A stretch of 64,000 nucleotides of DNA from positions 5,485 through 69,484 of the forward strand of contig CAYPHL010000001.1 in the NCBI GenBank assembly GCA_964410385.1. The letters run 5' to 3'. Positions 1 to 64,000 of the stretch are shown here, in pieces (within the stretch, counting starts at the first letter, position 1; every line of letters begins with the position of its first letter). This DNA is from an uncultured Rikenellaceae bacterium (GTDB taxonomy: Bacteria; Bacteroidota; Bacteroidia; Bacteroidales; VadinHA17). A program made the translations under genes and the position numbers. The notes beneath the pieces are model-generated. The model saw nothing but the letters and a program-made list of their open reading frames with translations. It was not told the origin of the DNA and ran no database searches.

Positions 1-3000
1 TCCGAGATACCTTAATTTTCCTTTATTGAGGACTGCTACCTGGTTGCATGAACTTGAAATATCCTCGATTATATGTGTCGAAAAGATTATAACACGTTCA
101 CGGCTTAATTCGACCAGAAGATTCCTGAACCTGATCCTCTCACGCGGATCGAGCCCTGCCGTAGGCTCATCAACTACAAGTATCCTTGGCAGATGAAGGA
201 GGATCTGGGCAATACCCATTCTCTGTTTCATCCCGCCGGAATAGGAACTGATCTTTTCATGTCTTCGTTCCTCCATATGGACAGCTTTCAGAACGTATGT
301 TACACGTTCTTCCCTTGTGGCGGCATCTATAATATTTTTAAGCATCGCCAGATAATGAAGGTACTCATGCGCTGTCATATTTTCATAACTTCCGAATTCC
401 TGAGGAAGATATCCGATCAGACCCTGAAGTTCCTCACGTTTCTTCTGGGTATCGAGGCCATTTATCCAGACCTTGCCATAGCTTTGCTCGAGTATTCCGC
501 AGATGATCCTCATGAGTGTCGTTTTCCCTGCTCCGTTCGGTCCGAGTAAGCCGAACATACCGTTACCGATATTCAGAGAAACACAACTGAGAGCCTTGAA
601 CGGTTTCTTCTTCTTACCTATCAGAGGAACTGCAGAAACTATCTTGTATATGGTTTTTCTCAGTCCTTTAAACCGGCCCTCCAGCCTGTATATATCTATG
701 TTCTCACCGGAGAGCATCACCCCGGTCTTATATATGAATAACCCGGTAAACCACAGAAATCCAAGTATCAGTACCACGGCCAGGTTATCCCATTTTATCT
801 GGAAGAAGACCAGGTTTAGCAAGGGGATGATCCAGAAGACAAGGAAATCGATCGGGGGGATCATTTTTTTCAGTAATCCTTTTTCCCCTCTGTTAGTCAT
901 ACTTATTAGCAGTTCCCTGAAACGGCTCCAGATAGCAGATAGAAAGAACCATGAAGCAATGCTGAACCAGAAGATCCAGAATCCTTTATTCAGATAAAAA
1001 TAGGTGAAGTAAATCATAAACCCGAAAAGGGGTAGTTGCCAGCTTATCCGTGTCAGATCCTGCCAGCTGGTAATCTTCTTTTCAAGCCCGAGCCTTTCCC
1101 TTATCCGTGCACCCGCTTTCCATTCACGTGCCCACCTGTTTTCCCTTTCGTAGATCTTTACAAGACTCTGAACACGGATGTTTATTTCTTCATCGGGAGG
1201 AATGACAGTTTCCCTGGCCTTTCTCAGGCTGTTCATTATGAACCAGGCTGATGCCGGGACGATTATTACCGAGAGAATGGTTGTGATAAGCTTCCAGACA
1301 AATTTGTCAATCCTTGTATAAATAAGGAATATTAATAAAGCAAATATACCCAGCTGGAGAATTTTATTCTTCCAGTCGAGTGACCTTAACCAATCGAGGG
1401 CATTTTCAAGGCCCGAATAGAATGTAGGTATGAATACAAGGGTAAGAAGGGTGCTGAGAGTAAGGCCTCCGATTACTGTTACTGCAAATGAAGCGCCGAT
1501 AACTGATACAAATTCAGCTTTCCCCATTGCCAGCGGGATCATGGCAATTACAGTTGTCGAAGCAGTGATCAGGATCGGTCTTATCCGGGCTACTCCTGCC
1601 ATCATAAGCGCTCTTGACCTCCGGTTTCCTCTTTTGCGGAGTATATTTGTATAGTCAATAAGGATGATGCCATTATTTACCACCACACCAAGCAGAATAA
1701 GAAAGCCCATCAGGGTATTTGCGTTCAGAAGCGAATTACCGGTGAGAATGAGTGCTATAAGTGAACCCAGGGCAGCAAGGGGAATGCTGAAAAGAAGGAC
1801 AAACGGCAGTGTGAGTGATTCAAACACGGCAGCAAGTATCATAAAGATCAGAAGAAACGCGATCCCGATGAGCTTATAGAATTCCCTGAACTGATCTTCC
1901 TCATGGACCACCTCAACAGCTATGCCGGAGGGAATGGCCAGGCCTGCAATAACCGATTCGATCTCTGAACGGGCTCCATCAAGGAGATCTTTCGATGAGC
2001 TTATTTCACTTTTGAAACTGTATGTTACAGTAACCCTCTTTTCCTGGTTTTCACGATGTATATTGCCCATCCCATAAGCGAAGATGATCCCTGCAAGTTC
2101 ATCCATCTCCATAATCGCACCAGCTGAATTGCTTACTTCAAGGCGTTTCAGGTCATCGATCGATTTATCAGTGTTTTTGTCTTCCAGTGTATCGGCAGAT
2201 GCATACTTGATAATTATGTCATACCTTTCATTTCCCTGTCTGAATACTGCCCCCGATGAATACTCCCTTCCGAAGGTTGCCAGGGCGGAGGAAAGGTTAA
2301 TCAGCGAAAAATTATTTCTCGCGATATAATCCATATCGAAATGAAGCTGAACCTCAGGTTTGTTATCCTGAACATTGACACTTATATTATCTATGGATTC
2401 CAGCTCGTCGACATTCGTCCTGATGTCGTCGGCAAGGTCTTTCATCTGACCGAAATCCTGTCCTTTTATTATTATGCTTTCCGATTCTCTTCCAATGCCA
2501 AGCATCCTCATGAATCCCGAACCCGGATTTACGGTTTCCACACCATCGCCGCTGCTTGTAAATCCTCCGCTGGTTGAAATATTATCCATGCTTATCGCGG
2601 CTGAGGAAATATTCTTTGTTTTTTCAAGGATTTCATTTTTTATCTCCGGAAGGCTCTTTTTACTTTCTTTATCCCAATCTTCCTTAAGACTTATTGTTAC
2701 AGTGGCATTATCCTCACCAATACGGCTGACAATATCCTCTTTTTCAGGGACAGAAGCCAGCCTCGACTCAATTTCAGCTACCACAGCATCTGTTTTTTCA
2801 AGAGTTGACCCTGTTGGCATATTTACGCTTAACCTGAAATCAGGCGTCTCTATTTCACTGGAACTGCTGATGCTAAGTGTGAGGCTGATTAGCAGCGCCG
2901 CAAAGAAAATGACCAGGGTACCGATAATTGTTGCAGCAGGTTTTTTCATGCTGGCCTTTAGTATGAGGAAGTAGGCCTGAATGAGCCGGTCGTGGATGGA

Positions 3001-4506
3001 CAGCTTTTTAAATATCTGTGCATTCCCGATGGATCTCATTGAAAGTAAATAGTTGGTTGCCATCGGGATGAACATCAAAGCCACGGCTAATGAAACAAAT
3101 AGTGTGGAAATAATTGACACTCCGATATTTTTCCCTATTATTCTTATAAGGTAACCTGATGTGAAAATGAAGGGCATGAAAACTATAACAGTCGTCAGGG
3201 TAGATGCAACAATAGCTCTTATAACCTCTGTTGTCCCCTGTTTTACAGAAGTTTCGGTATCTTTACCCGATCCTGCGAGCCTGTAAATATTTTCAAGGAC
3301 AACAACGGAATTGTCGACCAGCATTCCGACAGCCAGTGCTATCCCGACTAGGGTCAGGCTGTTGATTGAAATACCGGTGGCATAAAAGAAGTTAAAGGCT
3401 GTATAGACTGAGACAGGTATTGAAACAGCAATTATTGAAACAAGCCTGAAATTCCTGAGGAAGAACCATAATATAAGGATTGCCAGAAATCCTCCTGTAA
3501 TGGCAAGATTGATTATCTGGTTTATATTTTCTTCCATTGTTTCCGCCCCATTATACTGGACAACTATCTCAACACCCTGAGGAGTCATCTCCCTGTTTAT
3601 TTTATTTATTTCAGAGAGGGCACTATTTGATAGTTTTATAAGGTTAGCCTGGTTGTCATTTACAAGGTTTATTGTAACAGCATCCATTCCGTTAACCCTG
3701 CTGAAAGAAGTCTCTTCCCTGACGCCATAAAATATTTCGGCAATATCTCTCAGGAGTACCGGTCCTTCCTGTCTTACAATTATCCTGCCTATATCCCCGA
3801 CATCTGTATATTCGGATGTAATGTTCACAAAGAACTCGTTGCTCCCGTCTACAACTTTCCCTGCGAAAGTCTTTTCCTTCCCGTTATTATTCAACAGAGT
3901 TCTTACCTGACCCATTGTGATACCGTTTGCCTTGCAGGCACGTTCATCAAGCCTTACCTCAATTGAGTTTTCCTGACCGCCATATACCTGGACACCGGCA
4001 ATACCGTCGATGTTTTCAAGCTTCGGTTTTATTTCCCTGTCGGCAATGTTCCTGATCCTGTCAACACCTCCTTCACCCCTTATCTGAAGTGACATGAACT
4101 GATTTATCATCTGGTCGAGATCGATCCTTATCACACTGATCAGGAAATCTTCGGGGATTGAATTCTTTACCACGTCAATCTTCTCCTGGAGCTTGAGGCT
4201 GGCATACTTCAGATCGGCCTTCTGCGCATAATAAATTGTTATTACACCGAAATTTGATGTGATGTTTGTTTCGATCTTTTCAATATCGTCAAGAGTCCCG
4301 ATAGCCCCTTCAAGGGGGATTACCGCCTGGGTCTCTATATAAGCCGGGTCCATTTCAAGTGGAGTTCCTACTCTTACAATAAGTGTCGGCAGCTCGGGAT
4401 TAGGGATTAATTCGACAGGTAGTTTCTTATAAGAGACATAACCGAGCATTGTGAGCCCGGCGAACAGCATAATTATCAGGATCCTTCTTTTTAGAATAAA
4501 GTCCAT
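1..4506 (-). CDS. RND (AcrB/HAE1-type) efflux permease fused in frame to an extra 6-TM block and an ABC-transporter ATPase domain; C-terminus lies beyond the window (>=1502 codons)
   Basis: ATG at 4506..4504, 17 nt after the stop of the upstream RND gene. Hand translation of the minus strand (codon first bases at positions divisible by 3); triplets 1-1680 checked one by one with no stop, the rest read through once with none seen. Missing from the ORF track only because no stop lies in the window. The first ~1035 aa are RND-like (MDFILKRRILIIMLFAGLTMLGYVSYKKLPVELIPN..., ...VVNNGIILIDYTNILRKRGNRRSRALMMAGVARIRPILITASTTVIAMIPLAMG...). Hydrophobic helices follow at ~1390-710. Then Walker A GPNGAGKT (543..520), signature SGGMKQR (240..220), Walker B ILVVDEP (183..163) and H-loop STH (81..73). 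Confidence 0.8.
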   Translation of the reverse strand, partial: MDFILKRRILIIMLFAGLTMLGYVSYKKLPVELIPNPELPTLIVRVGTPLEMDPAYIETQAVIPLEGAIGTLDDIEKIETNITSNFGVITIYYAQKADLKYASLKLQEKIDVVKNSIPEDFLISVIRIDLDQMINQFMSLQIRGEGGVDRIRNIADREIKPKLENIDGIAGVQVYGGQENSIEVRLDERACKANGITMGQVRTLLNNNGKEKTFAGKVVDGSNEFFVNITSEYTDVGDIGRIIVRQEGPVLLRDIAEIFYGVREETSFSRVNGMDAVTINLVNDNQANLIKLSNSALSEINKINREMTPQGVEIVVQYNGAETMEENINQIINLAITGGFLAILILWFFLRNFRLVSIIAVSIPVSVYTAFNFFYATGISINSLTLVGIALAVGMLVDNSVVVLENIYRLAGSGKDTETSVKQGTTEVIRAIVASTLTTVIVFMPFIFTSGYLIRIIGKNIGVSIISTLFVSLAVALMFIPMATNYLLSMRSIGNAQIFKKLSIHDRLIQAYFLILKASMKKPAATIIGTLVIFFAALLISLTLSISSSSEIETPDFRLSVNMPTGSTLEKTDAVVAEIESRLASVPEKEDIVSRIGEDNATVTISLKEDWDKESKKSLPEIKNEILEKTKNISSAAISMDNISTSGGFTSSGDGVETVNPGSGFMRMLGIGRESESIIIKGQDFGQMKDLADDIRTNVDELESIDNISVNVQDNKPEVQLHFDMDYIARNNFSLINLSSALATFGREYSSGAVFRQGNERYDIIIKYASADTLEDKNTDKSIDDLKRLEVSNSAGAIMEMDELAGIIFAYGMGNIHRENQEKRVTVTYSFKSEISSSKDLLDGARSEIESVIAGLAIPSGIAVEVVHEEDQFREFYKLIGIAFLLIFMILAAVFESLTLPFVLLFSIPLAALGSLIALILTGNSLLNANTLMGFLILLGVVVNNGIILIDYTNILRKRGNRRSRALMMAGVARIRPILITASTTVIAMIPLAMGKAEFVSVIGASFAVTVIGGLTLSTLLTLVFIPTFYSGLENALDWLRSLDWKNKILQLGIFALLIFLIYTRIDKFVWKLITTILSVIIVPASAWFIMNSLRKARETVIPPDEEINIRVQSLVKIYERENRWAREWKAGARIRERLGLEKKITSWQDLTRISWQLPLFGFMIYFTYFYLNKGFWIFWFSIASWFFLSAIWSRFRELLISMTNRGEKGLLKKMIPPIDFLVFWIIPLLNLVFFQIKWDNLAVVLILGFLWFTGLFIYKTGVMLSGENIDIYRLEGRFKGLRKTIYKIVSAVPLIGKKKKPFKALSCVSLNIGNGMFGLLGPNGAGKTTLMRIICGILEQSYGKVWINGLDTQKKREELQGLIGYLPQEFGSYENMTAHEYLHYLAMLKNIIDAATREERVTYVLKAVHMEERRHEKISSYSGGMKQRMGIAQILLHLPRILVVDEPTAGLDPRERIRFRNLLVELSRERVIIFSTHIIEDISSSCNQVAVLNKGKLRYLG

Positions 4507-4523
4507 TTTCTGTCTTATAAGAA

Positions 4524-7500
4524 TTACCCGGGAATGGTCAGAGATTTACTTTTCCCCGTAATATAATTGCTGAAATTAGCGAAGATCCAGTATACACAAG
4601 GTATCACAACCATGGTAAGCAGTGTTGATGATACCAGTCCACCTATTACTGCAAGCGCCATGGGGGCTCTGAGAGAAGCGCTTTCACCAATGCCTATTGT
4701 CAGAGGCAGAAGTGCGAGGATCGTGGTAAGACTTGTCATTAGTATAGGACGAATCCTCTGTGATCCTCCGAGAACTACAGCTTCCCTAATATCCATTCCT
4801 TCCGCCCTCAGCTGGTTGATGCGGTCAATAAGTATAATAGCATTATTGACTGCAATCCCTCCAAGCATGATTATTCCGATATATGCCATCATGTTGAGTG
4901 ATTGGCCAAGAATTATAAAAGTGAGAACCGTTCCGACACCGGCAAGAGGGATCGTAAGCATTATTATGAAAGGTTGAATTAATGATTCAAACTGTGCGGC
5001 AAGTACCATGAATACCAGAACAAGTGAGAGCGTAAGGGCAAAGGTGAGGTTGGACATGGAATCGCGTCGTTTCAGTTCTTCTCCTGTATACTCCATTTTG
5101 TAATCCACCGGAAGTGCTATCTTCTTCAGAGAGGCATCGGAGTACTTTATTACCTTGTCAAAGGCCAGGGCGGGACTGACCATTGCGTAGATATAACAGG
5201 TTCTTGACTGATTCCTGCGGGTAATCTCCCGTGGACTGACAACAGTCTTTATTTCAGCCAGTTCGCTTAAAGGGACCTTTACATTGCCCGCAGTTATCAT
5301 CAGGTCGTGAAGTTGATTGATTGAAACATCTCCCAGTTTAATTGTAATGTCCTTAAGCTCTCCATCCTTTTCGAAATTTCCCGCTGATGATCCTTCAAGA
5401 TAGCTTTTTACCTGGTTAATAACACTTTCTACCGAAACATTGTATAAGCTTGTCTTAAAGCGGTCGACTGCAACTTCTACTTCCGGTGTCCCTTCATCGA
5501 TTGATGTTGATAAATTATATAAGCCGGGATTTTTCTCCAGGATCAGTCTGGCTTCATTGATTATTCTTTCAAGTTCTTCATAATCTTCACCGGAGATTTC
5601 AAGTGCAAAAGGCGATTCTGAGGTTCCCAGGACACTCTGAAGCGCTGTCTCATCTCTTGTGAATGACACTTCCAGTCCGGGGACTGATTTCAGGTATGTA
5701 TCAACCAGTGTGATTGCACTTTCTGTTTCCCGGGCATATTCTTCCTTTAAGATAACTTTCAGGGATGCACTGTTCTCACCCCTGACCGTCGTTGTCTGGT
5801 TTAGGGCGGAAGACTTGTCTTCCCCTGCCTGAGTGTAAATCAGTTCAATCTTATCTCCAAGAAGCCCTCTTATAATTCCTTCAGCAGCTGATGCAGTTGT
5901 ATAAGTTCTGTCAAGACTTGTTCCTTCAGGCAGAGAAAGGCCCACGGTGAACTGGGCCGACTCTGCCCTTGGCATGAATTCGCTTCCCAGCCGGGGGATC
6001 AGCAAAGCAGTTCCGGCCATCAGCAATACAGACAGTATGACTACCAGATAACGTTTTTCGATTATTCTCCTGAGAACATTTGTGTACCATGTGAACTTCA
6101 GAGGCGCACTGATCCTTCTTTCCCTGGTTTTTTTCGAAAAGAAAGTTGATACAAGCATCGGTATCACCAGCATAGCAACGAAAAGGGATGATATAAGTGC
6201 GAAAGCCACTGTCCACGCCTGGTCCCTGAACATTTCTCCTGATGCACCATGAAGGTAAACAATAGGCAGAAAGACAACTATTGTCGTAATAGTTGAGGCT
6301 GTAATCGCTCCCCCTACCTGCCCGGTCCCGGTTATAACAGCTTCTTTCAGGGGCATCCCGTCTTCATGGTTCCTGGTTATGTTCTCAAGAACAACAATGG
6401 CATTGTCGACAAGCATACCGGCTCCCAGAGCAAGACCTCCCAGCGTCATAATGTTAAGTGAAAGATCTCCGAAATACATCAGATTAAATGTAGCAATTAC
6501 CGAAACCGGTATTGCCACACTTATTACAAGTGTTGTTCCTATCCTGCGGAGGAAAATATAAAGCACCAGCACAGCAAGAAAGATCCCCAGGAGAAGGGTG
6601 TTCTTTACTTCTCCAATTGAGTTATTAATAAAAGTACCCTGATCGGCAACCTTAATGAATTCATAACCTGGTAATGCCCTTCCAAGAGCATCAATTGCCT
6701 CATCAAGGCTCTTAACGGCATCTACAGTATTGTATTTCGGTTCCTTGTAAACAGACAGACCGATACACCTTTCGCCGTTTATTGTTACAATGTTCTCGGC
6801 ATCCTTATTTGCAAATCCAACTTTCGCTATATCCCTTAAATAAACAGGTACACGGGTTGAGGCTGAGGTTGAGGTTGAGGCTGAGGCTGAGGTTGAGGCG
6901 GATTGTCTGAAGCCTACAATAATGTTTTCAAGATCCCTCAGGTCTTCAAGTACACTTACACCCTTGACAACGTACTTGGTCCCCATTTCAACTATGGAAC
7001 CGCCCGACACATTTCTGTTATAATTACTTATCTGTGCGGCAATACCGTCAGGGGTAAGCCCGAATGATTCCAGAAGGTAATCGCTCGTCTCAATAACTAC
7101 TTCACTTTCTTCTTTTCCTGTGATCCTCACGTCAGCTACTCCCTCTATCCTTATAATCTCATTACGGATATAATTTTCAGCAACTTTCCTCAGTTCATCC
7201 ATATCAGAAATCTGGTCGTTCTTTAATCCGACGATCATCACAGGGGATGCATTCGGATCATACTGTGAAATTGTAAAATCTTCGAGGTCTGAATTCTGGC
7301 TGAATGAGTTAAGTTCTTTCTGAAGATCGAGGAAAGCTTCGTCCATATCCTTGTTCCAGTTATATTCAACAGTTATTGTTGCGGAACCGGCCTTTGACAC
7401 TGAGGAGACCTGAATCACATCACTCTGCCTCATTGCAAGTGATTCTATCTGATCGACATAGTTTTTTTCTATTTCTTCAGGAGGTTTTTCACCGGATGAA

Positions 7501-7649
7501 AGCTCGATATATATTTTCGGATTATTCAGATCGGGAAAAAGATCTGTTCCCAGTTTACCAAATGAGATAAATCCGAGAAGAACGATCCCCAGGACCAGCA
7601 TTAGTACTGTAACAGGGTATTTTACGGCAAATCTTGCAATAGCATTCAT
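4524..7649 (-). CDS. RND efflux transporter permease (AcrB/HAE1 family), 1041 aa
   Basis: ORF-track protein has an RND layout and motifs (LALGAGMLVDNAIVVLENI, GIIMLGGIAVNNAIILIDRINQLR, QRIRPILMTSLTTILALLPL). Starts 5 nt after the adaptor gene. Confidence 0.95.
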   Translation of the reverse strand: MNAIARFAVKYPVTVLMLVLGIVLLGFISFGKLGTDLFPDLNNPKIYIELSSGEKPPEEIEKNYVDQIESLAMRQSDVIQVSSVSKAGSATITVEYNWNKDMDEAFLDLQKELNSFSQNSDLEDFTISQYDPNASPVMIVGLKNDQISDMDELRKVAENYIRNEIIRIEGVADVRITGKEESEVVIETSDYLLESFGLTPDGIAAQISNYNRNVSGGSIVEMGTKYVVKGVSVLEDLRDLENIIVGFRQSASTSASASTSTSASTRVPVYLRDIAKVGFANKDAENIVTINGERCIGLSVYKEPKYNTVDAVKSLDEAIDALGRALPGYEFIKVADQGTFINNSIGEVKNTLLLGIFLAVLVLYIFLRRIGTTLVISVAIPVSVIATFNLMYFGDLSLNIMTLGGLALGAGMLVDNAIVVLENITRNHEDGMPLKEAVITGTGQVGGAITASTITTIVVFLPIVYLHGASGEMFRDQAWTVAFALISSLFVAMLVIPMLVSTFFSKKTRERRISAPLKFTWYTNVLRRIIEKRYLVVILSVLLMAGTALLIPRLGSEFMPRAESAQFTVGLSLPEGTSLDRTYTTASAAEGIIRGLLGDKIELIYTQAGEDKSSALNQTTTVRGENSASLKVILKEEYARETESAITLVDTYLKSVPGLEVSFTRDETALQSVLGTSESPFALEISGEDYEELERIINEARLILEKNPGLYNLSTSIDEGTPEVEVAVDRFKTSLYNVSVESVINQVKSYLEGSSAGNFEKDGELKDITIKLGDVSINQLHDLMITAGNVKVPLSELAEIKTVVSPREITRRNQSRTCYIYAMVSPALAFDKVIKYSDASLKKIALPVDYKMEYTGEELKRRDSMSNLTFALTLSLVLVFMVLAAQFESLIQPFIIMLTIPLAGVGTVLTFIILGQSLNMMAYIGIIMLGGIAVNNAIILIDRINQLRAEGMDIREAVVLGGSQRIRPILMTSLTTILALLPLTIGIGESASLRAPMALAVIGGLVSSTLLTMVVIPCVYWIFANFSNYITGKSKSLTIPG
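6857..6898. repeat. In-frame hexanucleotide microsatellite (YTGAGG x7) inside the RND gene
   Basis: ttgagg ctgagg ttgagg ttgagg ctgagg ctgagg ttgagg. On the coding strand this encodes ASTSASASTSTSAST. Confidence 0.9.
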
Positions 7650-7654
7650 GGAGG

Positions 7655-8704
7655 CTAAATAATGATTTTAACCTTTGATCTGTTGCTCAGGGTTTCAAAG
7701 CCTCCGGTAACTACCCGTTCGTTCTTTTCCAGCCCTCTGATGATCTCCACATCAGTCAGGTTTTCAAGTCCTGTTTCAACTATCCTTTCTACAGCAATAC
7801 CACGGTCAATGACAAATACCGTTTTTCCTCTCTGTCTTGACAGGATTATGTTTTTCGGGATCACAATAACGGAATCCTTTCTCCGGGTAACAATATCTGC
7901 TTTGACAAACATCCCCGGGCGGAGCAGGAAACCGGCATTATCTATATTAATTGTTCCCTTGAAAGTACGTGTATCTGCATCTATTGCCGGAGATAGCTGT
8001 GTGATCGCACCTGCTATGGTATCTCCCTGAATTGTATAATTAGTAAGCCTGACCTCCTGTCCGGGTTTTATTACAGATATATATTTTTCGGGAAGCCTGA
8101 CATCCATATACATCGTTCTGTAATCCATAATTTTAGCTATAGTTACACCGGAAGCTATTTCGGTCCCCTGTGTATAGTAAGGCAGATCCACAATAACACC
8201 TTCGATGGGAGAGATCACCCTTGTTTTCTGGAGCTTGAGCTTTGAGTTAATAACTGTTGTTTTGGCATTCTCGTAATTGATACCTGCAGTTTTAAGTTCT
8301 TTCAGGGTCACACCTCCTTTTTCATAAAGGGATTCCTGTTTTCTGAGCTCGGTTTCCATAAGTTCCAGGTTCAGCTGATTTGTTTCCATCTGGACTGAGT
8401 TTACATACTCCTCATCCTCCAGCCTTGCAATAATGGCCCCGGTCCTGACCCTGTCGCCAAGCTGCCATAACCTGCCGGTCTGCGGATTCTTCTCAAGAAA
8501 ATATGCTGCGGGGATTTTCGATTTCAGCTCAATCTCCCCTTTCGGGAAAGATGTCCCTGTTGTATTGACATATTCTTCAATCGATCTCAGGCTCAGTTCC
8601 TGAACGCTGACGGGTATCTCGATATCGGCCGTAAGGTTCTGATCACGGTTCCTGCATGCAGTGAATGTTGTAATAATGATTAATAGGGTTATGATCTTTT
8701 TCAT
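7655..8704 (-). CDS. Efflux transporter periplasmic adaptor subunit (HlyD/AcrA MFP family), lipoprotein
   Basis: Lipoprotein signal MKKIITLLIIITTFTAC, a central coiled-coil hairpin (NQLNLELMETELRKQESLYEKGG...) and a beta-barrel C-terminal part. Sits directly upstream of the RND genes. Confidence 0.9.
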   Translation of the reverse strand: MKKIITLLIIITTFTACRNRDQNLTADIEIPVSVQELSLRSIEEYVNTTGTSFPKGEIELKSKIPAAYFLEKNPQTGRLWQLGDRVRTGAIIARLEDEEYVNSVQMETNQLNLELMETELRKQESLYEKGGVTLKELKTAGINYENAKTTVINSKLKLQKTRVISPIEGVIVDLPYYTQGTEIASGVTIAKIMDYRTMYMDVRLPEKYISVIKPGQEVRLTNYTIQGDTIAGAITQLSPAIDADTRTFKGTINIDNAGFLLRPGMFVKADIVTRRKDSVIVIPKNIILSRQRGKTVFVIDRGIAVERIVETGLENLTDVEIIRGLEKNERVVTGGFETLSNRSKVKIII

Positions 8705-8754
8705 TGTTAAAAAATTATAGGGAAAAGATTGACTTTATAATTATTTTGTTATAA

Positions 8755-8830
8755 CCCCCTTCCCGACCTTCCTCCACGGGGGGAAGGAGAGGACGAGGCC
8801 TTTCCCCCCTGGGGGAAATGAGAAAGGGGG
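8755..8830. other. GC-rich structured intercistronic element (outer stem plus two inner hairpins) between the OMF and adaptor genes
   Basis: Hairpin 8767-8787 (CCTTCCTCC-acg-GGGGGAAGG), hairpin 8801-8818 (TTTCCCCC/GGGGGAAA), and outer pairing 8755-8761 with 8824-8830 (CCCCCTT/AAGGGGG). Confidence 0.6.
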
Positions 8831-8866
8831 TAAGAAAATATAAATATAGGCACTCCATGGTTACTG

Positions 8867-10366
8867 TTACATTATTGATTTTTCCATACTTTTTACCGGA
8901 GTCACGGGTTCCTTTTTCTCGAAATCATACAGTGTCTGGATCTTCAGATTAAGCAGTTCAAGCTTATATGAGATAAGGGAATTTGTATAGGAAAGCTGTT
9001 TTTCGGAAAGCTGGTTCTGATATATATTAAGGTCCATCCCGGTCAGATCCCCGTTGCGGTATTTTTCAAGGTTCAGATCATATGTAAGCTGCGCATTTGT
9101 TACATTCTGCTGTGCTATTCCAATCTGGTTACGCAGGTTGATCAGGTTCCTGTAAACCTGCCTTACCCCAAGAATTATATCGTTCTGCTCCTCTTCGAAA
9201 GATACATTTGCCGATTCGATGGTCGCCTGCGATGCTTTGATCCTTGACTTCCTTTCTCCCCAGTCCCAGAGAGGTACTGAAAATGAAAGAGAAATACTTT
9301 CGTTATCGGTGGGGCTCTCATAAACATTCCCTATGTTTTCATTATCCCCGAAAAGTCCTATTGAAAGTCCAAGGTTTCCCTTGAATTCATTGAGAGCTTT
9401 TGTCTGAATAAGATCAAACTCTGCGGTTTCAATATTTATTTTGCTCTGCCTCAGTTCCATCCTGTTCGCGAGACCCTGATCAATCGCAAAAGCCACATCT
9501 ATCTGAACAGTATCGACATCGATATTGGGCAGAACCATAAAATCATCATAAAGGCTCATTCCAATTATTATCTTGAAGTCGTCCTTCGCATTTTCATATT
9601 CCACCTGGCTGTTCTCGTATTCCGATCTTGAGGAAGCAAGGTTGAGCTCGGCCTGGAACATTTCTTCACGGGCTGATATGCCGGCATCGACTTTGTTTTT
9701 GATAACTTCATGGCTCTGTTGCATATTCTGGTAAGCCTGCCGGGCTATCTCCATGCTCTGCTGTTTCTGATAAACGAAATAAAATGCCTGCGTCACACCT
9801 TTTTCGAGGGATAAAAGCTGAATTGCATAGTTAAGCTGTGAATTCTCAAGGGCCAGCTGTAACTCTTTAAGCTGAAGTTTTGTACGGTTATAGGTAAAGA
9901 GAGGCTGATCGAGATTCAGTGAAAGCCGGTTGCTGAATCCCTTTGTTGTTCTTTCGGCAAATTCACTATATGAATCAGTATAACCAAAGCGGTTGGTCAG
10001 TGAAACAACTGCATCGGTCAGAACTATAGGCTGGGCTACAGTGAACAGCCCGAAGCTTTCTGTGGTCCTTGTTGTATTCCATTTGGATATAAGATCATTG
10101 AATTCCCTGTTCTGGTTGTATCCGATCGGATTTATTGATAATGAGAACTGGGATTTCAGCGCAGCATTCTGGGCATTGAGATTCTCCTGGTTCCTGATGA
10201 GGTTGAGCTTTGTCCTTTTCATATTGGGACTATTGTTTTCTGCTATCTGCATAGCCTGCTGAAGGGTCATTCCTTCCTGGGGATATACATCTACTATGTT
10301 GAATATTAATATACAACATGACAAGAAAATCCTTATAGCCGGTTTGAAGTGCGTTTTCATTATCAA
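8867..10366 (-). CDS. TolC-family outer membrane efflux protein
   Basis: 499 aa with an N-terminal signal and two internally similar helical/coiled halves typical of OMF proteins (…LNLIRNQENLNAQNAALKSQF…, …VRQVYRNLINLRNQIGIAQQNV…). Operon context with adaptor and RND genes. Confidence 0.88.
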   Translation of the reverse strand: MIMKTHFKPAIRIFLSCCILIFNIVDVYPQEGMTLQQAMQIAENNSPNMKRTKLNLIRNQENLNAQNAALKSQFSLSINPIGYNQNREFNDLISKWNTTRTTESFGLFTVAQPIVLTDAVVSLTNRFGYTDSYSEFAERTTKGFSNRLSLNLDQPLFTYNRTKLQLKELQLALENSQLNYAIQLLSLEKGVTQAFYFVYQKQQSMEIARQAYQNMQQSHEVIKNKVDAGISAREEMFQAELNLASSRSEYENSQVEYENAKDDFKIIIGMSLYDDFMVLPNIDVDTVQIDVAFAIDQGLANRMELRQSKINIETAEFDLIQTKALNEFKGNLGLSIGLFGDNENIGNVYESPTDNESISLSFSVPLWDWGERKSRIKASQATIESANVSFEEEQNDIILGVRQVYRNLINLRNQIGIAQQNVTNAQLTYDLNLEKYRNGDLTGMDLNIYQNQLSEKQLSYTNSLISYKLELLNLKIQTLYDFEKKEPVTPVKSMEKSIM

Positions 10367-10485
10367 TCTTCTTAATTCTTAATTCGTTGTTCTTAATTCT
10401 TACTTATAATTTTTGCCGGAACCAAAGAAAATGCCTCAGACAATTCCTTCTCTGTGCTCTGCGTTCTGAGCCAATCTCTCCCCAT

Positions 10486-10565
10486 CTCCCCCTCTCCTCA
10501 TCACGCCCTCTCCTCATCTCCCTCTCTCCTCATCCCCCCTTTCCTCATCACCCCCTCTCCCTTTC
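10486..10565. repeat. CT-rich ~16-nt tandem repeat (CTCCTCATC core x4) between the permease-fusion and OMF genes
   Basis: Cores at 10494, 10510, 10526 and 10541. Reads GATGAGGAG on the transcribed minus strand. Confidence 0.85.
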
Positions 10566-10571
10566 TTTCCT

Positions 10572-13500
10572 TCACTCCGCTTTCACCCACCTGACAGCAT
10601 CCCCGATAACTATCCTGCCCGTCGACTGGTTTGTAAGTTCAACCTTTGCACTGTCGTGTGAGAAATAATACCGTCCGAGATTATTCCATCCGGGTTCCGC
10701 ATTCTCAAAATCGACAGTTATTTCATCCTTTCCTTCATCGTGATAAACCAGGTAATGCATATCCTTATATGGTGAATCGCCTCTGCCTTCTCCTCCGGGA
10801 GGCGCCGGTGGTCCTCCGGCCGGACCCTGTCCACGCCCGGTACGTACAACGACTCTTTCACCGGTCTTACCTACAAAACAATAAACATCATAGTAACCCG
10901 GCTCATCGATCTTTACAGACCAGGTAACCTTCCTGTCACCTGTACCACTGCGGGTAAATACTGAAGACAATACATATCTCCCATAATATGCCGATTGGAT
11001 GGCTTTCTCCCATTTCTCGGGAGCCCAGTACATGTTTATCTCACTGTATTCGTTGCGGTCATTATTTTTTACCCCGAGCAGTTTTTTAAGCAGACCGGGG
11101 GTCTCAATATTGGTATTTTTAAATCCCGGATCCTCATTGTCGACTATTAATTCACCGGGCGATGTCAAAGCGGGTAGCGGGAGTTTTTCTTCACCTTCAA
11201 TTATGGTTGTACCTGATCGTATTTTCCTGATCTCGTTAACGGGAAGGGTGACCTCTCCTGGTATGTTCCTGGCAAACAAAGTATTGATTATCAACTCCCT
11301 TGGTTCAGCATCAAGTATCGTTCTTATTGTCTTTGCATTCCCGGGTTCCATCACGACAATAGATGAAATATCATCTGTTTCCATACCCCTTCCCTGGATG
11401 GTCCTCGAAATTGATGTTCCTCCGGGTACTGGTCTTACTATGTCCGTTATTACCTGCCCGCTCCCTCTGCCTGAACCTCCGGTACGGAATGCGAGATAGA
11501 ATATGCCTGTAACTGTTTCAGGATTCAGCGCTGTGAAAGTAACCAGATATCTTACCCTGTCGCCAACGACAATTTCTCCGGCTTCAATATCCCTGAAAAG
11601 AAATCCGGGTTGTTCTTTCCTGTTGAACCAGCTGTCGAGATAAGGGTATATGCCGAATCCGAATTTCTGTTTCAGATCCTCGTCGAATCGGTCTATATCG
11701 ATCCTCCGGAATCTATGCTCATCAATATACTTTCCGAACCATTCGTTAAACTCCCTGATCCCGGCTTTCGATCTCATTATATTGAAAAGATAATCTCCTT
11801 TCAGGGTGACAATAGCTCTGATGGTATCACTTCCCGGATTCGAAGCAAGTATCTCCCTGAAGCTTCCGTTCCTGAGGATCAGATTAGCCCTGTCCTGCTC
11901 GGACACTCCTCCCATTGACCGTCTTATCCCGGCTTCGGGATTAGTCACTTTCTGGAGGTGGGATTCGAAAACGGAATTAATCACCGGGTATTCCGAGGAA
12001 TAAAAATTATTTTTGAAAAAGTAAAAACTCGGCCCAAGACGATAGCGGACCGGTTCGTTTATTACAGTTCCGTTGTAAAACCTGAAATCCTCTCCGGTGA
12101 TAAATGTGTTTCTTATAAAATCATTAAAAATCCTGACCTGTAATTCTTTATCGGTTATGACCTGGTTATTCCTGGCCATATTCTTTTTCTGACGCGAAAA
12201 TCTCTTTCCAAAGCCGGCATTCCGAAGCGTTGACAATCTTTCCGGAAGAAGTACCATTGATGGCTGTACCTCTGCTCTTGTCTGGGTGCTCATCCTGGGA
12301 TACGAAAAGAACTGAACAGGTACTTCCAGAAAGCTCAGTGTTCTAAATGGATATTTAGTTGAGAAATTTGTTTCGAGATCTCTCATTAATCCCGATACAA
12401 GATGAGATAAAGTGTCTTTAAGTTCTGCAAGATCTTTTTTGTAGTAATCATTCCCGGGGAAATAGAATGTAAAGTATTTTACCGAGTCCACTGTAAGCGT
12501 ATCTGAACTATAATTGCCGATTGCAAGAGTTAGACCGGTGAGTGGTACTTCATTTTCGAAAATGACAGCTCCGTCTTCTTTTTTCATTGTACCCTGGGCG
12601 ACCGGGACAAGTCTGCTGTCGGTCCTTACCCTGAGAGTGAACCTTATAAAATCGGTCTTGATCCTTGCAGGATTTGAAGGGTAATAGTTAAGTCCCGGAA
12701 CAGGATACCAGTGTGTTTCCGGTGTCAGGAGAACATAATCATCCCGTAGAAAGGCCTGACGCTTATTTATATTCAGCATTTCCATCCGGTAAGGTGTAAC
12801 GTTATAATTCTCGTTATGATCCGGAAAACAGAAATTCTCGTCGATCGTACCCGAGTAAGTTATTGTTAAACTATCGGTACAGCCAGGCTGAAGAATGCTG
12901 TCACGGTCAACTTCTATTATATGATTTATCCTTTCAAAAACCAAAGCCTGTCCGTTTGATGTAACTGTACTTACTGCCAGACCCGGATTAAGGGAAAGCA
13001 CATAGCGGTCGATCCCTGCAGGGTTATCATTTGTAAATTTCAGTCTTGCAGTCGCTTCAATTGTCTCTCCTTTATGACGGCAATCTATTTGTGCGTCTGT
13101 GAGTGCCGCGAAGAGGATATCTTCATATCTCCTGCTTACCTCGATAACCCGGTTCTTTGAATCCTTATTCTTTTTCCAGGTCTTCATTACGTTGAATCCG
13201 CAGAATCCGGCGCCTGCAGTAAAAACAACAAGCAGTATCACCGAAAGGGCTGTATGTATCTTAGACTGAGGCAATCTTTTAAATAACAATACTGTAGCAA
13301 AAACCAGGGCAAGTCCGAGGCACAGGTAGAAGCCTCTCTGGCTCAGAATCAACCCCGGATCATCAAAACCTATGATACCCGATTTAAAAAGAGGCAAACC
13401 GAAAGCCATATAGTCGAAAATAAATCCTGCCCTGTACCATAGCCAGAACATATCGAGAGCCGCAATCCCCAGCAGGATCAGGAAAGTTATTGCCTGATTC

Positions 13501-14018
13501 CTGATGACAGACATCATCATAAATGCCAGACCGAGGCTGAAAATTATCGTTGGCAGGCAGATCAGAAGAAGATACCAGAGATATGACAGGATATCCACCT
13601 CCATTCTTTTTGAAATTATATTGATGATAAGGGCAATGGAGAGGATTACGAGATCAAGACTCAGAAAAAGCCTGAGTATACCTGTTGTCTTGCCGCTTAC
13701 ATATTCAAAGTTCGACATTGAGCGTGTGTACAGAACTTCATTTGTATCAAGCTTTTTATCACGCTTCAGGAAATCAGCGGCAAGGAAAATGACGATCAAT
13801 GCCTGGCCTATATTTAAAAGGTACAGGTTGACATGAGGTACGGATGAAGAGATTGATATCATTTCCCATCCTTCTTCACCAACCGGTGAAAAGAGACCTA
13901 TGTTCATGAAGGTAAAGATCGTCAGGGCCCCTATCGAGAACAACCTGAAGAACCAGCTTCTCCTGAGTATCCTGGCTTCGTATTTTGCTACGGTTCTTAT
14001 GTTATGAAGAAATGACAT
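10572..14018 (-). CDS. Large membrane protein: ABC-2-type permease-like N-terminal multi-TM region fused to a ~850-aa extracytoplasmic region (degenerate M1-aminopeptidase-like, golvesin/CBM-like C-terminal module)
   Basis: N-terminal ~280 aa has about 7 hydrophobic helices and begins 15 nt after the ABC ATPase gene stop. The middle has YPFRTLSFLEVPV resembling the M1-peptidase core, but no GAMEN or HEXXH. The C-terminus (GYYDVYCFV...WNNLGRYYFSHDSAKVELTNQSTGRIVIGDAVRWV) resembles golvesin C-terminal-like domains. The domain calls are inference. Confidence 0.6.
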   Translation of the reverse strand: MSFLHNIRTVAKYEARILRRSWFFRLFSIGALTIFTFMNIGLFSPVGEEGWEMISISSSVPHVNLYLLNIGQALIVIFLAADFLKRDKKLDTNEVLYTRSMSNFEYVSGKTTGILRLFLSLDLVILSIALIINIISKRMEVDILSYLWYLLLICLPTIIFSLGLAFMMMSVIRNQAITFLILLGIAALDMFWLWYRAGFIFDYMAFGLPLFKSGIIGFDDPGLILSQRGFYLCLGLALVFATVLLFKRLPQSKIHTALSVILLVVFTAGAGFCGFNVMKTWKKNKDSKNRVIEVSRRYEDILFAALTDAQIDCRHKGETIEATARLKFTNDNPAGIDRYVLSLNPGLAVSTVTSNGQALVFERINHIIEVDRDSILQPGCTDSLTITYSGTIDENFCFPDHNENYNVTPYRMEMLNINKRQAFLRDDYVLLTPETHWYPVPGLNYYPSNPARIKTDFIRFTLRVRTDSRLVPVAQGTMKKEDGAVIFENEVPLTGLTLAIGNYSSDTLTVDSVKYFTFYFPGNDYYKKDLAELKDTLSHLVSGLMRDLETNFSTKYPFRTLSFLEVPVQFFSYPRMSTQTRAEVQPSMVLLPERLSTLRNAGFGKRFSRQKKNMARNNQVITDKELQVRIFNDFIRNTFITGEDFRFYNGTVINEPVRYRLGPSFYFFKNNFYSSEYPVINSVFESHLQKVTNPEAGIRRSMGGVSEQDRANLILRNGSFREILASNPGSDTIRAIVTLKGDYLFNIMRSKAGIREFNEWFGKYIDEHRFRRIDIDRFDEDLKQKFGFGIYPYLDSWFNRKEQPGFLFRDIEAGEIVVGDRVRYLVTFTALNPETVTGIFYLAFRTGGSGRGSGQVITDIVRPVPGGTSISRTIQGRGMETDDISSIVVMEPGNAKTIRTILDAEPRELIINTLFARNIPGEVTLPVNEIRKIRSGTTIIEGEEKLPLPALTSPGELIVDNEDPGFKNTNIETPGLLKKLLGVKNNDRNEYSEINMYWAPEKWEKAIQSAYYGRYVLSSVFTRSGTGDRKVTWSVKIDEPGYYDVYCFVGKTGERVVVRTGRGQGPAGGPPAPPGGEGRGDSPYKDMHYLVYHDEGKDEITVDFENAEPGWNNLGRYYFSHDSAKVELTNQSTGRIVIGDAVRWVKAE

Positions 14019-14033
14019 GTCCTTATCCTGAAA

Positions 14034-14930
14034 TCATTCCGAAATGTCTGCATGAAGCTTATGTTCCATGTAATAAACATAAGCATGTTCAATGTTTGGT
14101 ATTATTGTTTCCGAGCCGTCAAATTCCGGGCGGTTATCCGAAACAACCTGAACCTCCCAGCCTGTTTCAACCGGGATCGTCGAGATCACGTTATAACGTT
14201 CCTTTACAGATTCGTATTCGGCAGGACTGAGATTAAGCCGGAACACATGTCCTTCGGCATTCCTGACTAGGTTTTCGGGAGAACCTGAAAACACAAGTTC
14301 ACCCCTGTTCAGCAGAGCCATACCCTGACATGTCGATGAAATATCCCCGACAATATGGGTTGAGAGGATAATTGTCACATCGTGCTGACTCAGCTGTGAC
14401 AGTATATTCCTGAACCTGATCCTTTCGTCGGGGTCAAGTCCGGTCGTCGGTTCGTCAACAATTATGAGCTTCGGATTTCCAATAAGCGCCTGTGCAATAC
14501 CCAGGCGCCGCTTCATCCCCCCCGACAGTTTGTTAGCCTGCCGGTCGCGTACCTCCAGCAATCCCACCTGGTTAAGAAGACGGTCAACCTCGCTTATCCT
14601 AAGCTTCCGGTTTTTTATTCCTGCAAGGGCACCTGCATAATCAAGAAATTCCCATGTCCTGAGTGAGGTGAAAAAACGGAAATCCTGGGGAAGATACCCG
14701 AGGATGCTCCGGAGCCACCTCCGGTGCTTCTGAATATCCTTTCCATCTATCAGAACAATTCCTGATGTGGGTTTCATCAAGGTGACCATGATCCTCATAA
14801 GGCTCGATTTACCTGCACCATTGGGCCCCAGAAGCCCGAACATACCCGTCCCGAACTCAAGATCGATATCCTTAAGGGCACGATTGCCGTTAGGATATAT
14901 TTTGCTGAGCCCTCTGATTTCAATTTTCAT
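14034..14930 (-). CDS. ABC transporter ATP-binding protein (ABC-2/DrrA-like subfamily)
   Basis: Walker A GPNGAGKS, Q-loop YLPQ, signature LSGGMKRR, Walker B LIIVDEPTTGLD, H-loop STH. First gene of the minus-strand efflux locus. Confidence 0.95.
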   Translation of the reverse strand: MKIEIRGLSKIYPNGNRALKDIDLEFGTGMFGLLGPNGAGKSSLMRIMVTLMKPTSGIVLIDGKDIQKHRRWLRSILGYLPQDFRFFTSLRTWEFLDYAGALAGIKNRKLRISEVDRLLNQVGLLEVRDRQANKLSGGMKRRLGIAQALIGNPKLIIVDEPTTGLDPDERIRFRNILSQLSQHDVTIILSTHIVGDISSTCQGMALLNRGELVFSGSPENLVRNAEGHVFRLNLSPAEYESVKERYNVISTIPVETGWEVQVVSDNRPEFDGSETIIPNIEHAYVYYMEHKLHADISE

Positions 14931-15068
14931 ATTCCGGTAAGGGAAACTTAATAATCTACGGTGATTGACGTTATAAAGACGGTATTTATTTCAAATGTTG
15001 CAGAAAAAAATACTAAATTATTAAAATCATTTAGATTTTATATTTCTTCCGGGTTGGAAACAAATTCA

Positions 15069-15076
15069 TAATTTTG
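15069..15076 (+). promoter_or_regulatory. Candidate Bacteroidota -7 promoter box (TAnnTTTG) for the HD-lpxD-lpxC/fabZ-lpxA operon
   Basis: TAATTTTG lies 20 nt upstream of the GTG start at 15096. No clear -33 TTTG. Confidence 0.35.
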
Positions 15077-15095
15077 TAACCTGAAAATTTCAGAG

Positions 15096-16349
15096 GTGGG
15101 ATATAAGACAAATAAGCGTAAGATAATCAACGATCCTGTTTACGGATTCATTAATGTCCCGGGAGATTTCATTTTCGATCTTATTGAACACCCCTGGTTC
15201 CAGAGGCTGAGGAATATAAAACAGCTCGGTCTGACAAGCTTTGTATATCCGGGGGCAAATCATTCCAGGTTCCAGCACTGTCTTGGAGCTTTGCACCTTA
15301 TGGATATGGCAATAACTACTTTGCGGAGAAAAGGAACAGAAATATCCCCCGAAGAGGAGGAAGCAGCATTTATTGCGATCCTTCTTCACGATTCCGGTCA
15401 CGGCCCTTTTTCACATGCCCTCGAAAATTCGATAATTACCGGCATTTCCCATGAAGATATTTCCCTGCTCCTCATGGAGAAGCTGAATGAATTTTATCGG
15501 GGTAAGCTGACTCTGTCAATAAAGATTTTCAGGGATGTATATCACAGGAAGTTCTTTCACGAGCTTGTTGCAGGCCAGATGGATATGGACCGCCTCGATT
15601 ATCTTCGCCGGGACAGCTTTTTTACAGGGGTCATAGAGGGATCTGTCGGATCTGACAGGATCATCAGGATGCTGAATGTTGTGGATGACTCACTGGTGAT
15701 TGATGAAAAAGGGATCTATTCGATCGAAAAGTTCCTTATCGCCAGAAGGCTTATGTACTGGCAGGTATACATGCATAAAGCGGTGATCGCCTCGGAGAGC
15801 CTGCTTGTAAACGTACTTAAACGTGCAAGGGAACTTGCTCTTAAAGGTGTAGATATTTATGCAACCCCTGCTTTAAGGTTTTTCCTTTATAACAGACTCG
15901 GACCAGACGACCTGCTCAAGGAAGGGGAATTTACACCCGGGCTCCTTGCAGAAAACTTTACGCGGCTTGATGATTCGGATATTCTCGTTTCTGCAAAATA
16001 CTGGGCCGACAGTTCTGACAGGATACTTTCCGACCTGGCATCGAGGCTCATGCGGAGAAGATTGCTGGCAATAGAGCTTCAGAATGAACCCTTTTCAAAA
16101 GAAAGAGTTAACAGACTTAAGGCACAGGCTGTCGAAATGATGAACACGGATCTGCTTACGACTGACTATTATGTTTTCACGAACAGTATCTCAAACCTGG
16201 CCTATACCCCGCATTCCCCGGAAGTGAAAATCCTTCTGAAATCTGGCAAAACAGCCGACATCTCAGATGTCTCAGATATGTTTGACCACAGATTCCTCTC
16301 GGAAGGGATAACTAAATATTTTTTGTGCTACCCAAAGGAATTCAGATAA
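15096..16349 (+). CDS. HD domain-containing phosphohydrolase (dNTP triphosphohydrolase/SAMHD1-like)
   Basis: GTG start. N-terminal INDPVYGFINV...FQRLRNIKQLG...RFQHCLGALHL...LLHDSGHGPFSHALE is typical of the HD dGTPase-like family. Upstream of lpxD. Confidence 0.8.
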   Translation: MGYKTNKRKIINDPVYGFINVPGDFIFDLIEHPWFQRLRNIKQLGLTSFVYPGANHSRFQHCLGALHLMDMAITTLRRKGTEISPEEEEAAFIAILLHDSGHGPFSHALENSIITGISHEDISLLLMEKLNEFYRGKLTLSIKIFRDVYHRKFFHELVAGQMDMDRLDYLRRDSFFTGVIEGSVGSDRIIRMLNVVDDSLVIDEKGIYSIEKFLIARRLMYWQVYMHKAVIASESLLVNVLKRARELALKGVDIYATPALRFFLYNRLGPDDLLKEGEFTPGLLAENFTRLDDSDILVSAKYWADSSDRILSDLASRLMRRRLLAIELQNEPFSKERVNRLKAQAVEMMNTDLLTTDYYVFTNSISNLAYTPHSPEVKILLKSGKTADISDVSDMFDHRFLSEGITKYFLCYPKEFR

Positions 16350-16364
16350 TTAAATTAATAAACA

Positions 16365-17408
16365 ATGGAATTTACAGCTGCAGCGATCGCAGAATTTCTT
16401 AAAGGCGAAATTACAGGCGATCCGGAGATTAAGGTTAATACAATAGCGAAAATTGAAGAAGGACACGAAGGTGCACTTTCCTTCCTCGCCAATCCGAAAT
16501 ACGAGCATTATATTTATTCTACAGGATCATCTGTTGTCCTTGTTAACCGGGATTTTGTTCCTTCAGCACCGGTAAAGGCTACATTGATCAGGGTCAGCAA
16601 TGCTTATGAGTCCTTTGCATCCTTAATGACACTTGCAGACCAGTCGAGACCGAGAAAGAAAGGCGTCCATCCTTCTGCTGTGATTGAGAAAAGCGCCAGG
16701 ATAGGGAAGGATGTTTATATAGGTGCTTTAGCGTATATAGGTGAGAACTGTGTGATCGGGGACAACTGCAGGATATACCCCCAGACATATATCGGAGATA
16801 ATACGAAGGTCGGAGATGATTGCCTGATTTACCCGGGTGTCAAAATTTATCATGAATGTGTTATAGGTAATAAATGTACGATACATGCCGGATCCGTTAT
16901 AGGCAGCGACGGCTTCGGCTTTGCCCCGCAGTCGGAAACAGAATTTATGAAGATACCGCAGTTAGGGAATGTCATACTGGAGGATCACGTGGAGATCGGG
17001 GCCAATGTTGCGATAGACAGGGCTACTATGGGATCAACTGTTGTACGCAGGGGTGTAAAACTTGATAACCTGATCCAGATCGGTCATAATGTCGAGATCG
17101 GTGAAAATACAGTGATGGCCGGACAGACTGGTATTGCGGGATCAACCAAAATCGGCAGGAACTGTATGTTTGCCGGACAGGTCGGCATTGCAGGGCACCT
17201 GAAAGTTGCCGATAATACGAGGATTGGCGCACAGGCCGGCGTTGCAGGCGACATAAAGGAAGAAAACCAGATTGTCATCGGATCTCCGGCCATTGAGCAC
17301 AGGAATTTCTTAAGATCATCAGTGATCTTCAGAAAACTGCCCGAAATGAAATCGAAAATTGATTACCTGGAACAGGAACTTGAATTCCTCAAAAGAAATA
17401 TGATCTGA
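16365..17408 (+). CDS. lpxD: UDP-3-O-(3-hydroxyacyl)glucosamine N-acyltransferase
   Basis: 347 aa with long hexapeptide-repeat (LbH) run and an LpxD-type N-terminal domain ([17 protein letters not shown]). Synteny with lpxC/fabZ and lpxA. Confidence 0.93.
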
Positions 17409-17523
17409 ATCCACGGTCGGATTTAAATTTTCTGATATTGTTCATGTTAATCCGGAATTAAATAGTTTGTTCGGGAATTTTTATTTTTTTTGTATCCGGT
17501 TTTAATTACAATTATTTTTTCTG

Positions 17524-18918
17524 ATGAGTGAGAAACAAAGAACCCTTGCCAGAGAGATCAGTCTCACCGGGAAGGGATTACACACAGGTGTGAATGTAAA
17601 GATCACCTTTAAGCCGGCTCCGGCAAATCATGGGTATAAATTCTGCAGGATGGATCTTCCGGGGAAACCCCTTATAGATGCACTTGCTGAACATGTTTCA
17701 GATACTTCAAGGGGAACAACCCTGGTTCAGAACGAAGCTTCGGTAGCTACAATTGAACATGTTCTTGCTGCATTTTACGGTCTGAGCGTAGATAATGCCC
17801 TGATAGAGATCGACGGTCCGGAAGCTCCGATTATGGGAGGCTCGGCCCTGAAATTCGTGGAGGCAATAAAAGAAGCCGGAATAGCTGAACTTAAAGAAGA
17901 CAGGAATTATTACGTCATAAAGCAGAAAATTACATTTTCAGATGAAGAACATGGTGTCGACCTGATTATATATCCCGATGATCATCTAAGCATTAATGTA
18001 CTTATAGATTATAATTCAAGGATACTTGGGAACCAGTATGCTATACTTGATACTCTCGAGGATTTTGAAAAACAGATATGCAGCAGCAGAACATTTGTTT
18101 TCTTCCATGAGCTTGAACAACTGTACAACATGGGGCTCATCAAGGGAGGCGACCTCGATAACGCCGTTGTGATCCTTGAAAAGGAGGTGGAACAGGAAGA
18201 AATTGACCGGATTGCCAGGTTGTTCAACAGACCGGGAATAAGCAAGCATACCGCAGGGATACTCAATAATACACAGTTAAGATTTCCGAATGAACCCGCA
18301 CGTCATAAGCTCCTTGATCTGATGGGAGATCTTGCCCTTGCCGGCCATCCGATAAAGGGGAAAGTAGTGGCTACCAGGCCGGGTCATTATGCCAATACAC
18401 GCTTTTCAAGGATAATAAGACAGGAGATGAAGAAATCTCTGTCAAAACATAATATCCCTCTTTATGATCCCACGATCCCTCCTGTTTACAATCTTGAGGA
18501 AATAAAGAAGCGACTTCCTCACAGAGCCCCTTTCCTTATGGTCGATAAAATAATATCTCTCGACGAGACGACTGTGGTAGGAATAAAGAATGTTACTTTC
18601 AACGAGTCATTCTTCCAGGGCCATTTCCCTGATGAGCCTGTTATGCCCGGTGTGCTTCTCGTTGAAGCACTTGCCCAGTCCGGTGGCCTCCTGGTGCTGA
18701 GCGGACTGGAAGAACCTGAGAAATATTCGACATATTTCCTTAAAATTGACAAGCTGAAATTCAAGCATAAGGTGGTCCCCGGGGATACTGTAATTCTTAA
18801 AATGGAACTGGCAGAACCTATGAGGAGAGGTATAGTTACGATGTTCGGCCAGGCATTCGTTGGCAATAATCTTGTAGTTGAAGGGGAAATGACAGCCCAG
18901 GTAATAAAAAACAAGTAA
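17524..18918 (+). CDS. lpxC/fabZ: Bifunctional UDP-3-O-acyl-GlcNAc deacetylase / 3-hydroxyacyl-ACP dehydratase (LpxC-FabZ fusion)
   Basis: N-terminal LpxC (QRTLAREISLTGKGLHTG...EHVLAA...HKLLDLMGDLAL). C-terminal FabZ hot-dog fold (LPHRAPFLMVDKI...FFQGHFPDEPVMPGVL). Confidence 0.95.
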   Translation: MSEKQRTLAREISLTGKGLHTGVNVKITFKPAPANHGYKFCRMDLPGKPLIDALAEHVSDTSRGTTLVQNEASVATIEHVLAAFYGLSVDNALIEIDGPEAPIMGGSALKFVEAIKEAGIAELKEDRNYYVIKQKITFSDEEHGVDLIIYPDDHLSINVLIDYNSRILGNQYAILDTLEDFEKQICSSRTFVFFHELEQLYNMGLIKGGDLDNAVVILEKEVEQEEIDRIARLFNRPGISKHTAGILNNTQLRFPNEPARHKLLDLMGDLALAGHPIKGKVVATRPGHYANTRFSRIIRQEMKKSLSKHNIPLYDPTIPPVYNLEEIKKRLPHRAPFLMVDKIISLDETTVVGIKNVTFNESFFQGHFPDEPVMPGVLLVEALAQSGGLLVLSGLEEPEKYSTYFLKIDKLKFKHKVVPGDTVILKMELAEPMRRGIVTMFGQAFVGNNLVVEGEMTAQVIKNK

Positions 18919-18922
18919 TTCA

Positions 18923-19699
18923 ATGATCTCAAATTTAGCTTTTATCGGCCAGGGAGCAGTTATCGGTGAAAATGTTACAATTGAGCCTTTTGCATATGTC
19001 TCGGGGAATTCCGTGATCGGCGACAATACATGGATAGGACCGGGTGCTGTGATAATGGATGGAGCAAGGATCGGAAAGAGATGCAGGATATTCCCTTCAT
19101 CTGTAATTTCAGGAATTCCTCAGGACCTTAAATTTAAAGGTGAGGAAACCACAGCTGAGCTGGGCGATGGTACAACCGTGAGGGAGGGATCGACAGTAAA
19201 CAGGGGAACCGCGGCTGCCGGAAAAACAGTTGTAGGCCAGAACTGCCTTATAATGGCATATGCACATATCGGACACGATTGTTTTATTGGTAATAACTGC
19301 ATTATTGGTAATAGCTGCGGACTGGCCGGAGAAGTTAAAGTTGACGACTGGGCAATCCTGAGCGGCGGAGCCCTGATCCATCAGTTCTCAAGGATAGGCG
19401 GACATGTTATTGTTGGCGGCGGATCAAAAGTACGGTCAGATATCCCTCCGTTCATCAAAGCCGACAGAGATCCTCTGTGTTATATGGGACTCAATACGGT
19501 TGGCCTGACACGGAGGAATTTCGGAAAGGAAAGAATAGATGAGATTCACAATATCTACCGGGTGATTTACCAGAGCCGGAGAAATACATCACAGGCGCTC
19601 GAATTCATTGAGAAAGAATTTAAGCCTTCCTCCGACAGGGATTATATAATCAGCTTTATCAGGAAATCGGAGAGAGGCATTATCCGGGGTCCCAGGTAA
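18923..19699 (+). CDS. lpxA: Acyl-ACP--UDP-N-acetylglucosamine O-acyltransferase
   Basis: 258 aa with hexapeptide repeats plus the LpxA C-terminal helical domain (GLNTVGLTRRNF...IYRVIYQS). Confidence 0.93.
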   Translation: MISNLAFIGQGAVIGENVTIEPFAYVSGNSVIGDNTWIGPGAVIMDGARIGKRCRIFPSSVISGIPQDLKFKGEETTAELGDGTTVREGSTVNRGTAAAGKTVVGQNCLIMAYAHIGHDCFIGNNCIIGNSCGLAGEVKVDDWAILSGGALIHQFSRIGGHVIVGGGSKVRSDIPPFIKADRDPLCYMGLNTVGLTRRNFGKERIDEIHNIYRVIYQSRRNTSQALEFIEKEFKPSSDRDYIISFIRKSERGIIRGPR

Positions 19700-19726
19700 A
19701 AGATATTTAATTAATCGTCATTTATC

Positions 19727-20104
19727 CTATTTCAGCCATATTATATCCCTCCCAAACGGATTGAGCGCTATCGAGCTGAGCTTGAAATGCTGCATGCCGA
19801 AAGGTATCCCTATAATTGTGATCATAAGCAGAAGCCCGAAAAGTGCATGTGTCAGAGCTATCCAGATACCTCCGCAAAAGAGCCATAACAGGTTCATTAT
19901 AATATAAAGGCAACCTGAAGCTCTCGCTTGCACCCTGGTATCCCTGCCAAAAGGCCACAAGGCAAGGAATCCCATCTTGAGGGTCTGAAGCCCAAATGGA
20001 ATTCCTATAATAGTAACCATTAATATCAGGCTGCCAATTATGTACTCAATGGCAATAATAATTCCCCCGAATAAAAGCCAGATAAGATTTCCCAGGATTT
20101 TCAT
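19727..20104 (-). CDS. YccF domain-containing inner membrane protein
   Basis: 125 aa with a duplicated motif: GNLIWLLFGGIIIAIEY...IIGIPFGLQTLKM...WPFGR and NLLWLFCGGIWIALTH...IIGIPFGMQHFKL...NPFGR. Confidence 0.8.
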   Translation of the reverse strand: MKILGNLIWLLFGGIIIAIEYIIGSLILMVTIIGIPFGLQTLKMGFLALWPFGRDTRVQARASGCLYIIMNLLWLFCGGIWIALTHALFGLLLMITIIGIPFGMQHFKLSSIALNPFGRDIIWLK

Positions 20105-20118
20105 AGACAGTCAGGATA

Positions 20119-21732
20119 TTATTCAAGAATGATCGTTTTATCTTTCGGGTACCTTACAGAATAGGTCAGAATGGTTTGCTTTGTCTCCTGTGGTTTCAGA
20201 TCATAATCCCAGATCACCCTGCCTGTCTGTGAATTGTATTTGCCTCCCGATAATTCAAGGGTTTCAACTGTAATGCCGCTGTTTGCGGAAACCGGAAGCT
20301 GATCCTGAAGGGTTATCCTGACAGGACTTGTTTTATTGTTCCTTATTGTGATCAGGAAGGAGTATGTCTCGGTCTTATTGGCCCCGAGTATCTTTCTGCT
20401 TGTAAAATCCTTCCTTTTTTCTCTCTTTACAAGTATACTGTTATCAGTGCCGAGTGAAAGGGTAAGTGTATCAGACAGCTGATTGACATTGAGTGTTGAT
20501 TTCCCGACGAAAGTATTTTCAAAATAAAGAGTCGCTTCACCGCTCTGGAGGCTCATTTCAGCCCAGTTGGTTATATTACCGGTCAGATAAGCCATAGGAG
20601 ATAGTTTGGGTATTGTTACATATTTGTATTCTGCAGGCATTGCTGATCTCTGGATCTCTATGGTCTGGATCTTCCCGTCGGAATCGATTGTATAAGGAAC
20701 TGCAACGTCGAAGGTAATTGCTGTTTCTCCAACTTGTTTTTGAACTGCTACAGGAGCCGCCTCCAGTGCTTCCTCGACCTTTAACTCGTTAACAGCCATA
20801 TCGGCCATTGCCGGGGCGTCCCTTCTTTTCTGTGAGCCATATGCAACCACCCTGGGTTCGGGGAGCGGGATTAAATAATCAATGTACCAGGGATTCAGTT
20901 CGGGAACATCTCCTGCGATCCAGGGATTAGCATTTGAAAAGCTCAGTTTTACATCTTTCCACTGGATTCCGGTATTCTGAAAAAGATTTGCTTTATAGAA
21001 TATGTTAACCGGACTTACAATATCGTCAACCCTTACATCGTATGAGGGATACCAGCCGGCATTTGATACCACATATGCAAAGGTCATTTTCCCCTGAAGC
21101 GCTTTATCAGCGCTTACCGAAACAGAGATCTCCCCGGAGGGAAGCTGCTGTTTACCGGCCCTTTCGGAGATCTGCTTCTGAAGGGCTGCGATCTGCTCCT
21201 CATAGTCTTTTATGAGCCTGTTTTTTTTAAGGACAGCCATGGTGACCTGGTCCATATTATTTGTATAAAGCTCCATCACACCCTTAAGCTGCTCAATTGA
21301 GAATGTGGTTTCTTTTACTAAAATGGCCCTGTTGGCAACAAGAAAAGCTTCTTTTTCCTTCAGGACGGTTATGGCTGCCTTTTCATCTTCCACTTTTCGC
21401 TGAAGTGATTCAATCTGGCTTCTTATATTTTTTATCTCCGGAAGGTCCTCAAGATTCTGAAGGTAGTTATTCTGATGATTAACTGATAGTATTGTGAAAT
21501 TTCCGCTCCCTTTTACCTGGATGCTTCTTGCATCAATATATGGTGAGAGCCCTGATAGTTTCAGTGTTGTTTTCCCGGCAGATATATCAACGGATGTTTC
21601 GTGACTCAGCTGTGCCCTGTCAGGGTAAACAGTAACATGTTTCAGATCGGCTTTAATATTCTTTTCACCATCTGCCTTACCAGAATTCCAGTAAATCAGA
21701 AGGATGACTATTATCGTTAAATATTTTTTCAT
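20119..21732 (-). CDS. DUF4139/DUF4140 (mucoidy inhibitor MuiA-like) family protein, secreted
   Basis: Signal peptide. N-terminal VTVYPDRAQLSHETSVDISAGKTTLKLSGLSPYIDARSIQVKG, then a coiled coil and a beta-rich C-terminus, typical of the family. Confidence 0.7.
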   Translation of the reverse strand: MKKYLTIIVILLIYWNSGKADGEKNIKADLKHVTVYPDRAQLSHETSVDISAGKTTLKLSGLSPYIDARSIQVKGSGNFTILSVNHQNNYLQNLEDLPEIKNIRSQIESLQRKVEDEKAAITVLKEKEAFLVANRAILVKETTFSIEQLKGVMELYTNNMDQVTMAVLKKNRLIKDYEEQIAALQKQISERAGKQQLPSGEISVSVSADKALQGKMTFAYVVSNAGWYPSYDVRVDDIVSPVNIFYKANLFQNTGIQWKDVKLSFSNANPWIAGDVPELNPWYIDYLIPLPEPRVVAYGSQKRRDAPAMADMAVNELKVEEALEAAPVAVQKQVGETAITFDVAVPYTIDSDGKIQTIEIQRSAMPAEYKYVTIPKLSPMAYLTGNITNWAEMSLQSGEATLYFENTFVGKSTLNVNQLSDTLTLSLGTDNSILVKREKRKDFTSRKILGANKTETYSFLITIRNNKTSPVRITLQDQLPVSANSGITVETLELSGGKYNSQTGRVIWDYDLKPQETKQTILTYSVRYPKDKTIILE

Positions 21733-22029
21733 GGTAAATAATTAAAAATAAGTTTAAAGTTAAGACTTTAGATCATATCAGGGATATGCATTGCAAAAAT
21801 TGTGCAATATCATCTTGCAGAAAAAGAGAATTAAGGGGTGGGTATTCATTTTGTCATTAGAAAAAAATGTTGCAAATTTGCGGGCTCCGGAAAGGTTGGC
21901 AACAAATAAAGAGACCTTTTTCTGATAACAGGCTGATTATTTGCATGTAATTTTCATGTTACGTTGCTTTTTTTCAGGCAGGCTGTTGAAAATAATATAT
22001 ACTCAAATGCGAATAACAAAGGAGGAAAA

Positions 22030-22638
22030 ATGCAGGATAAACTTCAGGAAATAACAGAAAAAATTTACCGGGAAGGTGTTTCCAGGGGAAATGAAGAGGC
22101 AGAGAAAATTATAGCTGCTGCAAGGAGTGAATCAGCAAAGATAGTCGCAAAGGCTGAAGAAGAAGCAAAGAGAATAATTGCCGGGTCACAGAAGAAAGCT
22201 GATGAAATGATCAAGAATACTGCTTCAGAGCTTAAACTGTCTTTTCGCCAGTCACTAAATGCCCTGAAACAGGAGATAGAGAATAAAGTCAGCCTGAGGA
22301 TTATTGATGAACCTGCTTCAGAAGTTTTTTCAGATAATGCATTTCTGGCAAGATTGATTGAAATCATCGCCGAAAAATGGGCACAGGAAAAAAGTGAACA
22401 GGGATTTGAGATACTTCTTCCCGAAAAGGCAATAGCCGAAGTTGAAAAATATCTTAAAGGGAAAACCAATAAAATACTATCTGAAAAATTATCGCTGCGC
22501 CCCGTTAAATCACTTGAAAAAGGTTTTGAGATTCATCCATCGGGACAGGAATATAAGATCAGCGTAACCGATACTGATATAGCAGGTTATCTGAGAGAGT
22601 TCATCCGGCCCAGACTTGCGGAACTATTGTTTGAATAG
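22030..22638 (+). CDS. V-type ATP synthase subunit E
   Basis: Internal ATG at 22030 preceded by AAAGGAGGAAAAA; the track ORF begins at an upstream TTG. Charged helical N-terminus (EAEKIIAAARSESAKIVAKAEEEAKRII) typical of V/A-type E subunits. First gene of the V-ATPase operon. Confidence 0.8.
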   Translation: MQDKLQEITEKIYREGVSRGNEEAEKIIAAARSESAKIVAKAEEEAKRIIAGSQKKADEMIKNTASELKLSFRQSLNALKQEIENKVSLRIIDEPASEVFSDNAFLARLIEIIAEKWAQEKSEQGFEILLPEKAIAEVEKYLKGKTNKILSEKLSLRPVKSLEKGFEIHPSGQEYKISVTDTDIAGYLREFIRPRLAELLFE

Positions 22639-22646
22639 GGGAAGTA

Positions 22647-23501
22647 ATGTTTAAAAGACAATATCATTATTTAATAGCAGGACTTGCTGATCTTGCCTTT
22701 GACAGCGGTAAGGGTTTTTCAGATATGGCTGAATTCCGTGAGGAACTGAAATCAATACTGCATCCTTCAGATTATTTTCTGGTTTCGGTTTTGTTTCTTC
22801 CTCACGACAATAAGAATCTTATGGCTTTTCTTGGCGATGATACAAAAACGTGGGATCCCCTGGGTAATTATTCTCTGCAGGATATAGAAGAACAGAAGAG
22901 AATAACTGAATCTATCCTGAAAGAGAATGACATTCTACCCTCTTACATGGTTACAGCAATAAAAAACTGGTTCCATCCTGAGAGTGTAAAGGACAGGGCG
23001 GAAACCGAAAAGATACTTACTGAAGGATATTTAAAAGCTGCCCTGAGTTCAGGGAGCAGATTCCTCGAGAATTATACAAGGTTTGACAGGGATCTCAGGA
23101 ACATATTTGCACTGATCAACTCGAAAGCACTCGGTCTGGATGCTGTTAAATTCATTTCAGGGGATGATCCTTTTTCGTCATGGCTCAGGGAGGTATATAA
23201 AAGCGGAAAGGATTTTCAAATCCCTCCAGAACCTGAATATATTCCTGTGATGTTTGAAATAGTCATGGAAAATGAATTCCTTGAAAGGGAAAGAAAGAGT
23301 GATATTGCCCGCTGGGATTTTATCAATGAAGAATCATTTTTTGAATATTTTACAATCGACTGGCTACTGGGATATCTCATAAAACTGTCAATTGTAATAA
23401 GATGGAAACAGCTTGATCCCGAAGCAGGAAAAACGATGTTGAAGAAGCTTGTTGAGGAAATGGAAACACCCGTAAAGGCCTTTGATATAGCTGAAGAATA
23501 A
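22647..23501 (+). CDS. DUF2764 family protein (putative V-ATPase C-subunit equivalent in Bacteroidota)
   Basis: Lies between the E and A subunit genes, as in other Bacteroidota V-ATPase operons. The family assignment is from memory of that synteny. Confidence 0.6.
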   Translation: MFKRQYHYLIAGLADLAFDSGKGFSDMAEFREELKSILHPSDYFLVSVLFLPHDNKNLMAFLGDDTKTWDPLGNYSLQDIEEQKRITESILKENDILPSYMVTAIKNWFHPESVKDRAETEKILTEGYLKAALSSGSRFLENYTRFDRDLRNIFALINSKALGLDAVKFISGDDPFSSWLREVYKSGKDFQIPPEPEYIPVMFEIVMENEFLERERKSDIARWDFINEESFFEYFTIDWLLGYLIKLSIVIRWKQLDPEAGKTMLKKLVEEMETPVKAFDIAEE

Positions 23502-23563
23502 AAGGTTACGGTTCAGAGTACTATTTAATCTGATAAATTAATAATTCATGTAATTAAAAATAA

Positions 23564-25321
23564 ATGGTGACAAAAGGAAAGGTATACGGAATAATATCCA
23601 ATCTGGTCATTGTCAATGCGAACGGGCCTGTTGCCCAGAATGAGATATGTATGATAACTCACGGCAATACGAAACTAATGGCTGAGGTTATCAAATTACA
23701 CGGCGATCAGGCATTTGTGCAGGTTTTCGAAAGCACACGCGGTTTGAAAATAGATTCGGAAGTGGAATTTACCGGAAGCATGCTCGAAGTGACACTTGGC
23801 CCGGGTATCCTGTCACGAAAATATGACGGATTGCAGAATGACCTGGAAAGACTGGAAGGCGTATTTCTAAAGAAAGGAGAATACAATTATCCTCTCGATC
23901 AGAATGCAAAATGGGAATTCACTCCCCTTGCACAGACCGGGGATACTGTAGGGGCAGGTTCATGGCTGGGAGAAATTATTGAGAACTGGATGCCTCACAA
24001 GATTATGGTTCCCTTTAAGATGCAGGGCAGTTACAAGGTGAAGTCGGTTATGAAAAAAGGATTTTACCGGGTAAATGACATAATTGCAGTTATATCTGAT
24101 AATGACGGTCGTGAGCATAATATTACGATGGTACAGAAATGGCCGGTAAAAATTCCGATAAAGGTTTACCGGAATAAGACCAGGCCATTTAAGATCATGG
24201 AAACAGGTGTCAGGGTAATAGATACGCTCAATCCGATAACAGAAGGGGGAACCGGATTTATACCGGGGCCTTTCGGTTGTGGAAAGACTGTTCTTCAGCA
24301 TGCGCTTTCAAGACAGGCTGATGCTGATATGGTTATAATCGCTGCCTGCGGGGAAAGAGCAAATGAGGTGGTTGAGATCTTCAAGGAGTTTCCTGAACTG
24401 ATTGATACGAGAACAGGCAGAAAACTGATAGAGAGAACAACCATTATTGCAAATACCTCAAATATGCCGGTAGCGGCACGGGAAGCATCGGTTTACACCG
24501 CAATGACCATAGCTGAATATTACCGTTCAATGGGTTTGAAGATACTATTGCTTGCCGACTCAACTTCAAGATGGGCTCAGGCACTCAGGGAGATGTCGAA
24601 CCGTATGGAGGAATTGCCGGGGCCGGATGCTTTTCCGATGGATCTGCCGGCAATTATTTCCAATTATTACTCAAGGGCCGGATTCGTGGAACTGATCAAT
24701 GGCAACACCGGTTCAATTACTTTCATCGGGACTGTATCGCCCGCCGGTGGAAACCTCAAGGAACCCGTTACAGAATCGACAAAGAAAGCTGCAAGATGCT
24801 TTTATGCTCTCTCACAGCAGAGATCAGATTCAAAAAGATACCCGGCCATCGATCCTATTGAAAGCTATTCCAAATACCTTGAATATGAAGAGGTAAAAGA
24901 ATACCTGTCCGAAAAAATATCTCCCGGCTGGCATGACCAGGTTACCAGGGCTAAAAATATTCTTCTCAGGGGCAGGGAAGCCCAGGAACAGATAAATATT
25001 CTCGGAGACGATGGTGTCCCTCTGGATTATCACGTACGATTCTGGAAATCTGAAGTTATAGATTTTATTATTCTGCAACAGGATGCTTATGATAAAATTG
25101 ATCAGATAACACCACTGGAACGCCAGAAATATATGCTGAACAAAGTTTTGGAAATTAACGATACAAGTTTGAAATTCAATACTTTTGAGGAGGTATCTTC
25201 ATTTTTCAAGAAGATCATCAATCTGCTCAGACAGATGAATTATTCTGTATTTGAATCAAATGAATTTTACAAATATCAGACAGAACTGGAACAGGAGCTT
25301 AAAGAATTAGCAGAGTTATGA
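23564..25321 (+). CDS. V-type ATP synthase subunit A (catalytic)
   Basis: Walker A GPFGCGKT, Walker B-region ILLLADSTSRWAQALRE, 585 aa. Confidence 0.95.
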   Translation: MVTKGKVYGIISNLVIVNANGPVAQNEICMITHGNTKLMAEVIKLHGDQAFVQVFESTRGLKIDSEVEFTGSMLEVTLGPGILSRKYDGLQNDLERLEGVFLKKGEYNYPLDQNAKWEFTPLAQTGDTVGAGSWLGEIIENWMPHKIMVPFKMQGSYKVKSVMKKGFYRVNDIIAVISDNDGREHNITMVQKWPVKIPIKVYRNKTRPFKIMETGVRVIDTLNPITEGGTGFIPGPFGCGKTVLQHALSRQADADMVIIAACGERANEVVEIFKEFPELIDTRTGRKLIERTTIIANTSNMPVAAREASVYTAMTIAEYYRSMGLKILLLADSTSRWAQALREMSNRMEELPGPDAFPMDLPAIISNYYSRAGFVELINGNTGSITFIGTVSPAGGNLKEPVTESTKKAARCFYALSQQRSDSKRYPAIDPIESYSKYLEYEEVKEYLSEKISPGWHDQVTRAKNILLRGREAQEQINILGDDGVPLDYHVRFWKSEVIDFIILQQDAYDKIDQITPLERQKYMLNKVLEINDTSLKFNTFEEVSSFFKKIINLLRQMNYSVFESNEFYKYQTELEQELKELAEL

Positions 25322-26649
25322 CAGAAAAGAGAGCATTTCAGAAAATATATACAAAGCTTACACGGATCACCAAAGCAACCTGTTCGGTTAAAGCGACAGG
25401 AGCCGGATATGAAGAACTGGCGCTGGTAGACGGGCGTCTGGCCCAGGTAGTAAAGATTATAGGTGATGAAGTAACACTTCAGATATTCTCAGGCACCGAG
25501 GGTATCCCGACAAATGCCGAACTGGTATTTTTGGGCAGATCACCTGTGCTGAAAGTTGATGAAGACCTGGCGGGCAGATTCCTTGACGCTTATGGAGAAC
25601 CTATCGACGGAGGGCCCTCACTTTATGGGTCTGAAAGAGAGATCGGAGGCCCTTCTGTTAATCCTGTAAGAAGAATGCAGCCTTCTCATCTGATATCAAC
25701 CGGTATAGCAGGAATAGACCTTAATAATACACTGGTTACCGGACAGAAAATACCGTTCTTTGCGGATCCTGACCAGCCTTTCAATCAGGTGATGGCAACC
25801 GTAGCCCTCAGGGCTCAGGCAGATAAGATAATTCTCGGAGGCATGGGGTTGACAAATGATGATTATCTCTATTATAAAAATGTATTTGAAAATGCAGGTG
25901 CTCTGGAAAGAATAATTGCATTTATAAACACGACCGAAAACCCACCGGTCGAAAGACTGCTGGTACCTGATATGGCCCTGACAGCAGCTGAATATTTCGC
26001 TGTAGAAAAGAAAGAAAAAGTTCTTGTACTGCTTACCGATATGACCCTTTTTGCAGATGCCCTCTCTATCGTTTCAAACAGAATGGACCAGATACCTTCA
26101 AAAGATAATATGCCCGGTTCATTATACAGTGACCTGGCCAGGATATATGAGAAAGCCGTTCAGTTCCCCGAGGGTGGTTCAATTACAATCATTGCTGTAA
26201 CAACTCTCTCCGGCGGCGATATCACTCATGCCATCCCTGATAATACCGGATATATAACTGAAGGCCAGCTTTTCCTCCGCCGCGATACGGAAATAGGAAA
26301 AGTAATTGTCGATCCCTTCAGATCACTCTCAAGACTGAAACAATTAGTTATCGGTAAACAGACCAGAGAAGATCATGCGCAGGTAATGAACAGTGCAATA
26401 AGGCTTTATGCCGATGCTGCAAATGCCAGGACAAAGCTGGAGAACGGCTTTGAACTTTCCCAGTATGACGAGAGAGCCCTGGGCTTCGCAAAAGAATATT
26501 CCGAAAAACTCCTGGCAATTGATATAAATGTCGATATTACATTAATGCTCGATACGTGCTGGAAACTTTTTGCCAAATTCTTTTCAAGGGAAGAGATCGC
26601 AATAAAAGAAGAACTGGTAAAAAAATTCTGGTCCGCAGACTCAGAATAA
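25318..26649 (+). CDS. V-type ATP synthase subunit B
   Basis: 443 aa, homologous fold without a canonical P-loop (…VLVLLTDMTLFADALSIVSN…). The ATGA overlap with subunit A suggests translational coupling. Confidence 0.93.
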   Translation: MTEKRAFQKIYTKLTRITKATCSVKATGAGYEELALVDGRLAQVVKIIGDEVTLQIFSGTEGIPTNAELVFLGRSPVLKVDEDLAGRFLDAYGEPIDGGPSLYGSEREIGGPSVNPVRRMQPSHLISTGIAGIDLNNTLVTGQKIPFFADPDQPFNQVMATVALRAQADKIILGGMGLTNDDYLYYKNVFENAGALERIIAFINTTENPPVERLLVPDMALTAAEYFAVEKKEKVLVLLTDMTLFADALSIVSNRMDQIPSKDNMPGSLYSDLARIYEKAVQFPEGGSITIIAVTTLSGGDITHAIPDNTGYITEGQLFLRRDTEIGKVIVDPFRSLSRLKQLVIGKQTREDHAQVMNSAIRLYADAANARTKLENGFELSQYDERALGFAKEYSEKLLAIDINVDITLMLDTCWKLFAKFFSREEIAIKEELVKKFWSADSE

Positions 26650-26664
26650 ATAGAATTTCTGCAA

Positions 26665-27276
26665 ATGGCTATCAGATTTCAATATAATAAAATCTCTCTT
26701 CAGAATCTCAACAAGCAGCTTAAGATAAGGGTGCAGGCATTGCCTATACTTAAAAACAAGGAATCTGCCCTGAGAATAGAAGTGAAACGTGCCAAAGACC
26801 AGGCTGATGAGTTTGAAAAAGAATTGGCTGTCATTATCAACCGTTATAACGAAGGAGTCAGGCTGTGGTCAGAATTTGACAAGGGTTTGTTACAGGTGGA
26901 AGAGGTAAAAACAGGATTTGTTAAGATAGCCGGGATAAGAATACCTGAATTTAAGGATATCTCTTTCATTATTAATCCATTCAACCTTTATGAAAGTCCC
27001 GGCTGGTTTGCCGAGGGAATTAAAATACTCCGGGAAATGGCTGCAACCATTGCTAAAAGGGATCTGATGCTGAAAAAAATGGAATTGCTCGATCATGCAA
27101 GGAAAAAAACGACCCAGAAAGTAAATCTGTATGAAAAAGTACAGATACCCGGCTATGAGGATGCAATCAGAAGAATAAAACGCTTTCTTGAGGACGAAGA
27201 AAATCTTTCAAAATCGGCTCAGAAAATAATAAAAGCCCGGCAGGAAGAAATCAATATTAAAATTGAAGCTGAATGA
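26665..27276 (+). CDS. V-type ATP synthase subunit D
   Basis: 203-aa coiled-coil protein in the conserved operon position. Confidence 0.85.
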   Translation: MAIRFQYNKISLQNLNKQLKIRVQALPILKNKESALRIEVKRAKDQADEFEKELAVIINRYNEGVRLWSEFDKGLLQVEEVKTGFVKIAGIRIPEFKDISFIINPFNLYESPGWFAEGIKILREMAATIAKRDLMLKKMELLDHARKKTTQKVNLYEKVQIPGYEDAIRRIKRFLEDEENLSKSAQKIIKARQEEINIKIEAE

Positions 27277-29270
27277 TCGCAGGAATAAAGAAATATACTT
27301 TTCTGGTTCATCACAGGGACTATGCTGATCTGTTGAATTCATTGCGTGATGCCGGTGTTGTTCATGTTGTAGAGAAGAGGAAACTGGATGAGAACAGTGA
27401 AATACAGGGTGATGTAAGCCTCCTGAAAAGATACAGAACGGCAGCCAGGCAACTTACTGAGCTGGTGCCCGGTTTAACCCGGTCGGAAGAATCAGCGGAT
27501 CCCGCAGAAGTGCTTTCCGAAATGGAAGCCCTGATGAAGGAAATTGAAGAAAGGAAGCGCAATATTGAAAAGCTTAAAACCGAAGCTGCCAGATCAATGC
27601 CCTGGGGTAATTTTGATCCTGATACTTTCCGGAAACTTGAAGATTCGGACTGGACCATCTCACTGTTCAGCTGTTTAAATAAACACTTCAGGGAAGAGTG
27701 GAATGATAAATATACCGTAGAAATAATCAACAGTGAAGCCAGCAGGTTGTTTTTTGCCGTTGTTCACAGAAAGAATGAAATGCCGGAACTGGATGCAGAT
27801 GCTGAAAAGATACCGGAGAGACCGGCAACAAAAGTTAATGAAGAAATAGCCGCGAATGAGAAAAGAATAGAAGGAATAACTGAAGAAATAAAATCGATGG
27901 CCCCTGTGTGGGACAGGGCCCTTGAAGAGGGGTGCAATTCTGTTGTCAGCAGGATCGATTATACGACAGTTGAGCAGCAGGCTGATAAATATGCTGAAAA
28001 CAATATATATATCCTTGAAGGATGGGTTCCCGATGAGTATGAAGGAAAATTTAATGAATTGCTCAGGAGTTCGGAATGCTATTCATTCCTCACTGAACCC
28101 GGGGAAAATGAAAAAATCCCGGTAATTCTGAAAAACAGTAAGTTTGCTGAACTTTTCGAACCAATTACAAGATTGTTTTCATTGCCCGATTACAGAGAAC
28201 TGGATCTTACTCCCTTCTTTGCCCCATTTTTTATGCTCTTTTTCGGATTCTGTCTTGGTGATGCTGGTTATGGTTTATTTTTTGTACTTGCAGGCTTCAT
28301 CGTAAAAAAGCGGGTCAGTCAGAAATTCCGTCCATATGTATCATTGATTCAGTACCTTGGAGCAGCTGCAGTGTTGTTCGGAATTATTTCCGGAACTTTC
28401 TTCGGAATTAACCTTATTGATACAGGCTATACAATTACCGACCAGTCTGTTGTCCGGATGAAAGAATATGGCATACCGGAAAAGATTATCACTGATCTGG
28501 AACAGTTAAAGGGCGAGTCATTTACCACACGTTCAGGTTTTACAGGTGAAGTTGTAAGCATTATCGGAGAAGATGAGTTTTCCGGTGTAAGGACCGCAAT
28601 CCTGAAGAGCGCCGAATCGGATTTTTCAATACTGAGATCTTTCAGGCATATTATGCAGGATTCATTAAGCATGTTCTATCTCGCAGTTATAATGGGCGCT
28701 ATACAAATCTTGTTCGGTATGGTACTTAAGGTTGCCAATATTTCAAAACAGAAAGGATTCAAATACAGTCTGTCTGTCATAGGATGGATTGTCCTGCTCA
28801 TTACACTGATCATTTTTAAGGGAGGAGCTGCAATGAAGCTGTTTGACGAAACACGTTTCAAACTGCTCTTTAACGGACTCCTGATATTTTCTCTCCTGCT
28901 TATATTTATTTTCAATACTCCCGGGATAAATGTCTTTCTGAGAATCGGAAAAGGAATGTGGGATACCTACAATGTGGTAACCGGCATCTTCGGAGACCTT
29001 CTTTCTTATATCAGGCTTTTTGCACTGGGGATTTCTTCATCCATTCTGGGATTTGTTTTCAATGATATCTCTGCCCAGATGCTCTCTGTTCCGTATGTCG
29101 GCTGGTTACTTTTTCTTATAATACTGATTATAGGTCATACCCTGAATCTTTTTATGGCAACTCTGGGAGGATTTGTACATCCCCTCAGGCTCACATTTGT
29201 GGAATTTTATAAGAATGCAGGATTTAACGGAGGAGGAATTGAATATAAACCATTTAAACTAAAACAATAA
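27273..29270 (+). CDS. V-type ATP synthase subunit I (a-subunit, stator/ion channel)
   Basis: 665 aa with a soluble coiled N-half and a multi-TM C-half ending in …LSYIRLFALGISS… (essential Arg-containing helix). Confidence 0.9.
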   Translation: MIAGIKKYTFLVHHRDYADLLNSLRDAGVVHVVEKRKLDENSEIQGDVSLLKRYRTAARQLTELVPGLTRSEESADPAEVLSEMEALMKEIEERKRNIEKLKTEAARSMPWGNFDPDTFRKLEDSDWTISLFSCLNKHFREEWNDKYTVEIINSEASRLFFAVVHRKNEMPELDADAEKIPERPATKVNEEIAANEKRIEGITEEIKSMAPVWDRALEEGCNSVVSRIDYTTVEQQADKYAENNIYILEGWVPDEYEGKFNELLRSSECYSFLTEPGENEKIPVILKNSKFAELFEPITRLFSLPDYRELDLTPFFAPFFMLFFGFCLGDAGYGLFFVLAGFIVKKRVSQKFRPYVSLIQYLGAAAVLFGIISGTFFGINLIDTGYTITDQSVVRMKEYGIPEKIITDLEQLKGESFTTRSGFTGEVVSIIGEDEFSGVRTAILKSAESDFSILRSFRHIMQDSLSMFYLAVIMGAIQILFGMVLKVANISKQKGFKYSLSVIGWIVLLITLIIFKGGAAMKLFDETRFKLLFNGLLIFSLLLIFIFNTPGINVFLRIGKGMWDTYNVVTGIFGDLLSYIRLFALGISSSILGFVFNDISAQMLSVPYVGWLLFLIILIIGHTLNLFMATLGGFVHPLRLTFVEFYKNAGFNGGGIEYKPFKLKQ

Positions 29271-29780
<510 letters not shown>

Positions 29781-29829
29781 TGTCTTCTGAAACAGACATT
29801 TTTGAGTCTTTTATCTTATCCTGATAAAA

Positions 29830-29851
29830 CCGGCCGTGAATGCCGGCTTTT
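29830..29851 (+). terminator. Weak candidate rho-independent terminator after the V-ATPase operon
   Basis: CCGGC-cgtgaat-GCCGG (5 bp GC stem) followed by CTTTT. Confidence 0.35.
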
Positions 29852-29868
29852 ACAGATATAGTTTTCTT

Positions 29869-29917
29869 TTATCCGTGAAATTTGGTATCAGATTTTCTTC
29901 AGCGATTTTTCACGGAT
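29869..29917. promoter_or_regulatory. Perfect 11-bp inverted repeat TATCCGTGAAA-N27-TTTCACGGATA upstream of sufB
   Basis: Arms at 29869-29879 and 29907-29917 were read directly. The repeat ends 110 nt upstream of the sufB ATG. Confidence 0.4.
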
Positions 29918-30027
29918 ATTTTATTTTTAATAATTTTACCCGATTTTATTTAGATTAAATATAATTAACATTTGGCCATCAGATTTGTTTAATTAGAAGA
30001 GATCTGAGGAAATAAGGACAGGGGGAA

Positions 30028-31476
30028 ATGGAAAAAGATCAGGATAAGATAATAAGTGAAGTTACTTCAGGGGAATACAAGTACGGATTCTATTCCGATA
30101 TTGAAATGGAAAAGCTCCCCAAAGGGCTGAATGAAGAAATTATCCGGATCATTTCTGGAAAGAAGAACGAGCCGGAATGGCTTCTTGAATTCCGGCTGAA
30201 AGCTTTCCGTCACTGGAAAACAATGAAAATGCCCGGATGGGCAAATCTTAAGATACCTGATATAGACTATCAGGAAATAATATATTATGCAGCCCCGAAG
30301 CCAAAAAATGCGCCGGGAAGCATTGAAGAGATTGATCCCGAGCTTAAAAGAACATTTGACAGGCTTGGCATTCCGCTCGAAGAACAGAAACATCTTGCAG
30401 GAATGGCTGTGGATGCAGTAATGGACAGTGTGTCTGTCAAGACGACCTTCAGGGAAACCCTTGCCGAAGCCGGTATCATTTTCTGCTCTTTCAGTGATGC
30501 TGTAAAAGAATATCCCGACCTTGTAAAAAGATATATGGGGACTGTTGTTCCATATACCGATAATTTCTTTGCAGCCCTTAATTCTGCTGTATTCAGCGAC
30601 GGCTCTTTCTGTTATATTCCAAAGGGTGTAAGGTGCCCGATGGAACTGTCGACTTATTTCAGGATCAATGCAGCCAATACGGGTCAGTTTGAACGTACTC
30701 TGCTTGTGGCCGATGAGGAGAGTTATGTAAGTTACCTTGAAGGATGCACGGCACCAATGCGTGATGAGAACCAGCTGCATGCAGCTATTGTTGAAATTAT
30801 AGCCGAGAATAATGCTGAGGTCAAATATTCAACCGTTCAGAACTGGTATCCGGGTGATAAAAACGGTAAAGGCGGGATCTTTAATTTTGTCACGAAGAGG
30901 GGCTTATGCCGGGGAGAAAATTCAAAGATATCGTGGACTCAGGTTGAGACAGGATCAGCAATAACCTGGAAATATCCTTCATGTATCCTTCGCGGTGATA
31001 ACTCCATCGGGGAATTTTATTCGGTTGCAGTCACAAACAATCATCAGCAGGCGGATACCGGAACAAAGATGATCCACATCGGGAAAAACACAAAAAGCAC
31101 AATAGTATCAAAAGGTATATCAGCAGGGTTCAGCCAGAACAGTTACAGGGGACTTGTAAAGGTGCTGAAAAATGCATCGGGTGCAAGGAACTTTTCCCAG
31201 TGCGACTCACTTCTTCTGGGCGATAAATGCGGCGCTCATACATTCCCATACCTGGAGGTCGACAATCAGACAGCTATTGTGGAACATGAAGCGACAACAT
31301 CAAAGATAGGAGAGGACCAGATCTTTTATTGCAATCAGAGGGGTATCTCAACGGAAGATGCCATAGGACTGATAGTAAACGGATATGCAAAGGAAGTAAT
31401 AAACAAGCTTCCGATGGAGTTTGCCGTTGAAGCTCAGAAACTTCTTCAGATAAGTCTGGAAGGAAGCGTAGGTTAG
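30028..31476 (+). CDS. sufB: Fe-S cluster assembly protein SufB
   Basis: 482 aa with typical SufB sequence (…[10 protein letters not shown]…[17 protein letters not shown]…). Confidence 0.95.
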
Positions 31477-31512
31477 AACAAAAAGGATAGAAAATCTTGA
31501 TAATATATTATT

Positions 31513-32274
31513 ATGCTCATTATTGATAACTTAAAAGTGGCCATTAACGGTAAGGTAATTCTGAAGGGGATAAGTCTGGAGGTGAAGGCGGGCGAGATAC
31601 ATGCCCTTATGGGACCGAACGGTTCAGGCAAAAGTACCCTTGCAGCAATTCTTGCCGGCAGGGAGTTTGCTGAAGTTCTCGAAGGGACAGTGACATATAT
31701 GGGAAAAAACCTTCTTGAGATGCCTGCAGAGGAACGATCACGCGAAGGTATTTTCCTCGGATTCCAGTACCCGATCGAAATTCCGGGAGTCAGTATGGTC
31801 AACTTCATGAAAACAGCTGTAAACGAACACCGCAGGCATAAAGGGCTTGATCCTCTGTCAGCATCCGACTTCCTGAAACTTATGCGTGAAAAAAAGGAAC
31901 TTGTCGAGATCGATTCCAAACTGGCAAACAGATCTGTAAATGAGGGTTTTTCAGGTGGCGAGAAAAAGAAAAATGAAATATTCCAGATGGCAATGCTTGA
32001 GCCAAAGCTGGCTATACTCGACGAAACTGACTCGGGACTTGATATTGATGCACTCCGCATTGTGGCCAACGGAGTCAATAAACTTAAAAGGCCTGATACA
32101 TCCGCGATCGTTATCACACATTATCAGAGACTTCTCGATTATATTGTACCCGATGTTGTACATGTTCTTTACGACGGAAGAATAGTTAAAACATCCGGGA
32201 GGGAGCTTGCCCTTGAACTTGAGGAAAAGGGTTATGACTGGATTAAAAAAGATGCTGAAAAAAATGAACTATGA
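31513..32274 (+). CDS. sufC: Fe-S cluster assembly ATPase SufC
   Basis: Walker [10 protein letters not shown], signature FSGGEKKK, Walker [12 protein letters not shown]. Confidence 0.95.
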
Positions 32275-33629
32275 ACAATCAGTCAGAAAGATCTGAACGT
32301 TACCTTAAACTTTACAGGGAGAACATCGGAAGAATTTCACTCTCCTCTTCACCTTATATTAATTCATTCCGCCAAAGGGCAATAGAGGAATTCGAAAAGC
32401 TGGGCATTCCTACAAGGAAAAATGAAACTTACAGGTATACAAATCTGGATACATTTTTCAACCATGACTATAATACATATTTTATGCCCGGGGAGGCGGA
32501 TTTTATCAAAGCTGAAGAATTCCGGTGCGATGTTACTGATCTGGATGCTCATGGCGTGGTACTGATGAATGGCTTTTATCCTACAATAAGGGATAAAGTC
32601 CGTCAGCTGCCGGGCGGGATATGGATTGGAAGCCTTAATGAGGCTTCAGCGAAATTCAGCGATCTTATTGAAAAGCATTACGGGAAATATGTTAACGGAA
32701 ACTCCGACGGACTTGTACATCTCAATACTGCCCTGGCCTCAGATGGCGTTTTTCTTTATGTTCCGGAAGGTGCAGTGCTTAAGAAACCCATACAGATAGT
32801 AAATCTTGTAGATTCACAGGTTGATATCTTTAACCAGCACAGGAATCTTATTATAGTTGAGGAGAATGCCGATATAACACTTATAATTTGTGATCATACA
32901 CTCTCACCGCGGAAATTCCTTACAAATGCCGTAACTGAGATCTATGTTGGTGAGAATTCTAATTTTGATATAATCCGTGTTCAGAACGAACATAACAATG
33001 CGGCAAAGATCACTCATACTTTTATACATCAGGAGCGTAACAGTTTTGCTTCATCCAATAATATTACCCTTCACGGCGGGCTGGTTCGCAACAGCACCCA
33101 TCATTACCTTGGGGGTGAAGGAGCCGAAAGCAATTCCTACGGGTTATTTCTTGCTGATAAGTTCCAGCATGTGGATAACTACGTGAATGTCAGTCATGCC
33201 TCTCCGAAATGCACCAGCAATCAGCTTTTTAAAGGAGTGCTTGATGATATGTCAACGGGGGCCTTTAACGGCAGGATATTCGTTCATAAGGATGCACAGG
33301 GTACTTCGGCGTATCAGAAGAACAATAATATACTCCTTACAGATGATGCAAAAATGGACACAAAACCCCAGCTGGAGATCTATGCTGATGATGTAAAATG
33401 CAGTCATGGAGCAACGGTTGGCCAGATGGATGAAAATGCCCTGTTTTATCTCCGGTCACGGGGAATAAGCAAACGGGAAGCACGTTTGATGCTTATGTTC
33501 GGATTTGCACATGAAGTCATCCAGAATATTCAGGTTGAGGCTCTCCGCGAAAGGATGGACAACCTTGTCATGCAACGTCTGAAAGGTGAACTTTCGAGAT
33601 GTGCAAGTTGTATGGTGAAATGCGGTTAA
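32271..33629 (+). CDS. sufD: Fe-S cluster assembly protein SufD
   Basis: 452 aa with a beta-helix core (…[20 protein letters not shown]…). Overlaps the sufC stop. Confidence 0.9.
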
Positions 33630-33641
33630 CATGGTGCGATA

Positions 33642-34859
33642 GTGAAGGATATAAATGACATAAGAGCTGATTTTCCGATACTGGGCAGAAAAGTTTACAA
33701 TAAGCCTCTGGTATATTTCGACAATGGGGCAACAACTCAAAAACCCCGGTGCGTTATTGATACGGTCAATGAAGTATTCTCGGCCTATAACAGCAATATT
33801 CACCGGGGCGTTCATTTTTTGAGCGACAAAGCTTCGGAGGAATATGAAAATGCCCGTGAAAAAGTCCGTTCCTTCATCAATGCAGGAAAGAAGGAAGAAA
33901 TTATCTTTACTTCCGGGACAACCGGATCAATTAATGCAATTGCGTTTTCATTCGGTGAAAGATATATCAGCAAGGGTGATGAAATTATAATAAGCCATCT
34001 CGAGCATCATGCAAATATTGTTCCCTGGCAGATGATGTGCGAGAGAAAGGGAGCGAAGTTGCGGGTGATCCCTGTGAATGACAATGGGGAAATAATCTTT
34101 GAGGAGTACCTTAAATTGCTGACCGGAAGGACCAGGCTTGTAGCTGTAACCCAGGTCTCCAATTCCCTCGGAATAATTCTTCCGGTAAAACAGATTATTG
34201 ATGCTGCTCATTCAATAAATGTCCCGGTGCTGGTCGACGGAGCCCAGGGGATACAGCATGGGGTTACAGATGTAAGGGATTTGGATTGCGATTTCTATGC
34301 GTTTTCGGGGCATAAGATCTATGGACCGACAGGAATAGGTGTCTTATACGGAAAAACAAATCTGCTCGAAGACCTTCCTCCCTATCAGGGTGGCGGCGAT
34401 ATGGTACAGAATGTCTCTTTCAGTAAAACAACGTATAATGAACTGCCGTTCAAGTTTGAGGCCGGTACAATGAATTTCCCCGGGGCCATTGGCCTTGCCA
34501 CTGCAATTGATTACCTCCTGTCCCTCGGAATGGAAAATATTAAAAGAAGAGAAAATGAACTTTTAAAATATGCTGCACAAAGATTGGAAGCGGTCAGAGG
34601 ATTAAAAATCTACGGGAATTCAGAACAGAAAATATCGATCATATCATTCCTGCTGAAAGATATTCATATGTATGACACCGGAATGGTTCTAGATAAGCTT
34701 GGAATAGCAGTAAGGACAGGGACTCATTGTGCGCAGCCTGTAATGGACAGGTTTGGGATTGAAGGAACAGTAAGAGCATCAATGTGTTTTTATAATACGT
34801 TTGAAGAGATAGATATTCTTGGCACAGGAATTGAAAAGGTTATTTCAATGTTTTCATGA
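33642..34859 (+). CDS. sufS: Cysteine desulfurase, SufS subfamily
   Basis: GTG start. PLP-lysine region FSGHKIYGPTGIGVLYG and active-site loop RTGTHCAQP. Confidence 0.93.
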   Translation: MKDINDIRADFPILGRKVYNKPLVYFDNGATTQKPRCVIDTVNEVFSAYNSNIHRGVHFLSDKASEEYENAREKVRSFINAGKKEEIIFTSGTTGSINAIAFSFGERYISKGDEIIISHLEHHANIVPWQMMCERKGAKLRVIPVNDNGEIIFEEYLKLLTGRTRLVAVTQVSNSLGIILPVKQIIDAAHSINVPVLVDGAQGIQHGVTDVRDLDCDFYAFSGHKIYGPTGIGVLYGKTNLLEDLPPYQGGGDMVQNVSFSKTTYNELPFKFEAGTMNFPGAIGLATAIDYLLSLGMENIKRRENELLKYAAQRLEAVRGLKIYGNSEQKISIISFLLKDIHMYDTGMVLDKLGIAVRTGTHCAQPVMDRFGIEGTVRASMCFYNTFEEIDILGTGIEKVISMFS

Positions 34860-34866
34860 AAAAAAT

Positions 34867-35292
34867 ATGACGGTCAGCGAGGTTCAGGATTCAATAATAG
34901 AGGAGTTTTCGGAATTTGAAGAGTGGATGGATAAGTATAACCTGCTTATTGAGATGGGCAGAGAACTGCCGGTAATAGATCCGGTATTCAAAACGAAAGA
35001 TTTTCTTATTGAAGGATGTCAGTCTAAAGTCTGGCTTCACCCTGAATTTGATGGAAAGAAAATAAAATTCACAGCCGACAGTGATGCCATAATTACAAAA
35101 GGCATCGTGGCGCTTCTTATAAAGGTCCTTTCTGACAGAACACCTGAAGAAATTATTTCAGCCGATCTGTATTTCATTGATAAGATAGGCCTGAGACAGA
35201 ACCTCTCACCAACACGTTCCAACGGGCTTTTATCAATGGTTAAGCAGATAAGGTTGTACGCGATAGCTTACAATGCAAAGCAAAAAATCTGA
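34867..35292 (+). CDS. sufE: SufE-like sulfur acceptor protein
   Basis: Internal ATG at 34867, just after the sufS stop; the track ORF start at 34819 overlaps sufS. Has the conserved EGCQSKVW motif. Confidence 0.8.
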   Translation: MTVSEVQDSIIEEFSEFEEWMDKYNLLIEMGRELPVIDPVFKTKDFLIEGCQSKVWLHPEFDGKKIKFTADSDAIITKGIVALLIKVLSDRTPEEIISADLYFIDKIGLRQNLSPTRSNGLLSMVKQIRLYAIAYNAKQKI

Positions 35293-35615
35293 TGATGGAT
35301 AAGAGTCAGTTTTCTGAAAAGGAATTAAAGATCATTGAGGTACTCAGGACTATCTATGACCCTGAGATCCCTGTAAATATTTATGATCTTGGATTGATTT
35401 ATAAGGTTTTGGTTGATGATGAGAAAACAGTTCATATTACAATGACCCTTACGGCACCAAATTGCCCGATTGCCGATCAGTTGCTGGAAGAGGTCAGGGA
35501 AAAAGCCGGCAGTACAGAAGGTATCGGAAAGGTCGATCTTAAACTTACATTTAATCCACCATGGAACCCTGATAATCTCAGTGATGAGGTTAAGCTTGAA
35601 CTGGGATTTCTGTAA
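35292..35615 (+). CDS. DUF59/MIP18-family Fe-S assembly protein (SufT-like)
   Basis: 107 aa. IYDPEIPVNIYDLGLIY…TLTAPNCP is typical of DUF59. Confidence 0.8.
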   Translation: MMDKSQFSEKELKIIEVLRTIYDPEIPVNIYDLGLIYKVLVDDEKTVHITMTLTAPNCPIADQLLEEVREKAGSTEGIGKVDLKLTFNPPWNPDNLSDEVKLELGFL

Positions 35616-35625
35616 ATTTGCATAT

Positions 35626-36576
35626 ATGGAATCTGGGTTAATTCAGGACCTGTCGGATCAGATCAGGGAGAAAGCAAGGGAACTTGGCTTTGATCTTTGC
35701 GGTATGGCGAGGACCAGGGTCCTGTCGGATAACGGGAAGATCCTTGAGAAATGGTGTGAAGCCGGGATGAACGCCGGAATGATTTATCTTCAGCGAAATA
35801 TCGAAAAGAGGATCAATCCGGGTTTGCTGATGCCTGATGCAAGATCAATCGTAGTAACAGGCTTGTCTTATTATACGGAACTCAAACAAAAGGACCCCCG
35901 GGCACCGGTGCTGTCGAGATACGCATATGGATTGAATTACCACGACGTCATCTCCCCGATGCTTGAAAAGCTTCTGGAATTCATTAAGACTATTGTACCT
36001 GGCTGTGATGGAAGGGTGTTCTGTGACTCAGGCCCGCTTCTTGAAAAGGCATGGGCCCGGCAGGCCGGATTAGGCTGGCAGGGGCGACATTCAATAATGA
36101 TCAACAGGGAAATAGGATCATTCTTTTTTATAGGAGCAGTTGTCCTTAATATAGAACTTGATTATGATACTCCTTTCGATGGTGATTACTGCGGGACTTG
36201 TACCAAATGTATAGAAAAGTGTCCGACAGGCGCTATAAATGACGACCGTACAATAGATGCAAGAAAATGTATAGCTAACCTGACTATTGAGAACAGAGGG
36301 CCAATACCGGAAGAAATAATTCCCAGACTGCAGGGAAGGGTCTATGGCTGTGATATATGCCAGAATGCCTGCCCGTGGAATAATTCCCCGCAGGCCAGAG
36401 CTCATCCGGCATTTGCAATTAATGACAAAGTAGCGGCAATGACACGGGAGGACTGGCTTTCCCTCACTGAAGATGAGTATGACAGACTGTTTAAAAACAG
36501 TGCACTTGAGAGAGTGAAATATACTGATCTGTTACGAAATATTTCAGCCGCAATAAAATCGATGGATTATCAGTAG
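35626..36576 (+). CDS. queG: tRNA epoxyqueuosine(34) reductase
   Basis: Internal ATG at 35626; the track extension overlaps the previous gene. Two 4Fe-4S ferredoxin motifs (CGTCTKCIEKCP, CDICQNACP). Confidence 0.85.
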   Translation: MESGLIQDLSDQIREKARELGFDLCGMARTRVLSDNGKILEKWCEAGMNAGMIYLQRNIEKRINPGLLMPDARSIVVTGLSYYTELKQKDPRAPVLSRYAYGLNYHDVISPMLEKLLEFIKTIVPGCDGRVFCDSGPLLEKAWARQAGLGWQGRHSIMINREIGSFFFIGAVVLNIELDYDTPFDGDYCGTCTKCIEKCPTGAINDDRTIDARKCIANLTIENRGPIPEEIIPRLQGRVYGCDICQNACPWNNSPQARAHPAFAINDKVAAMTREDWLSLTEDEYDRLFKNSALERVKYTDLLRNISAAIKSMDYQ

Positions 36577-36594
36577 CTTTTTTGACCAGTAATG

Positions 36595-36622
36595 AAAAAG
36601 GCTGAAATTCTTCAGCCTTTTT
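36595..36622. terminator. Bidirectional rho-independent terminator between queG and the ECF sigma gene
   Basis: AAAAA-GGCTGAA-attc-TTCAGCC-TTTTT, a perfect 7-bp stem flanked by an A-run and a T-run. Confidence 0.8.
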
Positions 36623-36630
36623 ACCTGTTT

Positions 36631-36660
36631 TAACCTAATCTAACTTAACCTAACCTAACC
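36631..36660. repeat. Pentamer tandem repeat (TAACC-like x6)
   Basis: taacc taatc taact taacc taacc taacc, immediately 3' of the terminator hairpin. Confidence 0.8.
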
Positions 36661-36681
36661 AAATCAATTAAAATGATTTTA

Positions 36682-37209
36682 TCAATTGTAATCCTTTAAC
36701 ATAAGCATGAGCTTCTGCCTGGTAAAGAAAATCCTGCTTTTTACTGTACCAATTTTTAATCCAAGCTCATCCGCAATTTCCTTATATTTATATCCTTCAA
36801 TATGCATTCTGAATGGTATCCTGAATTCATCTTCAAGTGAGTTTATTGCCTTTTCAATCTCTGCTTCAGAGTAATTCGATTCAGGAGAAACAAAGCCCTT
36901 GTCTTGTGGCTGATTTAAATAGTAAAGATCCTTTGTCCCGTCAATTATAGTGTTCTCTTTCGAATTACGCCTGTAATTATTAATGAACGTATTCTTCATT
37001 ATTGTGAAAACCCAGGCTTTAAGGTTTGTATAATCGACGAATTTGTCTTTGTGAGTAATTGCTTTGAGATATGTGTCCTGCACAAGGTCAAGGGCAGTAT
37101 CACGGTCGTATGTGAGGCTCATGGCAAATCTTTGAAGATTTGACTTCATCCCTATAAGGGTATTGTTGAATTCGTGAGTTGTCATAGCTTCAGTTTTTAT
37201 TTTATGCAT
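36682..37209 (-). CDS. RNA polymerase sigma-70 family factor, ECF subfamily
   Basis: 175 aa. Region 2 (DLVQDTYLKAI…WVFTIMKNTFIN) and region 4 HTH (YKEIADELGLKIGTVKSRIFFTRQKL). Confidence 0.9.
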   Translation of the reverse strand: MHKIKTEAMTTHEFNNTLIGMKSNLQRFAMSLTYDRDTALDLVQDTYLKAITHKDKFVDYTNLKAWVFTIMKNTFINNYRRNSKENTIIDGTKDLYYLNQPQDKGFVSPESNYSEAEIEKAINSLEDEFRIPFRMHIEGYKYKEIADELGLKIGTVKSRIFFTRQKLMLMLKDYN

Positions 37210-37403
37210 ACAAAAATATGCTAATAAAATAAGATAAACAAATCTGAATATCTTAAAATCTGTTAAAATTAAGAGGATTCTAAATAACTTTGATCCATAA
37301 ATATTTTAAAATGATGATAATATGGATTGATTTTAAGCTGTTGTATAAATTATTTTTTCGTAAATTTTTGTCTTAATCCTGTACCCTGTACCTTTAGCCT
37401 CTA

Positions 37404-37464
37404 CGCCGGACGCCGGACGTTGGACGCCGGATCCCGGATGCCGGATGCCGGATGCCGGATGCCG
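37404..37464. repeat. Heptamer tandem repeat YGCCGGA, ~8.7 copies
   Basis: cgccgga cgccgga cgttgga cgccgga tcccgga tgccgga tgccgga tgccgga tgccg. Preceded by 2x cctgtac at 37378-37391. Confidence 0.9.
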
Positions 37465-37511
37465 TAACATTGCATAATCTCACTAACTTTACTATATTTA
37501 GAAAAAAAAGA

Positions 37512-38333
37512 ATGCAATACAGCATAAAGCTTAAGAACGGACAGATACTGAGGGGATTTCTTAACAGTCCCGGTGAAAGGACAAGGGCGAACATAATATT
37601 TGTACACGGGCTGGGCGAGCATGTAAACCGTTACAATTCCTGGGCCGGATCTTTTAACAGGGAGGGGATTGGCTTCACAGGACTTGATCTGCCTGGCCAT
37701 GGTTCTTCTGATGGCAGGAGGGGTCATATAAGAAGTTATTCTCTCACTGATGAGATGCTTGATATTCTTATACAACATATCAGGAGCACTTTCCCCGGAG
37801 TTCCGGTTTTTATTTATGGCCACAGTCTGGGAGGAGGAATAGTACTTGACTATCTTCTCAGGAAAAAACCGGCTGTAAAGGGCGCCATTGTTACGTCGCC
37901 CTGGTTGAAGCTCTCATTTCAGCCTGACAAATTCAAACTGGTACTTATTTCGGTGATAAAGAATATTCTTCCGGGACTGGTTCAGCCTTCCGGACTTGTA
38001 ACAGCGAACTTATCACAGAGCAGAGATGTTGTTGAAAAATATAATTCAGATCCTCTTGTCCATGGCAAGATCTCTGTAAGCCTTGCCGACAGTGCAATGG
38101 TAGCTGCAGAGCGGTCGCTCAGACATTCTGAAGAGCTTGATATTCCGCTTCTTATAATGCACGGAAGCAGGGATATGATATGTTCACCAGAAGGGAGTTC
38201 GGGTTTTGCCGCGGGAACAAAAATGGCTGAATTAAAGATCTGGGATGGTGGATTTCACGAACTTCATAATGAACCGTTTAAAGATGAGGTATTTGTATAT
38301 ATTACAAGCTGGATGAACAGAATGCTGAAGTGA
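37512..38333 (+). CDS. Alpha/beta hydrolase (lysophospholipase/monoacylglycerol lipase-like)
   Basis: Internal ATG at 37512; the track start reads through the heptamer repeat. Has HGLGEH, nucleophile elbow GHSLGG, and a C-terminal H in GGFHEL. Confidence 0.85.
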   Translation: MQYSIKLKNGQILRGFLNSPGERTRANIIFVHGLGEHVNRYNSWAGSFNREGIGFTGLDLPGHGSSDGRRGHIRSYSLTDEMLDILIQHIRSTFPGVPVFIYGHSLGGGIVLDYLLRKKPAVKGAIVTSPWLKLSFQPDKFKLVLISVIKNILPGLVQPSGLVTANLSQSRDVVEKYNSDPLVHGKISVSLADSAMVAAERSLRHSEELDIPLLIMHGSRDMICSPEGSSGFAAGTKMAELKIWDGGFHELHNEPFKDEVFVYITSWMNRMLK

Positions 38334-38343
38334 TCTTTAAGTT

Positions 38344-39330
38344 ATGGAGCTCAGAACGACATTTGAAATAGCAGCATCGGAAAGCAGGATCAGCTATAAT
38401 GATCCGGTTCTGTTTATAGGATCCTGCTTTGCAACAGAAATAGGTAATCAGTTTGTGGCCGGGAAGATGCCTGTCCTTATTAACCCTTCCGGAACAGTCT
38501 ATAATCCGGTATCGGTTTGTAATACTCTCGATACAATTACCGGCGGAAAGAAATACACCCGGGACGATTTATATAATTATAATGGTGTCTGGTTAAGTTT
38601 CAATCATTATACAGATTTTTCATCGGAAGATCCGGAAGCTGTTCTGGAATCGATAAATGAAGCAGCGGAGAGGTCTCGTTTGTTTATTTCTGCAGCACGG
38701 TTCCTGTTTATTACTTTCGGAACTGCAAGAGTATACCGGTGGAAAGGATCCGGAAGAATAGTATCCAACTGTCATAAGATCCCTTCCTCCGAATTCACGG
38801 ATGAACTTCTTTCCCCCGCCGAAATTGTTAATCTGTGGTATGAAGAACTTACTGAACTGAAATCACTTTTCCCGTCATTGAAGGTTGTGTTTACAATAAG
38901 TCCGGTACGTCACTGGAAAAATGGGGCACATGGCAACCAGGTAAGCAAATCCGTTCTGTTTCTGGCTGTCGAAGAGTTAATGCATCACCCGTCAAAACCA
39001 GGTTATTTTCCTGCATATGAATTGGTTATGGATGATCTTCGTGATTATCGTTTTTATGATGATGATATGCTTCACCTATCATCAGCGGCAATAAACTATG
39101 TATGGCAAAGGTTTTCTGACTGTTATCTCGATGCCAGGACCGTGGAGCTCAGGAACGAGGTTCTGAAAGTTACAAGGGCATTTAACCACAGGCTGACAAG
39201 CCCCCTGGAAAGCAGGAAGATGGAATTTGCCCGGTCAATGATTGACAGGATAAAAACCATCGAAAATAAGATTCCCACGATTGATCTTACCGGCGAAAGG
39301 GCTTATTTCAATAAAATTCTGGGAAAATAA
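38344..39330 (+). CDS. GSCFA domain-containing protein
   Basis: N-terminal …VLFIGSCFATEIGN… carries the eponymous GSCFA motif. 328 aa. Confidence 0.8.
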   Translation: MELRTTFEIAASESRISYNDPVLFIGSCFATEIGNQFVAGKMPVLINPSGTVYNPVSVCNTLDTITGGKKYTRDDLYNYNGVWLSFNHYTDFSSEDPEAVLESINEAAERSRLFISAARFLFITFGTARVYRWKGSGRIVSNCHKIPSSEFTDELLSPAEIVNLWYEELTELKSLFPSLKVVFTISPVRHWKNGAHGNQVSKSVLFLAVEELMHHPSKPGYFPAYELVMDDLRDYRFYDDDMLHLSSAAINYVWQRFSDCYLDARTVELRNEVLKVTRAFNHRLTSPLESRKMEFARSMIDRIKTIENKIPTIDLTGERAYFNKILGK

Positions 39331-39345
39331 TTGATTGGGGAATAA

Positions 39346-39397
39346 GGTGTGAGGCGTGAGGTTTGAGAGGAGTGAGTGTGAGTGTGAGGTGGGGAAG
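39346..39397. repeat. GT/GA-rich short tandem repeat (GTGAG(G)-type units)
   Basis: ggtgtgaggcgtgaggtttgagaggagtgagtgtgagtgtgaggtggggaagg, between two convergent genes. Confidence 0.75.
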
Positions 39398-39404
39398 GCC
39401 GGAA

Positions 39405-39776
39405 TCATTCCGAATCTTCGATCATTATTTTCTTCACAACACGGACGCCGTCGCTGAATATTATTGTAACGAGGTACATTCCGCGTCCGGGATTGTCGAG
39501 GATGATTTTATTGAGAGTCTGAGGATTATTATATTGTGCCCTGTAAATGTCCTGGCCGATAATATTTGTAATCTTAACGAATGAAACATCACGGTCAGTC
39601 TTTATGTTAAAATAATCTTCCCTTACCGGAACAGGATAAATGCTTACGGTGACATCAGGACCTTTCGATGTCATACCCTGTTTCAGCCGTAAAGATGCAA
39701 CAGCAGTACTATCCTTCTGGGCCTGAAGGCTAAGACTGAAAAATACAGACAGAATAAAGAGTATAACTTTCTTCAT
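39405..39776 (-). CDS. Small secreted protein consisting essentially of a signal peptide plus a T9SS type A C-terminal sorting domain
   Basis: Signal MKKVILFILSVFFSLSLQA. The C-terminal ~80 aa match the Por_Secre_tail pattern (VSIYPVPV…VKITNIIGQDIY…GMYLVTIIFSDGVRVVKKIMI). Confidence 0.75.
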   Translation of the reverse strand: MKKVILFILSVFFSLSLQAQKDSTAVASLRLKQGMTSKGPDVTVSIYPVPVREDYFNIKTDRDVSFVKITNIIGQDIYRAQYNNPQTLNKIILDNPGRGMYLVTIIFSDGVRVVKKIMIEDSE

Positions 39777-39827
39777 ACATGCCGTTTTGGGAACTGCATC
39801 AAAAATTGTGCTAAAGATAGTAAAAAA

Positions 39828-40601
39828 TTAAATAAAATGATCATACAGCTTCAGTGCTTTATCAAGATCCTCAGGAGTATCTATCCCGAAACTCTCCCAT
39901 TCAGTAACAGCACACCTTATTTTATACGAGTTTTCGATCCATCTGTTCTGCTCAAGTGATTCTGCTTTTTCAAGCGGGCTTCTTGCCAGCTTTGTAATTT
40001 TTTTAAGGATATCGGTCCTGTAGGCGTACATTCCCAGATGTTTATAATAAACATGCTTTTCACTCCATTCGGCAGCCGGCAGATCCCTTACAAAAGGTAT
40101 TGCTGCCCTGCTGAAATATATGGCATTTCCATCAGTATTGAGGATCACTTTCGGCTGGTTAGGATTAAAAATGTCTTCTCCGGGCGAAGTTTTCCTTACA
40201 AGGGTAGCTAGTTCAGTTTCTTTATCTTTGAAACACGATTTCAGAAGATCTATCTGTCCGGGTTTAATAAATGGTTCATCGCCCTGAACATTTATAACCA
40301 CGTCGACATTTACTCCTGTTTCTGCAATTATCTTTCCGACTGCCTCGGCACATCTGTCAGTACCGCTAGGGTGATCGGGGGATGTCATGACAACCTTTCC
40401 TCCAAATTGCCTTACCGCGTCACTGATCCTGTGATCGTCAGTGGCAATGTAAACAAGGTCAACTGATTTCAGGGCCTGTTCATAGACTCTTCTTATCATT
40501 GACTTGTCACCTATCATTGCCAGAGGTTTGCCGGGAAACCTTGTTGATGCGTAACGTGCCGGAATTATGGCTGCGAACTGATATCCAGACTCATTTTTCA
40601 T
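39828..40601 (-). CDS. kdsB: 3-deoxy-manno-octulosonate cytidylyltransferase
   Basis: AIIPARYASTRFPGKPLA… and …VINVQGDEPF… are typical of KdsB. Confidence 0.92.
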   Translation of the reverse strand: MKNESGYQFAAIIPARYASTRFPGKPLAMIGDKSMIRRVYEQALKSVDLVYIATDDHRISDAVRQFGGKVVMTSPDHPSGTDRCAEAVGKIIAETGVNVDVVINVQGDEPFIKPGQIDLLKSCFKDKETELATLVRKTSPGEDIFNPNQPKVILNTDGNAIYFSRAAIPFVRDLPAAEWSEKHVYYKHLGMYAYRTDILKKITKLARSPLEKAESLEQNRWIENSYKIRCAVTEWESFGIDTPEDLDKALKLYDHFI

Positions 40602-40675
40602 GAGGCCAATTTACAAAAATTGCATTTCCCATTGTTTTAAAAATATCTTAAATTCGCACCAACTTCTGACGATTT

Positions 40676-41920
40676 ATGAAAGACCTTCAAAATATAAAGC
40701 AAAGGTTCGGTATTATTGGTAATTATGAGGGACTTAACCGTGCGATTGATATTGCGGTACAGGTTGCTCCGACTGATCTTTCGGTTCTGATAACCGGAGA
40801 AAGCGGTACCGGGAAGGAGGTTTTTCCCCAGGTGATTCACAGTTACAGCGCAAGAAAACATGGACCATATATTGCCGTAAACTGCGGTGCTATTCCTGAA
40901 GGGACTATTGATTCCGAGCTGTTCGGTCACGAAAAGGGGGCCTTTACAGGTGCCACTGACAGCAGAAAAGGTTATTTTGAAGTTGCAGACGGCGGGACGA
41001 TCTTTCTCGATGAGGTGGCTGAATTACCCCTCTCCACCCAGGTACGCCTTCTCAGGGTCCTGGAAACAGGTGAATTTATCAGAGTGGGTTCATCAAAAGT
41101 TCAGAAAACAAATGTAAGGGTAATTGCTGCCAGTAATGTCGATGTTCCCAATGCCATTGATCACGGACGTTTCAGGGAGGATCTGTTTTACAGGCTGAAT
41201 ACTGTTCCTATCCGGGTGCCGTCTCTGAAGGAGAGAGGCGAAGATATAATACTTCTTTTCAGAAAATTCGCTGTCGATTTTGCTGATAAATACAGAATGC
41301 CTGCCATAAGGATCGACGCTGATGCAAGGATTCTACTTCTGAATTACTCCTGGCCGGGAAATGTAAGACAGCTGAAGAATATCACCGAGCAGATCTCAAT
41401 TATCGAAAAGGAACGCGACATCACAGCAGTAACACTGAGATCATATCTTCCGGATTATGAAGGTGTGAAATTACCTGCGATAATCAAAAAGGAAGAGGAA
41501 AAAACATATGCTTCCGAAAGAGAAATACTGTACAAGATCCTTTTTGACATGAAGAGTGACATGAATGATCTGAAAAAGCTTGTATATGATTTCATACAGA
41601 GCGGAGATTCAAATATTACAATTGGAGAAACAAATTCCGGTATTATTAAAAATCTCTTCAGGGATTCAAAGACAGAAAGAGCTACAGCCAAGGTACCGGA
41701 TGCTTCACCGGTCGATTTTACATCCCGCTCAGGACTGGAAGATATCCAGGATACTGAGGAAATAGTTGAGGAATCATTGTCATTGGCTGACAAGGAAGTT
41801 GAAATGATAAGAAAAGCACTCGGGAAATTTAACGGCAAAAGAAAAATGGCGGCTCATGAGCTTGGCATTTCGGAAAGAACCCTTTACAGGAAAATAAAAG
41901 AGTATGGAATTGAAATGTGA
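40676..41920 (+). CDS. Sigma-54-dependent transcriptional activator (AAA+ plus C-terminal Fis-type HTH, no receiver domain)
   Basis: Walker A GESGTGKE, the GAFTGA loop (FGHEKGAFTGA), Walker B IFLDEV, and the C-terminal HTH AAHELGISERTLYRKIKEYGI. Confidence 0.92.
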   Translation: MKDLQNIKQRFGIIGNYEGLNRAIDIAVQVAPTDLSVLITGESGTGKEVFPQVIHSYSARKHGPYIAVNCGAIPEGTIDSELFGHEKGAFTGATDSRKGYFEVADGGTIFLDEVAELPLSTQVRLLRVLETGEFIRVGSSKVQKTNVRVIAASNVDVPNAIDHGRFREDLFYRLNTVPIRVPSLKERGEDIILLFRKFAVDFADKYRMPAIRIDADARILLLNYSWPGNVRQLKNITEQISIIEKERDITAVTLRSYLPDYEGVKLPAIIKKEEEKTYASEREILYKILFDMKSDMNDLKKLVYDFIQSGDSNITIGETNSGIIKNLFRDSKTERATAKVPDASPVDFTSRSGLEDIQDTEEIVEESLSLADKEVEMIRKALGKFNGKRKMAAHELGISERTLYRKIKEYGIEM

Positions 41921-41942
41921 CCAGAGGGGAAGAAATCCTTTA

Positions 41943-42446
41943 ATGATGATCCCGTTCATATTACTGACCGGATATATCCTTCTTCTGAATAGTTGTAAAA
42001 TTTCATATTCCTTTTCCGGGGCCAGCATCTCTCCTGATGTCAAAACAATAAGCATTCAGTATTTTCAGAACAGAGCCAGCCTTGTACAACCCGGTCTGAG
42101 CCAGAATCTGACGGATGCTCTTATAGATAAATGTAAATCACAGACTAACCTGGGATTCGTGAACGGAATAGGCGATGTAAATTTTGAAGGCGAAATTACA
42201 GATTATAATACAAGGCCTCTTACAGTATCAGCAGATGCACAGGCTGCAACAAACAGGTTTACAATAACCGTAAGAGTGAAATTCACCAACGCCATCGATC
42301 CTGACCTGAGCTATGAACAGAGCTTCTCAAGATATGAAGATTACGACAGCGCCTTATCACTTGGTGATGTTGAAGATTCTCTTTCTGAAAAAATCATCGA
42401 GTTGCTGATCGAGGATATTTTTAATAAGGCTTTTGTGAACTGGTAG
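41943..42446 (+). CDS. lptE: LptE-family LPS-assembly lipoprotein (putative)
   Basis: Internal ATG gives a lipoprotein signal MMIPFILLTGYILLLNSC. Size and position (after the sigma-54 activator, before secG) match conserved Bacteroidota synteny. Confidence 0.6.
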   Translation: MMIPFILLTGYILLLNSCKISYSFSGASISPDVKTISIQYFQNRASLVQPGLSQNLTDALIDKCKSQTNLGFVNGIGDVNFEGEITDYNTRPLTVSADAQAATNRFTITVRVKFTNAIDPDLSYEQSFSRYEDYDSALSLGDVEDSLSEKIIELLIEDIFNKAFVNW

Positions 42447-42451
42447 ATAAG

Positions 42452-43384
42452 ATGAACAGGACAGACTTTTTAAAGCTTATCGAAGGTCAGGGCCCCGGTA
42501 ACCATACCGAGCTCGGTGAATTGAGCTCTCTCATCAGCGTTTTTCCATATTTCCAGAGTGCCTATATGCTTCTCCTGAAAGGAATGAAAAACACCGGTGA
42601 TGTAAAGTTCGAAAACCAGCTAAGGAATTCGGCTATGAGAATAGCCAGCCGTGAAGTATTATATTATTATCTTCAGAAAGAACCGGAACCAGCAGCCCGG
42701 ATTCCTGATAAAGAAGTTGATCCGGCAGTTACTCCGGAAAATATACATAAGGAGGATGACGGGACAGATACACAGCAGGTTGTCATTGAGACTGCAAAGA
42801 ACAGTGCTGACTTTATACACGAGATCGAAAAAGAGGAGGGAATCCCCGAATCTGAAAATAAACCTCAGGGTTATTCTATTGTGATAACTGCCGAATCGGG
42901 GGATAAGGAATCGGATGCTTCGATTATTGTTATAAATGAAGAATCGGGAGAGATTGAAGAACGAATCGTATATATGGATCCGGGATTCTCTGTACCCGAA
43001 AAAGAAGACCTTCTTGAGCTGGATACCGAACCTGACAAAATTTCTGAATTTCCGGAATCGGACGCTAGCGGGATGGAAGAGGATATTCCTGAACCTTTGT
43101 CAGCAAAGCAGGTTCAGGCTGAGCTAATAGACAGGTTTATTATTGCAAATCCGCGGATCGAGCCTGTAAAGGAAAAGACCGACAACCCGGTAATAGATAT
43201 ATCCAAACCATTCACAGAACCGAGGGAAGAGTTCTTAACTGAAACTCTTGCAAGGATATATGTTAAACAGGGATACTTTTCGAAGGCAATTGATATTTAT
43301 GAAAGATTAAGTTTGAAATATCCGGAAAAAAGCAGTTACTTTGCATCTCTAATTTTGGAAGTGAGGGAACACATAAAAAAATAA
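42452..43384 (+). CDS. Hypothetical protein with acidic middle region and TPR-like C-terminus
   Basis: 310 aa. The C-terminus LARIYVKQGYFSKAIDIYERLSLKYPEKSSYFA is TPR-like; the centre is strongly acidic. Confidence 0.5.
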   Translation: MNRTDFLKLIEGQGPGNHTELGELSSLISVFPYFQSAYMLLLKGMKNTGDVKFENQLRNSAMRIASREVLYYYLQKEPEPAARIPDKEVDPAVTPENIHKEDDGTDTQQVVIETAKNSADFIHEIEKEEGIPESENKPQGYSIVITAESGDKESDASIIVINEESGEIEERIVYMDPGFSVPEKEDLLELDTEPDKISEFPESDASGMEEDIPEPLSAKQVQAELIDRFIIANPRIEPVKEKTDNPVIDISKPFTEPREEFLTETLARIYVKQGYFSKAIDIYERLSLKYPEKSSYFASLILEVREHIKK

Positions 43385-43388
43385 GGGA

Positions 43389-43763
43389 ATGGGAATATAC
43401 ATTTTCATAACAGTTTTGATATTAGTAGCCTGTATTCTTCAGGTATTGATAGTATTGGTCCAGAATTCAAAAGGAGGGGGGCTTGCTGCCAATTTTACAT
43501 CCACAGGTCAGACAATGGGTGTAAGAAAAACTGCCGATTTCCTTGAAAAATCGACATGGACACTTGCTGCAGCAATTCTGATACTTTGTGTCGTTGCAAC
43601 TGCAACAATTCCCCGTGGCGGTGAAACACAGCAATCAAGGATAAGCACCCAGATTAACAATGCTGTTGATCCCAATGCTATTCCTACATTACCGACTGCT
43701 GTTCCTCCGGCTTCGACCACTACAACACCTCCGGCAGGAGGCGAAGACCAGCCACAGAATTAA
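43389..43763 (+). CDS. secG: Preprotein translocase subunit SecG
   Basis: Two TM helices with VLIVLVQNSKGGGL between them, and a Pro/Thr-rich tail. Confidence 0.85.
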   Translation: MGIYIFITVLILVACILQVLIVLVQNSKGGGLAANFTSTGQTMGVRKTADFLEKSTWTLAAAILILCVVATATIPRGGETQQSRISTQINNAVDPNAIPTLPTAVPPASTTTTPPAGGEDQPQN

Positions 43764-43791
43764 TTTTTATATTAAATATGATATTCTGAAG

Positions 43792-43820
43792 TGTCAGTTT
43801 GTCACAAACTGACATTTTTT
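43792..43820 (+). terminator. Rho-independent terminator after secG
   Basis: TGTCAGTTTG-tca-CAAACTGACA (perfect 10-bp stem) followed by TTTTTT. Confidence 0.85.
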
Positions 43821-43847
43821 ATTTCAAAAATGACATATTTGGCTATT

Positions 43848-43863
43848 TGGCATAAATTATGCT
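43848..43863 (+). promoter_or_regulatory. Candidate sigma-54 (-24/-12) promoter upstream of groES
   Basis: TGGCATaaattATGCT versus consensus TGGCAC-N5-TTGCW. The GG and GC dinucleotides have the correct spacing. Lies 49 nt upstream of the groES ATG. Confidence 0.35.
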
Positions 43864-43911
43864 CACAGAGACGTCAGTAAAACAATATTTAACTTTAAAA
43901 CTATTGATAAC

Positions 43912-44190
43912 ATGGCACAACTAAAAGGAAAGATTCTGGCAGGAAAGGTTCTTGTTAAACCGAATGAAGCTGAAGCTAAAACTGCCAGCGGGATAATTAT
44001 TCCGGATTCAGCAAAGGAAAAACCTCGCCAGGGAAAAGTTGTTCTCGCGGGTGCAGCAAAGAAAGATGAGGAGATGGAAGTGAAAAAAGGTGACGAAGTC
44101 CTCTATGGTAAATATTCCGGTCAGGAACTTACAATTGATGGGGAAGACTATCTGCTTATCTCACAGTCAGATATTCTTTTTATAATGTAA
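43912..44190 (+). CDS. groES: Co-chaperonin GroES
   Basis: 92 aa (…VLVKPNEAEAKTASGIIIPDSAKEKP…GDEVLYGKYSG…). Confidence 0.95.
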   Translation: MAQLKGKILAGKVLVKPNEAEAKTASGIIIPDSAKEKPRQGKVVLAGAAKKDEEMEVKKGDEVLYGKYSGQELTIDGEDYLLISQSDILFIM

Positions 44191-44213
44191 TTCAGAAACC
44201 AATAAATCAATAA

Positions 44214-45851
<1,638 letters not shown>

Positions 45852-45881
45852 TACCAACATCAACATATAATTAATTACTTC

Positions 45882-45918
45882 AGGGGCGTTGTATTCAACG
45901 CCCCTACTTATTATATTT
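45882..45918 (+). terminator. Rho-independent terminator after groEL
   Basis: AGGGGCGTTG-tatt-CAACGCCCCT (10-bp stem) followed by a T-rich tract. Confidence 0.75.
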
Positions 45919-45945
45919 GCACCTGATTTAGAACCTGCAATCCTG

Positions 45946-47733
45946 ATGGATAATATCCGAAACTTCTGTATAATAGCACATATCGACCACGGTAAAAGCA
46001 CTCTGGCAGACCGTCTCCTTGAAAAGACCAACACTGTAAGCGAGAGAGATTTCCAGGATCAGGTTCTTGATAACATGGATCTTGAAAGGGAAAGAGGGAT
46101 CACGATCAAGAGTCATGCTATACAGATGGAATATACTTATGAAGGGAAAAAATACCTGCTGAACCTTATCGACACCCCCGGGCATGTCGATTTTTCATAT
46201 GAGGTTTCACGATCCATAGCATCCTGTGAGGGTGCCCTTCTTGTGATCGATGCCACACAGGGAATACAAGCCCAGACAATTTCAAACCTGTACATGGCCA
46301 TCGATCATAACCTCGAGATTATTCCCGTGCTGAACAAGATGGATATGGCAAGCGCCATGCCTGAGGAAGTTAAAGACCAGATAGTTGATCTTACCGGATG
46401 CAAAAGGGAGGATATAATTGAGGCCAGTGCAAGAACCGGAATGGGTGTTGACAGAATACTTAGTGATATTGTCAGGCTTATCCCGCCTCCGAAGGGTGAT
46501 CCGGAAGCTCCTCTTCAGGCCCTTATCTTCGACTCGATATTCAATTCTTTCAGGGGGATCATAGTATATTTCAAGATCGTAAACGGAACCCTGCGAAGGG
46601 GAGACAGGGTTAAATTTGTAAGCACCGATCATGAATATAATGCCGATGAGATCGGCGTACTGAAATTCAAGCAGGATCCGCGTGATGTTATGGGTCCGGG
46701 AAGTGTAGGTTATATTATATCCGGCGTAAAGAATTCTGCTGAAGTCAGGGTTGGAGATACAATTACTCAGGTAAAGAATCCGTGTGACAAGGCAATTGAA
46801 GGTTTCGAGGAAGTAAAACCGATGGTTTTTGCCGGAATGTACCCGGTTGACGCTGATGAATACGAAGATCTGAGGAGCTCAATCGAAAAGCTTCAGCTCA
46901 ACGATGCTTCCCTTACTTTCGTACCGGAATCCTCTGCAGCACTCGGGTTCGGATTCAGATGCGGATTCCTCGGATTGCTTCATATGGAAATAGTCCAGGA
47001 ACGCCTTGACCGCGAATTTAACATGGACGTTATTACAACAGTTCCCAATGTATCATTCAGGGTTCTTACAACAAAGGGAGAGGAGATAGATGTTCATAAT
47101 CCTTCAGGCTTGCCTCCTGTAACAAACATTGAAATTATCGAGGAACCATATATTGTTGCACAGGTGATCACACAGGCAGATTTTACCGGGGCAATAATGA
47201 ATCTTTGTATTGACAAGAGAGGTACTCTGAAAAATCAGGTATATCTTACCCGTGACAGGGTTGAACTGACTTTTGAAATGCCTCTTTCCGAGATCGTATT
47301 TGATTTCTATGACAAGCTCAAGAGTATTTCGAAGGGATATGCATCATTCGATTATTATTACAGCGGCTATCAGAAAGCTGATCTTGTTCGGCTTGACATA
47401 CTTCTTAACGGGGAAATGGTAGATGCATTGTCAACACTTATTTACCGTGGTCATGCCTATGATTTCGGCCGTAAAATGTGTGTGAAGCTGAAGGAACTGA
47501 TCCCGCGGCAGCAATTTGAAATTGCAATACAGGCAGCAATAGGGGCAAAGATAATTGCCCGTGAAACTGTGAAAGCTGTACGAAAAGATGTTACAGCCAA
47601 ATGCTATGGCGGCGACATCACTAGAAAAAGGAAGCTTCTTGAAAAACAGAAGAAGGGAAAGAAGAGAATGAGGCAGATCGGGAATGTAGAGGTACCACAA
47701 CAGGCATTCCTGGCTGTTCTGAAGCTGGACTGA
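45946..47733 (+). CDS. lepA: Translation elongation factor 4
   Basis: Internal ATG at 45946 ([24 protein letters not shown]); the track extension overlaps the groEL terminator. DTPGH and NKMD GTPase motifs. Confidence 0.95.
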
Positions 47734-47877
47734 CACTATTATTAATCAGCCTGTGATTAAAAAAATCTATTATTTGTTGAGGATTGCGGATTTTTATAAA
47801 AAATTGTTAAATTAGCTGCCGGATAAACAGTGGATAAATAAGATATATTAATCCTTTTATCTAACCGTAACCGAATA

Positions 47878-47904
47878 CCCTGATCGGACAGATCAGGGTT
47901 TTTT
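47878..47904 (+). terminator. Rho-independent terminator downstream of lepA
   Basis: CCCTGATC-ggaca-GATCAGGG followed by TTTTTT. Confidence 0.75.
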
Positions 47905-47905
47905 A

Positions 47906-48592
47906 TCAGCATATCAGCTTGTACCCTTTGCCATGGACATTGAGGATCCTTACTTCAGGGTCCTTCCTGAGATATTTTCTGAGTCTTGTAATATAGACAT
48001 CCATACTGCGGGCATTGAAATAATTATCGTCAATCCAGATTGACTTGAGTGCAAAATTCCGTTCGAGTATATCTCTTCCATACCTGCACAGCAGTTCAAG
48101 AAGCTCGGATTCTTTTGTTGTTAGCCTGGTTTCCTGACCTTCGATTATGAGAAGCTGCCTCATCGTATCAAATGTATAGTTGCCGATTGTATAGATATCC
48201 TGTTTACCCGGGGCAGCGGCCGGTACACTTCTCTTGAGGACTGCCTGGATCCTGTAAAGGAGCTCTTCCATTGAAAATGGTTTTGTAATGTAGTCGTCGG
48301 CTCCGGATCGAAATCCTTCAAGAACATCTTCTTTCTGACTTTTGGCAGTAAGGAAAATCAGAGGTATATCCGGTTTTATCCTCCTCATTTCACGTGCCAG
48401 TGTGATCCCGTCCATTTCAGGCATCATAATGTCGAGAATACAGAGGTCAAAACTCTCTTTTATGAAAGCTTCCAATGCCTGAATGCCATTCACGAACAGT
48501 ATCGTGTCGTATTTCTTTACCGTGAGATAGTTCTTTAACAGATTTCCTAGGTTACTATCGTCTTCTGCCAGTAGGATTTTTGTGCTTTTCAT
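47906..48592 (-). CDS. Response regulator, OmpR/PhoB family (receiver plus winged helix)
   Basis: Receiver domain (ILLAEDD…LCILDIMMPEMDG…LTAK) and a C-terminal trans_reg_C domain (…LTTKESELLELL…VYITRLRKYL). Confidence 0.93.
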   Translation of the reverse strand: MKSTKILLAEDDSNLGNLLKNYLTVKKYDTILFVNGIQALEAFIKESFDLCILDIMMPEMDGITLAREMRRIKPDIPLIFLTAKSQKEDVLEGFRSGADDYITKPFSMEELLYRIQAVLKRSVPAAAPGKQDIYTIGNYTFDTMRQLLIIEGQETRLTTKESELLELLCRYGRDILERNFALKSIWIDDNYFNARSMDVYITRLRKYLRKDPEVRILNVHGKGYKLIC

Positions 48593-50145
48593 CTTCTCCC
48601 GTTTTGAGGAATAAAAATAGTAAATCTGGTGCCTTTATTGAGATGGCTTTCAGCCTTAATGGTGCCGTTATGTTCGTCAATTACTTTCTTTACATAACTT
48701 AAACCCAGACCGAAGCCTTTTACATTATGTACATTACCCGAATGGACACGATAAAACTTATCGTAAATCCTGTTCAGGTCTTCCTTGCTTATGCCGATCC
48801 CTTTATCTTCAATAACAATTATTATACCCTTCCGGTTGTTTTTTGTTGCGATTGTAATATCGGGCTGACCTTTTGAATATTTGATGGCATTATCAATCAG
48901 ATTCGATAATGCATTCTTAAAATGGATTTCGTCAATCATTACTGATTCTGACGCTGCCTTGAAATCAGTATCGATCCTGCCGTTCGAACTTCTGATCTGC
49001 AGCTTATAATTATCTATTACATCCAGAAGCACTTTATTAAGATCGAGAGAGACGAAATTAAGTTTCATTTTTGCCTTTTCGAAGATCGCCATCTGAAGTA
49101 CTTTCTCGACCTGGAATTTGAGTCTCATGCTCTCATCCGAAATCACCTTCGCGAGAGAGTTAATATTCTTGCTGGCATCAGAAACCGATTTATCAGCCAG
49201 AAGCTGGGATGCAAGAGAAATTGTGGAGATGGGTGTCTTCAGTTCATGGGTCATATTGTTTATAAAGTCATTCCTTATTTCCGATAATTTCTTTTGCCGG
49301 AAAATTACCATGAACGTTCCGGCCGAGAGTAAAAGGAGTAACGATGCGAAGAGGGTTGAAAGAATGGCAAGATTGCCAATTTTCCCAAATTTATAATGCT
49401 GTTCCTGAAGGCAATACATAACAAGCTGATTCTGGCTGGGTACTGGATCGTTCGGGAACAGCTGGATTATGAATTTGTTTGTCCCGGGTGCGTCTGTAAA
49501 TCCTGCAGTTTTCCATATCTGTCCGTAACGGCCGGAACGTATCGAATATTCAAACTCAAGATCAATACCTGCATTTGTGAGCGCCTTGCGAAGCATAGGC
49601 TTAAGATCAGCGGGATTGATTCTCTCCCTTATATCGGGTGTGTTGTAAAGGATCTTGTCCATTATGTTTTCGAGAACCACGATCTTGTTTGATACCCGTC
49701 CGCTTAGTTCTGCATTTATTGCCTGCTGTGATGTTTCATATGATTCATCGGCCGGATAATCCGATACATTCTCCTCGGAAATGAAGATCTTTTGTCCTGA
49801 TCCGGTAATGGCAACCGGTTCTTCCGGATTGTTAAGGCCATAAATCTCCAGTAACTTGGAATTAGGCTGATATCCTCTTAATTTCCTTGCAAGAGGAGAG
49901 TCTCTTGGGACAATAGCCGTTACTGAATCGGCCGATACAGGATCAATCTCCTCCATGATCAGGTTAATAAGTTCATTTTCTTCAAGATCAATTATTACAG
50001 ATTCGAGGGCTTTGTTTGCAAGCATCCTGAATTCCTGATCGGTAATCCCGATTGCATTACGGATCCAGTATACCTGAATAAGGATCAGTCCTGACAGCGT
50101 CAGAAAGAATAAAAGAGCCAGTAATACAATCGTACTTTTTTTCAT
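48589..50145 (-). CDS. Sensor histidine kinase
   Basis: Two TM helices flank a ~230-aa periplasmic region. H-box FINNMTHELKTP, N-box LIDNAIKY, G-boxes DKGIGI and GFGLGLS. ATGA overlap with the response regulator. Confidence 0.93.
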   Translation of the reverse strand: MKKSTIVLLALLFFLTLSGLILIQVYWIRNAIGITDQEFRMLANKALESVIIDLEENELINLIMEEIDPVSADSVTAIVPRDSPLARKLRGYQPNSKLLEIYGLNNPEEPVAITGSGQKIFISEENVSDYPADESYETSQQAINAELSGRVSNKIVVLENIMDKILYNTPDIRERINPADLKPMLRKALTNAGIDLEFEYSIRSGRYGQIWKTAGFTDAPGTNKFIIQLFPNDPVPSQNQLVMYCLQEQHYKFGKIGNLAILSTLFASLLLLLSAGTFMVIFRQKKLSEIRNDFINNMTHELKTPISTISLASQLLADKSVSDASKNINSLAKVISDESMRLKFQVEKVLQMAIFEKAKMKLNFVSLDLNKVLLDVIDNYKLQIRSSNGRIDTDFKAASESVMIDEIHFKNALSNLIDNAIKYSKGQPDITIATKNNRKGIIIVIEDKGIGISKEDLNRIYDKFYRVHSGNVHNVKGFGLGLSYVKKVIDEHNGTIKAESHLNKGTRFTIFIPQNGRR

Positions 50146-50397
50146 ATAGTTGCAAAAGTACTACTATATATAAATTATGTTAAGACTCTTTAACTTTCTT
50201 TAACAACATTACATATAGTCTGAACGTTTATATGAACAATACCCGGTCTGAAAGGTTAAGAAATTTAACTATTAATTAAATTATTGTTAATCTTAATATC
50301 AGTATAAATAAAAATTTGGTTATATTAATTGCATGTAATATCTTTGTACAGGATTTGGCACGAAATTTGAAATACAAAATATAGAGGTTTTTTTCAT

Positions 50398-50420
50398 AGG
50401 TTAGGTTAGTTTTAGGGTTA
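50398..50420. repeat. Pentamer repeat (GGTTA/TTAGG-type; complement of TAACC)
   Basis: aggttaggttagttttagggtta, directly adjacent to the terminator hairpin. Confidence 0.7.
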
Positions 50421-50422
50421 TC

Positions 50423-50465
50423 AAAAAGTGAGCCGTCTCCGCCCGGAGGCGGCTCTTCTTATTTA
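50423..50465 (-). terminator. Rho-independent (bidirectional-looking) terminator downstream of the acpP-fabF-rnc-IPExxxVDY transcription unit
   Basis: GAGCCGTCTCCG / CGGAGGCGGCTC stem of ~11 bp (one G-U pair). On the minus strand it is followed by CTTTTTG. Confidence 0.75.
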
Positions 50466-50511
50466 TTAATGCTTCTGATATTACTGATTTCCCGGCAGGA
50501 GACCTTACAGT

Positions 50512-50952
50512 TTAGTGAATGAGAAATCCCGAATTCCTGTCCTTTAAAATTTCTGTTCCTATCTTAAATACTGCCGTGATGCATTCAATATTCCTGAGAA
50601 GAGATATGATCCTGCCTGTATCAGATTCAATGTCAATATTATGGATATGGAGGAAATAATCCATGTTTTTCATTTTCCTTATCAGATAATGTTTCCCCGA
50701 ACGGTTAGAGGTGAGGTCATATACAGGTTCAGAGGGATCCGATGAGCTTGAAAATCTGCTGAAGATCAGTTCCTCGTTATTTTCATCCTTAAGTATTACA
50801 GGAAGATTGCTTTTCAGGGAAATGCCTAATTTCCTGTTAAGTGCTATCGATATCTTATAATCAGGTTCTGCTGCAACTATGCCGAAAAGTATTGCTTCGG
50901 CATTTTCACCGATATTGAGGGTAACCTTTTTTATTTTGGGTGAGGACTTCAT
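50512..50952 (-). CDS. IPExxxVDY family protein (Bacteroidota-specific, unknown function)
   Basis: 146 aa just downstream of rnc, as in other Bacteroidota. Has a degenerate motif LIRKMKNMDYFL and N-terminal FGIVAAEPDYKISIALNRKL. Confidence 0.55.
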   Translation of the reverse strand: MKSSPKIKKVTLNIGENAEAILFGIVAAEPDYKISIALNRKLGISLKSNLPVILKDENNEELIFSRFSSSSDPSEPVYDLTSNRSGKHYLIRKMKNMDYFLHIHNIDIESDTGRIISLLRNIECITAVFKIGTEILKDRNSGFLIH

Positions 50953-50994
50953 TTTACCTTTCCCGGCTTCATAAAGGTAGGAAAAATTAAAATA

Positions 50995-51735
50995 TTAACC
51001 GGGCTGGTCCTGAATATCCCTTATTTTTTTCCATGCTTTGCAGGATGCTTCCTGTTCGGCTTCTTTCTTTGCAGATCCGTTGCCCTTGCCATATTCCTCT
51101 TTATTTATATAGAGTGTGGAAGTGAAAAACGACTTTTTCAGATTGAAATCGTATTCTTCATTATATGTGAATGTAAGCTGTAATTTATTTTTCTGTACCC
51201 ATTCAAAAACAAGGCTTTTGTAATCTGTATCAGTTTTAATAATATTATCCAGATCAAGATACTTATTGAAAATATTCTTTATGAACAGCTTTTCAGTTTT
51301 TCTGAATCCCTTGTCGAGGAATATCGATCCTATTAATGCCTCGAAGGCGTCTCCGCAAAGGTTTTTGGCATTTTGGACAGAGTTTACATTACTTATAAGA
51401 AGCTTGTCAATTCCCATAGAGACGGCAAGCTGGTTGAGGACATCCCTGTTTACAGTACGGGACCGGATTTTTGTAAGGAATCCTTCACTGGCTTCCGGGA
51501 ATTTCCTGAAAAGATAATCGGATAATATTGTATCGAGAACTGCATCTCCGAGATACTCAAGCCTTTCGTTATTAATTCTGTTACCGTCGGGCATTGTATA
51601 GGATGCAGAGCGGTGAATAAATGCTGCTTCATACAGTTGCAGGTTACCCGGCCTGAATCCCAGTATTTTTTTCAGGTGTGATCTGAACTCCCTTTTATTA
51701 AGCAGATAGGTGCCGTTAGATCTGATGGAGAGCAA
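50995..51735 (-). CDS. rnc: Ribonuclease III
   Basis: Signature NERLEYLGDAVLD and a C-terminal dsRBD (…GKGNGSAKKEAEQEASCKAW). Apparent TTG start. Confidence 0.93.
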   Translation of the reverse strand: MLSIRSNGTYLLNKREFRSHLKKILGFRPGNLQLYEAAFIHRSASYTMPDGNRINNERLEYLGDAVLDTILSDYLFRKFPEASEGFLTKIRSRTVNRDVLNQLAVSMGIDKLLISNVNSVQNAKNLCGDAFEALIGSIFLDKGFRKTEKLFIKNIFNKYLDLDNIIKTDTDYKSLVFEWVQKNKLQLTFTYNEEYDFNLKKSFFTSTLYINKEEYGKGNGSAKKEAEQEASCKAWKKIRDIQDQPG

Positions 51736-51740
51736 GAATC

Positions 51741-52988
51741 TTAAAATTCAGCTTTTCTGATAACAATAGAAGCATTATGACCGCCGAACCCGAAAGTATT
51801 GCTGAGAGCAGCATTGATCTTTCTGGGTTGTGCTTTGTTGGGCGTAATATTAAGTTTCTGGTCTATCTGAGGATCAGGAACCTTAAAGTTAATAGTCGGA
51901 GGGACAATATCATAAAGGGTGGCCAGAATAGTTGCTATTGCTTCCACAGCGCCTGCTGCACCCAGAAGGTGCCCTGTCATCGATTTTGTCGCACTCAGAT
52001 TCAAATTGTAGGAATGTTCCCCGAAGACTGCGAGGATCGCTTTTACTTCGGAAATATCCCCGAGGGGTGTGGCTGTTCCGTGGACATTAATATAATCAAT
52101 GTCCTCCGGTTTAAGACCTGCATCCGATACAGCTATTTTCATTACGTCGCGGGCACCTGTTCCTTCAGGATGAGGTGCGGTAAGATGGAATGCATCAGCT
52201 GTCATGCCTGTACCAGCCAGTTCAGCATATATCTTTGCTCCTCTTGCCCTGGCATGTTCCAGATCTTCAACAATTATGGCTCCGCCTCCTTCTCCCATGA
52301 CAAATCCATCGCGGGTAAGATCAAAAGGACGTGATGCTGTCAGGTATTCAGCATTGTTGGTTGACATGGCCATCATGGCATTGAAGCCGCCTATTCCGGG
52401 TTCATTTATTGCAGCCTCCGAGCCTCCTGTAATAAAGATATCAGCTTTGCCCAGTTTAATATAGTTAACCGCGTCGATCAAAGCATGTGTCGAAGAGGCG
52501 CATGCGGAAACAGTGGCAAAATTCGGACCCCTGAACCCATATTTGATTGATATGGACCCCGATGCAATATTACCTATCATCTTTGGAATGAAAAAAGGAC
52601 TGAACCTTGGTGTTCCATCCCCCTGAACAAAACCTTTGATCTGATCATAAAAAGTACAAAGCCCTCCTATCCCTGACGACCAGATCACACCGACACGATC
52701 CTTGTTGATACTGTTCAGGTCGATACCTGAATCAGCAATTGCTTCATCGCATGATATATGTGCATACTGTGAATAAAGGTCAAGCTTGTTGGCCTCTTTT
52801 CTGTCGAAATACTTTGAAGAGTCGTAACCTTTTACTTCGCAGGCAAATTTGGTCTTGAACTTTTCAGTATTGAAGCGGGTTATCAGGCCCGCTCCGCTTA
52901 TACCGTTTTGTAATCCTTCCCAAAATTCATGCAAATTCTTCCCCAATGGAGTTAAGGCTCCAAGTCCGGTAACAACAACTCTTCTCAT
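51741..52988 (-). CDS. fabF: Beta-ketoacyl-ACP synthase II
   Basis: Active-site region TVSACASS, the HGTATPLGD histidine and NTFGFGGHN. Confidence 0.96.
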   Translation of the reverse strand: MRRVVVTGLGALTPLGKNLHEFWEGLQNGISGAGLITRFNTEKFKTKFACEVKGYDSSKYFDRKEANKLDLYSQYAHISCDEAIADSGIDLNSINKDRVGVIWSSGIGGLCTFYDQIKGFVQGDGTPRFSPFFIPKMIGNIASGSISIKYGFRGPNFATVSACASSTHALIDAVNYIKLGKADIFITGGSEAAINEPGIGGFNAMMAMSTNNAEYLTASRPFDLTRDGFVMGEGGGAIIVEDLEHARARGAKIYAELAGTGMTADAFHLTAPHPEGTGARDVMKIAVSDAGLKPEDIDYINVHGTATPLGDISEVKAILAVFGEHSYNLNLSATKSMTGHLLGAAGAVEAIATILATLYDIVPPTINFKVPDPQIDQKLNITPNKAQPRKINAALSNTFGFGGHNASIVIRKAEF

Positions 52989-53012
52989 AAATGGGATATT
53001 TTCAATGCAAAT

Positions 53013-53249
53013 CTATTTTGCATTCTCCTCGATGTACTTTATTGCATCTCCAACGGTGCTGATGGTTTCTGCCTGATCATCAGGAATCCCTATGTTAAAT
53101 TCCTTTTCAAATTCCATGATCAGTTCAACAGTGTCAAGAGAGTCAGCTCCCAGATCATTGGTAAAACTTGCTTCGGGAGTTACTTCCGATTCATCAACTC
53201 CGAGTTTGTCTACAATAATCTCTTTTACTCTTGTCGCAATGTCAGACAT
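53013..53249 (-). CDS. acpP: Acyl carrier protein
   Basis: 78 aa with the [16 protein letters not shown] phosphopantetheine site. Confidence 0.97.
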
Positions 53250-53431
53250 AATGATAAATTTTAATTAATATTAAGTTATGAACCCTGCAAAGAAATATAT
53301 TTGTACTTTATTTTTCAAATGATTTTGGGATTTTTATTTTCTGTAATAGATATCAAGCAGGTAATCAGTAAGATAAACTTAAAATTCCCTTCAGGAAACA
53401 ACTTTTCCCGATAATTTATAAGTGTCATATA

Positions 53432-54004
53432 ATGAAGAATATAGCAATATTTGCTTCCGGGACCGGTACAAATGCTGAAAACATAATTAATTACTTTTCG
53501 ACCAGAAACAGCGCCAAAGTGGTTCTTGTTTTATCAAATCGTCGTGAAGCCGGCGTACTTAAAAGGGCAGAAGCTCTGGGAGTCAATACATATATTTTCG
53601 ACCGGAATGATTTTTATGTCAGCGGGTCAGTACTGAAACATCTGTTGCAGAGCCGTATTGATTTTATAGTTCTGGCCGGCTTCCTGTGGCTGGTTCCGGA
53701 TAATATAATAAATCACTTTGAAGGCAGACTGGTTAATATACATCCGGCTCTGCTGCCTGCATATGGTGGAAAAGGGATGTATGGCGACAGGGTTCACAGG
53801 GCTGTTATTGAGAACAAAGACAGGGAATCGGGTATTACGATTCATTTCGTGAACAATAAATATGATGAGGGGGATATAGTCTTTCAGGCAAAGTGCAAGG
53901 TAGGAAGGTCAGACACGCCTGATTCTCTGGCTGCGAGGATACATGCACTCGAATACAGGTATTTCCCTGAAATAATTGAGAAGCTGATCCTTGAGATGGA
54001 ATGA
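53432..54004 (+). CDS. purN: Phosphoribosylglycinamide formyltransferase
   Basis: IAIFASGTGTNAENI…LAGFLWLV…NIHPALLP…ESGITIHFV. Confidence 0.93.
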   Translation: MKNIAIFASGTGTNAENIINYFSTRNSAKVVLVLSNRREAGVLKRAEALGVNTYIFDRNDFYVSGSVLKHLLQSRIDFIVLAGFLWLVPDNIINHFEGRLVNIHPALLPAYGGKGMYGDRVHRAVIENKDRESGITIHFVNNKYDEGDIVFQAKCKVGRSDTPDSLAARIHALEYRYFPEIIEKLILEME

Positions 54005-54008
54005 ATGA

Positions 54009-55259
54009 TCAGAATGAAGCCAGCAGTGCTTCGACAACTCTTTTGTTTTTCTCAAATCTTGCCAGGTTCTCTTCAAGTACCGGTTCAACGGGAGGCGCTT
54101 CGATTGTAAGGGGATCAACCGGAGAGCCGTTTTTATAGAATCTGAAATCGAGATGCGGACCTGAAGAAAGGCCGCTGCTGCCTACATAACCTATAATATC
54201 TCCCTGTTTAACGAATGTACCTGCCATAATTCCCGGTCCGAACCTGCTGAGGTGCAGGTAGGCTGTTGCATATACACTGTTATGCACTATCCTTACAACT
54301 CTTCCTGAGCCGCTTTCTGTTGTTGCTGCAGTTACCCTGCCGTCTCCTATCGCATGAACCGGTGTGCCGATTGGTGCCGCATAATCAACTCCGTAATGAG
54401 GCCGGCGGATCCTGAGAATAGGATGCAGTCTTGAAGAAGAATACCGGGAACTGATCCTTGAGAACTGAAGAGGGGCTTTCAGGAATGCCTTTCTCAGGCT
54501 GTTTCCAGTACTGTCGTAATAACTTTCCGTGCCGTTCTGGATGAAAGGTATTGCCAGCGTAGTTTTTCCTGCCCATGTAAATTGTGCACCGAAAATCCTT
54601 CCTATGCCCTGTGATTTATCATTGATGAATAGCTCTTCATAAATTACCCTGAAGCTGTCACCTTTCTGAAGACCAAAAAAATCAACTGTCCAGGCATAGA
54701 TCTCTGAAAGGCTTACTGCGAGCATGGGATGAAGGCTGTCAGCCATCATTGCCTCCCATAGTGATGTCTCAATCGTTCCTGAAGAATACCTGATCTCCGA
54801 TGTGATCTTCTGTCTGAACGGAGTTATATTCAGAGAATCCCGGAAACTGAATATATAGCTTGTTGCAGGTTCATGTTCATAGATCAGATACCCGGCCCTT
54901 CCGGCTGAATCATTATCGCAAAGGAGAAAATAGTTATTTCCTGCCCTGATCTTTCTGACATCAAAAACATCCGCAGAATTTCTGATCACTTCATCGATTT
55001 CCGGCATTGTAATGCCATGCTCCAGAAGAATCTGTGACAGTATGCCATTACGTTTTATCTTTCCCGAAACCAGGTTAAATGAATCTGCAGGTATGCCAAA
55101 AAACAGATTCACAGGTTTTTTTTCTTCCGGGTTAGCAGGAATTGTGTCAAACTCCAGTGTGTGGGCCACGGGTTCATTTAAATTGACACATGATACTGGT
55201 GAAATAATAAGTATGATGATTAACAGGGTTTTATACAAAAATGACATTCCGGGCAGCAT
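54009..55259 (-). CDS. M23 family metallopeptidase
   Basis: C-terminal HYGVDYAAPIGTPV…GYVGSSGLSSGPHLDF (HxxxD…HxH motifs). N-terminal signal/anchor. Confidence 0.9.
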   Translation of the reverse strand: MLPGMSFLYKTLLIIILIISPVSCVNLNEPVAHTLEFDTIPANPEEKKPVNLFFGIPADSFNLVSGKIKRNGILSQILLEHGITMPEIDEVIRNSADVFDVRKIRAGNNYFLLCDNDSAGRAGYLIYEHEPATSYIFSFRDSLNITPFRQKITSEIRYSSGTIETSLWEAMMADSLHPMLAVSLSEIYAWTVDFFGLQKGDSFRVIYEELFINDKSQGIGRIFGAQFTWAGKTTLAIPFIQNGTESYYDSTGNSLRKAFLKAPLQFSRISSRYSSSRLHPILRIRRPHYGVDYAAPIGTPVHAIGDGRVTAATTESGSGRVVRIVHNSVYATAYLHLSRFGPGIMAGTFVKQGDIIGYVGSSGLSSGPHLDFRFYKNGSPVDPLTIEAPPVEPVLEENLARFEKNKRVVEALLASF

Positions 55260-57922
55260 TAATTCTTAATGACAACATTCACAATACGGTTTGGTACAAC
55301 AATAATATTTGTCATGGTACCTGTAGCCAGCCACTTTTTTGCTCTTTCATCTTCAAGGACGATCCTGCTGATCTCATCCTTTGACATTGTAACCGGCAGC
55401 TCTATCTTAAACCTGAGTTTGCCATTAAAAGATACGGGATATTCAAAGACTTCTTCCTTCAGGTAATCCTCGTTTACCTGCGGCCAGGGTTCATATGCAA
55501 CTGTATTCCTGTTTCCGAGGATATTCCAGAGTTCTTCGGCCAGATGCGGAGCGAACGGGGAAAGTATCCTGGTGAAAATCCCGGCCGTTCCGGCAGTGAC
55601 CTTCCCTTTTTTTGTTGCCTGATTAAGGAAAATCATCATGGCAGAAATGGCTGTATTGAACCGCAGATTATCTATATCAGATTCTACCTTTCTTATCGCC
55701 TGATGCAATCCTTTAAGTATTTCGGGGTCTTCATCTCCTGGGGTTATATTTTCAGGATTTGAGAAGAACCTGAATGTTCTTCCGAGGAAATTGAATACAC
55801 CTTTTACTCCTTTATCATCCCATGGCTTTGTCACATCAAGCGGACCCATGAACATTTCATAAAGTCTGAGTGAGTCGGCGCCGTACTTTGAAACGACATC
55901 ATCGGGATTGACGACATTTTTTAGTGATTTAGACATTTTTGCAACGATCTGCCTCACTTCCGACCCGTTTTCCGTGTTGAAGAATTTCCCGTTACGTTCT
56001 TCAATTATATCTGCTGCTACTTTTGCTCCCGTTTCATTTTCGTAAGCATATGCAAGTATCATCCCCTGGTTGAAGAGCTTCTGGTAAGGCTCATCAGTCG
56101 AAACAATTCCGAGATCATACAGCACTTTATGCCAGAACCGGCTGTAGAGCAGGTGGAGGACAGCATGTTCCGCTCCTCCTATATAGATATCGACAGGCAT
56201 CCAGTATTTTTCCTTTTCAGGATCGAAGATTCTTTTATCATTGGAGGGATCGATATAACGCAGATAATACCAGCATGATCCTGCCCACTGTGGCATGGTA
56301 TTGGTTTCACGTCTTCCTTTTCTTCCGGATTTATCTTTTACAGTGAGCCAGTCTTCTGCATTTGCCAGAGGGGATTCCCCGGTCTCCCCCGGAAGATATT
56401 TTTCCATTTCGGGTAACTGCAGCGGAAGTTCTGATTCATCGAGCAGGGTGATCTCACCATCTTCCCAGTGGATCACCGGGAATGGCTCACCCCAGTACCT
56501 CTGCCGGCTGAAAAGCCAGTCTCTCAGCTTATAGTTGATCTTAGCCTTTCCTATATTTTTCGATTCGAGCCAGTCTGTGATCTTCGCTATACCGGCTTCC
56601 TTATTCAGACCGTTTATATCGATCCCTGTAAGCTTGTCTGATGAATTAATATATCTGCCGTCTTCGGTCCAGCATTCTTTTCCTTTAATGATCCTCTCTT
56701 TCTGTTCTTTATCTGAAACATCAGGATCCTGGATACATATGATCGGAAGACTGAATTTCTCAGCGAATTCAAAGTCACGGGTATCGTGTGCCGGAACAGC
56801 CATTATCGCACCGGTGCCATAGCCTGTCAGGACATAATCAGCCACCCAGACCGGAATTTTCTTATGATTGACAGGGTTGATTGCATACCTGCCGGTAAAG
56901 ACACCTGTTTTTTCTTTTGCCAGGTCAGTACGGTCAAGATCGGATTTAAGTGAAGCAGCCCTGATATAGTTTTCCACTTCTGCAATATGGCCGGCTGTTG
57001 TTATCCGTTTTGTCAGCGGATGTTCCGGAGCGATAACCATATAGGTTGCACCGAAGAGTGTGTCGGGCCTCGTGGTAAAAACCCTCAGTACCTCATCAAT
57101 TCCGTCGAGCCTGAAATCGACTTCTGCCCCTGTGGAACGGCCTATCCAGTTCCTCTGCATTTCCTTTATCCCTTCCGGCCAGTCGAGATCATCGATACCT
57201 TTAAGCAGCCTTTCAGCATAAAGAGGTATCCGCAGCATCCACTGCTTCAGATTTTTCTTTTCAACCCTGTTCCCGCATTTCTCATGTGTTCCGTCATAGA
57301 GGACCTCTTCATTGGCACAAACTATCCTGCAGTCGGGGCACCACCATACCATCGCGTTGTCATAGTAGGCCAGCCTCTTTGAATCGATATACCTGTTTAA
57401 CTCTATCCTTCCTGCTTTCTTAATTTCTTCGGGGACCGGTAATTCTGAAACCGGCCGGCCTTTCTGAAGTTTTTCGTCAAACCAGGTATTATAAAGCTGA
57501 ATAAAGATCCACTGTGTCCACTTGAAATATCCGGGATCTGTTGTATTTATTTCTCTTTCCCAGTCATAGCTAAGTCCCAGTTCCTTTATCTGTCGTCTGA
57601 ATGTATCACAGTTCCTTTTTGTTGTGACAGACGGATGGGTTCCGGTTTGAATGGCATATTGTTCTGCAGGCAGACCGAAAGCATCCCAGCCCATCGGATG
57701 AAGGACATTGAATCCTTTCATTCTTTTATACCTGCTGATGATATCGGTGGCTGTATAACCTTCAGGATGACCAACATGCAATCCGGCACCCGAAGGATAG
57801 GGGAACATGTCAAGTATATAGCATTTCTTTGGATTGGTTAAATCGTCCGGAGTCCTGAATGTTTTATTATCCTCCCAGTAATGTTGCCACTTTTTTTCGA
57901 TATCACGGAAGTTGTATTCCAT
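55259..57922 (-). CDS. leuS: Leucine--tRNA ligase
   Basis: HVGH (HIGH) motif [16 protein letters not shown] and KMSKS motif [10 protein letters not shown]. Its stop overlaps the M23 gene start (TAATG). Confidence 0.97.
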
Positions 57923-57951
57923 TGTGCGGTTAATTAGTTGGTTTGTTACTT

Positions 57952-58000
57952 AGACCGACTTCGGTCTTCCGACTTCGGTCTTCGGTCCTCGGTCTTTTTT
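57952..58000. repeat. Short-period (7-nt, TCGGTCT-type) repeat with CTTCGG hairpins ending in a T6 run
   Basis: agaccgacttcggtcttccgacttcggtcttcggtcctcggtctttttt. AGACCGA and TCGGTCT are complementary. Confidence 0.75.
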
Positions 58001-58071
58001 CCCGGAGTGCGAAAATATGAAATCTTTGGGAATGCGTTACACAATAAGTTGCAAAACCCGGCTTTTGGTTA

Positions 58072-58079
58072 TATTTTTG
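58072..58079 (+). promoter_or_regulatory. Candidate -7 box (TAnnTTTG) for the tRNA-Arg gene
   Basis: TATTTTTG lies 14 nt upstream of the tRNA 5' end, with a GTTG ~20 nt further upstream. Confidence 0.35.
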
Positions 58080-58092
58080 CGGTGAAATTACC

Positions 58093-58168
58093 GGTCCCGT
58101 AGTTCAATGGATAGAATGACAGATTCCGGTTCTGTTGGTTGAGAGTTCGAGTCTCTCCGGGATCACCA
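58093..58168 (+). tRNA. tRNA-Arg (anticodon CCG), CCA encoded
   Basis: Hand-folded cloverleaf. Acceptor GGTCCCG/CGGGATC, D-arm GTTC/GAAT, anticodon stem ACAGA/TCTGT with loop TTCCGGT, T-arm GAGAG-TTCGAGT-CTCTC, discriminator A, then CCA. Confidence 0.9.
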
Positions 58169-58203
58169 GATATTCAGATAGTTAGATAATAGAGTTGATT
58201 TTT

Positions 58204-58626
58204 CTAAGGTAAAATCCGTTTAAAGACATAGTAGAATATCCTCTTGTAGGCGCTTCCCTGATCCTGCCATTCACTTGTGAAATCCATCGTAAGCGAATTT
58301 TCAGTTACTACGAACTTCGCTCCCCTTGTGTTATTTCCTTCAATCAGTGAAAAAACGTCATCCTCAACCTTCCAGCCCCAGGTTTTATCAAGGCTGCTGT
58401 ATTTATAAGTTTTACAGGTTCCGCCATCAAGAATTTCCATTACGAATTCTTCTGATTTATAAGTATAGGTTGAATCGTGGACAAGCTGATTGTTCTTATA
58501 ATCTACAGTTCGTTCGGAAATTCCTTCCCACTGACCAAGTATCAGATCGGATTCCTCCTTCTCGCAACTTGTAAAAGAAACCAGCAGTAACAGGAAGAGG
58601 AATATAGCTGATGACAGTTTTTTCAT
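58204..58626 (-). CDS. Hypothetical lipoprotein (lipocalin-like size)
   Basis: Lipobox signal MKKLSSAIFLFLLLLVSFTSC. 140 aa, beta-rich, with no recognisable motif. Confidence 0.6.
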   Translation of the reverse strand: MKKLSSAIFLFLLLLVSFTSCEKEESDLILGQWEGISERTVDYKNNQLVHDSTYTYKSEEFVMEILDGGTCKTYKYSSLDKTWGWKVEDDVFSLIEGNNTRGAKFVVTENSLTMDFTSEWQDQGSAYKRIFYYVFKRILP

Positions 58627-58663
58627 GATAAGTGATTATTTTCAGCAAAGGTATTAATTCATT

Positions 58664-59233
58664 TTACAACTGCAGCAATCCCGGCGAATTAAGGATCCTC
58701 ATCTGTTTTCTTCTCAGGCTGATAAGATCCTTTAATTCGATAGCCATATTTTCATTGACCTCTTCAGCCATCGGGAGTACGTATTTCTCTGTCTGATCCA
58801 GATATTCACACATCTTCTTTCTTTCGTACTGATCGCGGTGAAGATCAGTAAGATTGCTTATCCTGTCAGCAACCTTTAGTATTTTAGCATTTGTGGATCC
58901 GTGCTCGAGGATTCTCTTAAGGTAGGTTGTTTTGGACATTCCCTTCGGCCTGGTTACCTCGAGAACCAGATCAACAACCTGATTTGCCTGATTATCAATG
59001 GAACGGATTTCATCCTCATTGGTTTCCGGTATGTCCTCGAACAGGTCATGGATCACGGAAGCTTTCAGAAGTACGTAGTTATCAAATAGTTTATAATCAA
59101 AAATTATTCCCATTGTAGCTATTTGATGTCTGAACATATTTCCCCCGGTCACCCTGCGCTTACCTATCAGGGCTGTTGCTTTGATTATATAAGGAGCCAG
59201 TACAAGGTTTCTTAATTTTTCTGTTGCGTCCAT
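58664..59233 (-). CDS. HD-domain hydrolase of the RelA/SpoT (Mesh1/small alarmone hydrolase-like, HD_4) type
   Basis: FRHQIATMGI…ASVIHDLFEDIPE…VVDLVLEVT…AKILKVADRISNLTDL reproduces the H…HDxxED…D…N pattern of RSH hydrolase domains. Confidence 0.7.
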   Translation of the reverse strand: MDATEKLRNLVLAPYIIKATALIGKRRVTGGNMFRHQIATMGIIFDYKLFDNYVLLKASVIHDLFEDIPETNEDEIRSIDNQANQVVDLVLEVTRPKGMSKTTYLKRILEHGSTNAKILKVADRISNLTDLHRDQYERKKMCEYLDQTEKYVLPMAEEVNENMAIELKDLISLRRKQMRILNSPGLLQL

Positions 59234-59306
59234 CGGATTATAAGTTTAGTGATGTAAATTTATTAAAATTGAATGAAGTGTTTCTTTTTAGCTGTTCAGA
59301 ACAGAT

Positions 59307-59768
59307 TCAGCCCATTCTGGCAAGGATGACCTTCCAGATATTTTCAGTCATTTTGTCGAGTTTAATATCTGACTCTGATTTCAATAACCGGGCTTTGATG
59401 AAGTAGTCCCTGGATTTTTTATCATCGCCCCTGTAATGAAGGTTTATAAGTGCAATAAGCAACCGGATAGCTGCTTCCGGATCATCCCCGGCTCTTGCCA
59501 GGGCTTTCGTAAGGATTGATTCAGCCTCTCCTACCATTCTGACTTCGGAAGCAATCATAATATCATTGACAAGAACAGAGATAAGAATCTTTTCCTGTGC
59601 TTCATCCAGGCGAAATCCTTTTCTCCATAGCAGAATGATGTCAGCAGGAGTGGGTTTCTTACGTTTCGCGTCCCGGTACAAAAGTGAATCTAAAGGGATA
59701 TCATCAAAATAGATCTCCTTTCTGTGAAGGTGTTCTTCAAAAGGTTCAGGATGATCGAAATCGTCCAT
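59307..59768 (-). CDS. Hypothetical 153-aa protein (predicted helical), operon partner of the 780-aa protein
   Basis: The ORF starts 2 nt after the upstream stop. No motif recognised. Confidence 0.55.
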   Translation of the reverse strand: MDDFDHPEPFEEHLHRKEIYFDDIPLDSLLYRDAKRKKPTPADIILLWRKGFRLDEAQEKILISVLVNDIMIASEVRMVGEAESILTKALARAGDDPEAAIRLLIALINLHYRGDDKKSRDYFIKARLLKSESDIKLDKMTENIWKVILARMG

Positions 59769-59770
59769 AT

Positions 59771-62113
59771 TCAGTAATTTTTTTGTTTTTTAAGTTGAAG
59801 TTGCATGTAAAGCGGTAAAAGCTCAAAATACTTGTCAGCCTTTTGTCCGATGGCTTTTTCTGCCTCAGGAGTGTAAGTGAGACCATCCGGATCGGAGGCC
59901 CTGAGCATTATTCTTCTTCGCATTTCCGATACAAGCTGATCCGGGAAATAGTTAAGGGGGAGAAAGTCAATGCTAATTTTTCTTCTTCTCGCTTCAGTGT
60001 TCAGTTTATCAGGTATCCTGAGGGTTTTCGGTCCAATAACAACAAAACGTTCTTTCGTGTAGGGGATGGCAATCTGGATCAGAGTAGTAATCCAGTCTTT
60101 ATCCGAAAGTTCCAGGTTGAAATGTCTTTTGTAATAGCTGATAAGTGATGAAATCGAGGTATCGGTCATCAGGGGGCAACAGTTATAATCATTGTCCTCA
60201 AGCCATTGTGCGGCCTGTCTGGCGTTAATACATGGATTTCCCAGCACCGTGTAGCCATCAAGAAGATCAAAGGAATCGATATGACCGCGCATCGACGGAG
60301 GGATTGCATATTTCTTTACTCTGCTTATACTTGAGATAAAGCATCTCCCCTTTGCATTTGTTAAATTTTCGAACCTGGATCTGTTTTTAACATTTCCGGC
60401 CAGGTTGGTTCCGGCTATAAGCAAGGACCATACCGATGCCGGATCAGTCTTATCTTCATCAAAAATGAATACTGTTGGTTCAGGATGCTTTCCGTCAGGG
60501 GTAAATACTTTCTTTTCGGCAGATGGCTTTTTTATCATGATTTTTTTATCGCCGCTTATTACTGACCTCATTGTGGCTTTAATATCCAGACCGTTATATA
60601 ATGATCCTTCGAAGACAGCAGGATAAGGTTCCTCAGATCGGGTCCGGGCAACCCTGGATGCTTCATAAGCCAGGCCGAAGGTCAAAGCTTCGCAGGGTGG
60701 CCATACCCAGACATAATAGTTGCTTTTATGGTACTTTCTGTTTGGATCATCAGCCCAGCTCCAGGCACCGGGAGGAACAGATGATATGGAATTTGAATTG
60801 TGATAACGCAGTGTAAATGATTCTTCCTGATAGCCCGGGATTGTGTATGATCCATAATTGTCTTTCGCCGAATCAGTCAGAAGGAAATGATCGATCCCGG
60901 TTTTTCTTTCCGTATCCTCGTCATCCCGGGGCATCCCCGAAAGGAGCGGCAGATCAGGGAACTGTTTAAGGGAAGCCCACGGCCTGTCGGTATTCATAAG
61001 CCTGGACATAAGTAAACCGTTAAAACTATCCGGCATCATGTTTTCACTACATTCCATGATATCAGCCATTGATGGAGAGTGGTGCTGGCGGATGATACTA
61101 ATATTTGCAAGCAAACGTTCAAAATCAGGTATCTTTTCCATGCAATTTTTACTACTTCCTTTAATGCCTGAATTGCCATATTCCCGGTAGTATTCCTCAT
61201 AAGTTGTGTCAAGTATTCCGCGGAATAATTTGTTTGTATCAGGTAAATCAAATCTGAATTTAAAATTTCTCCGTGGGAAATGACGGGATTTTTCATACAG
61301 GGTGGTCATTACAGGGTAAATATCCATAAAAGCCAGAGCCATTAAAGGATGTATGACGCTCCTTTGTAATTTCAGATTTAAAGTCGGGAAAAGAATTTCA
61401 GCCGGTCTGACTGCAGGGTCGGAAAGGAGTTCTTTGATTTTTACCCAGTGTGCTATTCCACCTGTGACAAGGATTTTTTTATAGATCTCTGATATTCTTT
61501 TAAGGCGTGCCGCCATCACGAATTCCCTGCGGCTGTCTACATAAAGATCTCTTGTTTCTGCAGCATGGTTTTCATTTCCCGACACATAATTCAGAAGATT
61601 GAATGATGAATGTACGGGTTCTTCAACAAGCAGGATTTTATCAGGTTTGGCCGACATCTCATCCATATCTATTCCAAAAACAGGGATGTCAAGTTCGACA
61701 GAACAACGTATGGCTTCAATTATCGAGTCTGTTGCTGAGAGTGCTACCAGATATTTACCTGAAAAATAAAGCAGCTTTTTCAGGAGATCAGCAGAAATAC
61801 CCGACAATGGTTTGTAAAGGTTTTCCTGGAGATTCATAGCATTTTTTGCAAGGTCGGGGTGGATAAATCTGTTTTCAATCAATAATCCAAGCATACAGGG
61901 CAGCCAGGTTCCCGCTCTTCTGCTTATTCCGAGTTCTTTCATCCAGGTTACCAGTTCAGCGACTATATGCGGACCAAGCTCGACAGCAATTGCTTCTGGT
62001 CTCGTTTCCCTGGCTGAGCACAGATAATTCACCTCTCTGGCAAAAACTGCACGGTTGTGAATTGCGGGTACTCCAATTATTTCGCTTCGGTTGATCTTTA
62101 TTATCGGATACAT
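59771..62113 (-). CDS. 780-aa protein with N-terminal TraB/PrgY/GumN/Tiki-like (possibly DUF5682-related) domain and an uncharacterised ~540-aa C-terminal region
   Basis: Residues 14-19 GVPAIH, 41-48 AIAVELGP, 195-204 RREFVMAARL and 218-222 GGIAH parallel the TraB-family motifs GTAH, VAVEL, ERDxxMA and GAGH. Starts 2 nt after the AAA+ stop. Confidence 0.6.
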   Translation of the reverse strand: MYPIIKINRSEIIGVPAIHNRAVFAREVNYLCSARETRPEAIAVELGPHIVAELVTWMKELGISRRAGTWLPCMLGLLIENRFIHPDLAKNAMNLQENLYKPLSGISADLLKKLLYFSGKYLVALSATDSIIEAIRCSVELDIPVFGIDMDEMSAKPDKILLVEEPVHSSFNLLNYVSGNENHAAETRDLYVDSRREFVMAARLKRISEIYKKILVTGGIAHWVKIKELLSDPAVRPAEILFPTLNLKLQRSVIHPLMALAFMDIYPVMTTLYEKSRHFPRRNFKFRFDLPDTNKLFRGILDTTYEEYYREYGNSGIKGSSKNCMEKIPDFERLLANISIIRQHHSPSMADIMECSENMMPDSFNGLLMSRLMNTDRPWASLKQFPDLPLLSGMPRDDEDTERKTGIDHFLLTDSAKDNYGSYTIPGYQEESFTLRYHNSNSISSVPPGAWSWADDPNRKYHKSNYYVWVWPPCEALTFGLAYEASRVARTRSEEPYPAVFEGSLYNGLDIKATMRSVISGDKKIMIKKPSAEKKVFTPDGKHPEPTVFIFDEDKTDPASVWSLLIAGTNLAGNVKNRSRFENLTNAKGRCFISSISRVKKYAIPPSMRGHIDSFDLLDGYTVLGNPCINARQAAQWLEDNDYNCCPLMTDTSISSLISYYKRHFNLELSDKDWITTLIQIAIPYTKERFVVIGPKTLRIPDKLNTEARRRKISIDFLPLNYFPDQLVSEMRRRIMLRASDPDGLTYTPEAEKAIGQKADKYFELLPLYMQLQLKKQKNY

Positions 62114-62115
62114 GG

Positions 62116-63036
62116 CTAATTTTTTATCAGGAAGCTGTCAGAAAACATTATTCTGAATGCCATTTTCAGATGTTCAGGCTTAATACCGGTATAAAAGTTG
62201 TGCAGGTCGATATTGAAAGGCTTATCCTGGCTGGATTCCAGCAGGCTGCCGGTGCCACCTGTTTTATCGAATACACTCAGTTTTGAGGCCCAGCCGAACA
62301 GGTAAATTGCATCACGGGGAGTTATACCTCCGGGTTTGCCTCCATGTTCCGTCCAGAGTGCCCAGAAAAGGTCGATGAGCTTATCGGTTTCATTCCTTAT
62401 GCCTTTACACTGGTCCCTGATTATGTTGTCTATCTCCTCCTTTGGAGGATATCGCAATGTTATGAGCGGGCGCATCCTGGAAAGGATGAACTCGGGGATC
62501 AGATTCAGATCAGCGGTATTTGTTGCCGCGACAAACCTGAATCCTGGATGCGCATGAATACGTTCGCCAAGAAGAGTGGAATCAATATATCTTCTTTCAT
62601 CCAGGACGCTTACAAGCAAGGCCAGTGCACGAGGCCTTATCTTTCCTATCTCATCAATGAAGCATATCCCGCCATTGTTCATTGCTGTGACAAGAGGTGA
62701 CAGAATATAATCCATAACTGAATTGTTATTGTCACTGAATCGTACCGTACAGGCAAGGTCCTCGGCGGTGACATCTTCATGACCCTGAAAAATATATAAT
62801 TGCCGGCCGGTTCTCCTGCTTATCTCATAGATCAGGCGGTTTTTGCCTGTCCCCGGTTCGCCGATCAGAAGAGGGCACATCGGGAGAGCATATTCACCGG
62901 CCATCCAGGCTGCGGTAAGCTGTCCTAATTCGGTTTCCCTTCCGAAAAACCCGTTGAAATACCTGTCCTGAGGAGAGAAAGGCTCACTCTGAAATACGGT
63001 TTTATTATTGATAATAAGCTTACGGTCGTTTGACAT
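62116..63036 (-). CDS. AAA+ ATPase (NtrC/MoxR/AAA_5-like core; no GAFTGA, no DNA-binding domain)
   Basis: Walker A GEPGTGKN (62862..62839), Walker B GICFIDEIG, sensor-1 FVAATNTADL, and Arg in ILSRMRP. The layout parallels the bEBP core in the same window (GESGTGKE…FLDEV…IAASN). Confidence 0.8.
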   Translation of the reverse strand: MSNDRKLIINNKTVFQSEPFSPQDRYFNGFFGRETELGQLTAAWMAGEYALPMCPLLIGEPGTGKNRLIYEISRRTGRQLYIFQGHEDVTAEDLACTVRFSDNNNSVMDYILSPLVTAMNNGGICFIDEIGKIRPRALALLVSVLDERRYIDSTLLGERIHAHPGFRFVAATNTADLNLIPEFILSRMRPLITLRYPPKEEIDNIIRDQCKGIRNETDKLIDLFWALWTEHGGKPGGITPRDAIYLFGWASKLSVFDKTGGTGSLLESSQDKPFNIDLHNFYTGIKPEHLKMAFRIMFSDSFLIKN

Positions 63037-63040
63037 ATCA

Positions 63041-64000
63041 TTAAATTTTGGATTTTTCAGGAAGCTGAAGCATTAATTTGTCTTTGTGGGAAGCCTGAGA
63101 CTGGCTTCCACGATTTATCTTAAACAGATCATGAATCAATCTGTAGTTGTTTTGCGATATAAGCAGGTGATCAGCATAACGGTTGTTCTCAGAAGTGTTG
63201 CTTTCTTTCCTTATTACTTTTATCTGTGACGGATCAGTCGAAAAGAACTCACCTGAATCCTCAGGTATAAATGCATATCCTTCCTCAAAAACAACCAATT
63301 TTCCTTTCAGCTTAATTTTGTCCGGTTCTTTTATGTCATATATCCATACCGGACCCTGATCTCCACCTGTCAAAACAAGGTCATTGACGATTATAACAGT
63401 CCACAAATAGTTACTATTAACGCAGGTGGAAGAGATCAGATCAAATTCAGGCAGCTTCCGGATATTCAATATGCCACCGGAATCAATACTGATAAATAAA
63501 TCGCGCTCAGGGCAGCAGATCATACTCTGGATTGTGAAATCATGACCTTTGAAAGAAGTCAGGTGGTTTTTACTGATATTGTATTTATATATTGTACCGG
63601 TTGTGCCTCCGAATACTATTGTTGCATGATCGGGCGATGCGATGGCCAGTATAGTTCCCAGTTCTTCATGGCAGAATATTTTCTGAATCATGCCTGAAGC
63701 ACAATCAATGATCTCAAAATTCCCGGTGTTCGAAACTGAATACAGGTGATTTTTTAAAAAAATACATGATCCTGCTCTTCTTGATCCGAGATGGTAACCA
63801 TTAAGCAATGTCAGCTTCTTCAGGGACCCATCTACCAAAGACCATTTCCTTATTGTGTTTGAGAAACGCTCAGGATCTTTATCAGAATCATAGGTATAAG
63901 AGTAAATATCTCCGGACTCTGCCGGGATATCGATCCAGGGACATCTTCCCATGCCGGGCTCCGTGAGTCTAAGGCGAAGGTTGAGTGTATTAAAATCCGT
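63041..64000 (-). CDS. WD40-like beta-propeller protein (N-terminus possibly beyond the window)
   Basis: WD-like repeats (FKGHDFTIQSMICCPERDLFISIDSGGILNIRKL; LTGGDQGPVWIYDI). The track starts it at ATG 63952, but the frame stays open to 64000 (…TDFNTLNLRLRLTEPG-MGRC…). Confidence 0.6.
   Translation of the reverse strand, partial: TDFNTLNLRLRLTEPGMGRCPWIDIPAESGDIYSYTYDSDKDPERFSNTIRKWSLVDGSLKKLTLLNGYHLGSRRAGSCIFLKNHLYSVSNTGNFEIIDCASGMIQKIFCHEELGTILAIASPDHATIVFGGTTGTIYKYNISKNHLTSFKGHDFTIQSMICCPERDLFISIDSGGILNIRKLPEFDLISSTCVNSNYLWTVIIVNDLVLTGGDQGPVWIYDIKEPDKIKLKGKLVVFEEGYAFIPEDSGEFFSTDPSQIKVIRKESNTSENNRYADHLLISQNNYRLIHDLFKINRGSQSQASHKDKLMLQLPEKSKI

What the first reader, a model, noticed from the sequence alone, without database searches (positions are those of the whole stretch)
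1..4506. RND efflux pump fused in frame to a half-ABC transporter (6 TM plus ATPase domain)
The ORF track shows no minus-strand gene here, but the minus strand is open from ATG 4506 to position 1. I checked every triplet from 1 to 1680 and found no TTA, CTA or TCA in frame; the rest I read through with no stop. The first ~1035 aa are a complete AcrB-type RND permease, ending …GGLTLSTLLTLVFIPTFYSGLENALDWL near 1400. The protein then continues through about six extra hydrophobic helices, for example ILQLGIFALLIFLIY, LITTILSVIIVPASAWFIM, LPLFGFMIYFTYFYL, FWIFWFSIASWFFLSAIW, IDFLVFWIIPLLNLVFF and LAVVLILGFLWFTGLFIY. It ends in a full ABC nucleotide-binding domain with Walker A at 543..520, signature at 240..220, Walker B at 183..163 and H-loop at 81..73. 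An even number of added helices keeps the ATPase domain cytoplasmic. RND pumps are driven by proton-motive force and ABC pumps by ATP. I know of no described protein that joins the two in one polypeptide.
Basis: seen in the sequence. Interest (0 to 1): 0.88.

Follow-up and report, generated by a model that had tools for sequence, protein, structure and literature searches.

The report
RND pump fused to ABC ATPase
One conserved bacterial gene joins a complete proton-driven RND efflux pump subunit to a membrane-tethered, ATP-driven ABC motor whose own small permease is encoded next door; no paper I could search describes this pairing of two different energy sources in one efflux machine.

Summary
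The minus strand is open from ATG 4506 to base 1 (1502 codons; chance about 1e-41). It encodes a full AcrB-type RND permease (aa 1-1035), six extra helices and an ABC nucleotide-binding domain (NBD). The window edge cuts off the last ~85 aa.

It is not an artefact. In 63 of 66 related genomes the frame stays open for at least 1580 codons. The linker exists only in ~1570-aa fusion proteins, down to 25% identity, in at least six phyla. The NBD is the best-conserved part (94%), with all catalytic motifs invariant.

The reading as a "half-ABC transporter" needs correcting. The NBD's first β-strand lies between extra helices 2 and 3, so four helices are an insertion inside the NBD, not a classical membrane domain. 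The likely true permease is a separate 238-aa ABC-2-type protein. It lies immediately downstream in 72 of 72 loci, just beyond the window edge.

The conserved operon is OMP, MFP, RND1, RND2::NBD, ABC-2 permease. Best reading: a tripartite RND pump physically coupled to an ABC-2 exporter, probably for two-step efflux. Direct ATP powering of the RND cycle is not excluded. I found no prior description.

The parts
1..4506 (-). Fusion gene RND2::6TM::NBD: 1502 codons from ATG 4506, cut at its 3' end by the window edge (the full protein in L001 is 1584 aa)
1402..4506 (-). RND permease core (aa 1-1035), full-length ACR_tran. TM4 reads VD398-N399 and TM10 reads N944-N945 where AcrB-type pumps have DD and K; the R976 and T981 equivalents are retained
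1234..1362 (-). Extra helical hairpin 1 (TMa aa 1049-1063, TMb aa 1073-1091) directly after RND TM12
1150..1185 (-). Displaced beta1 strand and A-loop of the NBD (INIRVQSLVKIY, aa 1108-1119)
   Evidence: AlphaFold predicts a strand here. It matches the N-terminus of the stand-alone paralogous ATPase in the window. The splice test extends the GldA-family profile match from position 16 to position 2 and adds 7.6 bits, while the scrambled control adds nothing
1090..1137 (-). Amphipathic cytoplasmic helix (RWAREWKAGARIRERL) leading from beta1 back to the membrane
730..1041 (-). Four-helix membrane insertion inside the NBD (TMc aa 1156-1172, TMd 1176-1193, TMe 1219-1235, TMf 1242-1259): two hairpins with 3-6-residue periplasmic turns
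   Evidence: 66% mean identity and no indels among 64 orthologs
637..675 (-). Second amphipathic helix (RFKGLRKTIYKIV) returning to the NBD core
1..606 (-). NBD core of the ABC-2/DrrA/GldA class (aa 1301-1502, truncated by the window edge). Walker A nt 520-543 (K1328), Q-loop 397-411, signature 220-240, Walker B 166-183 (D1446, E1447), D-loop 148-159, H-loop 73-81 (H1478)
4524..7649 (-). RND1: unfused paralogous RND permease (1041 aa, 30% identical to RND2), 17 nt upstream of the fusion gene; always present
7655..8704 (-). Membrane fusion protein / periplasmic adaptor (349 aa)
8867..10366 (-). Outer membrane efflux protein (499 aa, OEP)
10572..14930 (-). Co-conserved upstream pair: stand-alone ABC-2-class ATPase (14034-14930, 298 aa, 41% identical to the fused NBD) and a 1148-aa membrane protein with a Golvesin_C end (10572-14018). 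Whether they belong to the same machine is uncertain

Best explanation
The gene encodes a real, ancient composite protein. A complete RND permease (RND2) continues at its C-terminus through one transmembrane hairpin into an ABC-2-class ATPase. That ATPase is itself pinned to the membrane by a four-helix insertion between its first and second beta-strands. It belongs to a conserved operon: outer-membrane channel, periplasmic adaptor, unfused RND1, RND2::NBD, and a 238-aa six-helix ABC-2 (type V) permease just beyond the window edge. Shown: the fusion, its conservation, the split NBD, the intact catalytic motifs, the conserved partner genes, and the ABC-2 nature of the small permease. Inferred: the fused NBD dimerises and powers the small permease, forming an ABC-2 exporter that is held against the RND pump. 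The ABC-2 part uses ATP to move an amphiphilic substrate out of the cytoplasm or inner leaflet. The proton-driven RND part then captures it from the outer leaflet or periplasm and expels it through the adaptor and outer-membrane channel. That would be a hard-wired version of the two-step cooperation known between separate inner-membrane pumps and RND pumps. A 2:1 RND2:RND1 heterotrimer, as in MdtB2C, would supply exactly the two NBDs an ABC transporter needs; this is speculation.
For: The fusion is real. The frame is open for 1502 codons. In 63 of 66 related loci where an upstream stop could be reached, the stop-to-stop frame is at least 1580 codons. 332 species-representative genomes encode a relative of the linker plus NBD. 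The linker alone finds 95 clusters at 50% identity, and every full-length member is 1550-1585 aa with the linker at about 1030-1290, down to 25% identity. Members come from Bacteroidota, KSB1, Latescibacterota, Krumholzibacteriota, Ignavibacteriota and Spirochaetota MAGs. Selection is evident: among 64 orthologs the NBD is 94% identical, the RND core 76% and the linker segments 66-80%, with no indels. Walker A Lys, Q-loop Gln, the signature, Walker B Asp-Glu and the H-loop His are invariant. The split NBD is supported. The partner permease lies directly downstream in 72 of 72 loci, and its start overlaps the fusion's stop codon in about half of them. It is also present in the Latescibacterota, KSB1 and L085 loci. 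Its AlphaFold model (pTM 0.75) has type V ABC membrane domains as its top 17 PDB matches: PmtD, NosY, KpsM, Wzm, ABCG, ABCA. The Latescibacterota ortholog passes Pfam's cut-off for ABC2_membrane_2 (32.8 against 27.2 bits), and hhalign links it to the family at 99.1%, E 1e-18. The NBD's best structural matches are ABC-2-class ATPases, including NosF, the partner of NosY. RND2 keeps the TM4 Asp and the TM11 Arg and Thr, exactly as the unfused RND1 does, so proton coupling is probably intact. RND1 and RND2 are an ancient co-inherited pair: orthologs are 33-55% identical, cross-comparisons 25-32%. The operon order is constant. Precedents: the MdtB2C1 heterotrimer (PMC7015380) and inner-membrane pumps that feed RND pumps via the periplasm (PMC4338810).
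Against: There is no experimental or expression evidence, and every example comes from a metagenome-assembled genome. The fold match of the small permease is consistent but statistically marginal (best E 4e-3, TM-score 0.5-0.6), and the Bacteroidales copies themselves have no significant Pfam hit. Nothing tested here shows that the NBD contacts that permease rather than the six extra helices or the RND domain. RND pumps are trimers and ABC transporters are dimers, and the 2:1 solution is conjecture. The role of the six extra helices is unexplained. The substrate is unknown. A second ABC-2 system co-conserved upstream suggests the machine may be larger or different from this picture.
Confidence: 0.5

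Rival explanations
1. ATP-powered or ATP-assisted RND pump. The NBD dimer's power stroke is passed through the six extra helices directly to the RND2 transmembrane domain. It replaces or boosts the proton-motive force, which could help in low-PMF anaerobes. The 238-aa protein is then only an accessory.
For: The NBD is tied to RND TM12 by a short hairpin and pinned to the membrane by three short tethers. The NBD is the most conserved part of the protein. Both RND paralogs have an atypical relay, with D408 and K940 equivalents both Asn. The source MAGs come largely from sediments, digesters and lake bottoms, judging by their record titles.
Against: The atypical relay is shared with the unfused RND1, so it is not an adaptation to the fusion. 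The essential TM4 Asp and TM11 Arg are kept. A dedicated ABC-2 permease is always encoded behind the NBD, which would be hard to explain if the NBD drove the RND domain. No precedent exists for an NBD coupling to an RND fold.
Confidence: 0.2
2. Tether or regulator only. The fusion merely co-localises or co-regulates two otherwise independent transporters. For example, it could fix stoichiometry or assembly, or make RND activity depend on the cell's ATP level, without any handover of substrate.
For: The operon genes are tightly packed or overlapping, which suggests fixed stoichiometry. One short contig (L086) may carry an unfused hairpin-NBD gene, which would imply the two parts can work as separate proteins.
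Against: The fusion and the indel-free linker have been kept across at least six phyla down to 25% identity. That argues for a tight mechanical or spatial requirement rather than loose co-localisation. The L086 evidence is 64 nt at the end of a 2.4-kb contig.
Confidence: 0.15
3. One reading: the six added helices are the transmembrane domain of a classical half-size ABC exporter (TMD-NBD) that homodimerises on its own.
For: There are six helices before most of the NBD, an even number, with the correct topology. Foldseek aligns 450-530 columns to ABCA-family TMD-NBD halves.
Against: The NBD beta1 strand lies between helices 2 and 3. No ABC membrane profile hits aa 1036-1300. The ABCA alignments have rmsd 19-25 A and TM-scores no better than NBD-only hits. 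Periplasmic loops are only 3-6 residues. A genuine ABC-2 permease gene follows.
Confidence: 0.07
4. Assembly artefact, sequencing error or recent pseudogene-like read-through joining two adjacent genes.
For: Three of 66 loci (L026, L042, L043) have a broken frame, and gene callers often split the gene, for example 702 + 769 aa in L081.
Against: 63 of 66 independent assemblies keep the long frame. The family spans at least six phyla. The linker has no indels and is 66-80% conserved. The three exceptions are all 'MFD' assemblies with very long contigs. RND2 pieces are still detectable in all three, and in L042 and L043 they lie at the expected place, as frameshift errors would produce.
Confidence: 0.01

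Closest known systems
MdtABC / MuxABC-type RND pumps with two paralogous permeases (MdtB2C1 heterotrimer)
   Same: One adaptor gene is followed by two adjacent, anciently duplicated RND permease genes. RND1 and RND2 score higher against the MdtB/MuxB and MdtC models than against AcrB, and MdtB is among the best PDB matches. Heterotrimer precedent: PMC7015380.
   Different: Here one paralog carries a ~550-aa C-terminal extension with six helices and an ABC ATPase. All curated MdtB/MdtC cut-offs are missed by a wide margin (about 250-360 bits against 1584-1774). Heterotrimer formation was not tested.
ABC-2 / type V exporters with a separate ATPase and 6-TM permease (NosDFY, PmtCD, Wzm-Wzt, KpsMT, DrrAB, GldA-type)
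   Same: The NBD class matches (best NCBIfam hits GldA and DrrA; best folds TM_1403, NosF and ABCA). It has a C-terminal extra domain. A ~238-aa six-helix permease has an N-terminal amphipathic helix and a conserved coupling-helix motif after TM2.
   Different: The ATPase is not a free cytoplasmic subunit. It is fused to an RND permease and interrupted between beta1 and beta2 by four transmembrane helices. I found no such insertion outside this family.
Functional two-step efflux networks (inner-membrane single-component pumps plus AcrAB-TolC)
   Same: Same logic: one transporter moves substrate across or out of the inner membrane, and an RND tripartite pump takes it across the outer membrane (PMC4338810; PMC4822809, listed).
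   Different: In known cases the two transporters are separate, unlinked proteins. Here they would be covalently joined and co-transcribed. Substrate handover is inferred, not shown.
ABC-driven tripartite pumps (MacAB-TolC, type VII; HlyB-type, type IV)
   Same: An ATPase, a periplasmic adaptor and an outer-membrane channel are encoded together.
   Different: There is no MacB/FtsX fold or type IV membrane domain. The ABC part is ABC-2/type V, and the 2021 Chem. Rev. survey links only type IV and type VII ABC transporters to tripartite assemblies (PMC8277102). An RND permease is present as well.

Membership tests
RND superfamily permease (Pfam ACR_tran, HAE1-like) | Full-length match to the ACR_tran profile above the curated cut-off | tested here: met
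   545 bits against a cut-off of 28; aa 2-1031 cover profile positions 3-1018 of 1021
RND superfamily permease (Pfam ACR_tran, HAE1-like) | Proton-relay residues of AcrB-type pumps (TM4 D407/D408, TM10 K940, TM11 R971/T978) | tested here: inconclusive
   D398, R976 and T981 are present, but the D408 equivalent is N399 and the K940 equivalent is N944. The unfused RND1 shows the same pattern, so it is a subfamily trait
RND superfamily permease (Pfam ACR_tran, HAE1-like) | Encoded with a periplasmic adaptor and an outer-membrane factor | tested here: met
   HlyD_D23 adaptor and OEP genes lie upstream in the window and in all loci with room
NCBIfam curated RND subfamilies (RND_permease_2, MdtB/MuxB, MdtC, AcrB) | Score at or above the curated whole-protein cut-off | tested here: not met
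   Best is RND_permease_2 at 439.6 bits against 1250; MdtB 249.6 against 1584; AcrB 143.8 against 2150
ABC ATPase (Pfam ABC_tran), ABC-2/DrrA/GldA class | Walker A, Q-loop, LSGGQ-type signature, Walker B with catalytic Glu, D-loop, H-loop | tested here: met
   All present at the stated coordinates and invariant in 45 homologs. ABC_tran scores 97.5 bits against a cut-off of 25
ABC ATPase (Pfam ABC_tran), ABC-2/DrrA/GldA class | Contiguous NBD fold (beta1 directly followed by beta2 and Walker A) | tested here: not met
   About 180 aa with four transmembrane helices separate beta1 (aa 1108-1119) from beta2 (about aa 1300)
GldA (TIGR03522 equivalog) | Score at or above the equivalog cut-off | tested here: not met
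   173 bits against 402.6. It is the best-scoring ABC model, but this protein is not GldA
Half-size ABC exporter (fused TMD-NBD) | A contiguous six-helix ABC transmembrane domain with coupling helices next to an intact NBD | tested here: not met
   The helices are split 2 + 4 by NBD beta1. No ABC_membrane or ABC2_membrane hit in aa 1036-1300. Foldseek fits that include a TMD are no better than NBD-only fits
ABC-2 (type V) transporter complex | A cognate ~230-280-aa six-helix ABC-2 permease encoded next to the ATPase | tested here: met
   Present in 72 of 72 loci, often overlapping the stop codon. The fold matches type V membrane domains. The Latescibacterota ortholog passes the ABC2_membrane_2 cut-off and is homologous at hhalign 99.1%. 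The gene lies outside the window
ABC-2 (type V) transporter complex | Physical NBD2-TMD2 assembly and ATP-dependent transport | not testable with these tools
   Needs a multimer prediction, a structure or biochemistry
MdtABC-like heteromeric RND pump | Two adjacent paralogous RND genes behind one adaptor gene, inherited together | tested here: met
MdtABC-like heteromeric RND pump | Active heterotrimer of defined stoichiometry | not testable with these tools
   Only synteny and, in L083 and L084, overlapping RND1/RND2 genes
MacB-type (type VII) tripartite ABC pump | Four-helix FtsX/MacB membrane domain with a periplasmic core domain | tested here: not met
   No FtsX or MacB_PCD profile hit in any gene of the operon

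The most novel reading that the evidence does not exclude
A dual-energised efflux nanomachine. Two RND2::NBD chains and one RND1 form a heterotrimer whose two NBDs dimerise on two copies of the small ABC-2 permease. ATP hydrolysis and proton flux would then be mechanically coupled within one complex, either through direct substrate handover from the ABC-2 pathway into the RND entry or through ATP-gated RND cycling. This would be the first natural transporter using primary and secondary energisation in one polypeptide.
Probability: 0.25. Interest if true: 0.92.

Novelty: new variant of a known kind. Interest (0 to 1): 0.8.

Why it matters
RND pumps (proton-driven) and ABC transporters (ATP-driven) are treated as separate classes of efflux machinery. 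The main survey of tripartite pumps I could read lists RND, MFS, type IV ABC and type VII ABC engines, and its held text has no RND-ABC hybrid and does not link type V to tripartite assemblies. A conserved covalent RND-ABC-2 hybrid spread over several phyla would matter in three ways:
- It would be natural evidence that the two engine types cooperate physically. That would make the long-discussed two-step model of efflux (inner membrane first, then periplasm to outside) directly testable in one defined complex.
- It shows a new way to build an NBD, with a membrane anchor inserted between β1 and β2.
- It raises a concrete symmetry question (trimer against dimer) that structural work could answer.

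It also shows that annotation pipelines hide the architecture, naming the protein either "RND permease" or "ABC ATPase" and often splitting the gene.

Tried and rejected
1. Artefact or frameshift at the junction. Rejected: the frame is continuous in 63 of 66 loci and the family spans several phyla.
2. [quoted passage not shown] Rejected as stated: the DN (TM4) and NN (TM10) pattern is identical in the unfused RND1.
3. Classical half-transporter. Rejected.
4. An ABC-2 permease gene inside the window downstream of the NBD. Impossible to see, because the window ends inside the gene; it was found in related loci instead.
5. Direct Pfam or PDB sequence identification of the 238-aa protein from Bacteroidales. 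Nothing significant. It was resolved only through the fold and a distant ortholog.
6. Homology between the 238-aa permease and the membrane part of the 1148-aa upstream protein. Not significant.
7. PDB and NCBIfam searches for the 1148-aa protein. Nothing.
8. Stand-alone versions of the linker-NBD. None convincing. P0129 is a chimeric junk sequence. P0149/L086 is a 2.4-kb contig with an in-frame stop 14 codons upstream, and remains unresolved.
9. The puzzling absence of proteins longer than 831 aa. In the two cases I checked (L081, L082) this is explained by fragmented gene calls; full-length 1550-1585-aa members appear.
10. Eight literature searches for any RND-ABC fusion. No relevant paper (and the in-text search).

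Full report
**1. Observation**

Translating the minus strand from 4506 to 1 gives 1502 codons with no stop. The other two frames of that strand contain 89 and 134 stops. At this base composition the chance of such an open frame is about 9e-42. The ORF lister omits the gene only because it runs off the window edge.

Pfam places ACR_tran at aa 2-1031 (E 3e-163) and ABC_tran at aa 1311-1450 (E 1e-27) in this one frame.

The gene is cut by the window edge. In L001 (97-99% identical) it is 1584 aa, so about 82 residues are missing.

**2. Real or artefact**

A scan of one genome per species found 332 stretches that encode a relative of the linker plus NBD, and I fetched the best 80. In 66 of them an upstream in-frame stop could be reached. 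In 63 of those the stop-to-stop frame through the junction is at least 1580 codons.

The three exceptions (L026, L042, L043) are all 'MFD' assemblies with very long contigs. RND2 pieces are still detectable in all three, and in L042 and L043 they lie at the expected place. I infer frameshift errors.

An exhaustive search of 1.8 billion representatives with the 265-aa linker alone found only 95 clusters. Every full-length member is 1550-1585 aa with the linker at about 1030-1290, down to 25% identity.

Source names place members in Bacteroidales, Rikenellaceae, Cyclobacteriaceae, KSB1, Latescibacterota, Krumholzibacteriota, Melioribacteraceae and Spirochaetales, all as MAGs. One IMG record is already auto-named "AcrB/ABC-type multidrug transport system ATPase subunit".

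Conservation among 64 full-length orthologs, with no indel anywhere in the linker:

| Region | Mean identity to the window protein |
|---|---|
| NBD core | 94% |
| RND core | 76% |
| Linker segments | 66-80% |

All catalytic NBD residues are invariant in 45 homologs. The fusion is therefore ancient, selected and very probably catalytically active.

**3. Anatomy of the extension**

Hydropathy and an AlphaFold model of a homolog that starts in TM12 (P0001, pLDDT 80) give this order:
- RND TM12.
- A 15-aa cytoplasmic loop.
- Hairpin 1, made of two helices.
- A β-strand, INIRVQSLVKIY.
- An amphipathic helix.
- Two more hairpins, making four helices.
- A second amphipathic helix.
- The NBD core, followed in full-length relatives by a ~85-aa β-rich C-terminal domain.

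Periplasmic turns are 3-6 residues, and the K/R-rich loops are all cytoplasmic.

The strand is the NBD's own β1 with its A-loop tyrosine. Two results show this:
- The stand-alone ABC ATPase elsewhere in the window begins `MKIEIRGLSKIYPNGNRALKDIDLEFGTGMFGLLGPNGAGK`. The fusion reads `EINIRVQSLVKIYEREN`, then about 180 aa, then `FKALSCVSLNIGNGMFGLLGPNGAGK`.
- Splicing β1 onto the core extends the GldA-family profile match from position 16 to position 2 and raises the score from 175.7 to 183.3 bits. A scrambled control gives 175.9.

So four of the six "extra" helices are an insertion inside the NBD. The six helices are not a classical ABC membrane domain. No membrane-domain profile matches them, and Foldseek fits to ABCA TMD-NBD halves are no better than NBD-only fits.

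**4. The missing partner**

The NBD is of the ABC-2 class. Its best NCBIfam matches are GldA and DrrA, both far below their cut-offs. Its best folds are TM_1403, NosF and ABCA. Such ATPases normally work with a separate six-helix permease.

A 238-aa hydrophobic "hypothetical protein" follows the fusion gene in 72 of 72 loci with room. In about half of them its start overlaps the stop codon, most often by 4 nt.

The Bacteroidales copies have no significant Pfam or PDB sequence hit. Three other lines identify the protein:
- Its AlphaFold model (pTM 0.75) has an N-terminal amphipathic helix, six long helices and a short helix after TM2 that carries the family's most conserved motif.
- Its top 17 PDB fold matches are all type V ABC membrane domains (PmtD, NosY, KpsM, Wzm, ABCG, ABCA). 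TM-scores are 0.41-0.60, although the best E-value is only 4e-3.
- In a Latescibacterota locus the equivalent 239-aa protein passes Pfam's cut-off for ABC2_membrane_2 (32.8 against 27.2 bits). It aligns to the family over 219 columns at hhalign 99.1%, E 1e-18.

I conclude that this is the NBD's cognate permease. Its identity as an ABC-2 permease is shown. Its contact with the NBD is inferred.

**5. Operon**

The order OMP, MFP, RND1, RND2::NBD, permease is constant in all Bacteroidales loci with enough sequence. The core MFP, RND1, fusion, permease recurs in Latescibacterota, KSB1 and a third distant lineage, with overlapping genes.

RND1 orthologs are 41-55% identical across these lineages and RND2 orthologs 33-49%. 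RND1 against RND2 is only 25-32%. The pair is therefore an old duplication inherited together, as in MdtB/MdtC (PMC7015380).

Both paralogs share D-N in TM4 and N-N in TM10. The idea that only the fused copy lost its proton relay is rejected.

An ABC-2-class ATPase and a ~1100-aa Golvesin_C membrane protein lie just upstream in most lineages. Their relation to the pump is open.

**6. Mechanism**

- **Shown:** the architecture, its conservation, the intact ATPase motifs, the retained RND Asp and Arg, and the partner genes.
- **Inferred (about 0.5):** an ABC-2 exporter (two NBDs and two permeases) is held against an RND tripartite pump. ATP-driven extraction from the cytoplasm or inner leaflet would feed proton-driven expulsion across the outer membrane. 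This would be a hard-wired form of the known cooperation between inner-membrane pumps and RND pumps (PMC4338810).
- **Speculation:** a 2:1 RND2:RND1 trimer would provide exactly two NBDs.
- **Rivals:** direct ATP drive or gating of the RND cycle (0.2), tethering or regulation only (0.15), a classical half-transporter (0.07), and artefact (0.01).

**7. Novelty**

Eight full-text searches and a targeted reading of the main tripartite-pump review found no description of an RND-ABC fusion. That review links only type IV and type VII ABC transporters to tripartite assemblies. The library lacks most subscription-journal papers and TCDB itself, so absence is not proof.

The components are known kinds. 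Their covalent union, the NBD split by a membrane insertion, and an ABC-2 module inside an RND operon are new variants. If energy coupling between the two engines were shown, it would be categorically new.

Noticed in passing
window 10572-14930 (minus strand): A stand-alone ABC-2-class ATPase (298 aa, 41% identical to the fused NBD) and a 1148-aa membrane protein ending in a Golvesin_C domain sit directly upstream of the pump operon. In relatives the large protein has ABC2_membrane_2 or faint Peptidase_M1 hits. The Golvesin_C protein recurs upstream in the Bacteroidales loci with room and in the L083 and L085 lineages; the ATPase was seen only in the window and in L083. They may be a second ABC-2 system belonging to the same machine. 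The large protein has no PDB or NCBIfam match.
   Followed up: partly
window 15096-19699 (plus strand): An HD-domain protein followed by the lipid A genes lpxD, lpxC/fabZ fusion and lpxA lies divergently next to the transporter cluster. I did not check whether this adjacency is conserved or hints at a lipid substrate.
   Followed up: no
L086 1-1645 (GCA_028748505.1, 2.4-kb contig): A 526-aa hairpin-NBD gene (P0149) has an in-frame stop 14 codons upstream of its start, and none of the three frames of the 64 nt before it looks RND-like. It is followed by the usual 232-aa permease. This is either a genuinely unfused variant or a chimeric contig end.
   Followed up: partly
L001 10505-10823: In the closest relative, a ~320-nt G/C-rich, repeat-like intergenic insert separates the fusion gene from the permease. 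In most other loci the two genes overlap or lie within 50 nt. It may be a small inserted element.
   Followed up: no
protein hits; L081 7900-12310; L082 7417-12496: Gene callers and annotation pipelines often fragment or mislabel this gene (702 + 769 aa in L081; an 831-aa call in L082). The names given are only 'efflux RND transporter permease subunit' or 'ABC-type multidrug transport system ATPase subunit', so the architecture is largely hidden in public databases.
   Followed up: partly
window 3310-3321 and 1672-1683 (RND2), and the equivalent sites in RND1 4524-7649: Both RND paralogs have Asp-Asn in TM4 and Asn-Asn in TM10, where AcrB-type pumps have Asp-Asp and Lys. The proton-relay network of this RND subfamily must therefore differ from the textbook one.
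   Followed up: partly
window 4507-4523; L083 9001-9004; L084 5170: RND1 and RND2 are separated by only 17 nt here, and they overlap by 4 nt (L083) or 1 nt (L084) in distant lineages. This suggests translational coupling of the two RND paralogs as well.
   Followed up: no

What the first reader, a model, noticed from the sequence alone, without database searches (positions are those of the whole stretch)
1..14930. Six-gene efflux locus that mixes ABC and RND modules and carries two paralogous NBDs
One strand carries, in order, an ABC ATPase, a 1148-aa permease fusion, a TolC-like OMF, an MFP adaptor, RND-1 and the RND-2::TMD::NBD fusion. The free ATPase (14034-14930) and the fused NBD (1-705) share long identical strings. 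These include GMFGLLGPNGAGK, GYLPQ, SGGMK-R-GIAQ, VDEPT-GLDP-ERIRFRN and STHI--DISS-C, so they are close paralogs. One possibility is a heterodimeric ABC engine, with one NBD free and one tethered to an RND pump, sharing a single adaptor and OMF. Tandem RND paralogs alone would be MdtBC-like; the combination with ABC parts is not a standard tripartite layout.
Basis: partly seen in the sequence, partly recalled or inferred. Interest (0 to 1): 0.7.

Follow-up and report, generated by a model that had tools for sequence, protein, structure and literature searches.

The report
RND efflux pump fused to ABC ATPase
A conserved Bacteroidota operon encodes a proton-driven (RND) efflux pump subunit joined in one ~1,585-residue protein to an ATP-driven (ABC) motor domain; I found no description of this hybrid of two pump classes in the literature I could search, and it has no experimental characterisation that I could find.

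Summary
One strand carries an ABC ATPase, a 1148-aa membrane protein, an OMF, an MFP, RND-1, and an uninterrupted ORF joining RND-2, a membrane linker and an ABC ATPase domain (NBD). The fusion is not an artefact: it is intact (1565-1616 codons) in 29 of 30 species genomes that hold the whole gene, including cultured Prolixibacter, Draconibacterium, Marivirga, Parabacteroides and Bacteroides strains. Gene order is conserved across Bacteroidales, Marinilabiliales, Cytophagales and a Calditrichaceae MAG, and mostly in a Latescibacterota genome.

- The two NBDs are not close paralogs. They are about 45% identical and not sister clades, and the shared strings are subfamily signatures.
- A seventh gene, a ~235-aa ABC-2-like permease, follows the fused NBD in all 37 related loci. 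It lies just beyond the window edge.
- The fused "TMD" is a family-specific six-helix linker. It splits the NBD: strand β1 with the A-loop lies ahead of four of the helices.
- The 1148-aa protein is an ABC-2-like permease carrying a motif-less M1-peptidase-like periplasmic domain.

The best reading is an ABC-2 exporter tethered to a heteromeric RND tripartite pump for two-stage export. Whether the two NBDs pair remains open. I found no literature on this architecture.

The parts
14034..14930 (-). ATPase-A: free ABC ATPase (298 aa) of the DrrA/GldA/ABCA-like subfamily, with a C-terminal extra domain. Motifs: A-loop SKIY at residues 9-12, Walker A at 35, Q-loop YLPQ at 79, signature SGGMKRR at 136, Walker B IVDEPT at 157, H-loop STHI at 190.
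   Evidence: GldA and DrrA models hit at 182 bits, below their cutoffs of 402.6 and 312.45.
10572..14018 (-). Perm-A (1148 aa). Residues 1-298 hold about seven TM helices and look like an ABC-2 permease (window 13125-14018). Residues ~305-800 form an M1-aminopeptidase-like domain without HEXXH or GAMEN (window ~11619-13106). Further β-domains follow, then Golvesin_C at residues 1085-1145 (window 10584-10766).
   Evidence: Pfam Golvesin_C E = 4e-14. Hydropathy. The AF2 model is weak (mean pLDDT 54), but the listed top 50 Foldseek PDB matches are all M1 peptidases (best E = 2e-12). No HEXXH or GAMEN motif. Orthologues hit PF12679 ABC2_membrane_2 (L001) and weakly PF01433 Peptidase_M1 (L086).
10476..10560 (-). 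Intergenic 16-nt purine-rich tandem repeat (5.4 copies) between Perm-A and the OMF gene. Function unknown.
   Evidence: A repeat with a different unit sits at the same site in L083.
8867..10366 (-). Outer-membrane factor (TolC-like). The probable start is the ATG at 10360.
   Evidence: Two PF02321 OEP stretches, E = 3e-44. TIGR01844 hit at 101 bits, below its cutoff. Sequence read.
8752..8833 (-). GC-rich hairpin in the OMF-MFP intergenic gap. It would lie inside a polycistronic transcript. Function unknown.
   Evidence: MFE -48.5 kcal/mol, z = -3.3. Nearly identical in L083. No Rfam family.
7655..8704 (-). Periplasmic adaptor (MFP), 349 aa.
   Evidence: TIGR01730 RND_mfp scores 176 bits, above its cutoff of 94.9. 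HlyD_D23 hit.
4524..7649 (-). RND-1 (1041 aa), a full-length RND permease. TM4 reads LVDN (window 6402-6413) and TM10 reads VNN (window 4842-4850). AcrB D407 is kept, D408 is N and K940 is N. R971 is kept.
   Evidence: ACR_tran E = 7e-225. Motifs, placed against AcrB by similarity to RND-2, which was aligned to a PDB pump.
1402..4506 (-). RND-2 domain (residues 1-1035 of the fusion), 27% identical to RND-1. TM4 reads LVDN (window 3310-3321) and TM10 reads VNN (window 1672-1680).
   Evidence: ACR_tran at residues 2-1031, E = 3e-163. Alignment to PDB RND pumps. Motifs. Identity to RND-1.
607..1401 (-). Family-specific linker (residues 1036-1300). It holds TM13-14 (window 1225-1362), then a basic cytoplasmic loop carrying NBD strand β1 and the A-loop, EEINIRVQSLVKIYER (residues 1106-1121, window 1144-1191), then TM15-18 (window 730-1050).
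   Evidence: No Pfam hit. Only 95 clusters in 1.84 billion representatives, and every full-length one is a 1550-1585 aa fusion. Hydropathy. The splice test adds 12.5 bits, z about 7.7. The AF2 model places a strand at the equivalent position. The motif I.I.NL.KIY is conserved out to Latescibacterota.
1..606 (-). Core of the fused NBD (NBD-B), residues 1301-1502. The window edge cuts it about 83 codons before the stop. Motifs: Walker A GPNGAGKT (window 520-543), YLPQ (400-411), SGGMKQR (220-240), Walker B VVDEPT (160-177), GLDP (145-156), STHI (70-81).
   Evidence: The missing C-terminus and the overlapping downstream permease gene are seen in the closest relative, L066.

Best explanation
The window holds six of the seven genes of a conserved operon for one envelope-spanning export machine. 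The machine joins two classes of pump.

Shown:
- RND-1 and RND-2 are deep paralogs (27% identical). They are always found together with one MFP and, in nearly all loci, an OMF. That layout matches an MdtABC-type heteromeric RND tripartite pump.
- RND-2 continues in the same polypeptide into a family-specific six-helix membrane linker and a catalytically canonical ABC ATPase domain.
- That ATPase domain is itself split. Its first strand and A-loop (I.I.NL.KIY) lie in the cytoplasmic loop after the first two linker helices. The rest of the domain follows four more helices. The NBD is therefore attached to the membrane at three points.
- Directly after the fused NBD comes a ~235-aa ABC-2-like permease gene, adjacent to or overlapping the NBD's stop codon.
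- At the other end of the operon sit a second ATPase of the same subfamily and a second ABC-2-like permease. This permease carries a large periplasmic M1-peptidase-like domain without catalytic motifs, plus a Golvesin_C domain.

Inferred:
- The ABC-2 module or modules use ATP to move a substrate out of the cytoplasm or the inner leaflet. The substrate is probably amphipathic or peptide-like.
- The tether keeps that module beside the RND trimer. The RND pump can then take the substrate from the outer leaflet or periplasm and expel it through the MFP and OMF. This would be a hard-wired two-stage efflux.

Not decided here: whether the two NBDs and two permeases form one heterodimeric ABC transporter (as in YbhFSR) or two separate homodimeric ones.
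For: - Continuous ORF with full ACR_tran plus ABC_tran.
- The fusion is intact at 1565-1616 codons in 29 of 30 GTDB species genomes that hold the whole gene.
- The full-length proteins are on record for cultured strains: WP_025863973.1 (Prolixibacter), WP_013453215.1 (Marivirga tractuosa), WP_075966940.1 (Parabacteroides massiliensis) and WP_163216957.1 (Bacteroides sp. 224).
- The order Perm-A, OMF, MFP, RND-1, RND-2::NBD is conserved in about 30 loci from Bacteroidales, Marinilabiliales, Cytophagales and a Calditrichaceae MAG. It is mostly conserved in a Latescibacterota genome, where no OMF hit was seen.
- The full seven-gene order, including ATPase-A, is seen in L083, L084, L085 and L086, with gaps of 0-70 nt or overlaps.
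- The seventh gene is present after the fusion in all 37 related loci. Five of 19 orthologues hit ABC2_membrane_3 (best E = 5e-6), and others hit ABC2_membrane_2 or _4.
- The linker occurs only in these fusions, and its residues are conserved across phyla.
- Evidence for the split NBD: the GldA model covers positions 13-210 in the fused NBD but 1-263 in the free one. Grafting residues 1106-1121 onto the core adds 12.5 bits against an HMM of free ATPases, where the mean over all linker 16-mers is 0.8 bits with sd 1.5. Latescibacterota orthologues read I(R/E)IRNLTKIYG at that position. The AF2 model has a β-strand there.
- All catalytic motifs are canonical in both NBDs.
- No terminator-like site lies on the coding strand in either of the two long intergenic gaps, Perm-A/OMF and OMF/MFP.
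Against: - There are no transcript, interaction or transport data. The substrate is unknown, and genes flanking the operon differ between lineages.
- Hand-over from the ABC part to the RND part is inferred from architecture only.
- An NBD dimer has two-fold symmetry and an RND assembly has three-fold symmetry. Stoichiometry is therefore unresolved.
- The AF2 models are mediocre (mean pLDDT 70 and 54). No coordinates were available, so β1 pairing with the NBD sheet was not seen directly.
- The window and L083 have two longer intergenic gaps (about 160 and 205 nt) with a repeat and a hairpin. Internal promoters or processing sites cannot be excluded.
- ABC-2 membership of both permeases rests on weak or orthologue-level hits.
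Confidence: 0.55

Rival explanations
1. One heterodimeric ABC engine, now extended. ATPase-A pairs with the RND-tethered NBD-B. Perm-A pairs with the seventh-gene permease. Together they form a single asymmetric ABC-2 transporter, like YbhF with YbhS and YbhR, docked to one RND-2 protomer of a trimer made of two RND-1 and one RND-2.
For: - Two NBD genes and two ABC-2-like permease genes are strictly co-conserved in one operon.
- Both NBDs belong to one subfamily and both carry the C-terminal extra domain.
- The two permeases align collinearly from their N-termini and share the D/E..T.E.L...(R/S)..(Y/F)..GK-type motif (hhalign E = 0.015).
- A single tethered NBD per RND trimer would need a partner NBD.
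Against: - Each NBD is immediately followed by its own permease gene, which is the usual layout of self-contained homodimeric ABC-2 transporters.
- Both NBDs have complete consensus motifs, so there is no degenerate site.
- The NBDs are no closer to each other (mean 45%) than to ATPases of unrelated genomes (46-47%).
- The hhalign probability is only 3%.
Confidence: 0.25
2. ATP-energised or ATP-gated RND pump. The tethered NBD acts on the RND pump itself through the six-helix linker. It would drive or license the RND conformational cycle and would replace or supplement proton coupling.
For: - Both RND-1 and RND-2 lack the full AcrB-type proton relay. TM4 reads D-N where AcrB has D407-D408, and TM10 reads N where AcrB has K940. 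This is conserved in nearly all orthologues.
- The NBD is attached to the membrane at three points next to RND TM12.
- The linker has no similarity to any ABC permease.
Against: - D407, R971 and T978 equivalents are kept, so a reduced proton or Na+ relay remains possible.
- RND-1 has the same D-N/N pattern but no NBD.
- A dedicated ABC-2-like permease gene sits right after the NBD, which gives the NBD an ordinary partner.
- I had no control set to show how common the D-N/N pattern is among RND pumps without NBDs. Only one unrelated RND was on hand, and it reads DD.
Confidence: 0.12
3. Incidental gene fusion of neighbours. Adjacent genes of independent transporters that share a substrate or regulon became fused, with no mechanical coupling between the RND and ABC parts.
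For: Operon neighbours do fuse. Every domain has an ordinary stand-alone counterpart.
Against: - The junction is not a short read-through. It is a 265-residue, six-helix linker with residues invariant across the aligned relatives and motifs conserved into other phyla.
- No unfused version was found among 1.84 billion representative proteins. The shorter hits that I checked are contig-edge fragments.
- The NBD is itself interrupted by linker helices.
Confidence: 0.06
4. Assembly artefact or pseudogene. A lost stop codon or a frameshift joined two genes.
For: Three related loci (L001, L002, L035) show RND-2 split into two ORFs. The protein search returned only fragments of at most 825 aa.
Against: - The two breaks inspected (L001, L002) sit at homopolymer runs, at different positions, in assemblies that look long-read from their contig names.
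- 29 of 30 other genomes, including finished isolate genomes, have the intact gene.
- The fragment-only list reflects how that search ranks hits. Exact look-ups found full-length clusters.
Confidence: 0.01

Closest known systems
MdtABC-TolC / MuxABC-OpmB (heteromeric RND tripartite pumps)
   Same: Two paralogous RND permease genes in tandem with a single MFP, working with an OMF. Both RNDs here give sub-threshold hits to the MdtB and MdtC models.
   Different: - Scores are far below the equivalog cutoffs (about 250-360 bits against 1584-1774).
- RND-1 and RND-2 are only 27% identical.
- The proton-relay triad reads D-N/N instead of D-D/K.
- RND-2 carries six extra TM helices and an ABC ATPase domain.
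- Two ABC-2 modules flank the RND core.
YbhGFSR of E. coli (MFP plus a tandem-NBD ATPase plus two different ABC-2 permeases). Named from my own knowledge and from the titles listed.
   Same: An ABC-2-type exporter with two NBDs and two distinct permeases, encoded together with an MFP.
   Different: Here the two NBDs are on different polypeptides, one free and one at the end of an RND pump. One permease carries a periplasmic domain of about 850 aa. RND permeases and an OMF lie in the same operon. Homology to YbhF, YbhS or YbhR was not tested directly.
MacAB-TolC (tripartite ABC efflux pump)
   Same: An ATP-driven transporter that works with an MFP and an OMF.
   Different: No FtsX or MacB_PCD domains are found in any protein of the locus. 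The NBDs belong to the DrrA/GldA/ABCA-like subfamily, not the MacB type.
Two-stage efflux by cooperation of single-component inner-membrane transporters with AcrAB-TolC. This is established knowledge, cited from memory.
   Same: The proposed logic is the same: one transporter brings the substrate to the periplasmic side and an RND pump expels it across the outer membrane.
   Different: In the known cases the two transporters are separate, unlinked proteins. Here they are joined covalently and encoded in one operon.
GldA / DrrA / NosF / ABCA-type ABC ATPases with ABC-2 (type V) permeases
   Same: These are the best sequence and structure matches for both NBDs: GldA and DrrA models, ABCA1, ABCA4 and NosF, and TM_1403 (4yer) and NosF by fold. 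Both NBDs carry the C-terminal extra domain.
   Different: Both NBDs score below every curated cutoff. In NBD-B, β1 and the A-loop are separated from the core by an insertion of about 180 residues with four TM helices.
Bacterial 'ABC transporter permease/M1 family aminopeptidase' fusion proteins. This is an NCBI product name recalled from memory and was not checked.
   Same: An N-terminal ABC-2-like membrane domain followed by an M1-peptidase-like periplasmic domain.
   Different: Perm-A has no HEXXH or GAMEN motif. It gives no Pfam Peptidase_M1 hit, although the Prolixibacter orthologue gives a weak one. It ends in a Golvesin_C domain.

Membership tests
RND (PF00873) tripartite efflux pump | Full-length 12-TM permease with two large periplasmic loops | tested here: met
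   ACR_tran covers model positions 1-1020 in RND-1 and 3-1018 in RND-2.
RND (PF00873) tripartite efflux pump | MFP adaptor and OMF channel encoded with the permease | tested here: met
   TIGR01730 is above its cutoff, and there are two OEP stretches. The arrangement is conserved in about 30 loci.
HAE-1 type RND (AcrB/MexB-like) | Proton-relay residues D407, D408 (TM4) and K940 (TM10) | tested here: not met
   TM4 reads VDN and TM10 reads VNN in both RNDs. D408 is N and K940 is N. D407, R971 and T978 are kept.
MdtB / MdtC equivalogs (NCBIfam NF007798, NF007905) | Score above the curated cutoff | tested here: not met
   RND-1 scores 360 and 346 bits. RND-2 scores 246 and 246 bits. The cutoffs are 1584 and 1774.
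ABC transporter ATPase (PF00005) | Walker A, Q-loop, signature, Walker B with catalytic Glu, D-loop and H-loop | tested here: met
   All motifs are present in both NBDs. ABC_tran is above its cutoff in both.
ABC transporter ATPase (PF00005) | A contiguous domain with β1 and the A-loop about 23 residues before Walker A | tested here: not met
   This holds for ATPase-A only (Y12 to G35). In NBD-B the KIY A-loop is at residue 1119 and Walker A starts at 1322, with four TM helices between them.
GldA (TIGR03522) / DrrA (TIGR01188) | Score above the curated cutoff | tested here: not met
   Against GldA, NBD-B scores 171 and ATPase-A 182 bits (cutoff 402.6). Against DrrA, NBD-B scores 158 and ATPase-A 182 bits (cutoff 312.45).
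ABC-2 family permease (PF12679 / PF12698 / PF12730) | Profile match of the membrane domain | tested here: inconclusive
   The window's Perm-A gives no hit, but its L001 orthologue carries PF12679. For the seventh gene, 5 of 19 orthologues hit PF12698 (best E = 4.9e-6), 4 hit PF12679 and 1 hits PF12730, all below gathering scores.
MacB-type tripartite ABC pump | FtsX membrane domain with a MacB periplasmic core domain | tested here: not met
   No FtsX or MacB_PCD hit in any protein of the locus.
M1 zinc aminopeptidase | HEXXH-(18)-E zinc site and GAMEN exopeptidase motif | tested here: not met
   Neither motif is present in Perm-A. There is fold-level similarity only, from a low-confidence model.
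Obligate heterodimeric ABC ATPase pair | Physical pairing of the two different NBDs, often with one degenerate site | not testable with these tools
   Both sites are consensus. Pairing needs biochemistry or a multimer structure.

The most novel reading that the evidence does not exclude
The tethered, membrane-attached NBD does not merely sit beside the RND pump. It would drive or gate the pump's conformational cycle through the six-helix linker. This would make the first ATP-coupled RND transporter. It would fit with both RND paralogs lacking the canonical D-D/K proton relay.
Probability: 0.12. Interest if true: 0.95.

Novelty: new variant of a known kind. Interest (0 to 1): 0.68.

Why it matters
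RND pumps run on an ion gradient and ABC pumps run on ATP. They are treated as separate solutions to efflux that at most cooperate as independent proteins. This operon joins them covalently, and the arrangement is conserved across several Bacteroidota orders and into other phyla.

If the parts work together, the system offers a natural test of two-stage efflux: substrate hand-over from an inner-membrane exporter to a periplasm-capturing RND pump. It also bears on how a two-fold ABC motor docks to a three-fold RND assembly. In the most novel reading, it would show whether ATP can drive an RND cycle.

The split NBD, with β1 and the A-loop separated from the core by four TM helices, is also an unusual ABC topology.

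Members occur in cultured genera (Marivirga, Prolixibacter, Draconibacterium, Parabacteroides, Bacteroides), which should allow the hypotheses to be tested experimentally. Databases currently label the protein only as 'efflux RND transporter permease subunit', which hides the ATPase.

Tried and rejected
- Exact look-up of the window's RND-1 in the contig index found nothing on record, so the window could not be extended to the left.
- The search for homologous proteins on the linker plus NBD listed only fragments of at most 825 aa. This briefly suggested a real gene split or programmed frameshift. I rejected that after reading the junction DNA and finding intact genes in 29 of 30 genomes and full-length clusters.
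- I tested whether the fusion's membrane linker is a degenerate ABC permease. hhalign against Perm-A gave nothing. A full HMMER search found it only in these fusions. Pfam gave nothing.
- A second β1 candidate, NIDIYRLEGRF (residues 1268-1279), adds only 5 bits. It is not conserved in Latescibacterota and is not a strand in the model. I rejected it.
- I looked for a stand-alone 'linker plus NBD' protein. The best candidate, P0208 (526 aa), sits 64 nt from the end of a 2.4-kb contig and is a fragment.
- PDB sequence searches with Perm-A and with the seventh-gene profile gave nothing.
- Foldseek on the fusion model returned only NBD matches, so it said nothing about the linker.
- Six literature searches found no paper on an RND-ABC fusion, and one further attempt failed on syntax.
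- Rfam found no family for the intergenic elements.
- A control for how common the D-N/N relay pattern is could not be built. Only one unrelated RND was on hand.
- The sigma-70 promoter scan is uninformative. It found 18 sites against 15.6 expected, and Bacteroidota promoters differ from that consensus.

Full report
**What is in the window**

The minus strand of 1-14930 carries six consecutive genes.
- ATPase-A: 14930-14034, 298 aa.
- A 1148-aa membrane protein, here called Perm-A: 14018-10572.
- An OMF: 10366-8867.
- An MFP: 8704-7655.
- RND-1: 7649-4524, 1041 aa.
- One open frame from the ATG at 4506 to base 1, with 1502 codons and no stop.

Pfam finds a complete ACR_tran domain (residues 2-1031) and an ABC_tran domain (1311-1450) in that last frame. 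NCBIfam agrees with all assignments. No equivalog cutoff is reached except the generic MFP model.

**The fusion is real**

The first protein search returned only fragments of at most 825 aa. Two long metagenome contigs showed RND-2 split in two. The junction DNA shows frameshifts at homopolymer runs, at different positions, in assemblies that look long-read from their contig names.

A scan of one genome per GTDB species found 35 loci that match the linker plus NBD. In 29 of the 30 that hold the whole gene, RND-2, linker and NBD form one ORF of 1565-1616 codons. Exact look-ups show the full-length proteins are in RefSeq for cultured strains:
- Prolixibacter bellariivorans, WP_025863973.1
- Draconibacterium species
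- Marivirga tractuosa, WP_013453215.1
- Parabacteroides massiliensis, WP_075966940.1
- Bacteroides sp. 224

They are named only 'efflux RND transporter permease subunit'. JGI calls them 'AcrB/ABC-type ... ATPase subunit'.

**The linkage is conserved, and there is a seventh gene**

In about 30 loci the order Perm-A, OMF, MFP, RND-1, RND-2::NBD is kept. The taxa are Bacteroidales, Marinilabiliales, Cytophagales and a Calditrichaceae MAG, plus one MAG labelled Eubacteriales. A Latescibacterota genome keeps most of the order, but I saw no OMF hit there.

Neighbourhoods that reach far enough upstream also show ATPase-A in first position. These are L083 (a close relative), L084 (Marivirga tractuosa), L085 (Parabacteroides) and L086 (Prolixibacter). 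Their intergenic gaps are 0-70 nt, or the genes overlap.

All 37 related loci have a further gene of 232-244 aa directly after the fused NBD. In the closest relative it overlaps the NBD's stop codon. This gene lies just beyond the left edge of the window, which also cuts the NBD about 83 codons short.

Its product is a polytopic membrane protein. Among 19 orthologues, 5 hit ABC2_membrane_3 (best E = 5e-6), and others hit ABC2_membrane_2 or _4. UniRef names one orthologue an ABC-2 type transporter. It aligns collinearly, though weakly, with the N-terminal membrane domain of Perm-A (hhalign E = 0.015).

So the operon has two pairs of ATPase followed by ABC-2-like permease. These pairs flank an OMF-MFP-RND-RND core.

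**The two NBDs are not close paralogs**

The tree used 31 fused NBDs, 3 locus-linked free ATPases and 41 free ATPases from unrelated genomes. The fused NBDs form one clade and the linked ATPases form another, and the two are not sisters. Mean identities are:
- 45% between linked ATPases and fused NBDs
- 46% between fused NBDs and unrelated ATPases
- 47% between linked ATPases and unrelated ATPases

The shared strings are subfamily signatures. The nearest characterised relatives of both NBDs are GldA, DrrA, NosF and ABCA-type NBDs.

**The linker and the split NBD**

Residues 1036-1300 match no Pfam family and no ABC permease. A full HMMER search of 1.84 billion representative proteins found only 95 clusters. 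Every full-length one is a 1550-1585 aa fusion with the linker at about residues 1030-1290. The one apparent stand-alone version is a contig-edge fragment.

Hydropathy gives three helical hairpins (TM13-14, 15-16 and 17-18) separated by basic cytoplasmic loops.

The loop after TM14 carries EEINIRVQSLVKIYER. Four results identify this as the NBD's first strand and A-loop:
- The GldA model aligns to the fused NBD only from position 13. It aligns to ATPase-A from position 1.
- Grafting this 16-mer onto the NBD core adds 12.5 bits against an HMM of free ATPases. It is the best of all linker 16-mers, whose mean gain is 0.8 bits with sd 1.5.
- In Latescibacterota the segment reads I(R/E)IRNLTKIYG, which is a textbook NBD N-terminus.
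- The AF2 model (mean pLDDT 70) puts a β-strand there.

The A-loop Tyr lies 203 residues before Walker A. In ATPase-A the distance is 23 residues. The NBD is thus interrupted by an insertion of about 180 residues with four TM helices, and it is tied to the membrane at three points. I could not inspect coordinates, so strand pairing is inferred.

**Perm-A**

Perm-A has about seven TM helices followed by about 850 periplasmic residues. Pfam sees only a C-terminal Golvesin_C domain. The AF2 model is weak (mean pLDDT 54). Even so, all of the listed top 50 Foldseek PDB matches are M1 aminopeptidases such as IRAP, ERAP1 and the Deinococcus M1 enzyme (best E = 2e-12). The Prolixibacter orthologue has a weak Peptidase_M1 hit. 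HEXXH and GAMEN are absent. I read this as a catalytically inactive M1-like domain that may bind substrate. That reading is tentative.

**RND coupling residues**

I aligned RND-2 to a solved RND pump (PDB 7cz9). By AcrB numbering recalled from memory, RND-2 keeps D407, R971 and T978. It has N at D408 and N at K940. RND-1 shows the same pattern, and it holds in nearly all orthologues of both. I had no adequate control for how common this pattern is among ordinary RND pumps. I treat it as an observation that keeps the 'ATP-coupled RND' reading alive, not as evidence for it.

**Interpretation**

The architecture is shown. It is a conserved seven-gene operon for a heteromeric RND tripartite pump whose second permease is covalently tethered to an ABC ATPase. 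That ATPase's likely permease partner is the next gene, and a second ATPase-permease pair sits at the front of the operon.

The mechanism is inferred. I favour a hard-wired two-stage exporter (confidence 0.55). In it the ABC-2 part moves substrate to the periplasmic side, and the RND part expels it through the MFP and OMF.

The rivals are:
Two distinct permeases make it more plausible. The pairwise gene layout and the fully canonical sites in both NBDs count against it.
- Direct ATP driving or gating of the RND pump (0.12).
- An incidental fusion (0.06).
- An artefact (0.01).

**Novelty**

Every module belongs to a known kind. I found no description of the covalent RND-ABC combination, the dedicated linker or the split NBD in six full-text searches. 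The library does not cover most subscription journals or TCDB, so I cannot exclude a prior mention. I rate it a new variant of a known kind, with interest 0.68.

Noticed in passing
window 10476-10560 (also 10369-10402): The Perm-A/OMF intergenic gap holds a 16-nt purine-rich tandem repeat of 5.4 copies (GGGGTGATGAGGAGAG on the coding strand). A 7-nt TTCTTAA repeat of 4.9 copies lies just upstream of the OMF start. The relative L083 has a repeat with a different unit (GGTGAGA, about 15 copies) at the same site, so the repeat is positionally conserved but variable in sequence.
   Followed up: partly
window 8752-8833, minus strand: A GC-rich hairpin lies in the OMF/MFP intergenic gap (MFE -48.5 kcal/mol, z = -3.3). 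It is almost identical in L083, although the flanking proteins are only about 77% identical. It matches no Rfam family, and its exact 16-mer is absent from the other loci.
   Followed up: partly
window 15096-19699, plus strand: Divergently upstream of the operon lie an HD-domain protein, lpxD, a fused lpxC/fabZ and lpxA, which are lipid A synthesis genes. The same neighbours are found in the close relative L083. Flanks in other lineages, seen only downstream of the operon, share no genes.
   Followed up: partly
just beyond window base 1 (seen in L066:539-1252 and 36 other loci): A conserved ABC-2-like permease gene of 232-244 aa follows the fused NBD, and in L066 it overlaps the NBD's stop codon. 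By synteny it should lie just left of the window.
   Followed up: yes
L001:9990-10010, L002:9912-9932, L035: RND-2 is broken by frameshifts in these related loci. Where inspected (L001 and L002), the breaks sit at homopolymer runs in assemblies that look long-read from their contig names. In addition, the word-indexed protein search listed only fragments even though full-length clusters exist. This matters for anyone counting this family from gene calls.
   Followed up: yes
L004:4980 (RND-1 TM4): One orthologue of RND-1 reads VDD instead of VDN in TM4. Three RND-2 orthologues read DT or DS. The second relay position is therefore not absolutely fixed.
   Followed up: no
window 31534-32121, plus strand: Another ABC-ATPase-like stretch, 29% identical to ATPase-A, lies elsewhere in the window.
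   Followed up: no
L033 (contig CAYFVQ010000257.1): A contig binned as 'uncultured Eubacteriales' carries OMF-MFP-RND-1-RND-2::NBD plus the seventh gene. The contig starts too close to the OMF gene to show Perm-A or ATPase-A. An OMF and MFP in a Firmicutes bin suggests mis-binning rather than true occurrence.
   Followed up: no

Follow-up and report, generated by a model that had tools for sequence, protein, structure and literature searches.

A candidate defence or stress module built on an AAA_5 ATPase, a TraB/Tiki-like protein and T3, seen from an operon of an uncultured Rikenellaceae bacterium

The window, the 64,000-nucleotide stretch of DNA analysed here (uncultured Rikenellaceae bacterium, GCA_964410385.1 CAYPHL010000001.1:5485-69484), ends in a run of nearly contiguous minus-strand genes that a preliminary description had read as an uncharacterised five-gene operon. 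This raises the question of whether the five genes belong together and, if so, which of them form the system and what it might do.

Layout of the locus

An ORF check of the window places the five minus-strand ORFs (Table 1) exactly where they had been reported, with the same spacers of 4, 2, 2 and 73 nt. The first ORF is open at the window edge (no in-frame stop from 63952 to 64000) and the operon had been expected to extend further, as it does: a near-identical contig (L001) completes the WD40 ORF to a protein of 422 aa and shows one more gene on the same strand. This sixth gene, U445, ends 30 nt upstream of the WD40 gene and encodes 445 aa in locus L002. Missing from the preliminary description is a 140-aa lipoprotein gene that separates HD from the tRNA; the domain calls of that description (β-propeller, AAA_5/MoxR-class ATPase with a deviant Walker A, TraB/Tiki-like head, helical small protein, SpoT/Mesh1-type HD) are otherwise upheld, as are the positions given for the Walker B (D128/E129) and HD (H62/D63) residues.

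Table 1. Features of the operon and its 3′ flank, in window coordinates; segments of the 780-aa protein are listed below its gene.
Feature	Coordinates	Strand	Description
WD40-type β-propeller gene	63041..64000	-	3′ 319 codons; remainder beyond window edge
AAA_5 ATPase gene	62116..63036	-	306 aa
780-aa protein gene	59771..62113	-	TraB/Tiki-like head (predicted), helical middle and α/β C-terminal body
Head, residues 1-265	61319..62113	-	TraB/Tiki-fold α/β hydrolase-like (predicted)
Middle, residues 266-464	60722..61318	-	helical ~267-375, then variable and of low confidence ~376-464 (model, pLDDT)
C-terminal body, residues 465-780 + stop	59771..60721	-	two α/β modules
153-aa protein gene	59307..59768	-	helical; conserved N-terminal module of T3
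HD hydrolase gene	58664..59233	-	189 aa, RelA/SpoT-type (predicted)
Lipoprotein gene	58204..58626	-	140 aa; between HD gene and tRNA-Arg
tRNA-Arg(CCG)	58093..58168	+	

The position next to tRNA-Arg had been taken as a sign of accessory DNA, an argument that the composition and context of the locus contradict. The GC content of the operon (0.40-0.47) is the same as that of its flanks, and the order HD-lipoprotein-leuS is kept in L002 and L018 (HD-lipoprotein in L012), relatives sharing this synteny having 780-aa proteins 55-79% identical. No integrase was seen, no copies were found on plasmids or phages, and the lipoprotein gene intervenes between operon and tRNA; these features do not support a genomic island at the tRNA.

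A conserved core and its lineage-specific additions

Gene order was compared across a non-redundant set of 45 loci, drawn from more than 12 phyla, at 25-79% identity. The AAA_5 ATPase gene lies directly upstream of that for the 780-aa protein in every one of them (45/45), so that the linkage across genomes which the preliminary description had wished to see is present, and a third gene, T3, follows in 41 of the 45. The core genes frequently overlap or sit 1-4 nt apart. Because the ATPase-780-aa adjacency is invariant over this range of divergence, the arrangement is not due to chance. A fortuitous adjacency of functionally unrelated genes, for which only the doubtful status of the HD and lipoprotein genes can be cited, has a practically negligible probability, and for the three-gene core it is refuted by the conserved order. 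What the window holds is a lineage-specific form of a ternary module (ATPase, 780-aa protein and T3) that is widespread and unannotated. The idea of a fixed five-gene system does not survive, since WD40 (with U445) and HD are clade-specific.

Carriers of the core include Bacteroidales, Desulfobacterota, Nitrospirota, Acidobacteriota, Planctomycetota, Verrucomicrobiota, Omnitrophota, Hydrogenedentota and Chromatiaceae. The distribution over phyla is patchy; Thiocapsa marina 5811 and Lamprocystis purpurea DSM 4197 are cultured carriers. Three MAGs (CAIYES01, JADJEQ01 and JAFGIY01) have two to three loci each, representing paralogous systems, and some copies are fragmented. Evolution is fastest in U445, WD40 and T3 and slowest in the ATPase and in HD, the latter being the slowest of the set.

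The additions to the core differ between lineages and comprise U445 with WD40, HD, a calcineurin-like phosphoesterase, a DUF4062(NADase)-FGE-sulfatase protein and a σ54 activator. The U445-WD40 pair precedes the ATPase gene in L002, L012, L014, L017, L020, L023, L050 and L072, and the WD40 gene always has U445 upstream. Matches of the window's WD40 ORF to WD40-family Pfam models are sub-threshold; its orthologue in L002 matches WDR55/THOC3/IFT122 propellers, not marked as sub-threshold. U445 has no known domain and no match in PADLOC-DB 2.0. Several loci carry a gene for a DUF4062-FGE-sulfatase protein of ~1,000 aa immediately 5′ of the ATPase gene, and in L007/L008 and L030 the two overlap. 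In anti-phage systems DUF4062 serves as a TIR-like NADase (10.64898/2026.05.01.722283; 10.64898/2026.09.04.749371). Further neighbours of related loci are TIR-TPR, DUF4062-NACHT/NB-ARC STAND, SIR2, cREC, HEPN/NTase and PIN toxin-antitoxin pairs, type I restriction-modification and VWA+Tubulin_2. Immunity genes often adjoin related loci; the window's own clade has housekeeping neighbours (leuS, M23 peptidase, ACP/KAS) and no recognisable effector.

A σ54 activator of ~557 aa, whose best PADLOC matches are RtcR/PspF-type models, adjoins the operon in at least 11 loci. Upstream of these operons are repeated (A/T)(G/C)TCAAC boxes and TGGCAY-N5-TTG-like -24/-12 elements. Such features would suit a σ54-controlled damage-response or repair operon of the RtcR-RtcBA or PspF-psp kind, in which the Tiki-type hydrolase would process a damaged macromolecule after internal stress. 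We consider this rather improbable: σ54 control bears on the switching-on of the operon rather than on its function and is compatible with defence; the window clade has neither the activator nor the upstream motifs; and the associated NADase, TIR and STAND genes do not have repair functions.

The HD protein is predicted to be a Mesh1/small-alarmone-hydrolase-like hydrolase of RelA/SpoT type. Its PDB matches are 7p1y ('HD domain-containing protein', 4e-46), HDDC3 (7e-08) and MESH1 (5e-07), and the catalytic motifs H...HD...ED...D...N align with HDDC3; counting along the sequence gives H36, H62-D63 and E66-D67, and the VADRISN motif retains its Asp and Asn. With Pfam HD_4 it scores 21.8 bits, under the cut-off of 27.2, and many of its cluster homologues carry PF13328. 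The intact motifs, together with the recurrence of HD or calcineurin-like phosphoesterases 3′ of the core in Bacteroidales and a 4-nt overlap of HD with T3 in L016 and L018, could speak for an alarmone or nucleotide-signalling operon in which a signal is made or sensed and then degraded by the SpoT-like HD. We judge such an operon very unlikely. In addition to the window, eight loci show HD linked with the core; all of them are Bacteroidales-type, and HD is missing from loci of other groups; the operon has no recognised nucleotide synthetase or cyclase; and the spacer before HD in the window holds a promoter-like match. Its family, at 4,505 clusters, is ~25 times larger than that of the 780-aa protein in an equivalent search and consists mostly of stand-alone Bacteroidales genes, which makes its membership in the system doubtful. 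All three close homologues sampled (74-78% identity) are stand-alone in housekeeping or unrelated contexts; given this, the size of the family and the slow evolution of the HD gene, alarmone hydrolysis is unlikely to be central. The HD gene may at most supply an auxiliary 'reset or safety' phosphohydrolase, or may be a plain housekeeping neighbour.

The core proteins

The ATPase matches Pfam AAA_5 with 84.6 bits (cut-off 22), and bpMoxR only at E = 0.016. It had been called NtrC/MoxR-like; the MoxR-class assignment stands and the NtrC type does not, the PDB sequence matches (midasin 1e-27, NorQ 2e-16, CbbQ 1e-13) placing it with the NorQ/CbbQ/midasin type, its closest solved relatives. Its Walker A, G59-EPGTGK65-N66 (GEPGTGKN), departs from the canonical GxxxxGK[ST] in that Asn replaces Thr/Ser. 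This GKN form occurs in 36 of 40 aligned family ATPases, and GKT is found in a sister group (L060, L068, L069) and in L055. The Walker B (icFiDEI), the sensor-1 AATN and the arginine-finger/sensor-2 arginines of SRmrP and PRDai are at least 90% conserved. With Asn in the Walker A, the ATPase could hydrolyse ATP poorly. PADLOC-DB 2.0 gives generic AAA matches only.

The 780-aa protein is predicted to be cytoplasmic, having neither signal peptide nor membrane segment. No Pfam, NCBIfam, PADLOC or PHROG model covers its family, which forms 843 clusters at 50% identity and is named only 'hypothetical protein'. Residues 1-265 (AF2 model, pLDDT 88) probably form a TraB/Tiki-like hydrolase head, a prediction that draws on the modelled fold and on a catalytic set, the Pfam threshold not being reached. 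Conserved head residues are H19, E45, D129, E133, R136, D149, R196, E197 and H222; in alignments of 74 and 56 diverse members conservation is complete or at least 90% for H19, E45, E197 (with E133), H222 and R196 (with R136). TIKI enzymes have a 2His/2Glu site with a nearby conserved basic residue (Arg) (PMC6254334), and the His/Glu/Arg set of the head agrees with this site as judged by motif order, not by superposition. The top Foldseek matches of the head are, in BFVD, a Marseillevirus protein of the TraB family (probability 0.99, E = 2.7e-3) and, in the PDB, 7w5z_E (probability 0.90, E = 6.7e-3), a chain of 384 aa equated by length only with the TraB-family subunit COXTT5 (385 aa); these matches are marginal (E 3e-3 to 7e-3, TM 0.24-0.39). 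Pfam PF01963 (TraB_PrgY_gumN) gives no hit with the window's protein, and TraB_PrgY_gumN is the only recurrent Pfam signal in the family (9 of 56 members, all sub-threshold, best E 7.7e-4). Tiki-fold proteins also comprise esterases and non-enzymes.

Behind the head, the middle segment has few conserved columns. The C-terminal 316 residues are modelled with high confidence as a domain (pLDDT 93.7, pTM 0.87) that has no sequence match in the PDB and a best Foldseek match there of E = 0.25 (TM ~0.15); against the NorQD-complex chains 9qhe_G and 9qhf_G the Foldseek probability is 0.02-0.03.

In most other loci T3 is a protein of 300-385 aa that carries TPRs at its C terminus. In jackhmmer searches the 153-aa protein of the window aligns with residues ~1-150 of the partner proteins encoded downstream at other loci, and TPR matches are weak in it and present in the long forms. 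The alignment identifies the window's ORF as the T3 N-terminal module minus the TPR tail. No match for the 153-aa protein was found in PADLOC, Pfam or NCBIfam, nor for T3 in PADLOC-DB 2.0. The preliminary description had recognised no described system of this composition, which agrees with the lack of PADLOC, Pfam and NCBIfam matches for both the 780-aa and the 153-aa protein.

Since NorQ and CbbQ are among the closest solved relatives of the ATPase, the module might be a housekeeping chaperone or maturation device of the CbbQ-CbbO or NorQ-NorD type that remodels or activates one cellular enzyme or complex. The stable synteny of the window clade beside leuS, its host-like GC and the lack of plasmid or phage copies fit this explanation. 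Against it, there is no vWA/MIDAS partner and no constant client gene, the neighbours varying in every lineage; the module is patchy over phyla, genomes can carry several paralogues of it and some copies are decayed; and the 780-aa protein retains a full catalytic set that an adaptor would not need. On balance we regard a housekeeping role as unlikely.

Proposed role and comparison with known systems

Present in many phyla and often beside immunity genes, the undescribed core is a promising candidate for a novel defence or stress system under ATP gating. By analogy, the module could be a vWA-less relative of the MoxR-centred conflict systems in which an AAA switch, a Tiki-type hydrolase and the T3 module act in a threat response, a proposal that we see as evenly poised between right and wrong. 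The ATPase ring would serve as a nucleotide-dependent switch or remodeller that permits the Tiki-type hydrolase to act; like Tiki and RRSP, this hydrolase would most likely be a site-specific peptidase. Coupling of the module to its trigger would fall to T3 and to lineage-specific sensors (U445 and the WD40 propeller here, DUF4062-NADase/FGE-sulfatase proteins elsewhere), and in many lineages expression would be under the dedicated σ54 activator. Conflict or threat response would then be the most likely biological role, making the module a vWA-less analogue of MoxR-vWA ternary systems. A conflict role is suggested by guilt by association with the neighbour genes, counted without correction for genome background. 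In its favour, too, are the paralogous and fragmented copies, the fast evolution of U445, WD40 and T3, the accessory repertoire shared with the MoxR-vWA systems and the precedent of a MoxR-vWA-propeller threat sensor; the housekeeping neighbours in the window's clade and the lack of plasmid or phage copies speak against it. More tentatively, AAA(GKN)/TraB-like/T3 may be an unrecognised, widespread immune module whose ATP-dependent switch unlocks a cytosolic Tiki-fold peptidase upon signals from WD40 or FGE-sulfatase sensors; we hold this to be possible but somewhat doubtful. If true, the module would parallel the MoxR ternary systems in a vWA-independent way. It would also be the first example of a regulated immune effector or signal processor with the TraB/Tiki fold, which Wnt-regulating Tiki of animals and mitochondrial TRABD also have. 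The conflict reading, if true, would itself add a new architecture to AAA+-gated immune systems and link the TraB/Tiki fold to regulated intracellular proteolysis. A large, broad and unannotated family now has invariable partners, probable catalytic residues and a family-specific Walker A change, and with these defined the system is directly testable.

The preliminary description had drawn analogies with actinobacterial MoxR-AAA+/vWA/DUF5682/SWIM clusters and AAA+-driven conflict systems; these stand, the nearest being the YehLMPQ/DUF5682 cluster and the MoxR conflict systems. In E. coli YehL-YehM, likewise, an AAA_5 gene is directly upstream of one for a ~760-790-aa protein, and the pair is as functionally uncharacterised as the core module; by analogy, the conflict reading, if true, would give a first functional handle on this long-uncharacterised pair. 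Over ~250 residues YehM and the 780-aa head have the same collinear motifs (xxH, RP..[VI].[VI]E.GP, an acidic helix and then D, and RE..MA...G..H), and hhalign of the head against the DUF5682 N-domain gives 211 collinear columns (E = 1.1e-3, probability 20%). At full length hhalign retains a 45-column motif only, and PF18934 (DUF5682) gives no hit with the 780-aa protein; the likeness is limited to the head and the C-terminal bodies are unrelated. YehL is 27% identical to the window's ATPase over 128 residues but has a canonical GKS Walker A, and the YehP (vWA), YehQ (SWIM) and DUF4132 partners of the Yeh cluster are absent from the window and related operons.

With the TIKI/TraB/PrgY/GumN superfamily (Tiki, RRSP, erythromycin esterases, ChaN, TRABD, Tetrahymena COXTT5) the head would share the α/β fold with its central parallel sheet and the His/Glu/Arg constellation, and its best matches in two structure libraries (PDB, BFVD) are TraB-family proteins, the PDB one so named by length. 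Unlike members of this superfamily, the head is joined to a ~515-aa body without known relative and is obligately paired with an AAA+ ATPase. NorQ-NorD, CbbQ-CbbO and midasin act via a vWA/MIDAS partner on a defined metabolic client, whereas the module has neither a vWA partner nor a constant client and has the GKN Walker A. The window's HD protein has the catalytic motifs of Mesh1 (HDDC3) and the small alarmone hydrolases, and most members of its Bacteroidales subfamily are stand-alone genes. No core protein matches an anti-phage system catalogued in PADLOC-DB 2.0.

The MoxR-vWA-centred ternary conflict systems (Kaur, Burroughs, Iyer and Aravind 2020; PMC7159879) likewise have a three-protein core around a MoxR-class AAA+. 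Their vWA, VMAP and iSTAND are missing from the core module, where no protein has a vWA match and the partner is a TraB-like enzyme; 'TraB' does not occur in the text of PMC7159879, nor is the core module mentioned there. Of this group, the MoxR-vWA-propeller module of the Esr pathway is an experimentally supported threat sensor (PMC13622651). The accessory pool (β-propeller, FGE-sulfatase/FGS, calcineurin phosphoesterase, TIR-like and STAND) is common to the MoxR-vWA systems and the core module, and both occur in several divergent copies per genome.

Gene order in the window and its close relatives

The five minus-strand ORFs, encoding a WD40-like propeller protein, an AAA_5 ATPase, a 780-aa protein, a 153-aa protein and an HD hydrolase, lie exactly where the preliminary description placed them, with the spacers it gave (4, 2, 2 and 73 nt) and with the WD40 ORF still open at the edge: there is no stop from the ATG at 63952 up to base 64000. 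Its suggestion that the system extends past the window is borne out by L001 (Logan SRR22184549), a near-identical contig whose 780-aa protein is identical to that of the window. On L001 the propeller protein is 422 aa at full length and a further same-strand gene ends 30 nt upstream of the propeller gene. In the relative L002 this upstream gene (U445) encodes 445 aa with no Pfam match, and the gene ahead of it lies on the opposite strand; the window-clade operon therefore consists of U445, WD40, AAA, 780-aa and 153-aa, followed by the HD gene and a gene for a 140-aa lipoprotein. No membrane segment or signal peptide is found in the operon proteins; only the downstream lipoprotein has one. A scan of the region for sigma-70 promoters and terminators gave nothing above shuffled expectation.

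Coordinates of the operon, its neighbours and the upstream elements of related loci
Feature	Source	Position	Strand	Basis
WD40-like gene	window	63041-63952+	minus	ORF, open at window edge
AAA gene	window	62116-63036	minus	ORF
780-aa gene	window	59771-62113	minus	ORF
153-aa gene	window	59307-59768	minus	ORF
HD gene	window	58664-59233	minus	ORF
Lipoprotein gene, 140 aa, lipobox LLVSFTSC, weak lipocalin-like match	window	58204-58626	minus	
tRNA-Arg(CCG)	window	58093-58168	plus	
TCAAC-box intergenic regions	L009, L013, L015, L016	8841-9080, 6879-7077, 1380-1576, 2207-2522		by eye
TCAAC-box intergenic regions (GGTTGAG in L073)	L020, L072, L073	4159-4335, 6135-6363, 8671-9092		by eye
Window-clade upstream motif	L002, L012, L018	~6270-6300, ~4255-4285, ~6950-6975		

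The lipoprotein gene, absent from the preliminary description, separates HD from tRNA-Arg. It is kept with HD in L002, L010, L012 and L018, with leuS next in L002 and L018, and probably does not belong to the system. Proximity to the tRNA had been taken as a sign of accessory DNA; we reject this reading because of the intervening lipoprotein gene, an operon GC content equal to that of the flanks, and kept synteny. The order HD-lipoprotein-leuS is retained in L002 and L018 (identity of the 780-aa protein to that of the window 79% and 55%, respectively), and HD-lipoprotein in L012; by these three measures nothing points to a recent insertion at the window locus.

Judged by its sequence, the 189-aa HD protein is a genuine RelA/SpoT-type HD, matching PDB 7p1y (E=4e-46) and HDDC3/MESH1 (~1e-7), with the motifs H...HD...ED...D...N aligned with those of HDDC3. 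The 7p1y structure (232 aa, entered in the PDB as 'HD domain-containing protein') is solved and apparently unpublished; a literature search found no paper naming DUF5682 or 7P1Y. At 4,505 clusters (E<=1e-10), the HD family greatly exceeds the system in size, and the close homologues that could be placed on long contigs (74-78% identity) are stand-alone among unrelated housekeeping genes in 3/3 cases. Linkage to the core is confined to the window and eight more Bacteroidales-type loci; there it recurs in 780-aa lineages of 32-79% identity, with a 4-nt overlap with the T3 gene (the counterpart of the 153-aa ORF) in L016 and L018. The 73-nt spacer preceding the window HD gene holds a promoter-like match, the whole scan being not above chance. 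Family size, stand-alone homologues and limited linkage lead us to treat HD as a possible auxiliary; the SpoT-type assignment made for this operon member is confirmed, but not its place as a defining part.

The conserved ATPase, TraB-like and T3 trio

The 780-aa protein has no match in Pfam, NCBIfam, PADLOC or PHROGs. A word-indexed search returned 180 homologues, all 'hypothetical' or unnamed, and an exhaustive representative search gave 843 clusters at 50% identity (E<=1e-3); the 150 matches listed for the latter are all close family, with no bridge to known families. Scanning one genome per species located 62 loci in Bacteroidales/Rikenellaceae, delta-proteobacterial lineages, Nitrospirota, Acidobacteriota, Planctomycetota, Verrucomicrobiota, Omnitrophota, Hydrogenedentota, Armatimonadota and Chromatiaceae; cultured carriers in the last group include Thiocapsa marina 5811 and Lamprocystis purpurea DSM 4197. 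Metagenome bins are the source of almost all loci, and searches of plasmids and phages yielded no homologue.

For comparison, 45 non-redundant loci with a 780-aa homologue of at least 700 aa were used. An AAA_5 gene lies directly upstream of the homologue in 45/45 (37 by ORF calling, the other 8 via tblastn), and the linkage of the AAA+/780-aa pair, whose conservation the preliminary description had proposed as a check, therefore holds throughout. T3 is present in 41/45 (33 called downstream, 8 more by six-frame HMM search, one of these upstream). ORF calling missed the ATPase and T3 in 8 loci each, mostly outside Bacteroidales. Gaps between core genes are mostly 1-20 nt, or the genes overlap. 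The AAA(GKN) ATPase, the TraB-like 780-aa protein and T3 thus form a conserved, unannotated and cytoplasmic trio. Divergence is fastest in U445, WD40 and T3 and slowest in the ATPase and HD; between L002 and L009 identities are 59% for AAA, 39% for the 780-aa protein, 23% for T3 and 68% for HD. Three MAGs carry 2-3 divergent copies each, and fragmented copies also occur. In some Bacteroidales MAGs (L050, L051, L023) 780-aa, AAA or WD40 genes are broken into several ORFs, which are either decaying copies or assembly frameshifts.

The ATPase (306 aa) matches Pfam AAA_5 with 84.6 bits, and its nearest solved relatives are the midasin AAA modules (1e-27), NorQ (2e-16) and CbbQ (1e-13), so the NtrC-like class initially proposed is not borne out. 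In its Walker A motif, GEPGTGK65-N66, Asn replaces Ser/Thr, as it does in 36/40 aligned family ATPases; canonical GKT occurs in a sister group (L060, L068, L069) and in L055. Conservation extends to Walker B D128/E129, sensor-1 AATN and the SR and PRD arginines. From these motifs we infer nucleotide binding and probable, perhaps slow, hydrolysis by the ATPase, as would suit a switch.

T3 is 300-385 aa in most loci, with TPR matches in its C-terminal half. The window 153-aa ORF aligns with T3 residues ~1-150 and so represents the conserved N-terminal part of T3, lacking the TPR tail; the spacer that follows, 73 nt, is too short for a decayed tail remnant. Neither U445 nor T3 has a match in PDB, Pfam or PADLOC.

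Architecture of the 780-aa protein

The 780-aa profile retrieved nothing meaningful from PDB chain sequences, and the protein was modelled with AlphaFold2 from 74 homologues (mean pLDDT 88). In the model the head (residues 1-265) is an alpha/beta domain, residues ~267-375 are helical and ~376-464 are variable and of low confidence. H19, E45, D129, E133, R136, D149, R196, E197 and H222 of the head are invariant or nearly so, and the motif order, xxH, RPdAiaVELGP, TDSIIEAIRCA..L..PVyGvD and RRE..MAARLK...vLfTgGlAHW, matches the TraB/Tiki pattern; the defining features of the TIKI superfamily are an alpha/beta core, a 2His/2Glu site and an Arg close by (PMC6254334). For the head, Foldseek places 'TraB family protein [Marseillevirus]' at the top of the viral library (probability 0.99, marginal E of 2.7e-3) and 7w5z_E of Tetrahymena complex IV (384 residues) at the top of the PDB (probability 0.90, E 6.7e-3, also marginal). 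That complex includes a 385-aa 'TraB family protein', COXTT5, to which 7w5z_E is assigned by length alone. TraB_PrgY_gumN is the sole recurrent Pfam family (9/56 members, best E 7.7e-4, all below threshold), DUF5682 is matched in 2/56, and this pair of families also turns up in 5/9 shorter distant relatives. Aligned by hhalign with the head of a DUF5682 (YehM) alignment, the head is collinear over 211 columns (E=1.1e-3, probability 20%). Full-length hhalign comparison with YehM, alone or as a 25-sequence DUF5682 alignment, recovered only a 35-45 column motif; we consider the domain-restricted run the more informative. The two Foldseek matches, the recurrent Pfam family and the domain-restricted alignment are four independent lines that concur in giving weak to moderate support to a TraB/Tiki-like head. 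In two Asgard (Promethearchaeia) MAGs, ~660-aa proteins (L063 4332-6329 and L070 1832-3820) have an N-terminal region matching the family head; the L063 protein has weak TraB and DUF5682 Pfam matches, the L070 protein none.

The C-terminal body (465-780), modelled alone, reaches a pLDDT of 93.7, and Foldseek found no significant neighbour in the PDB (best E=0.25, TM ~0.15). No hidden vWA, nuclease or nucleotide-binding domain came to light when this confident model was compared with the PDB, and a search for a vWA or MIDAS signature found none. Weak structural matches to ATCase, CD38 and Argonaute were set aside as generic Rossmann-like similarity.

Accessory genes and comparison with known systems

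The trio carries lineage-specific sensor-like and enzyme accessories and often lies amid immunity genes. U445 and WD40 precede the ATPase as a pair in eight Bacteroidales-type loci. A sigma-54 activator gene (~557 aa) adjoins the operon in at least 11 loci, where inspection by eye reveals 2-3 (A/T)(G/C)TCAAC boxes and, after them, TGGCAY-N5-TTG-like elements; the boxes are candidate activator sites and the elements a candidate -24/-12 promoter. A strict sigma-54 consensus search found sites ahead of the ATPase only in L003 and L029. The window clade has neither sigma-54 activator nor sigma-54 motifs; ahead of its first operon gene is the motif TTTTCGTCAAGAATCATC, also given as TTTTCGTCAA(G/T)AATC(A/C)TC.

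In other phyla a ~950-1030-aa protein with N-terminal DUF4062 and C-terminal FGE-sulfatase domains (FGS) is encoded directly upstream of the ATPase, its gene overlapping that of the ATPase in L007/L008 and L030. Recent work established DUF4062 as a TIR-like NADase of anti-phage systems (10.64898/2026.05.01.722283; 10.64898/2026.09.04.749371). Residues 578-673 of the L030 protein (3984-7076) weakly match PADLOC PD-T4-6 models (E 7e-6). Further operon-linked genes encode a calcineurin-like phosphoesterase with a small propeller protein, a cREC receiver, and NB-ARC-WD40 or DUF4062-NACHT-TPR STAND proteins. In L073 a gene for an 809-aa PPDK_N/PEP-utilizers (phosphotransferase-type) protein (12417-14846) intervenes between those of the 780-aa homologue and T3 and overlaps each. 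Flanking genes, uncorrected for background, include TIR-TPR, SIR2, HEPN/nucleotidyltransferase and PIN toxin-antitoxin pairs, a type I restriction enzyme, a PLD nuclease-like protein and a VWA+Tubulin_2 pair. Downstream of one system (L074 14128-20821) lies a gene for a TIR_2/gag-Asp-protease protein, and after it come genes for a VWA protein and for a Tubulin_2 protein of 997 aa; the set looks like a separate conflict system.

The sister family (L060 27-9673, L068 789-9725, L069) combines a TraB-like protein of 608-647 aa with an AAA_5 ATPase with GKT, and is linked to an AddAB-like pair (989-aa PD-(D/E)XK and 1,090-aa UvrD-helicase/PD-(D/E)XK proteins) as well as to a 265-aa and a 373-aa protein, both unknown. 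Its association with a GKT ATPase and an AddAB-like pair suggests that ATPase and TraB-like protein form a general two-gene cassette.

We propose that the ATPase gates a Tiki-type hydrolase, with T3, U445, WD40 and FGS proteins supplying the trigger, and that the system would act in conflict or threat response. Among characterized Tiki-fold enzymes, Tiki and RRSP are peptidases and the Ere enzymes esterases, and by analogy we favour a site-specific peptidase for the head. The window version has no recognisable effector besides the hydrolase head and is surrounded by housekeeping genes. The preliminary description is upheld as an observation and in part as an interpretation, and the central 780-aa family is previously undescribed.

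For the pairing of the ATPase with a TraB-like protein, E. coli YehL-YehM is the sole annotated parallel; itself uncharacterized, it differs from the trio in partners, body and Walker A. The MoxR-vWA ternary systems of Kaur et al., one of which is experimentally supported as a threat sensor (PMC13622651), have their logic and accessory pool in common with the trio (PMC7159879, which does not mention TraB), but their defining vWA co-chaperone is missing here and a TraB-like enzyme stands in its stead. The trio is best filed among AAA+-gated, multi-component conflict-type systems.
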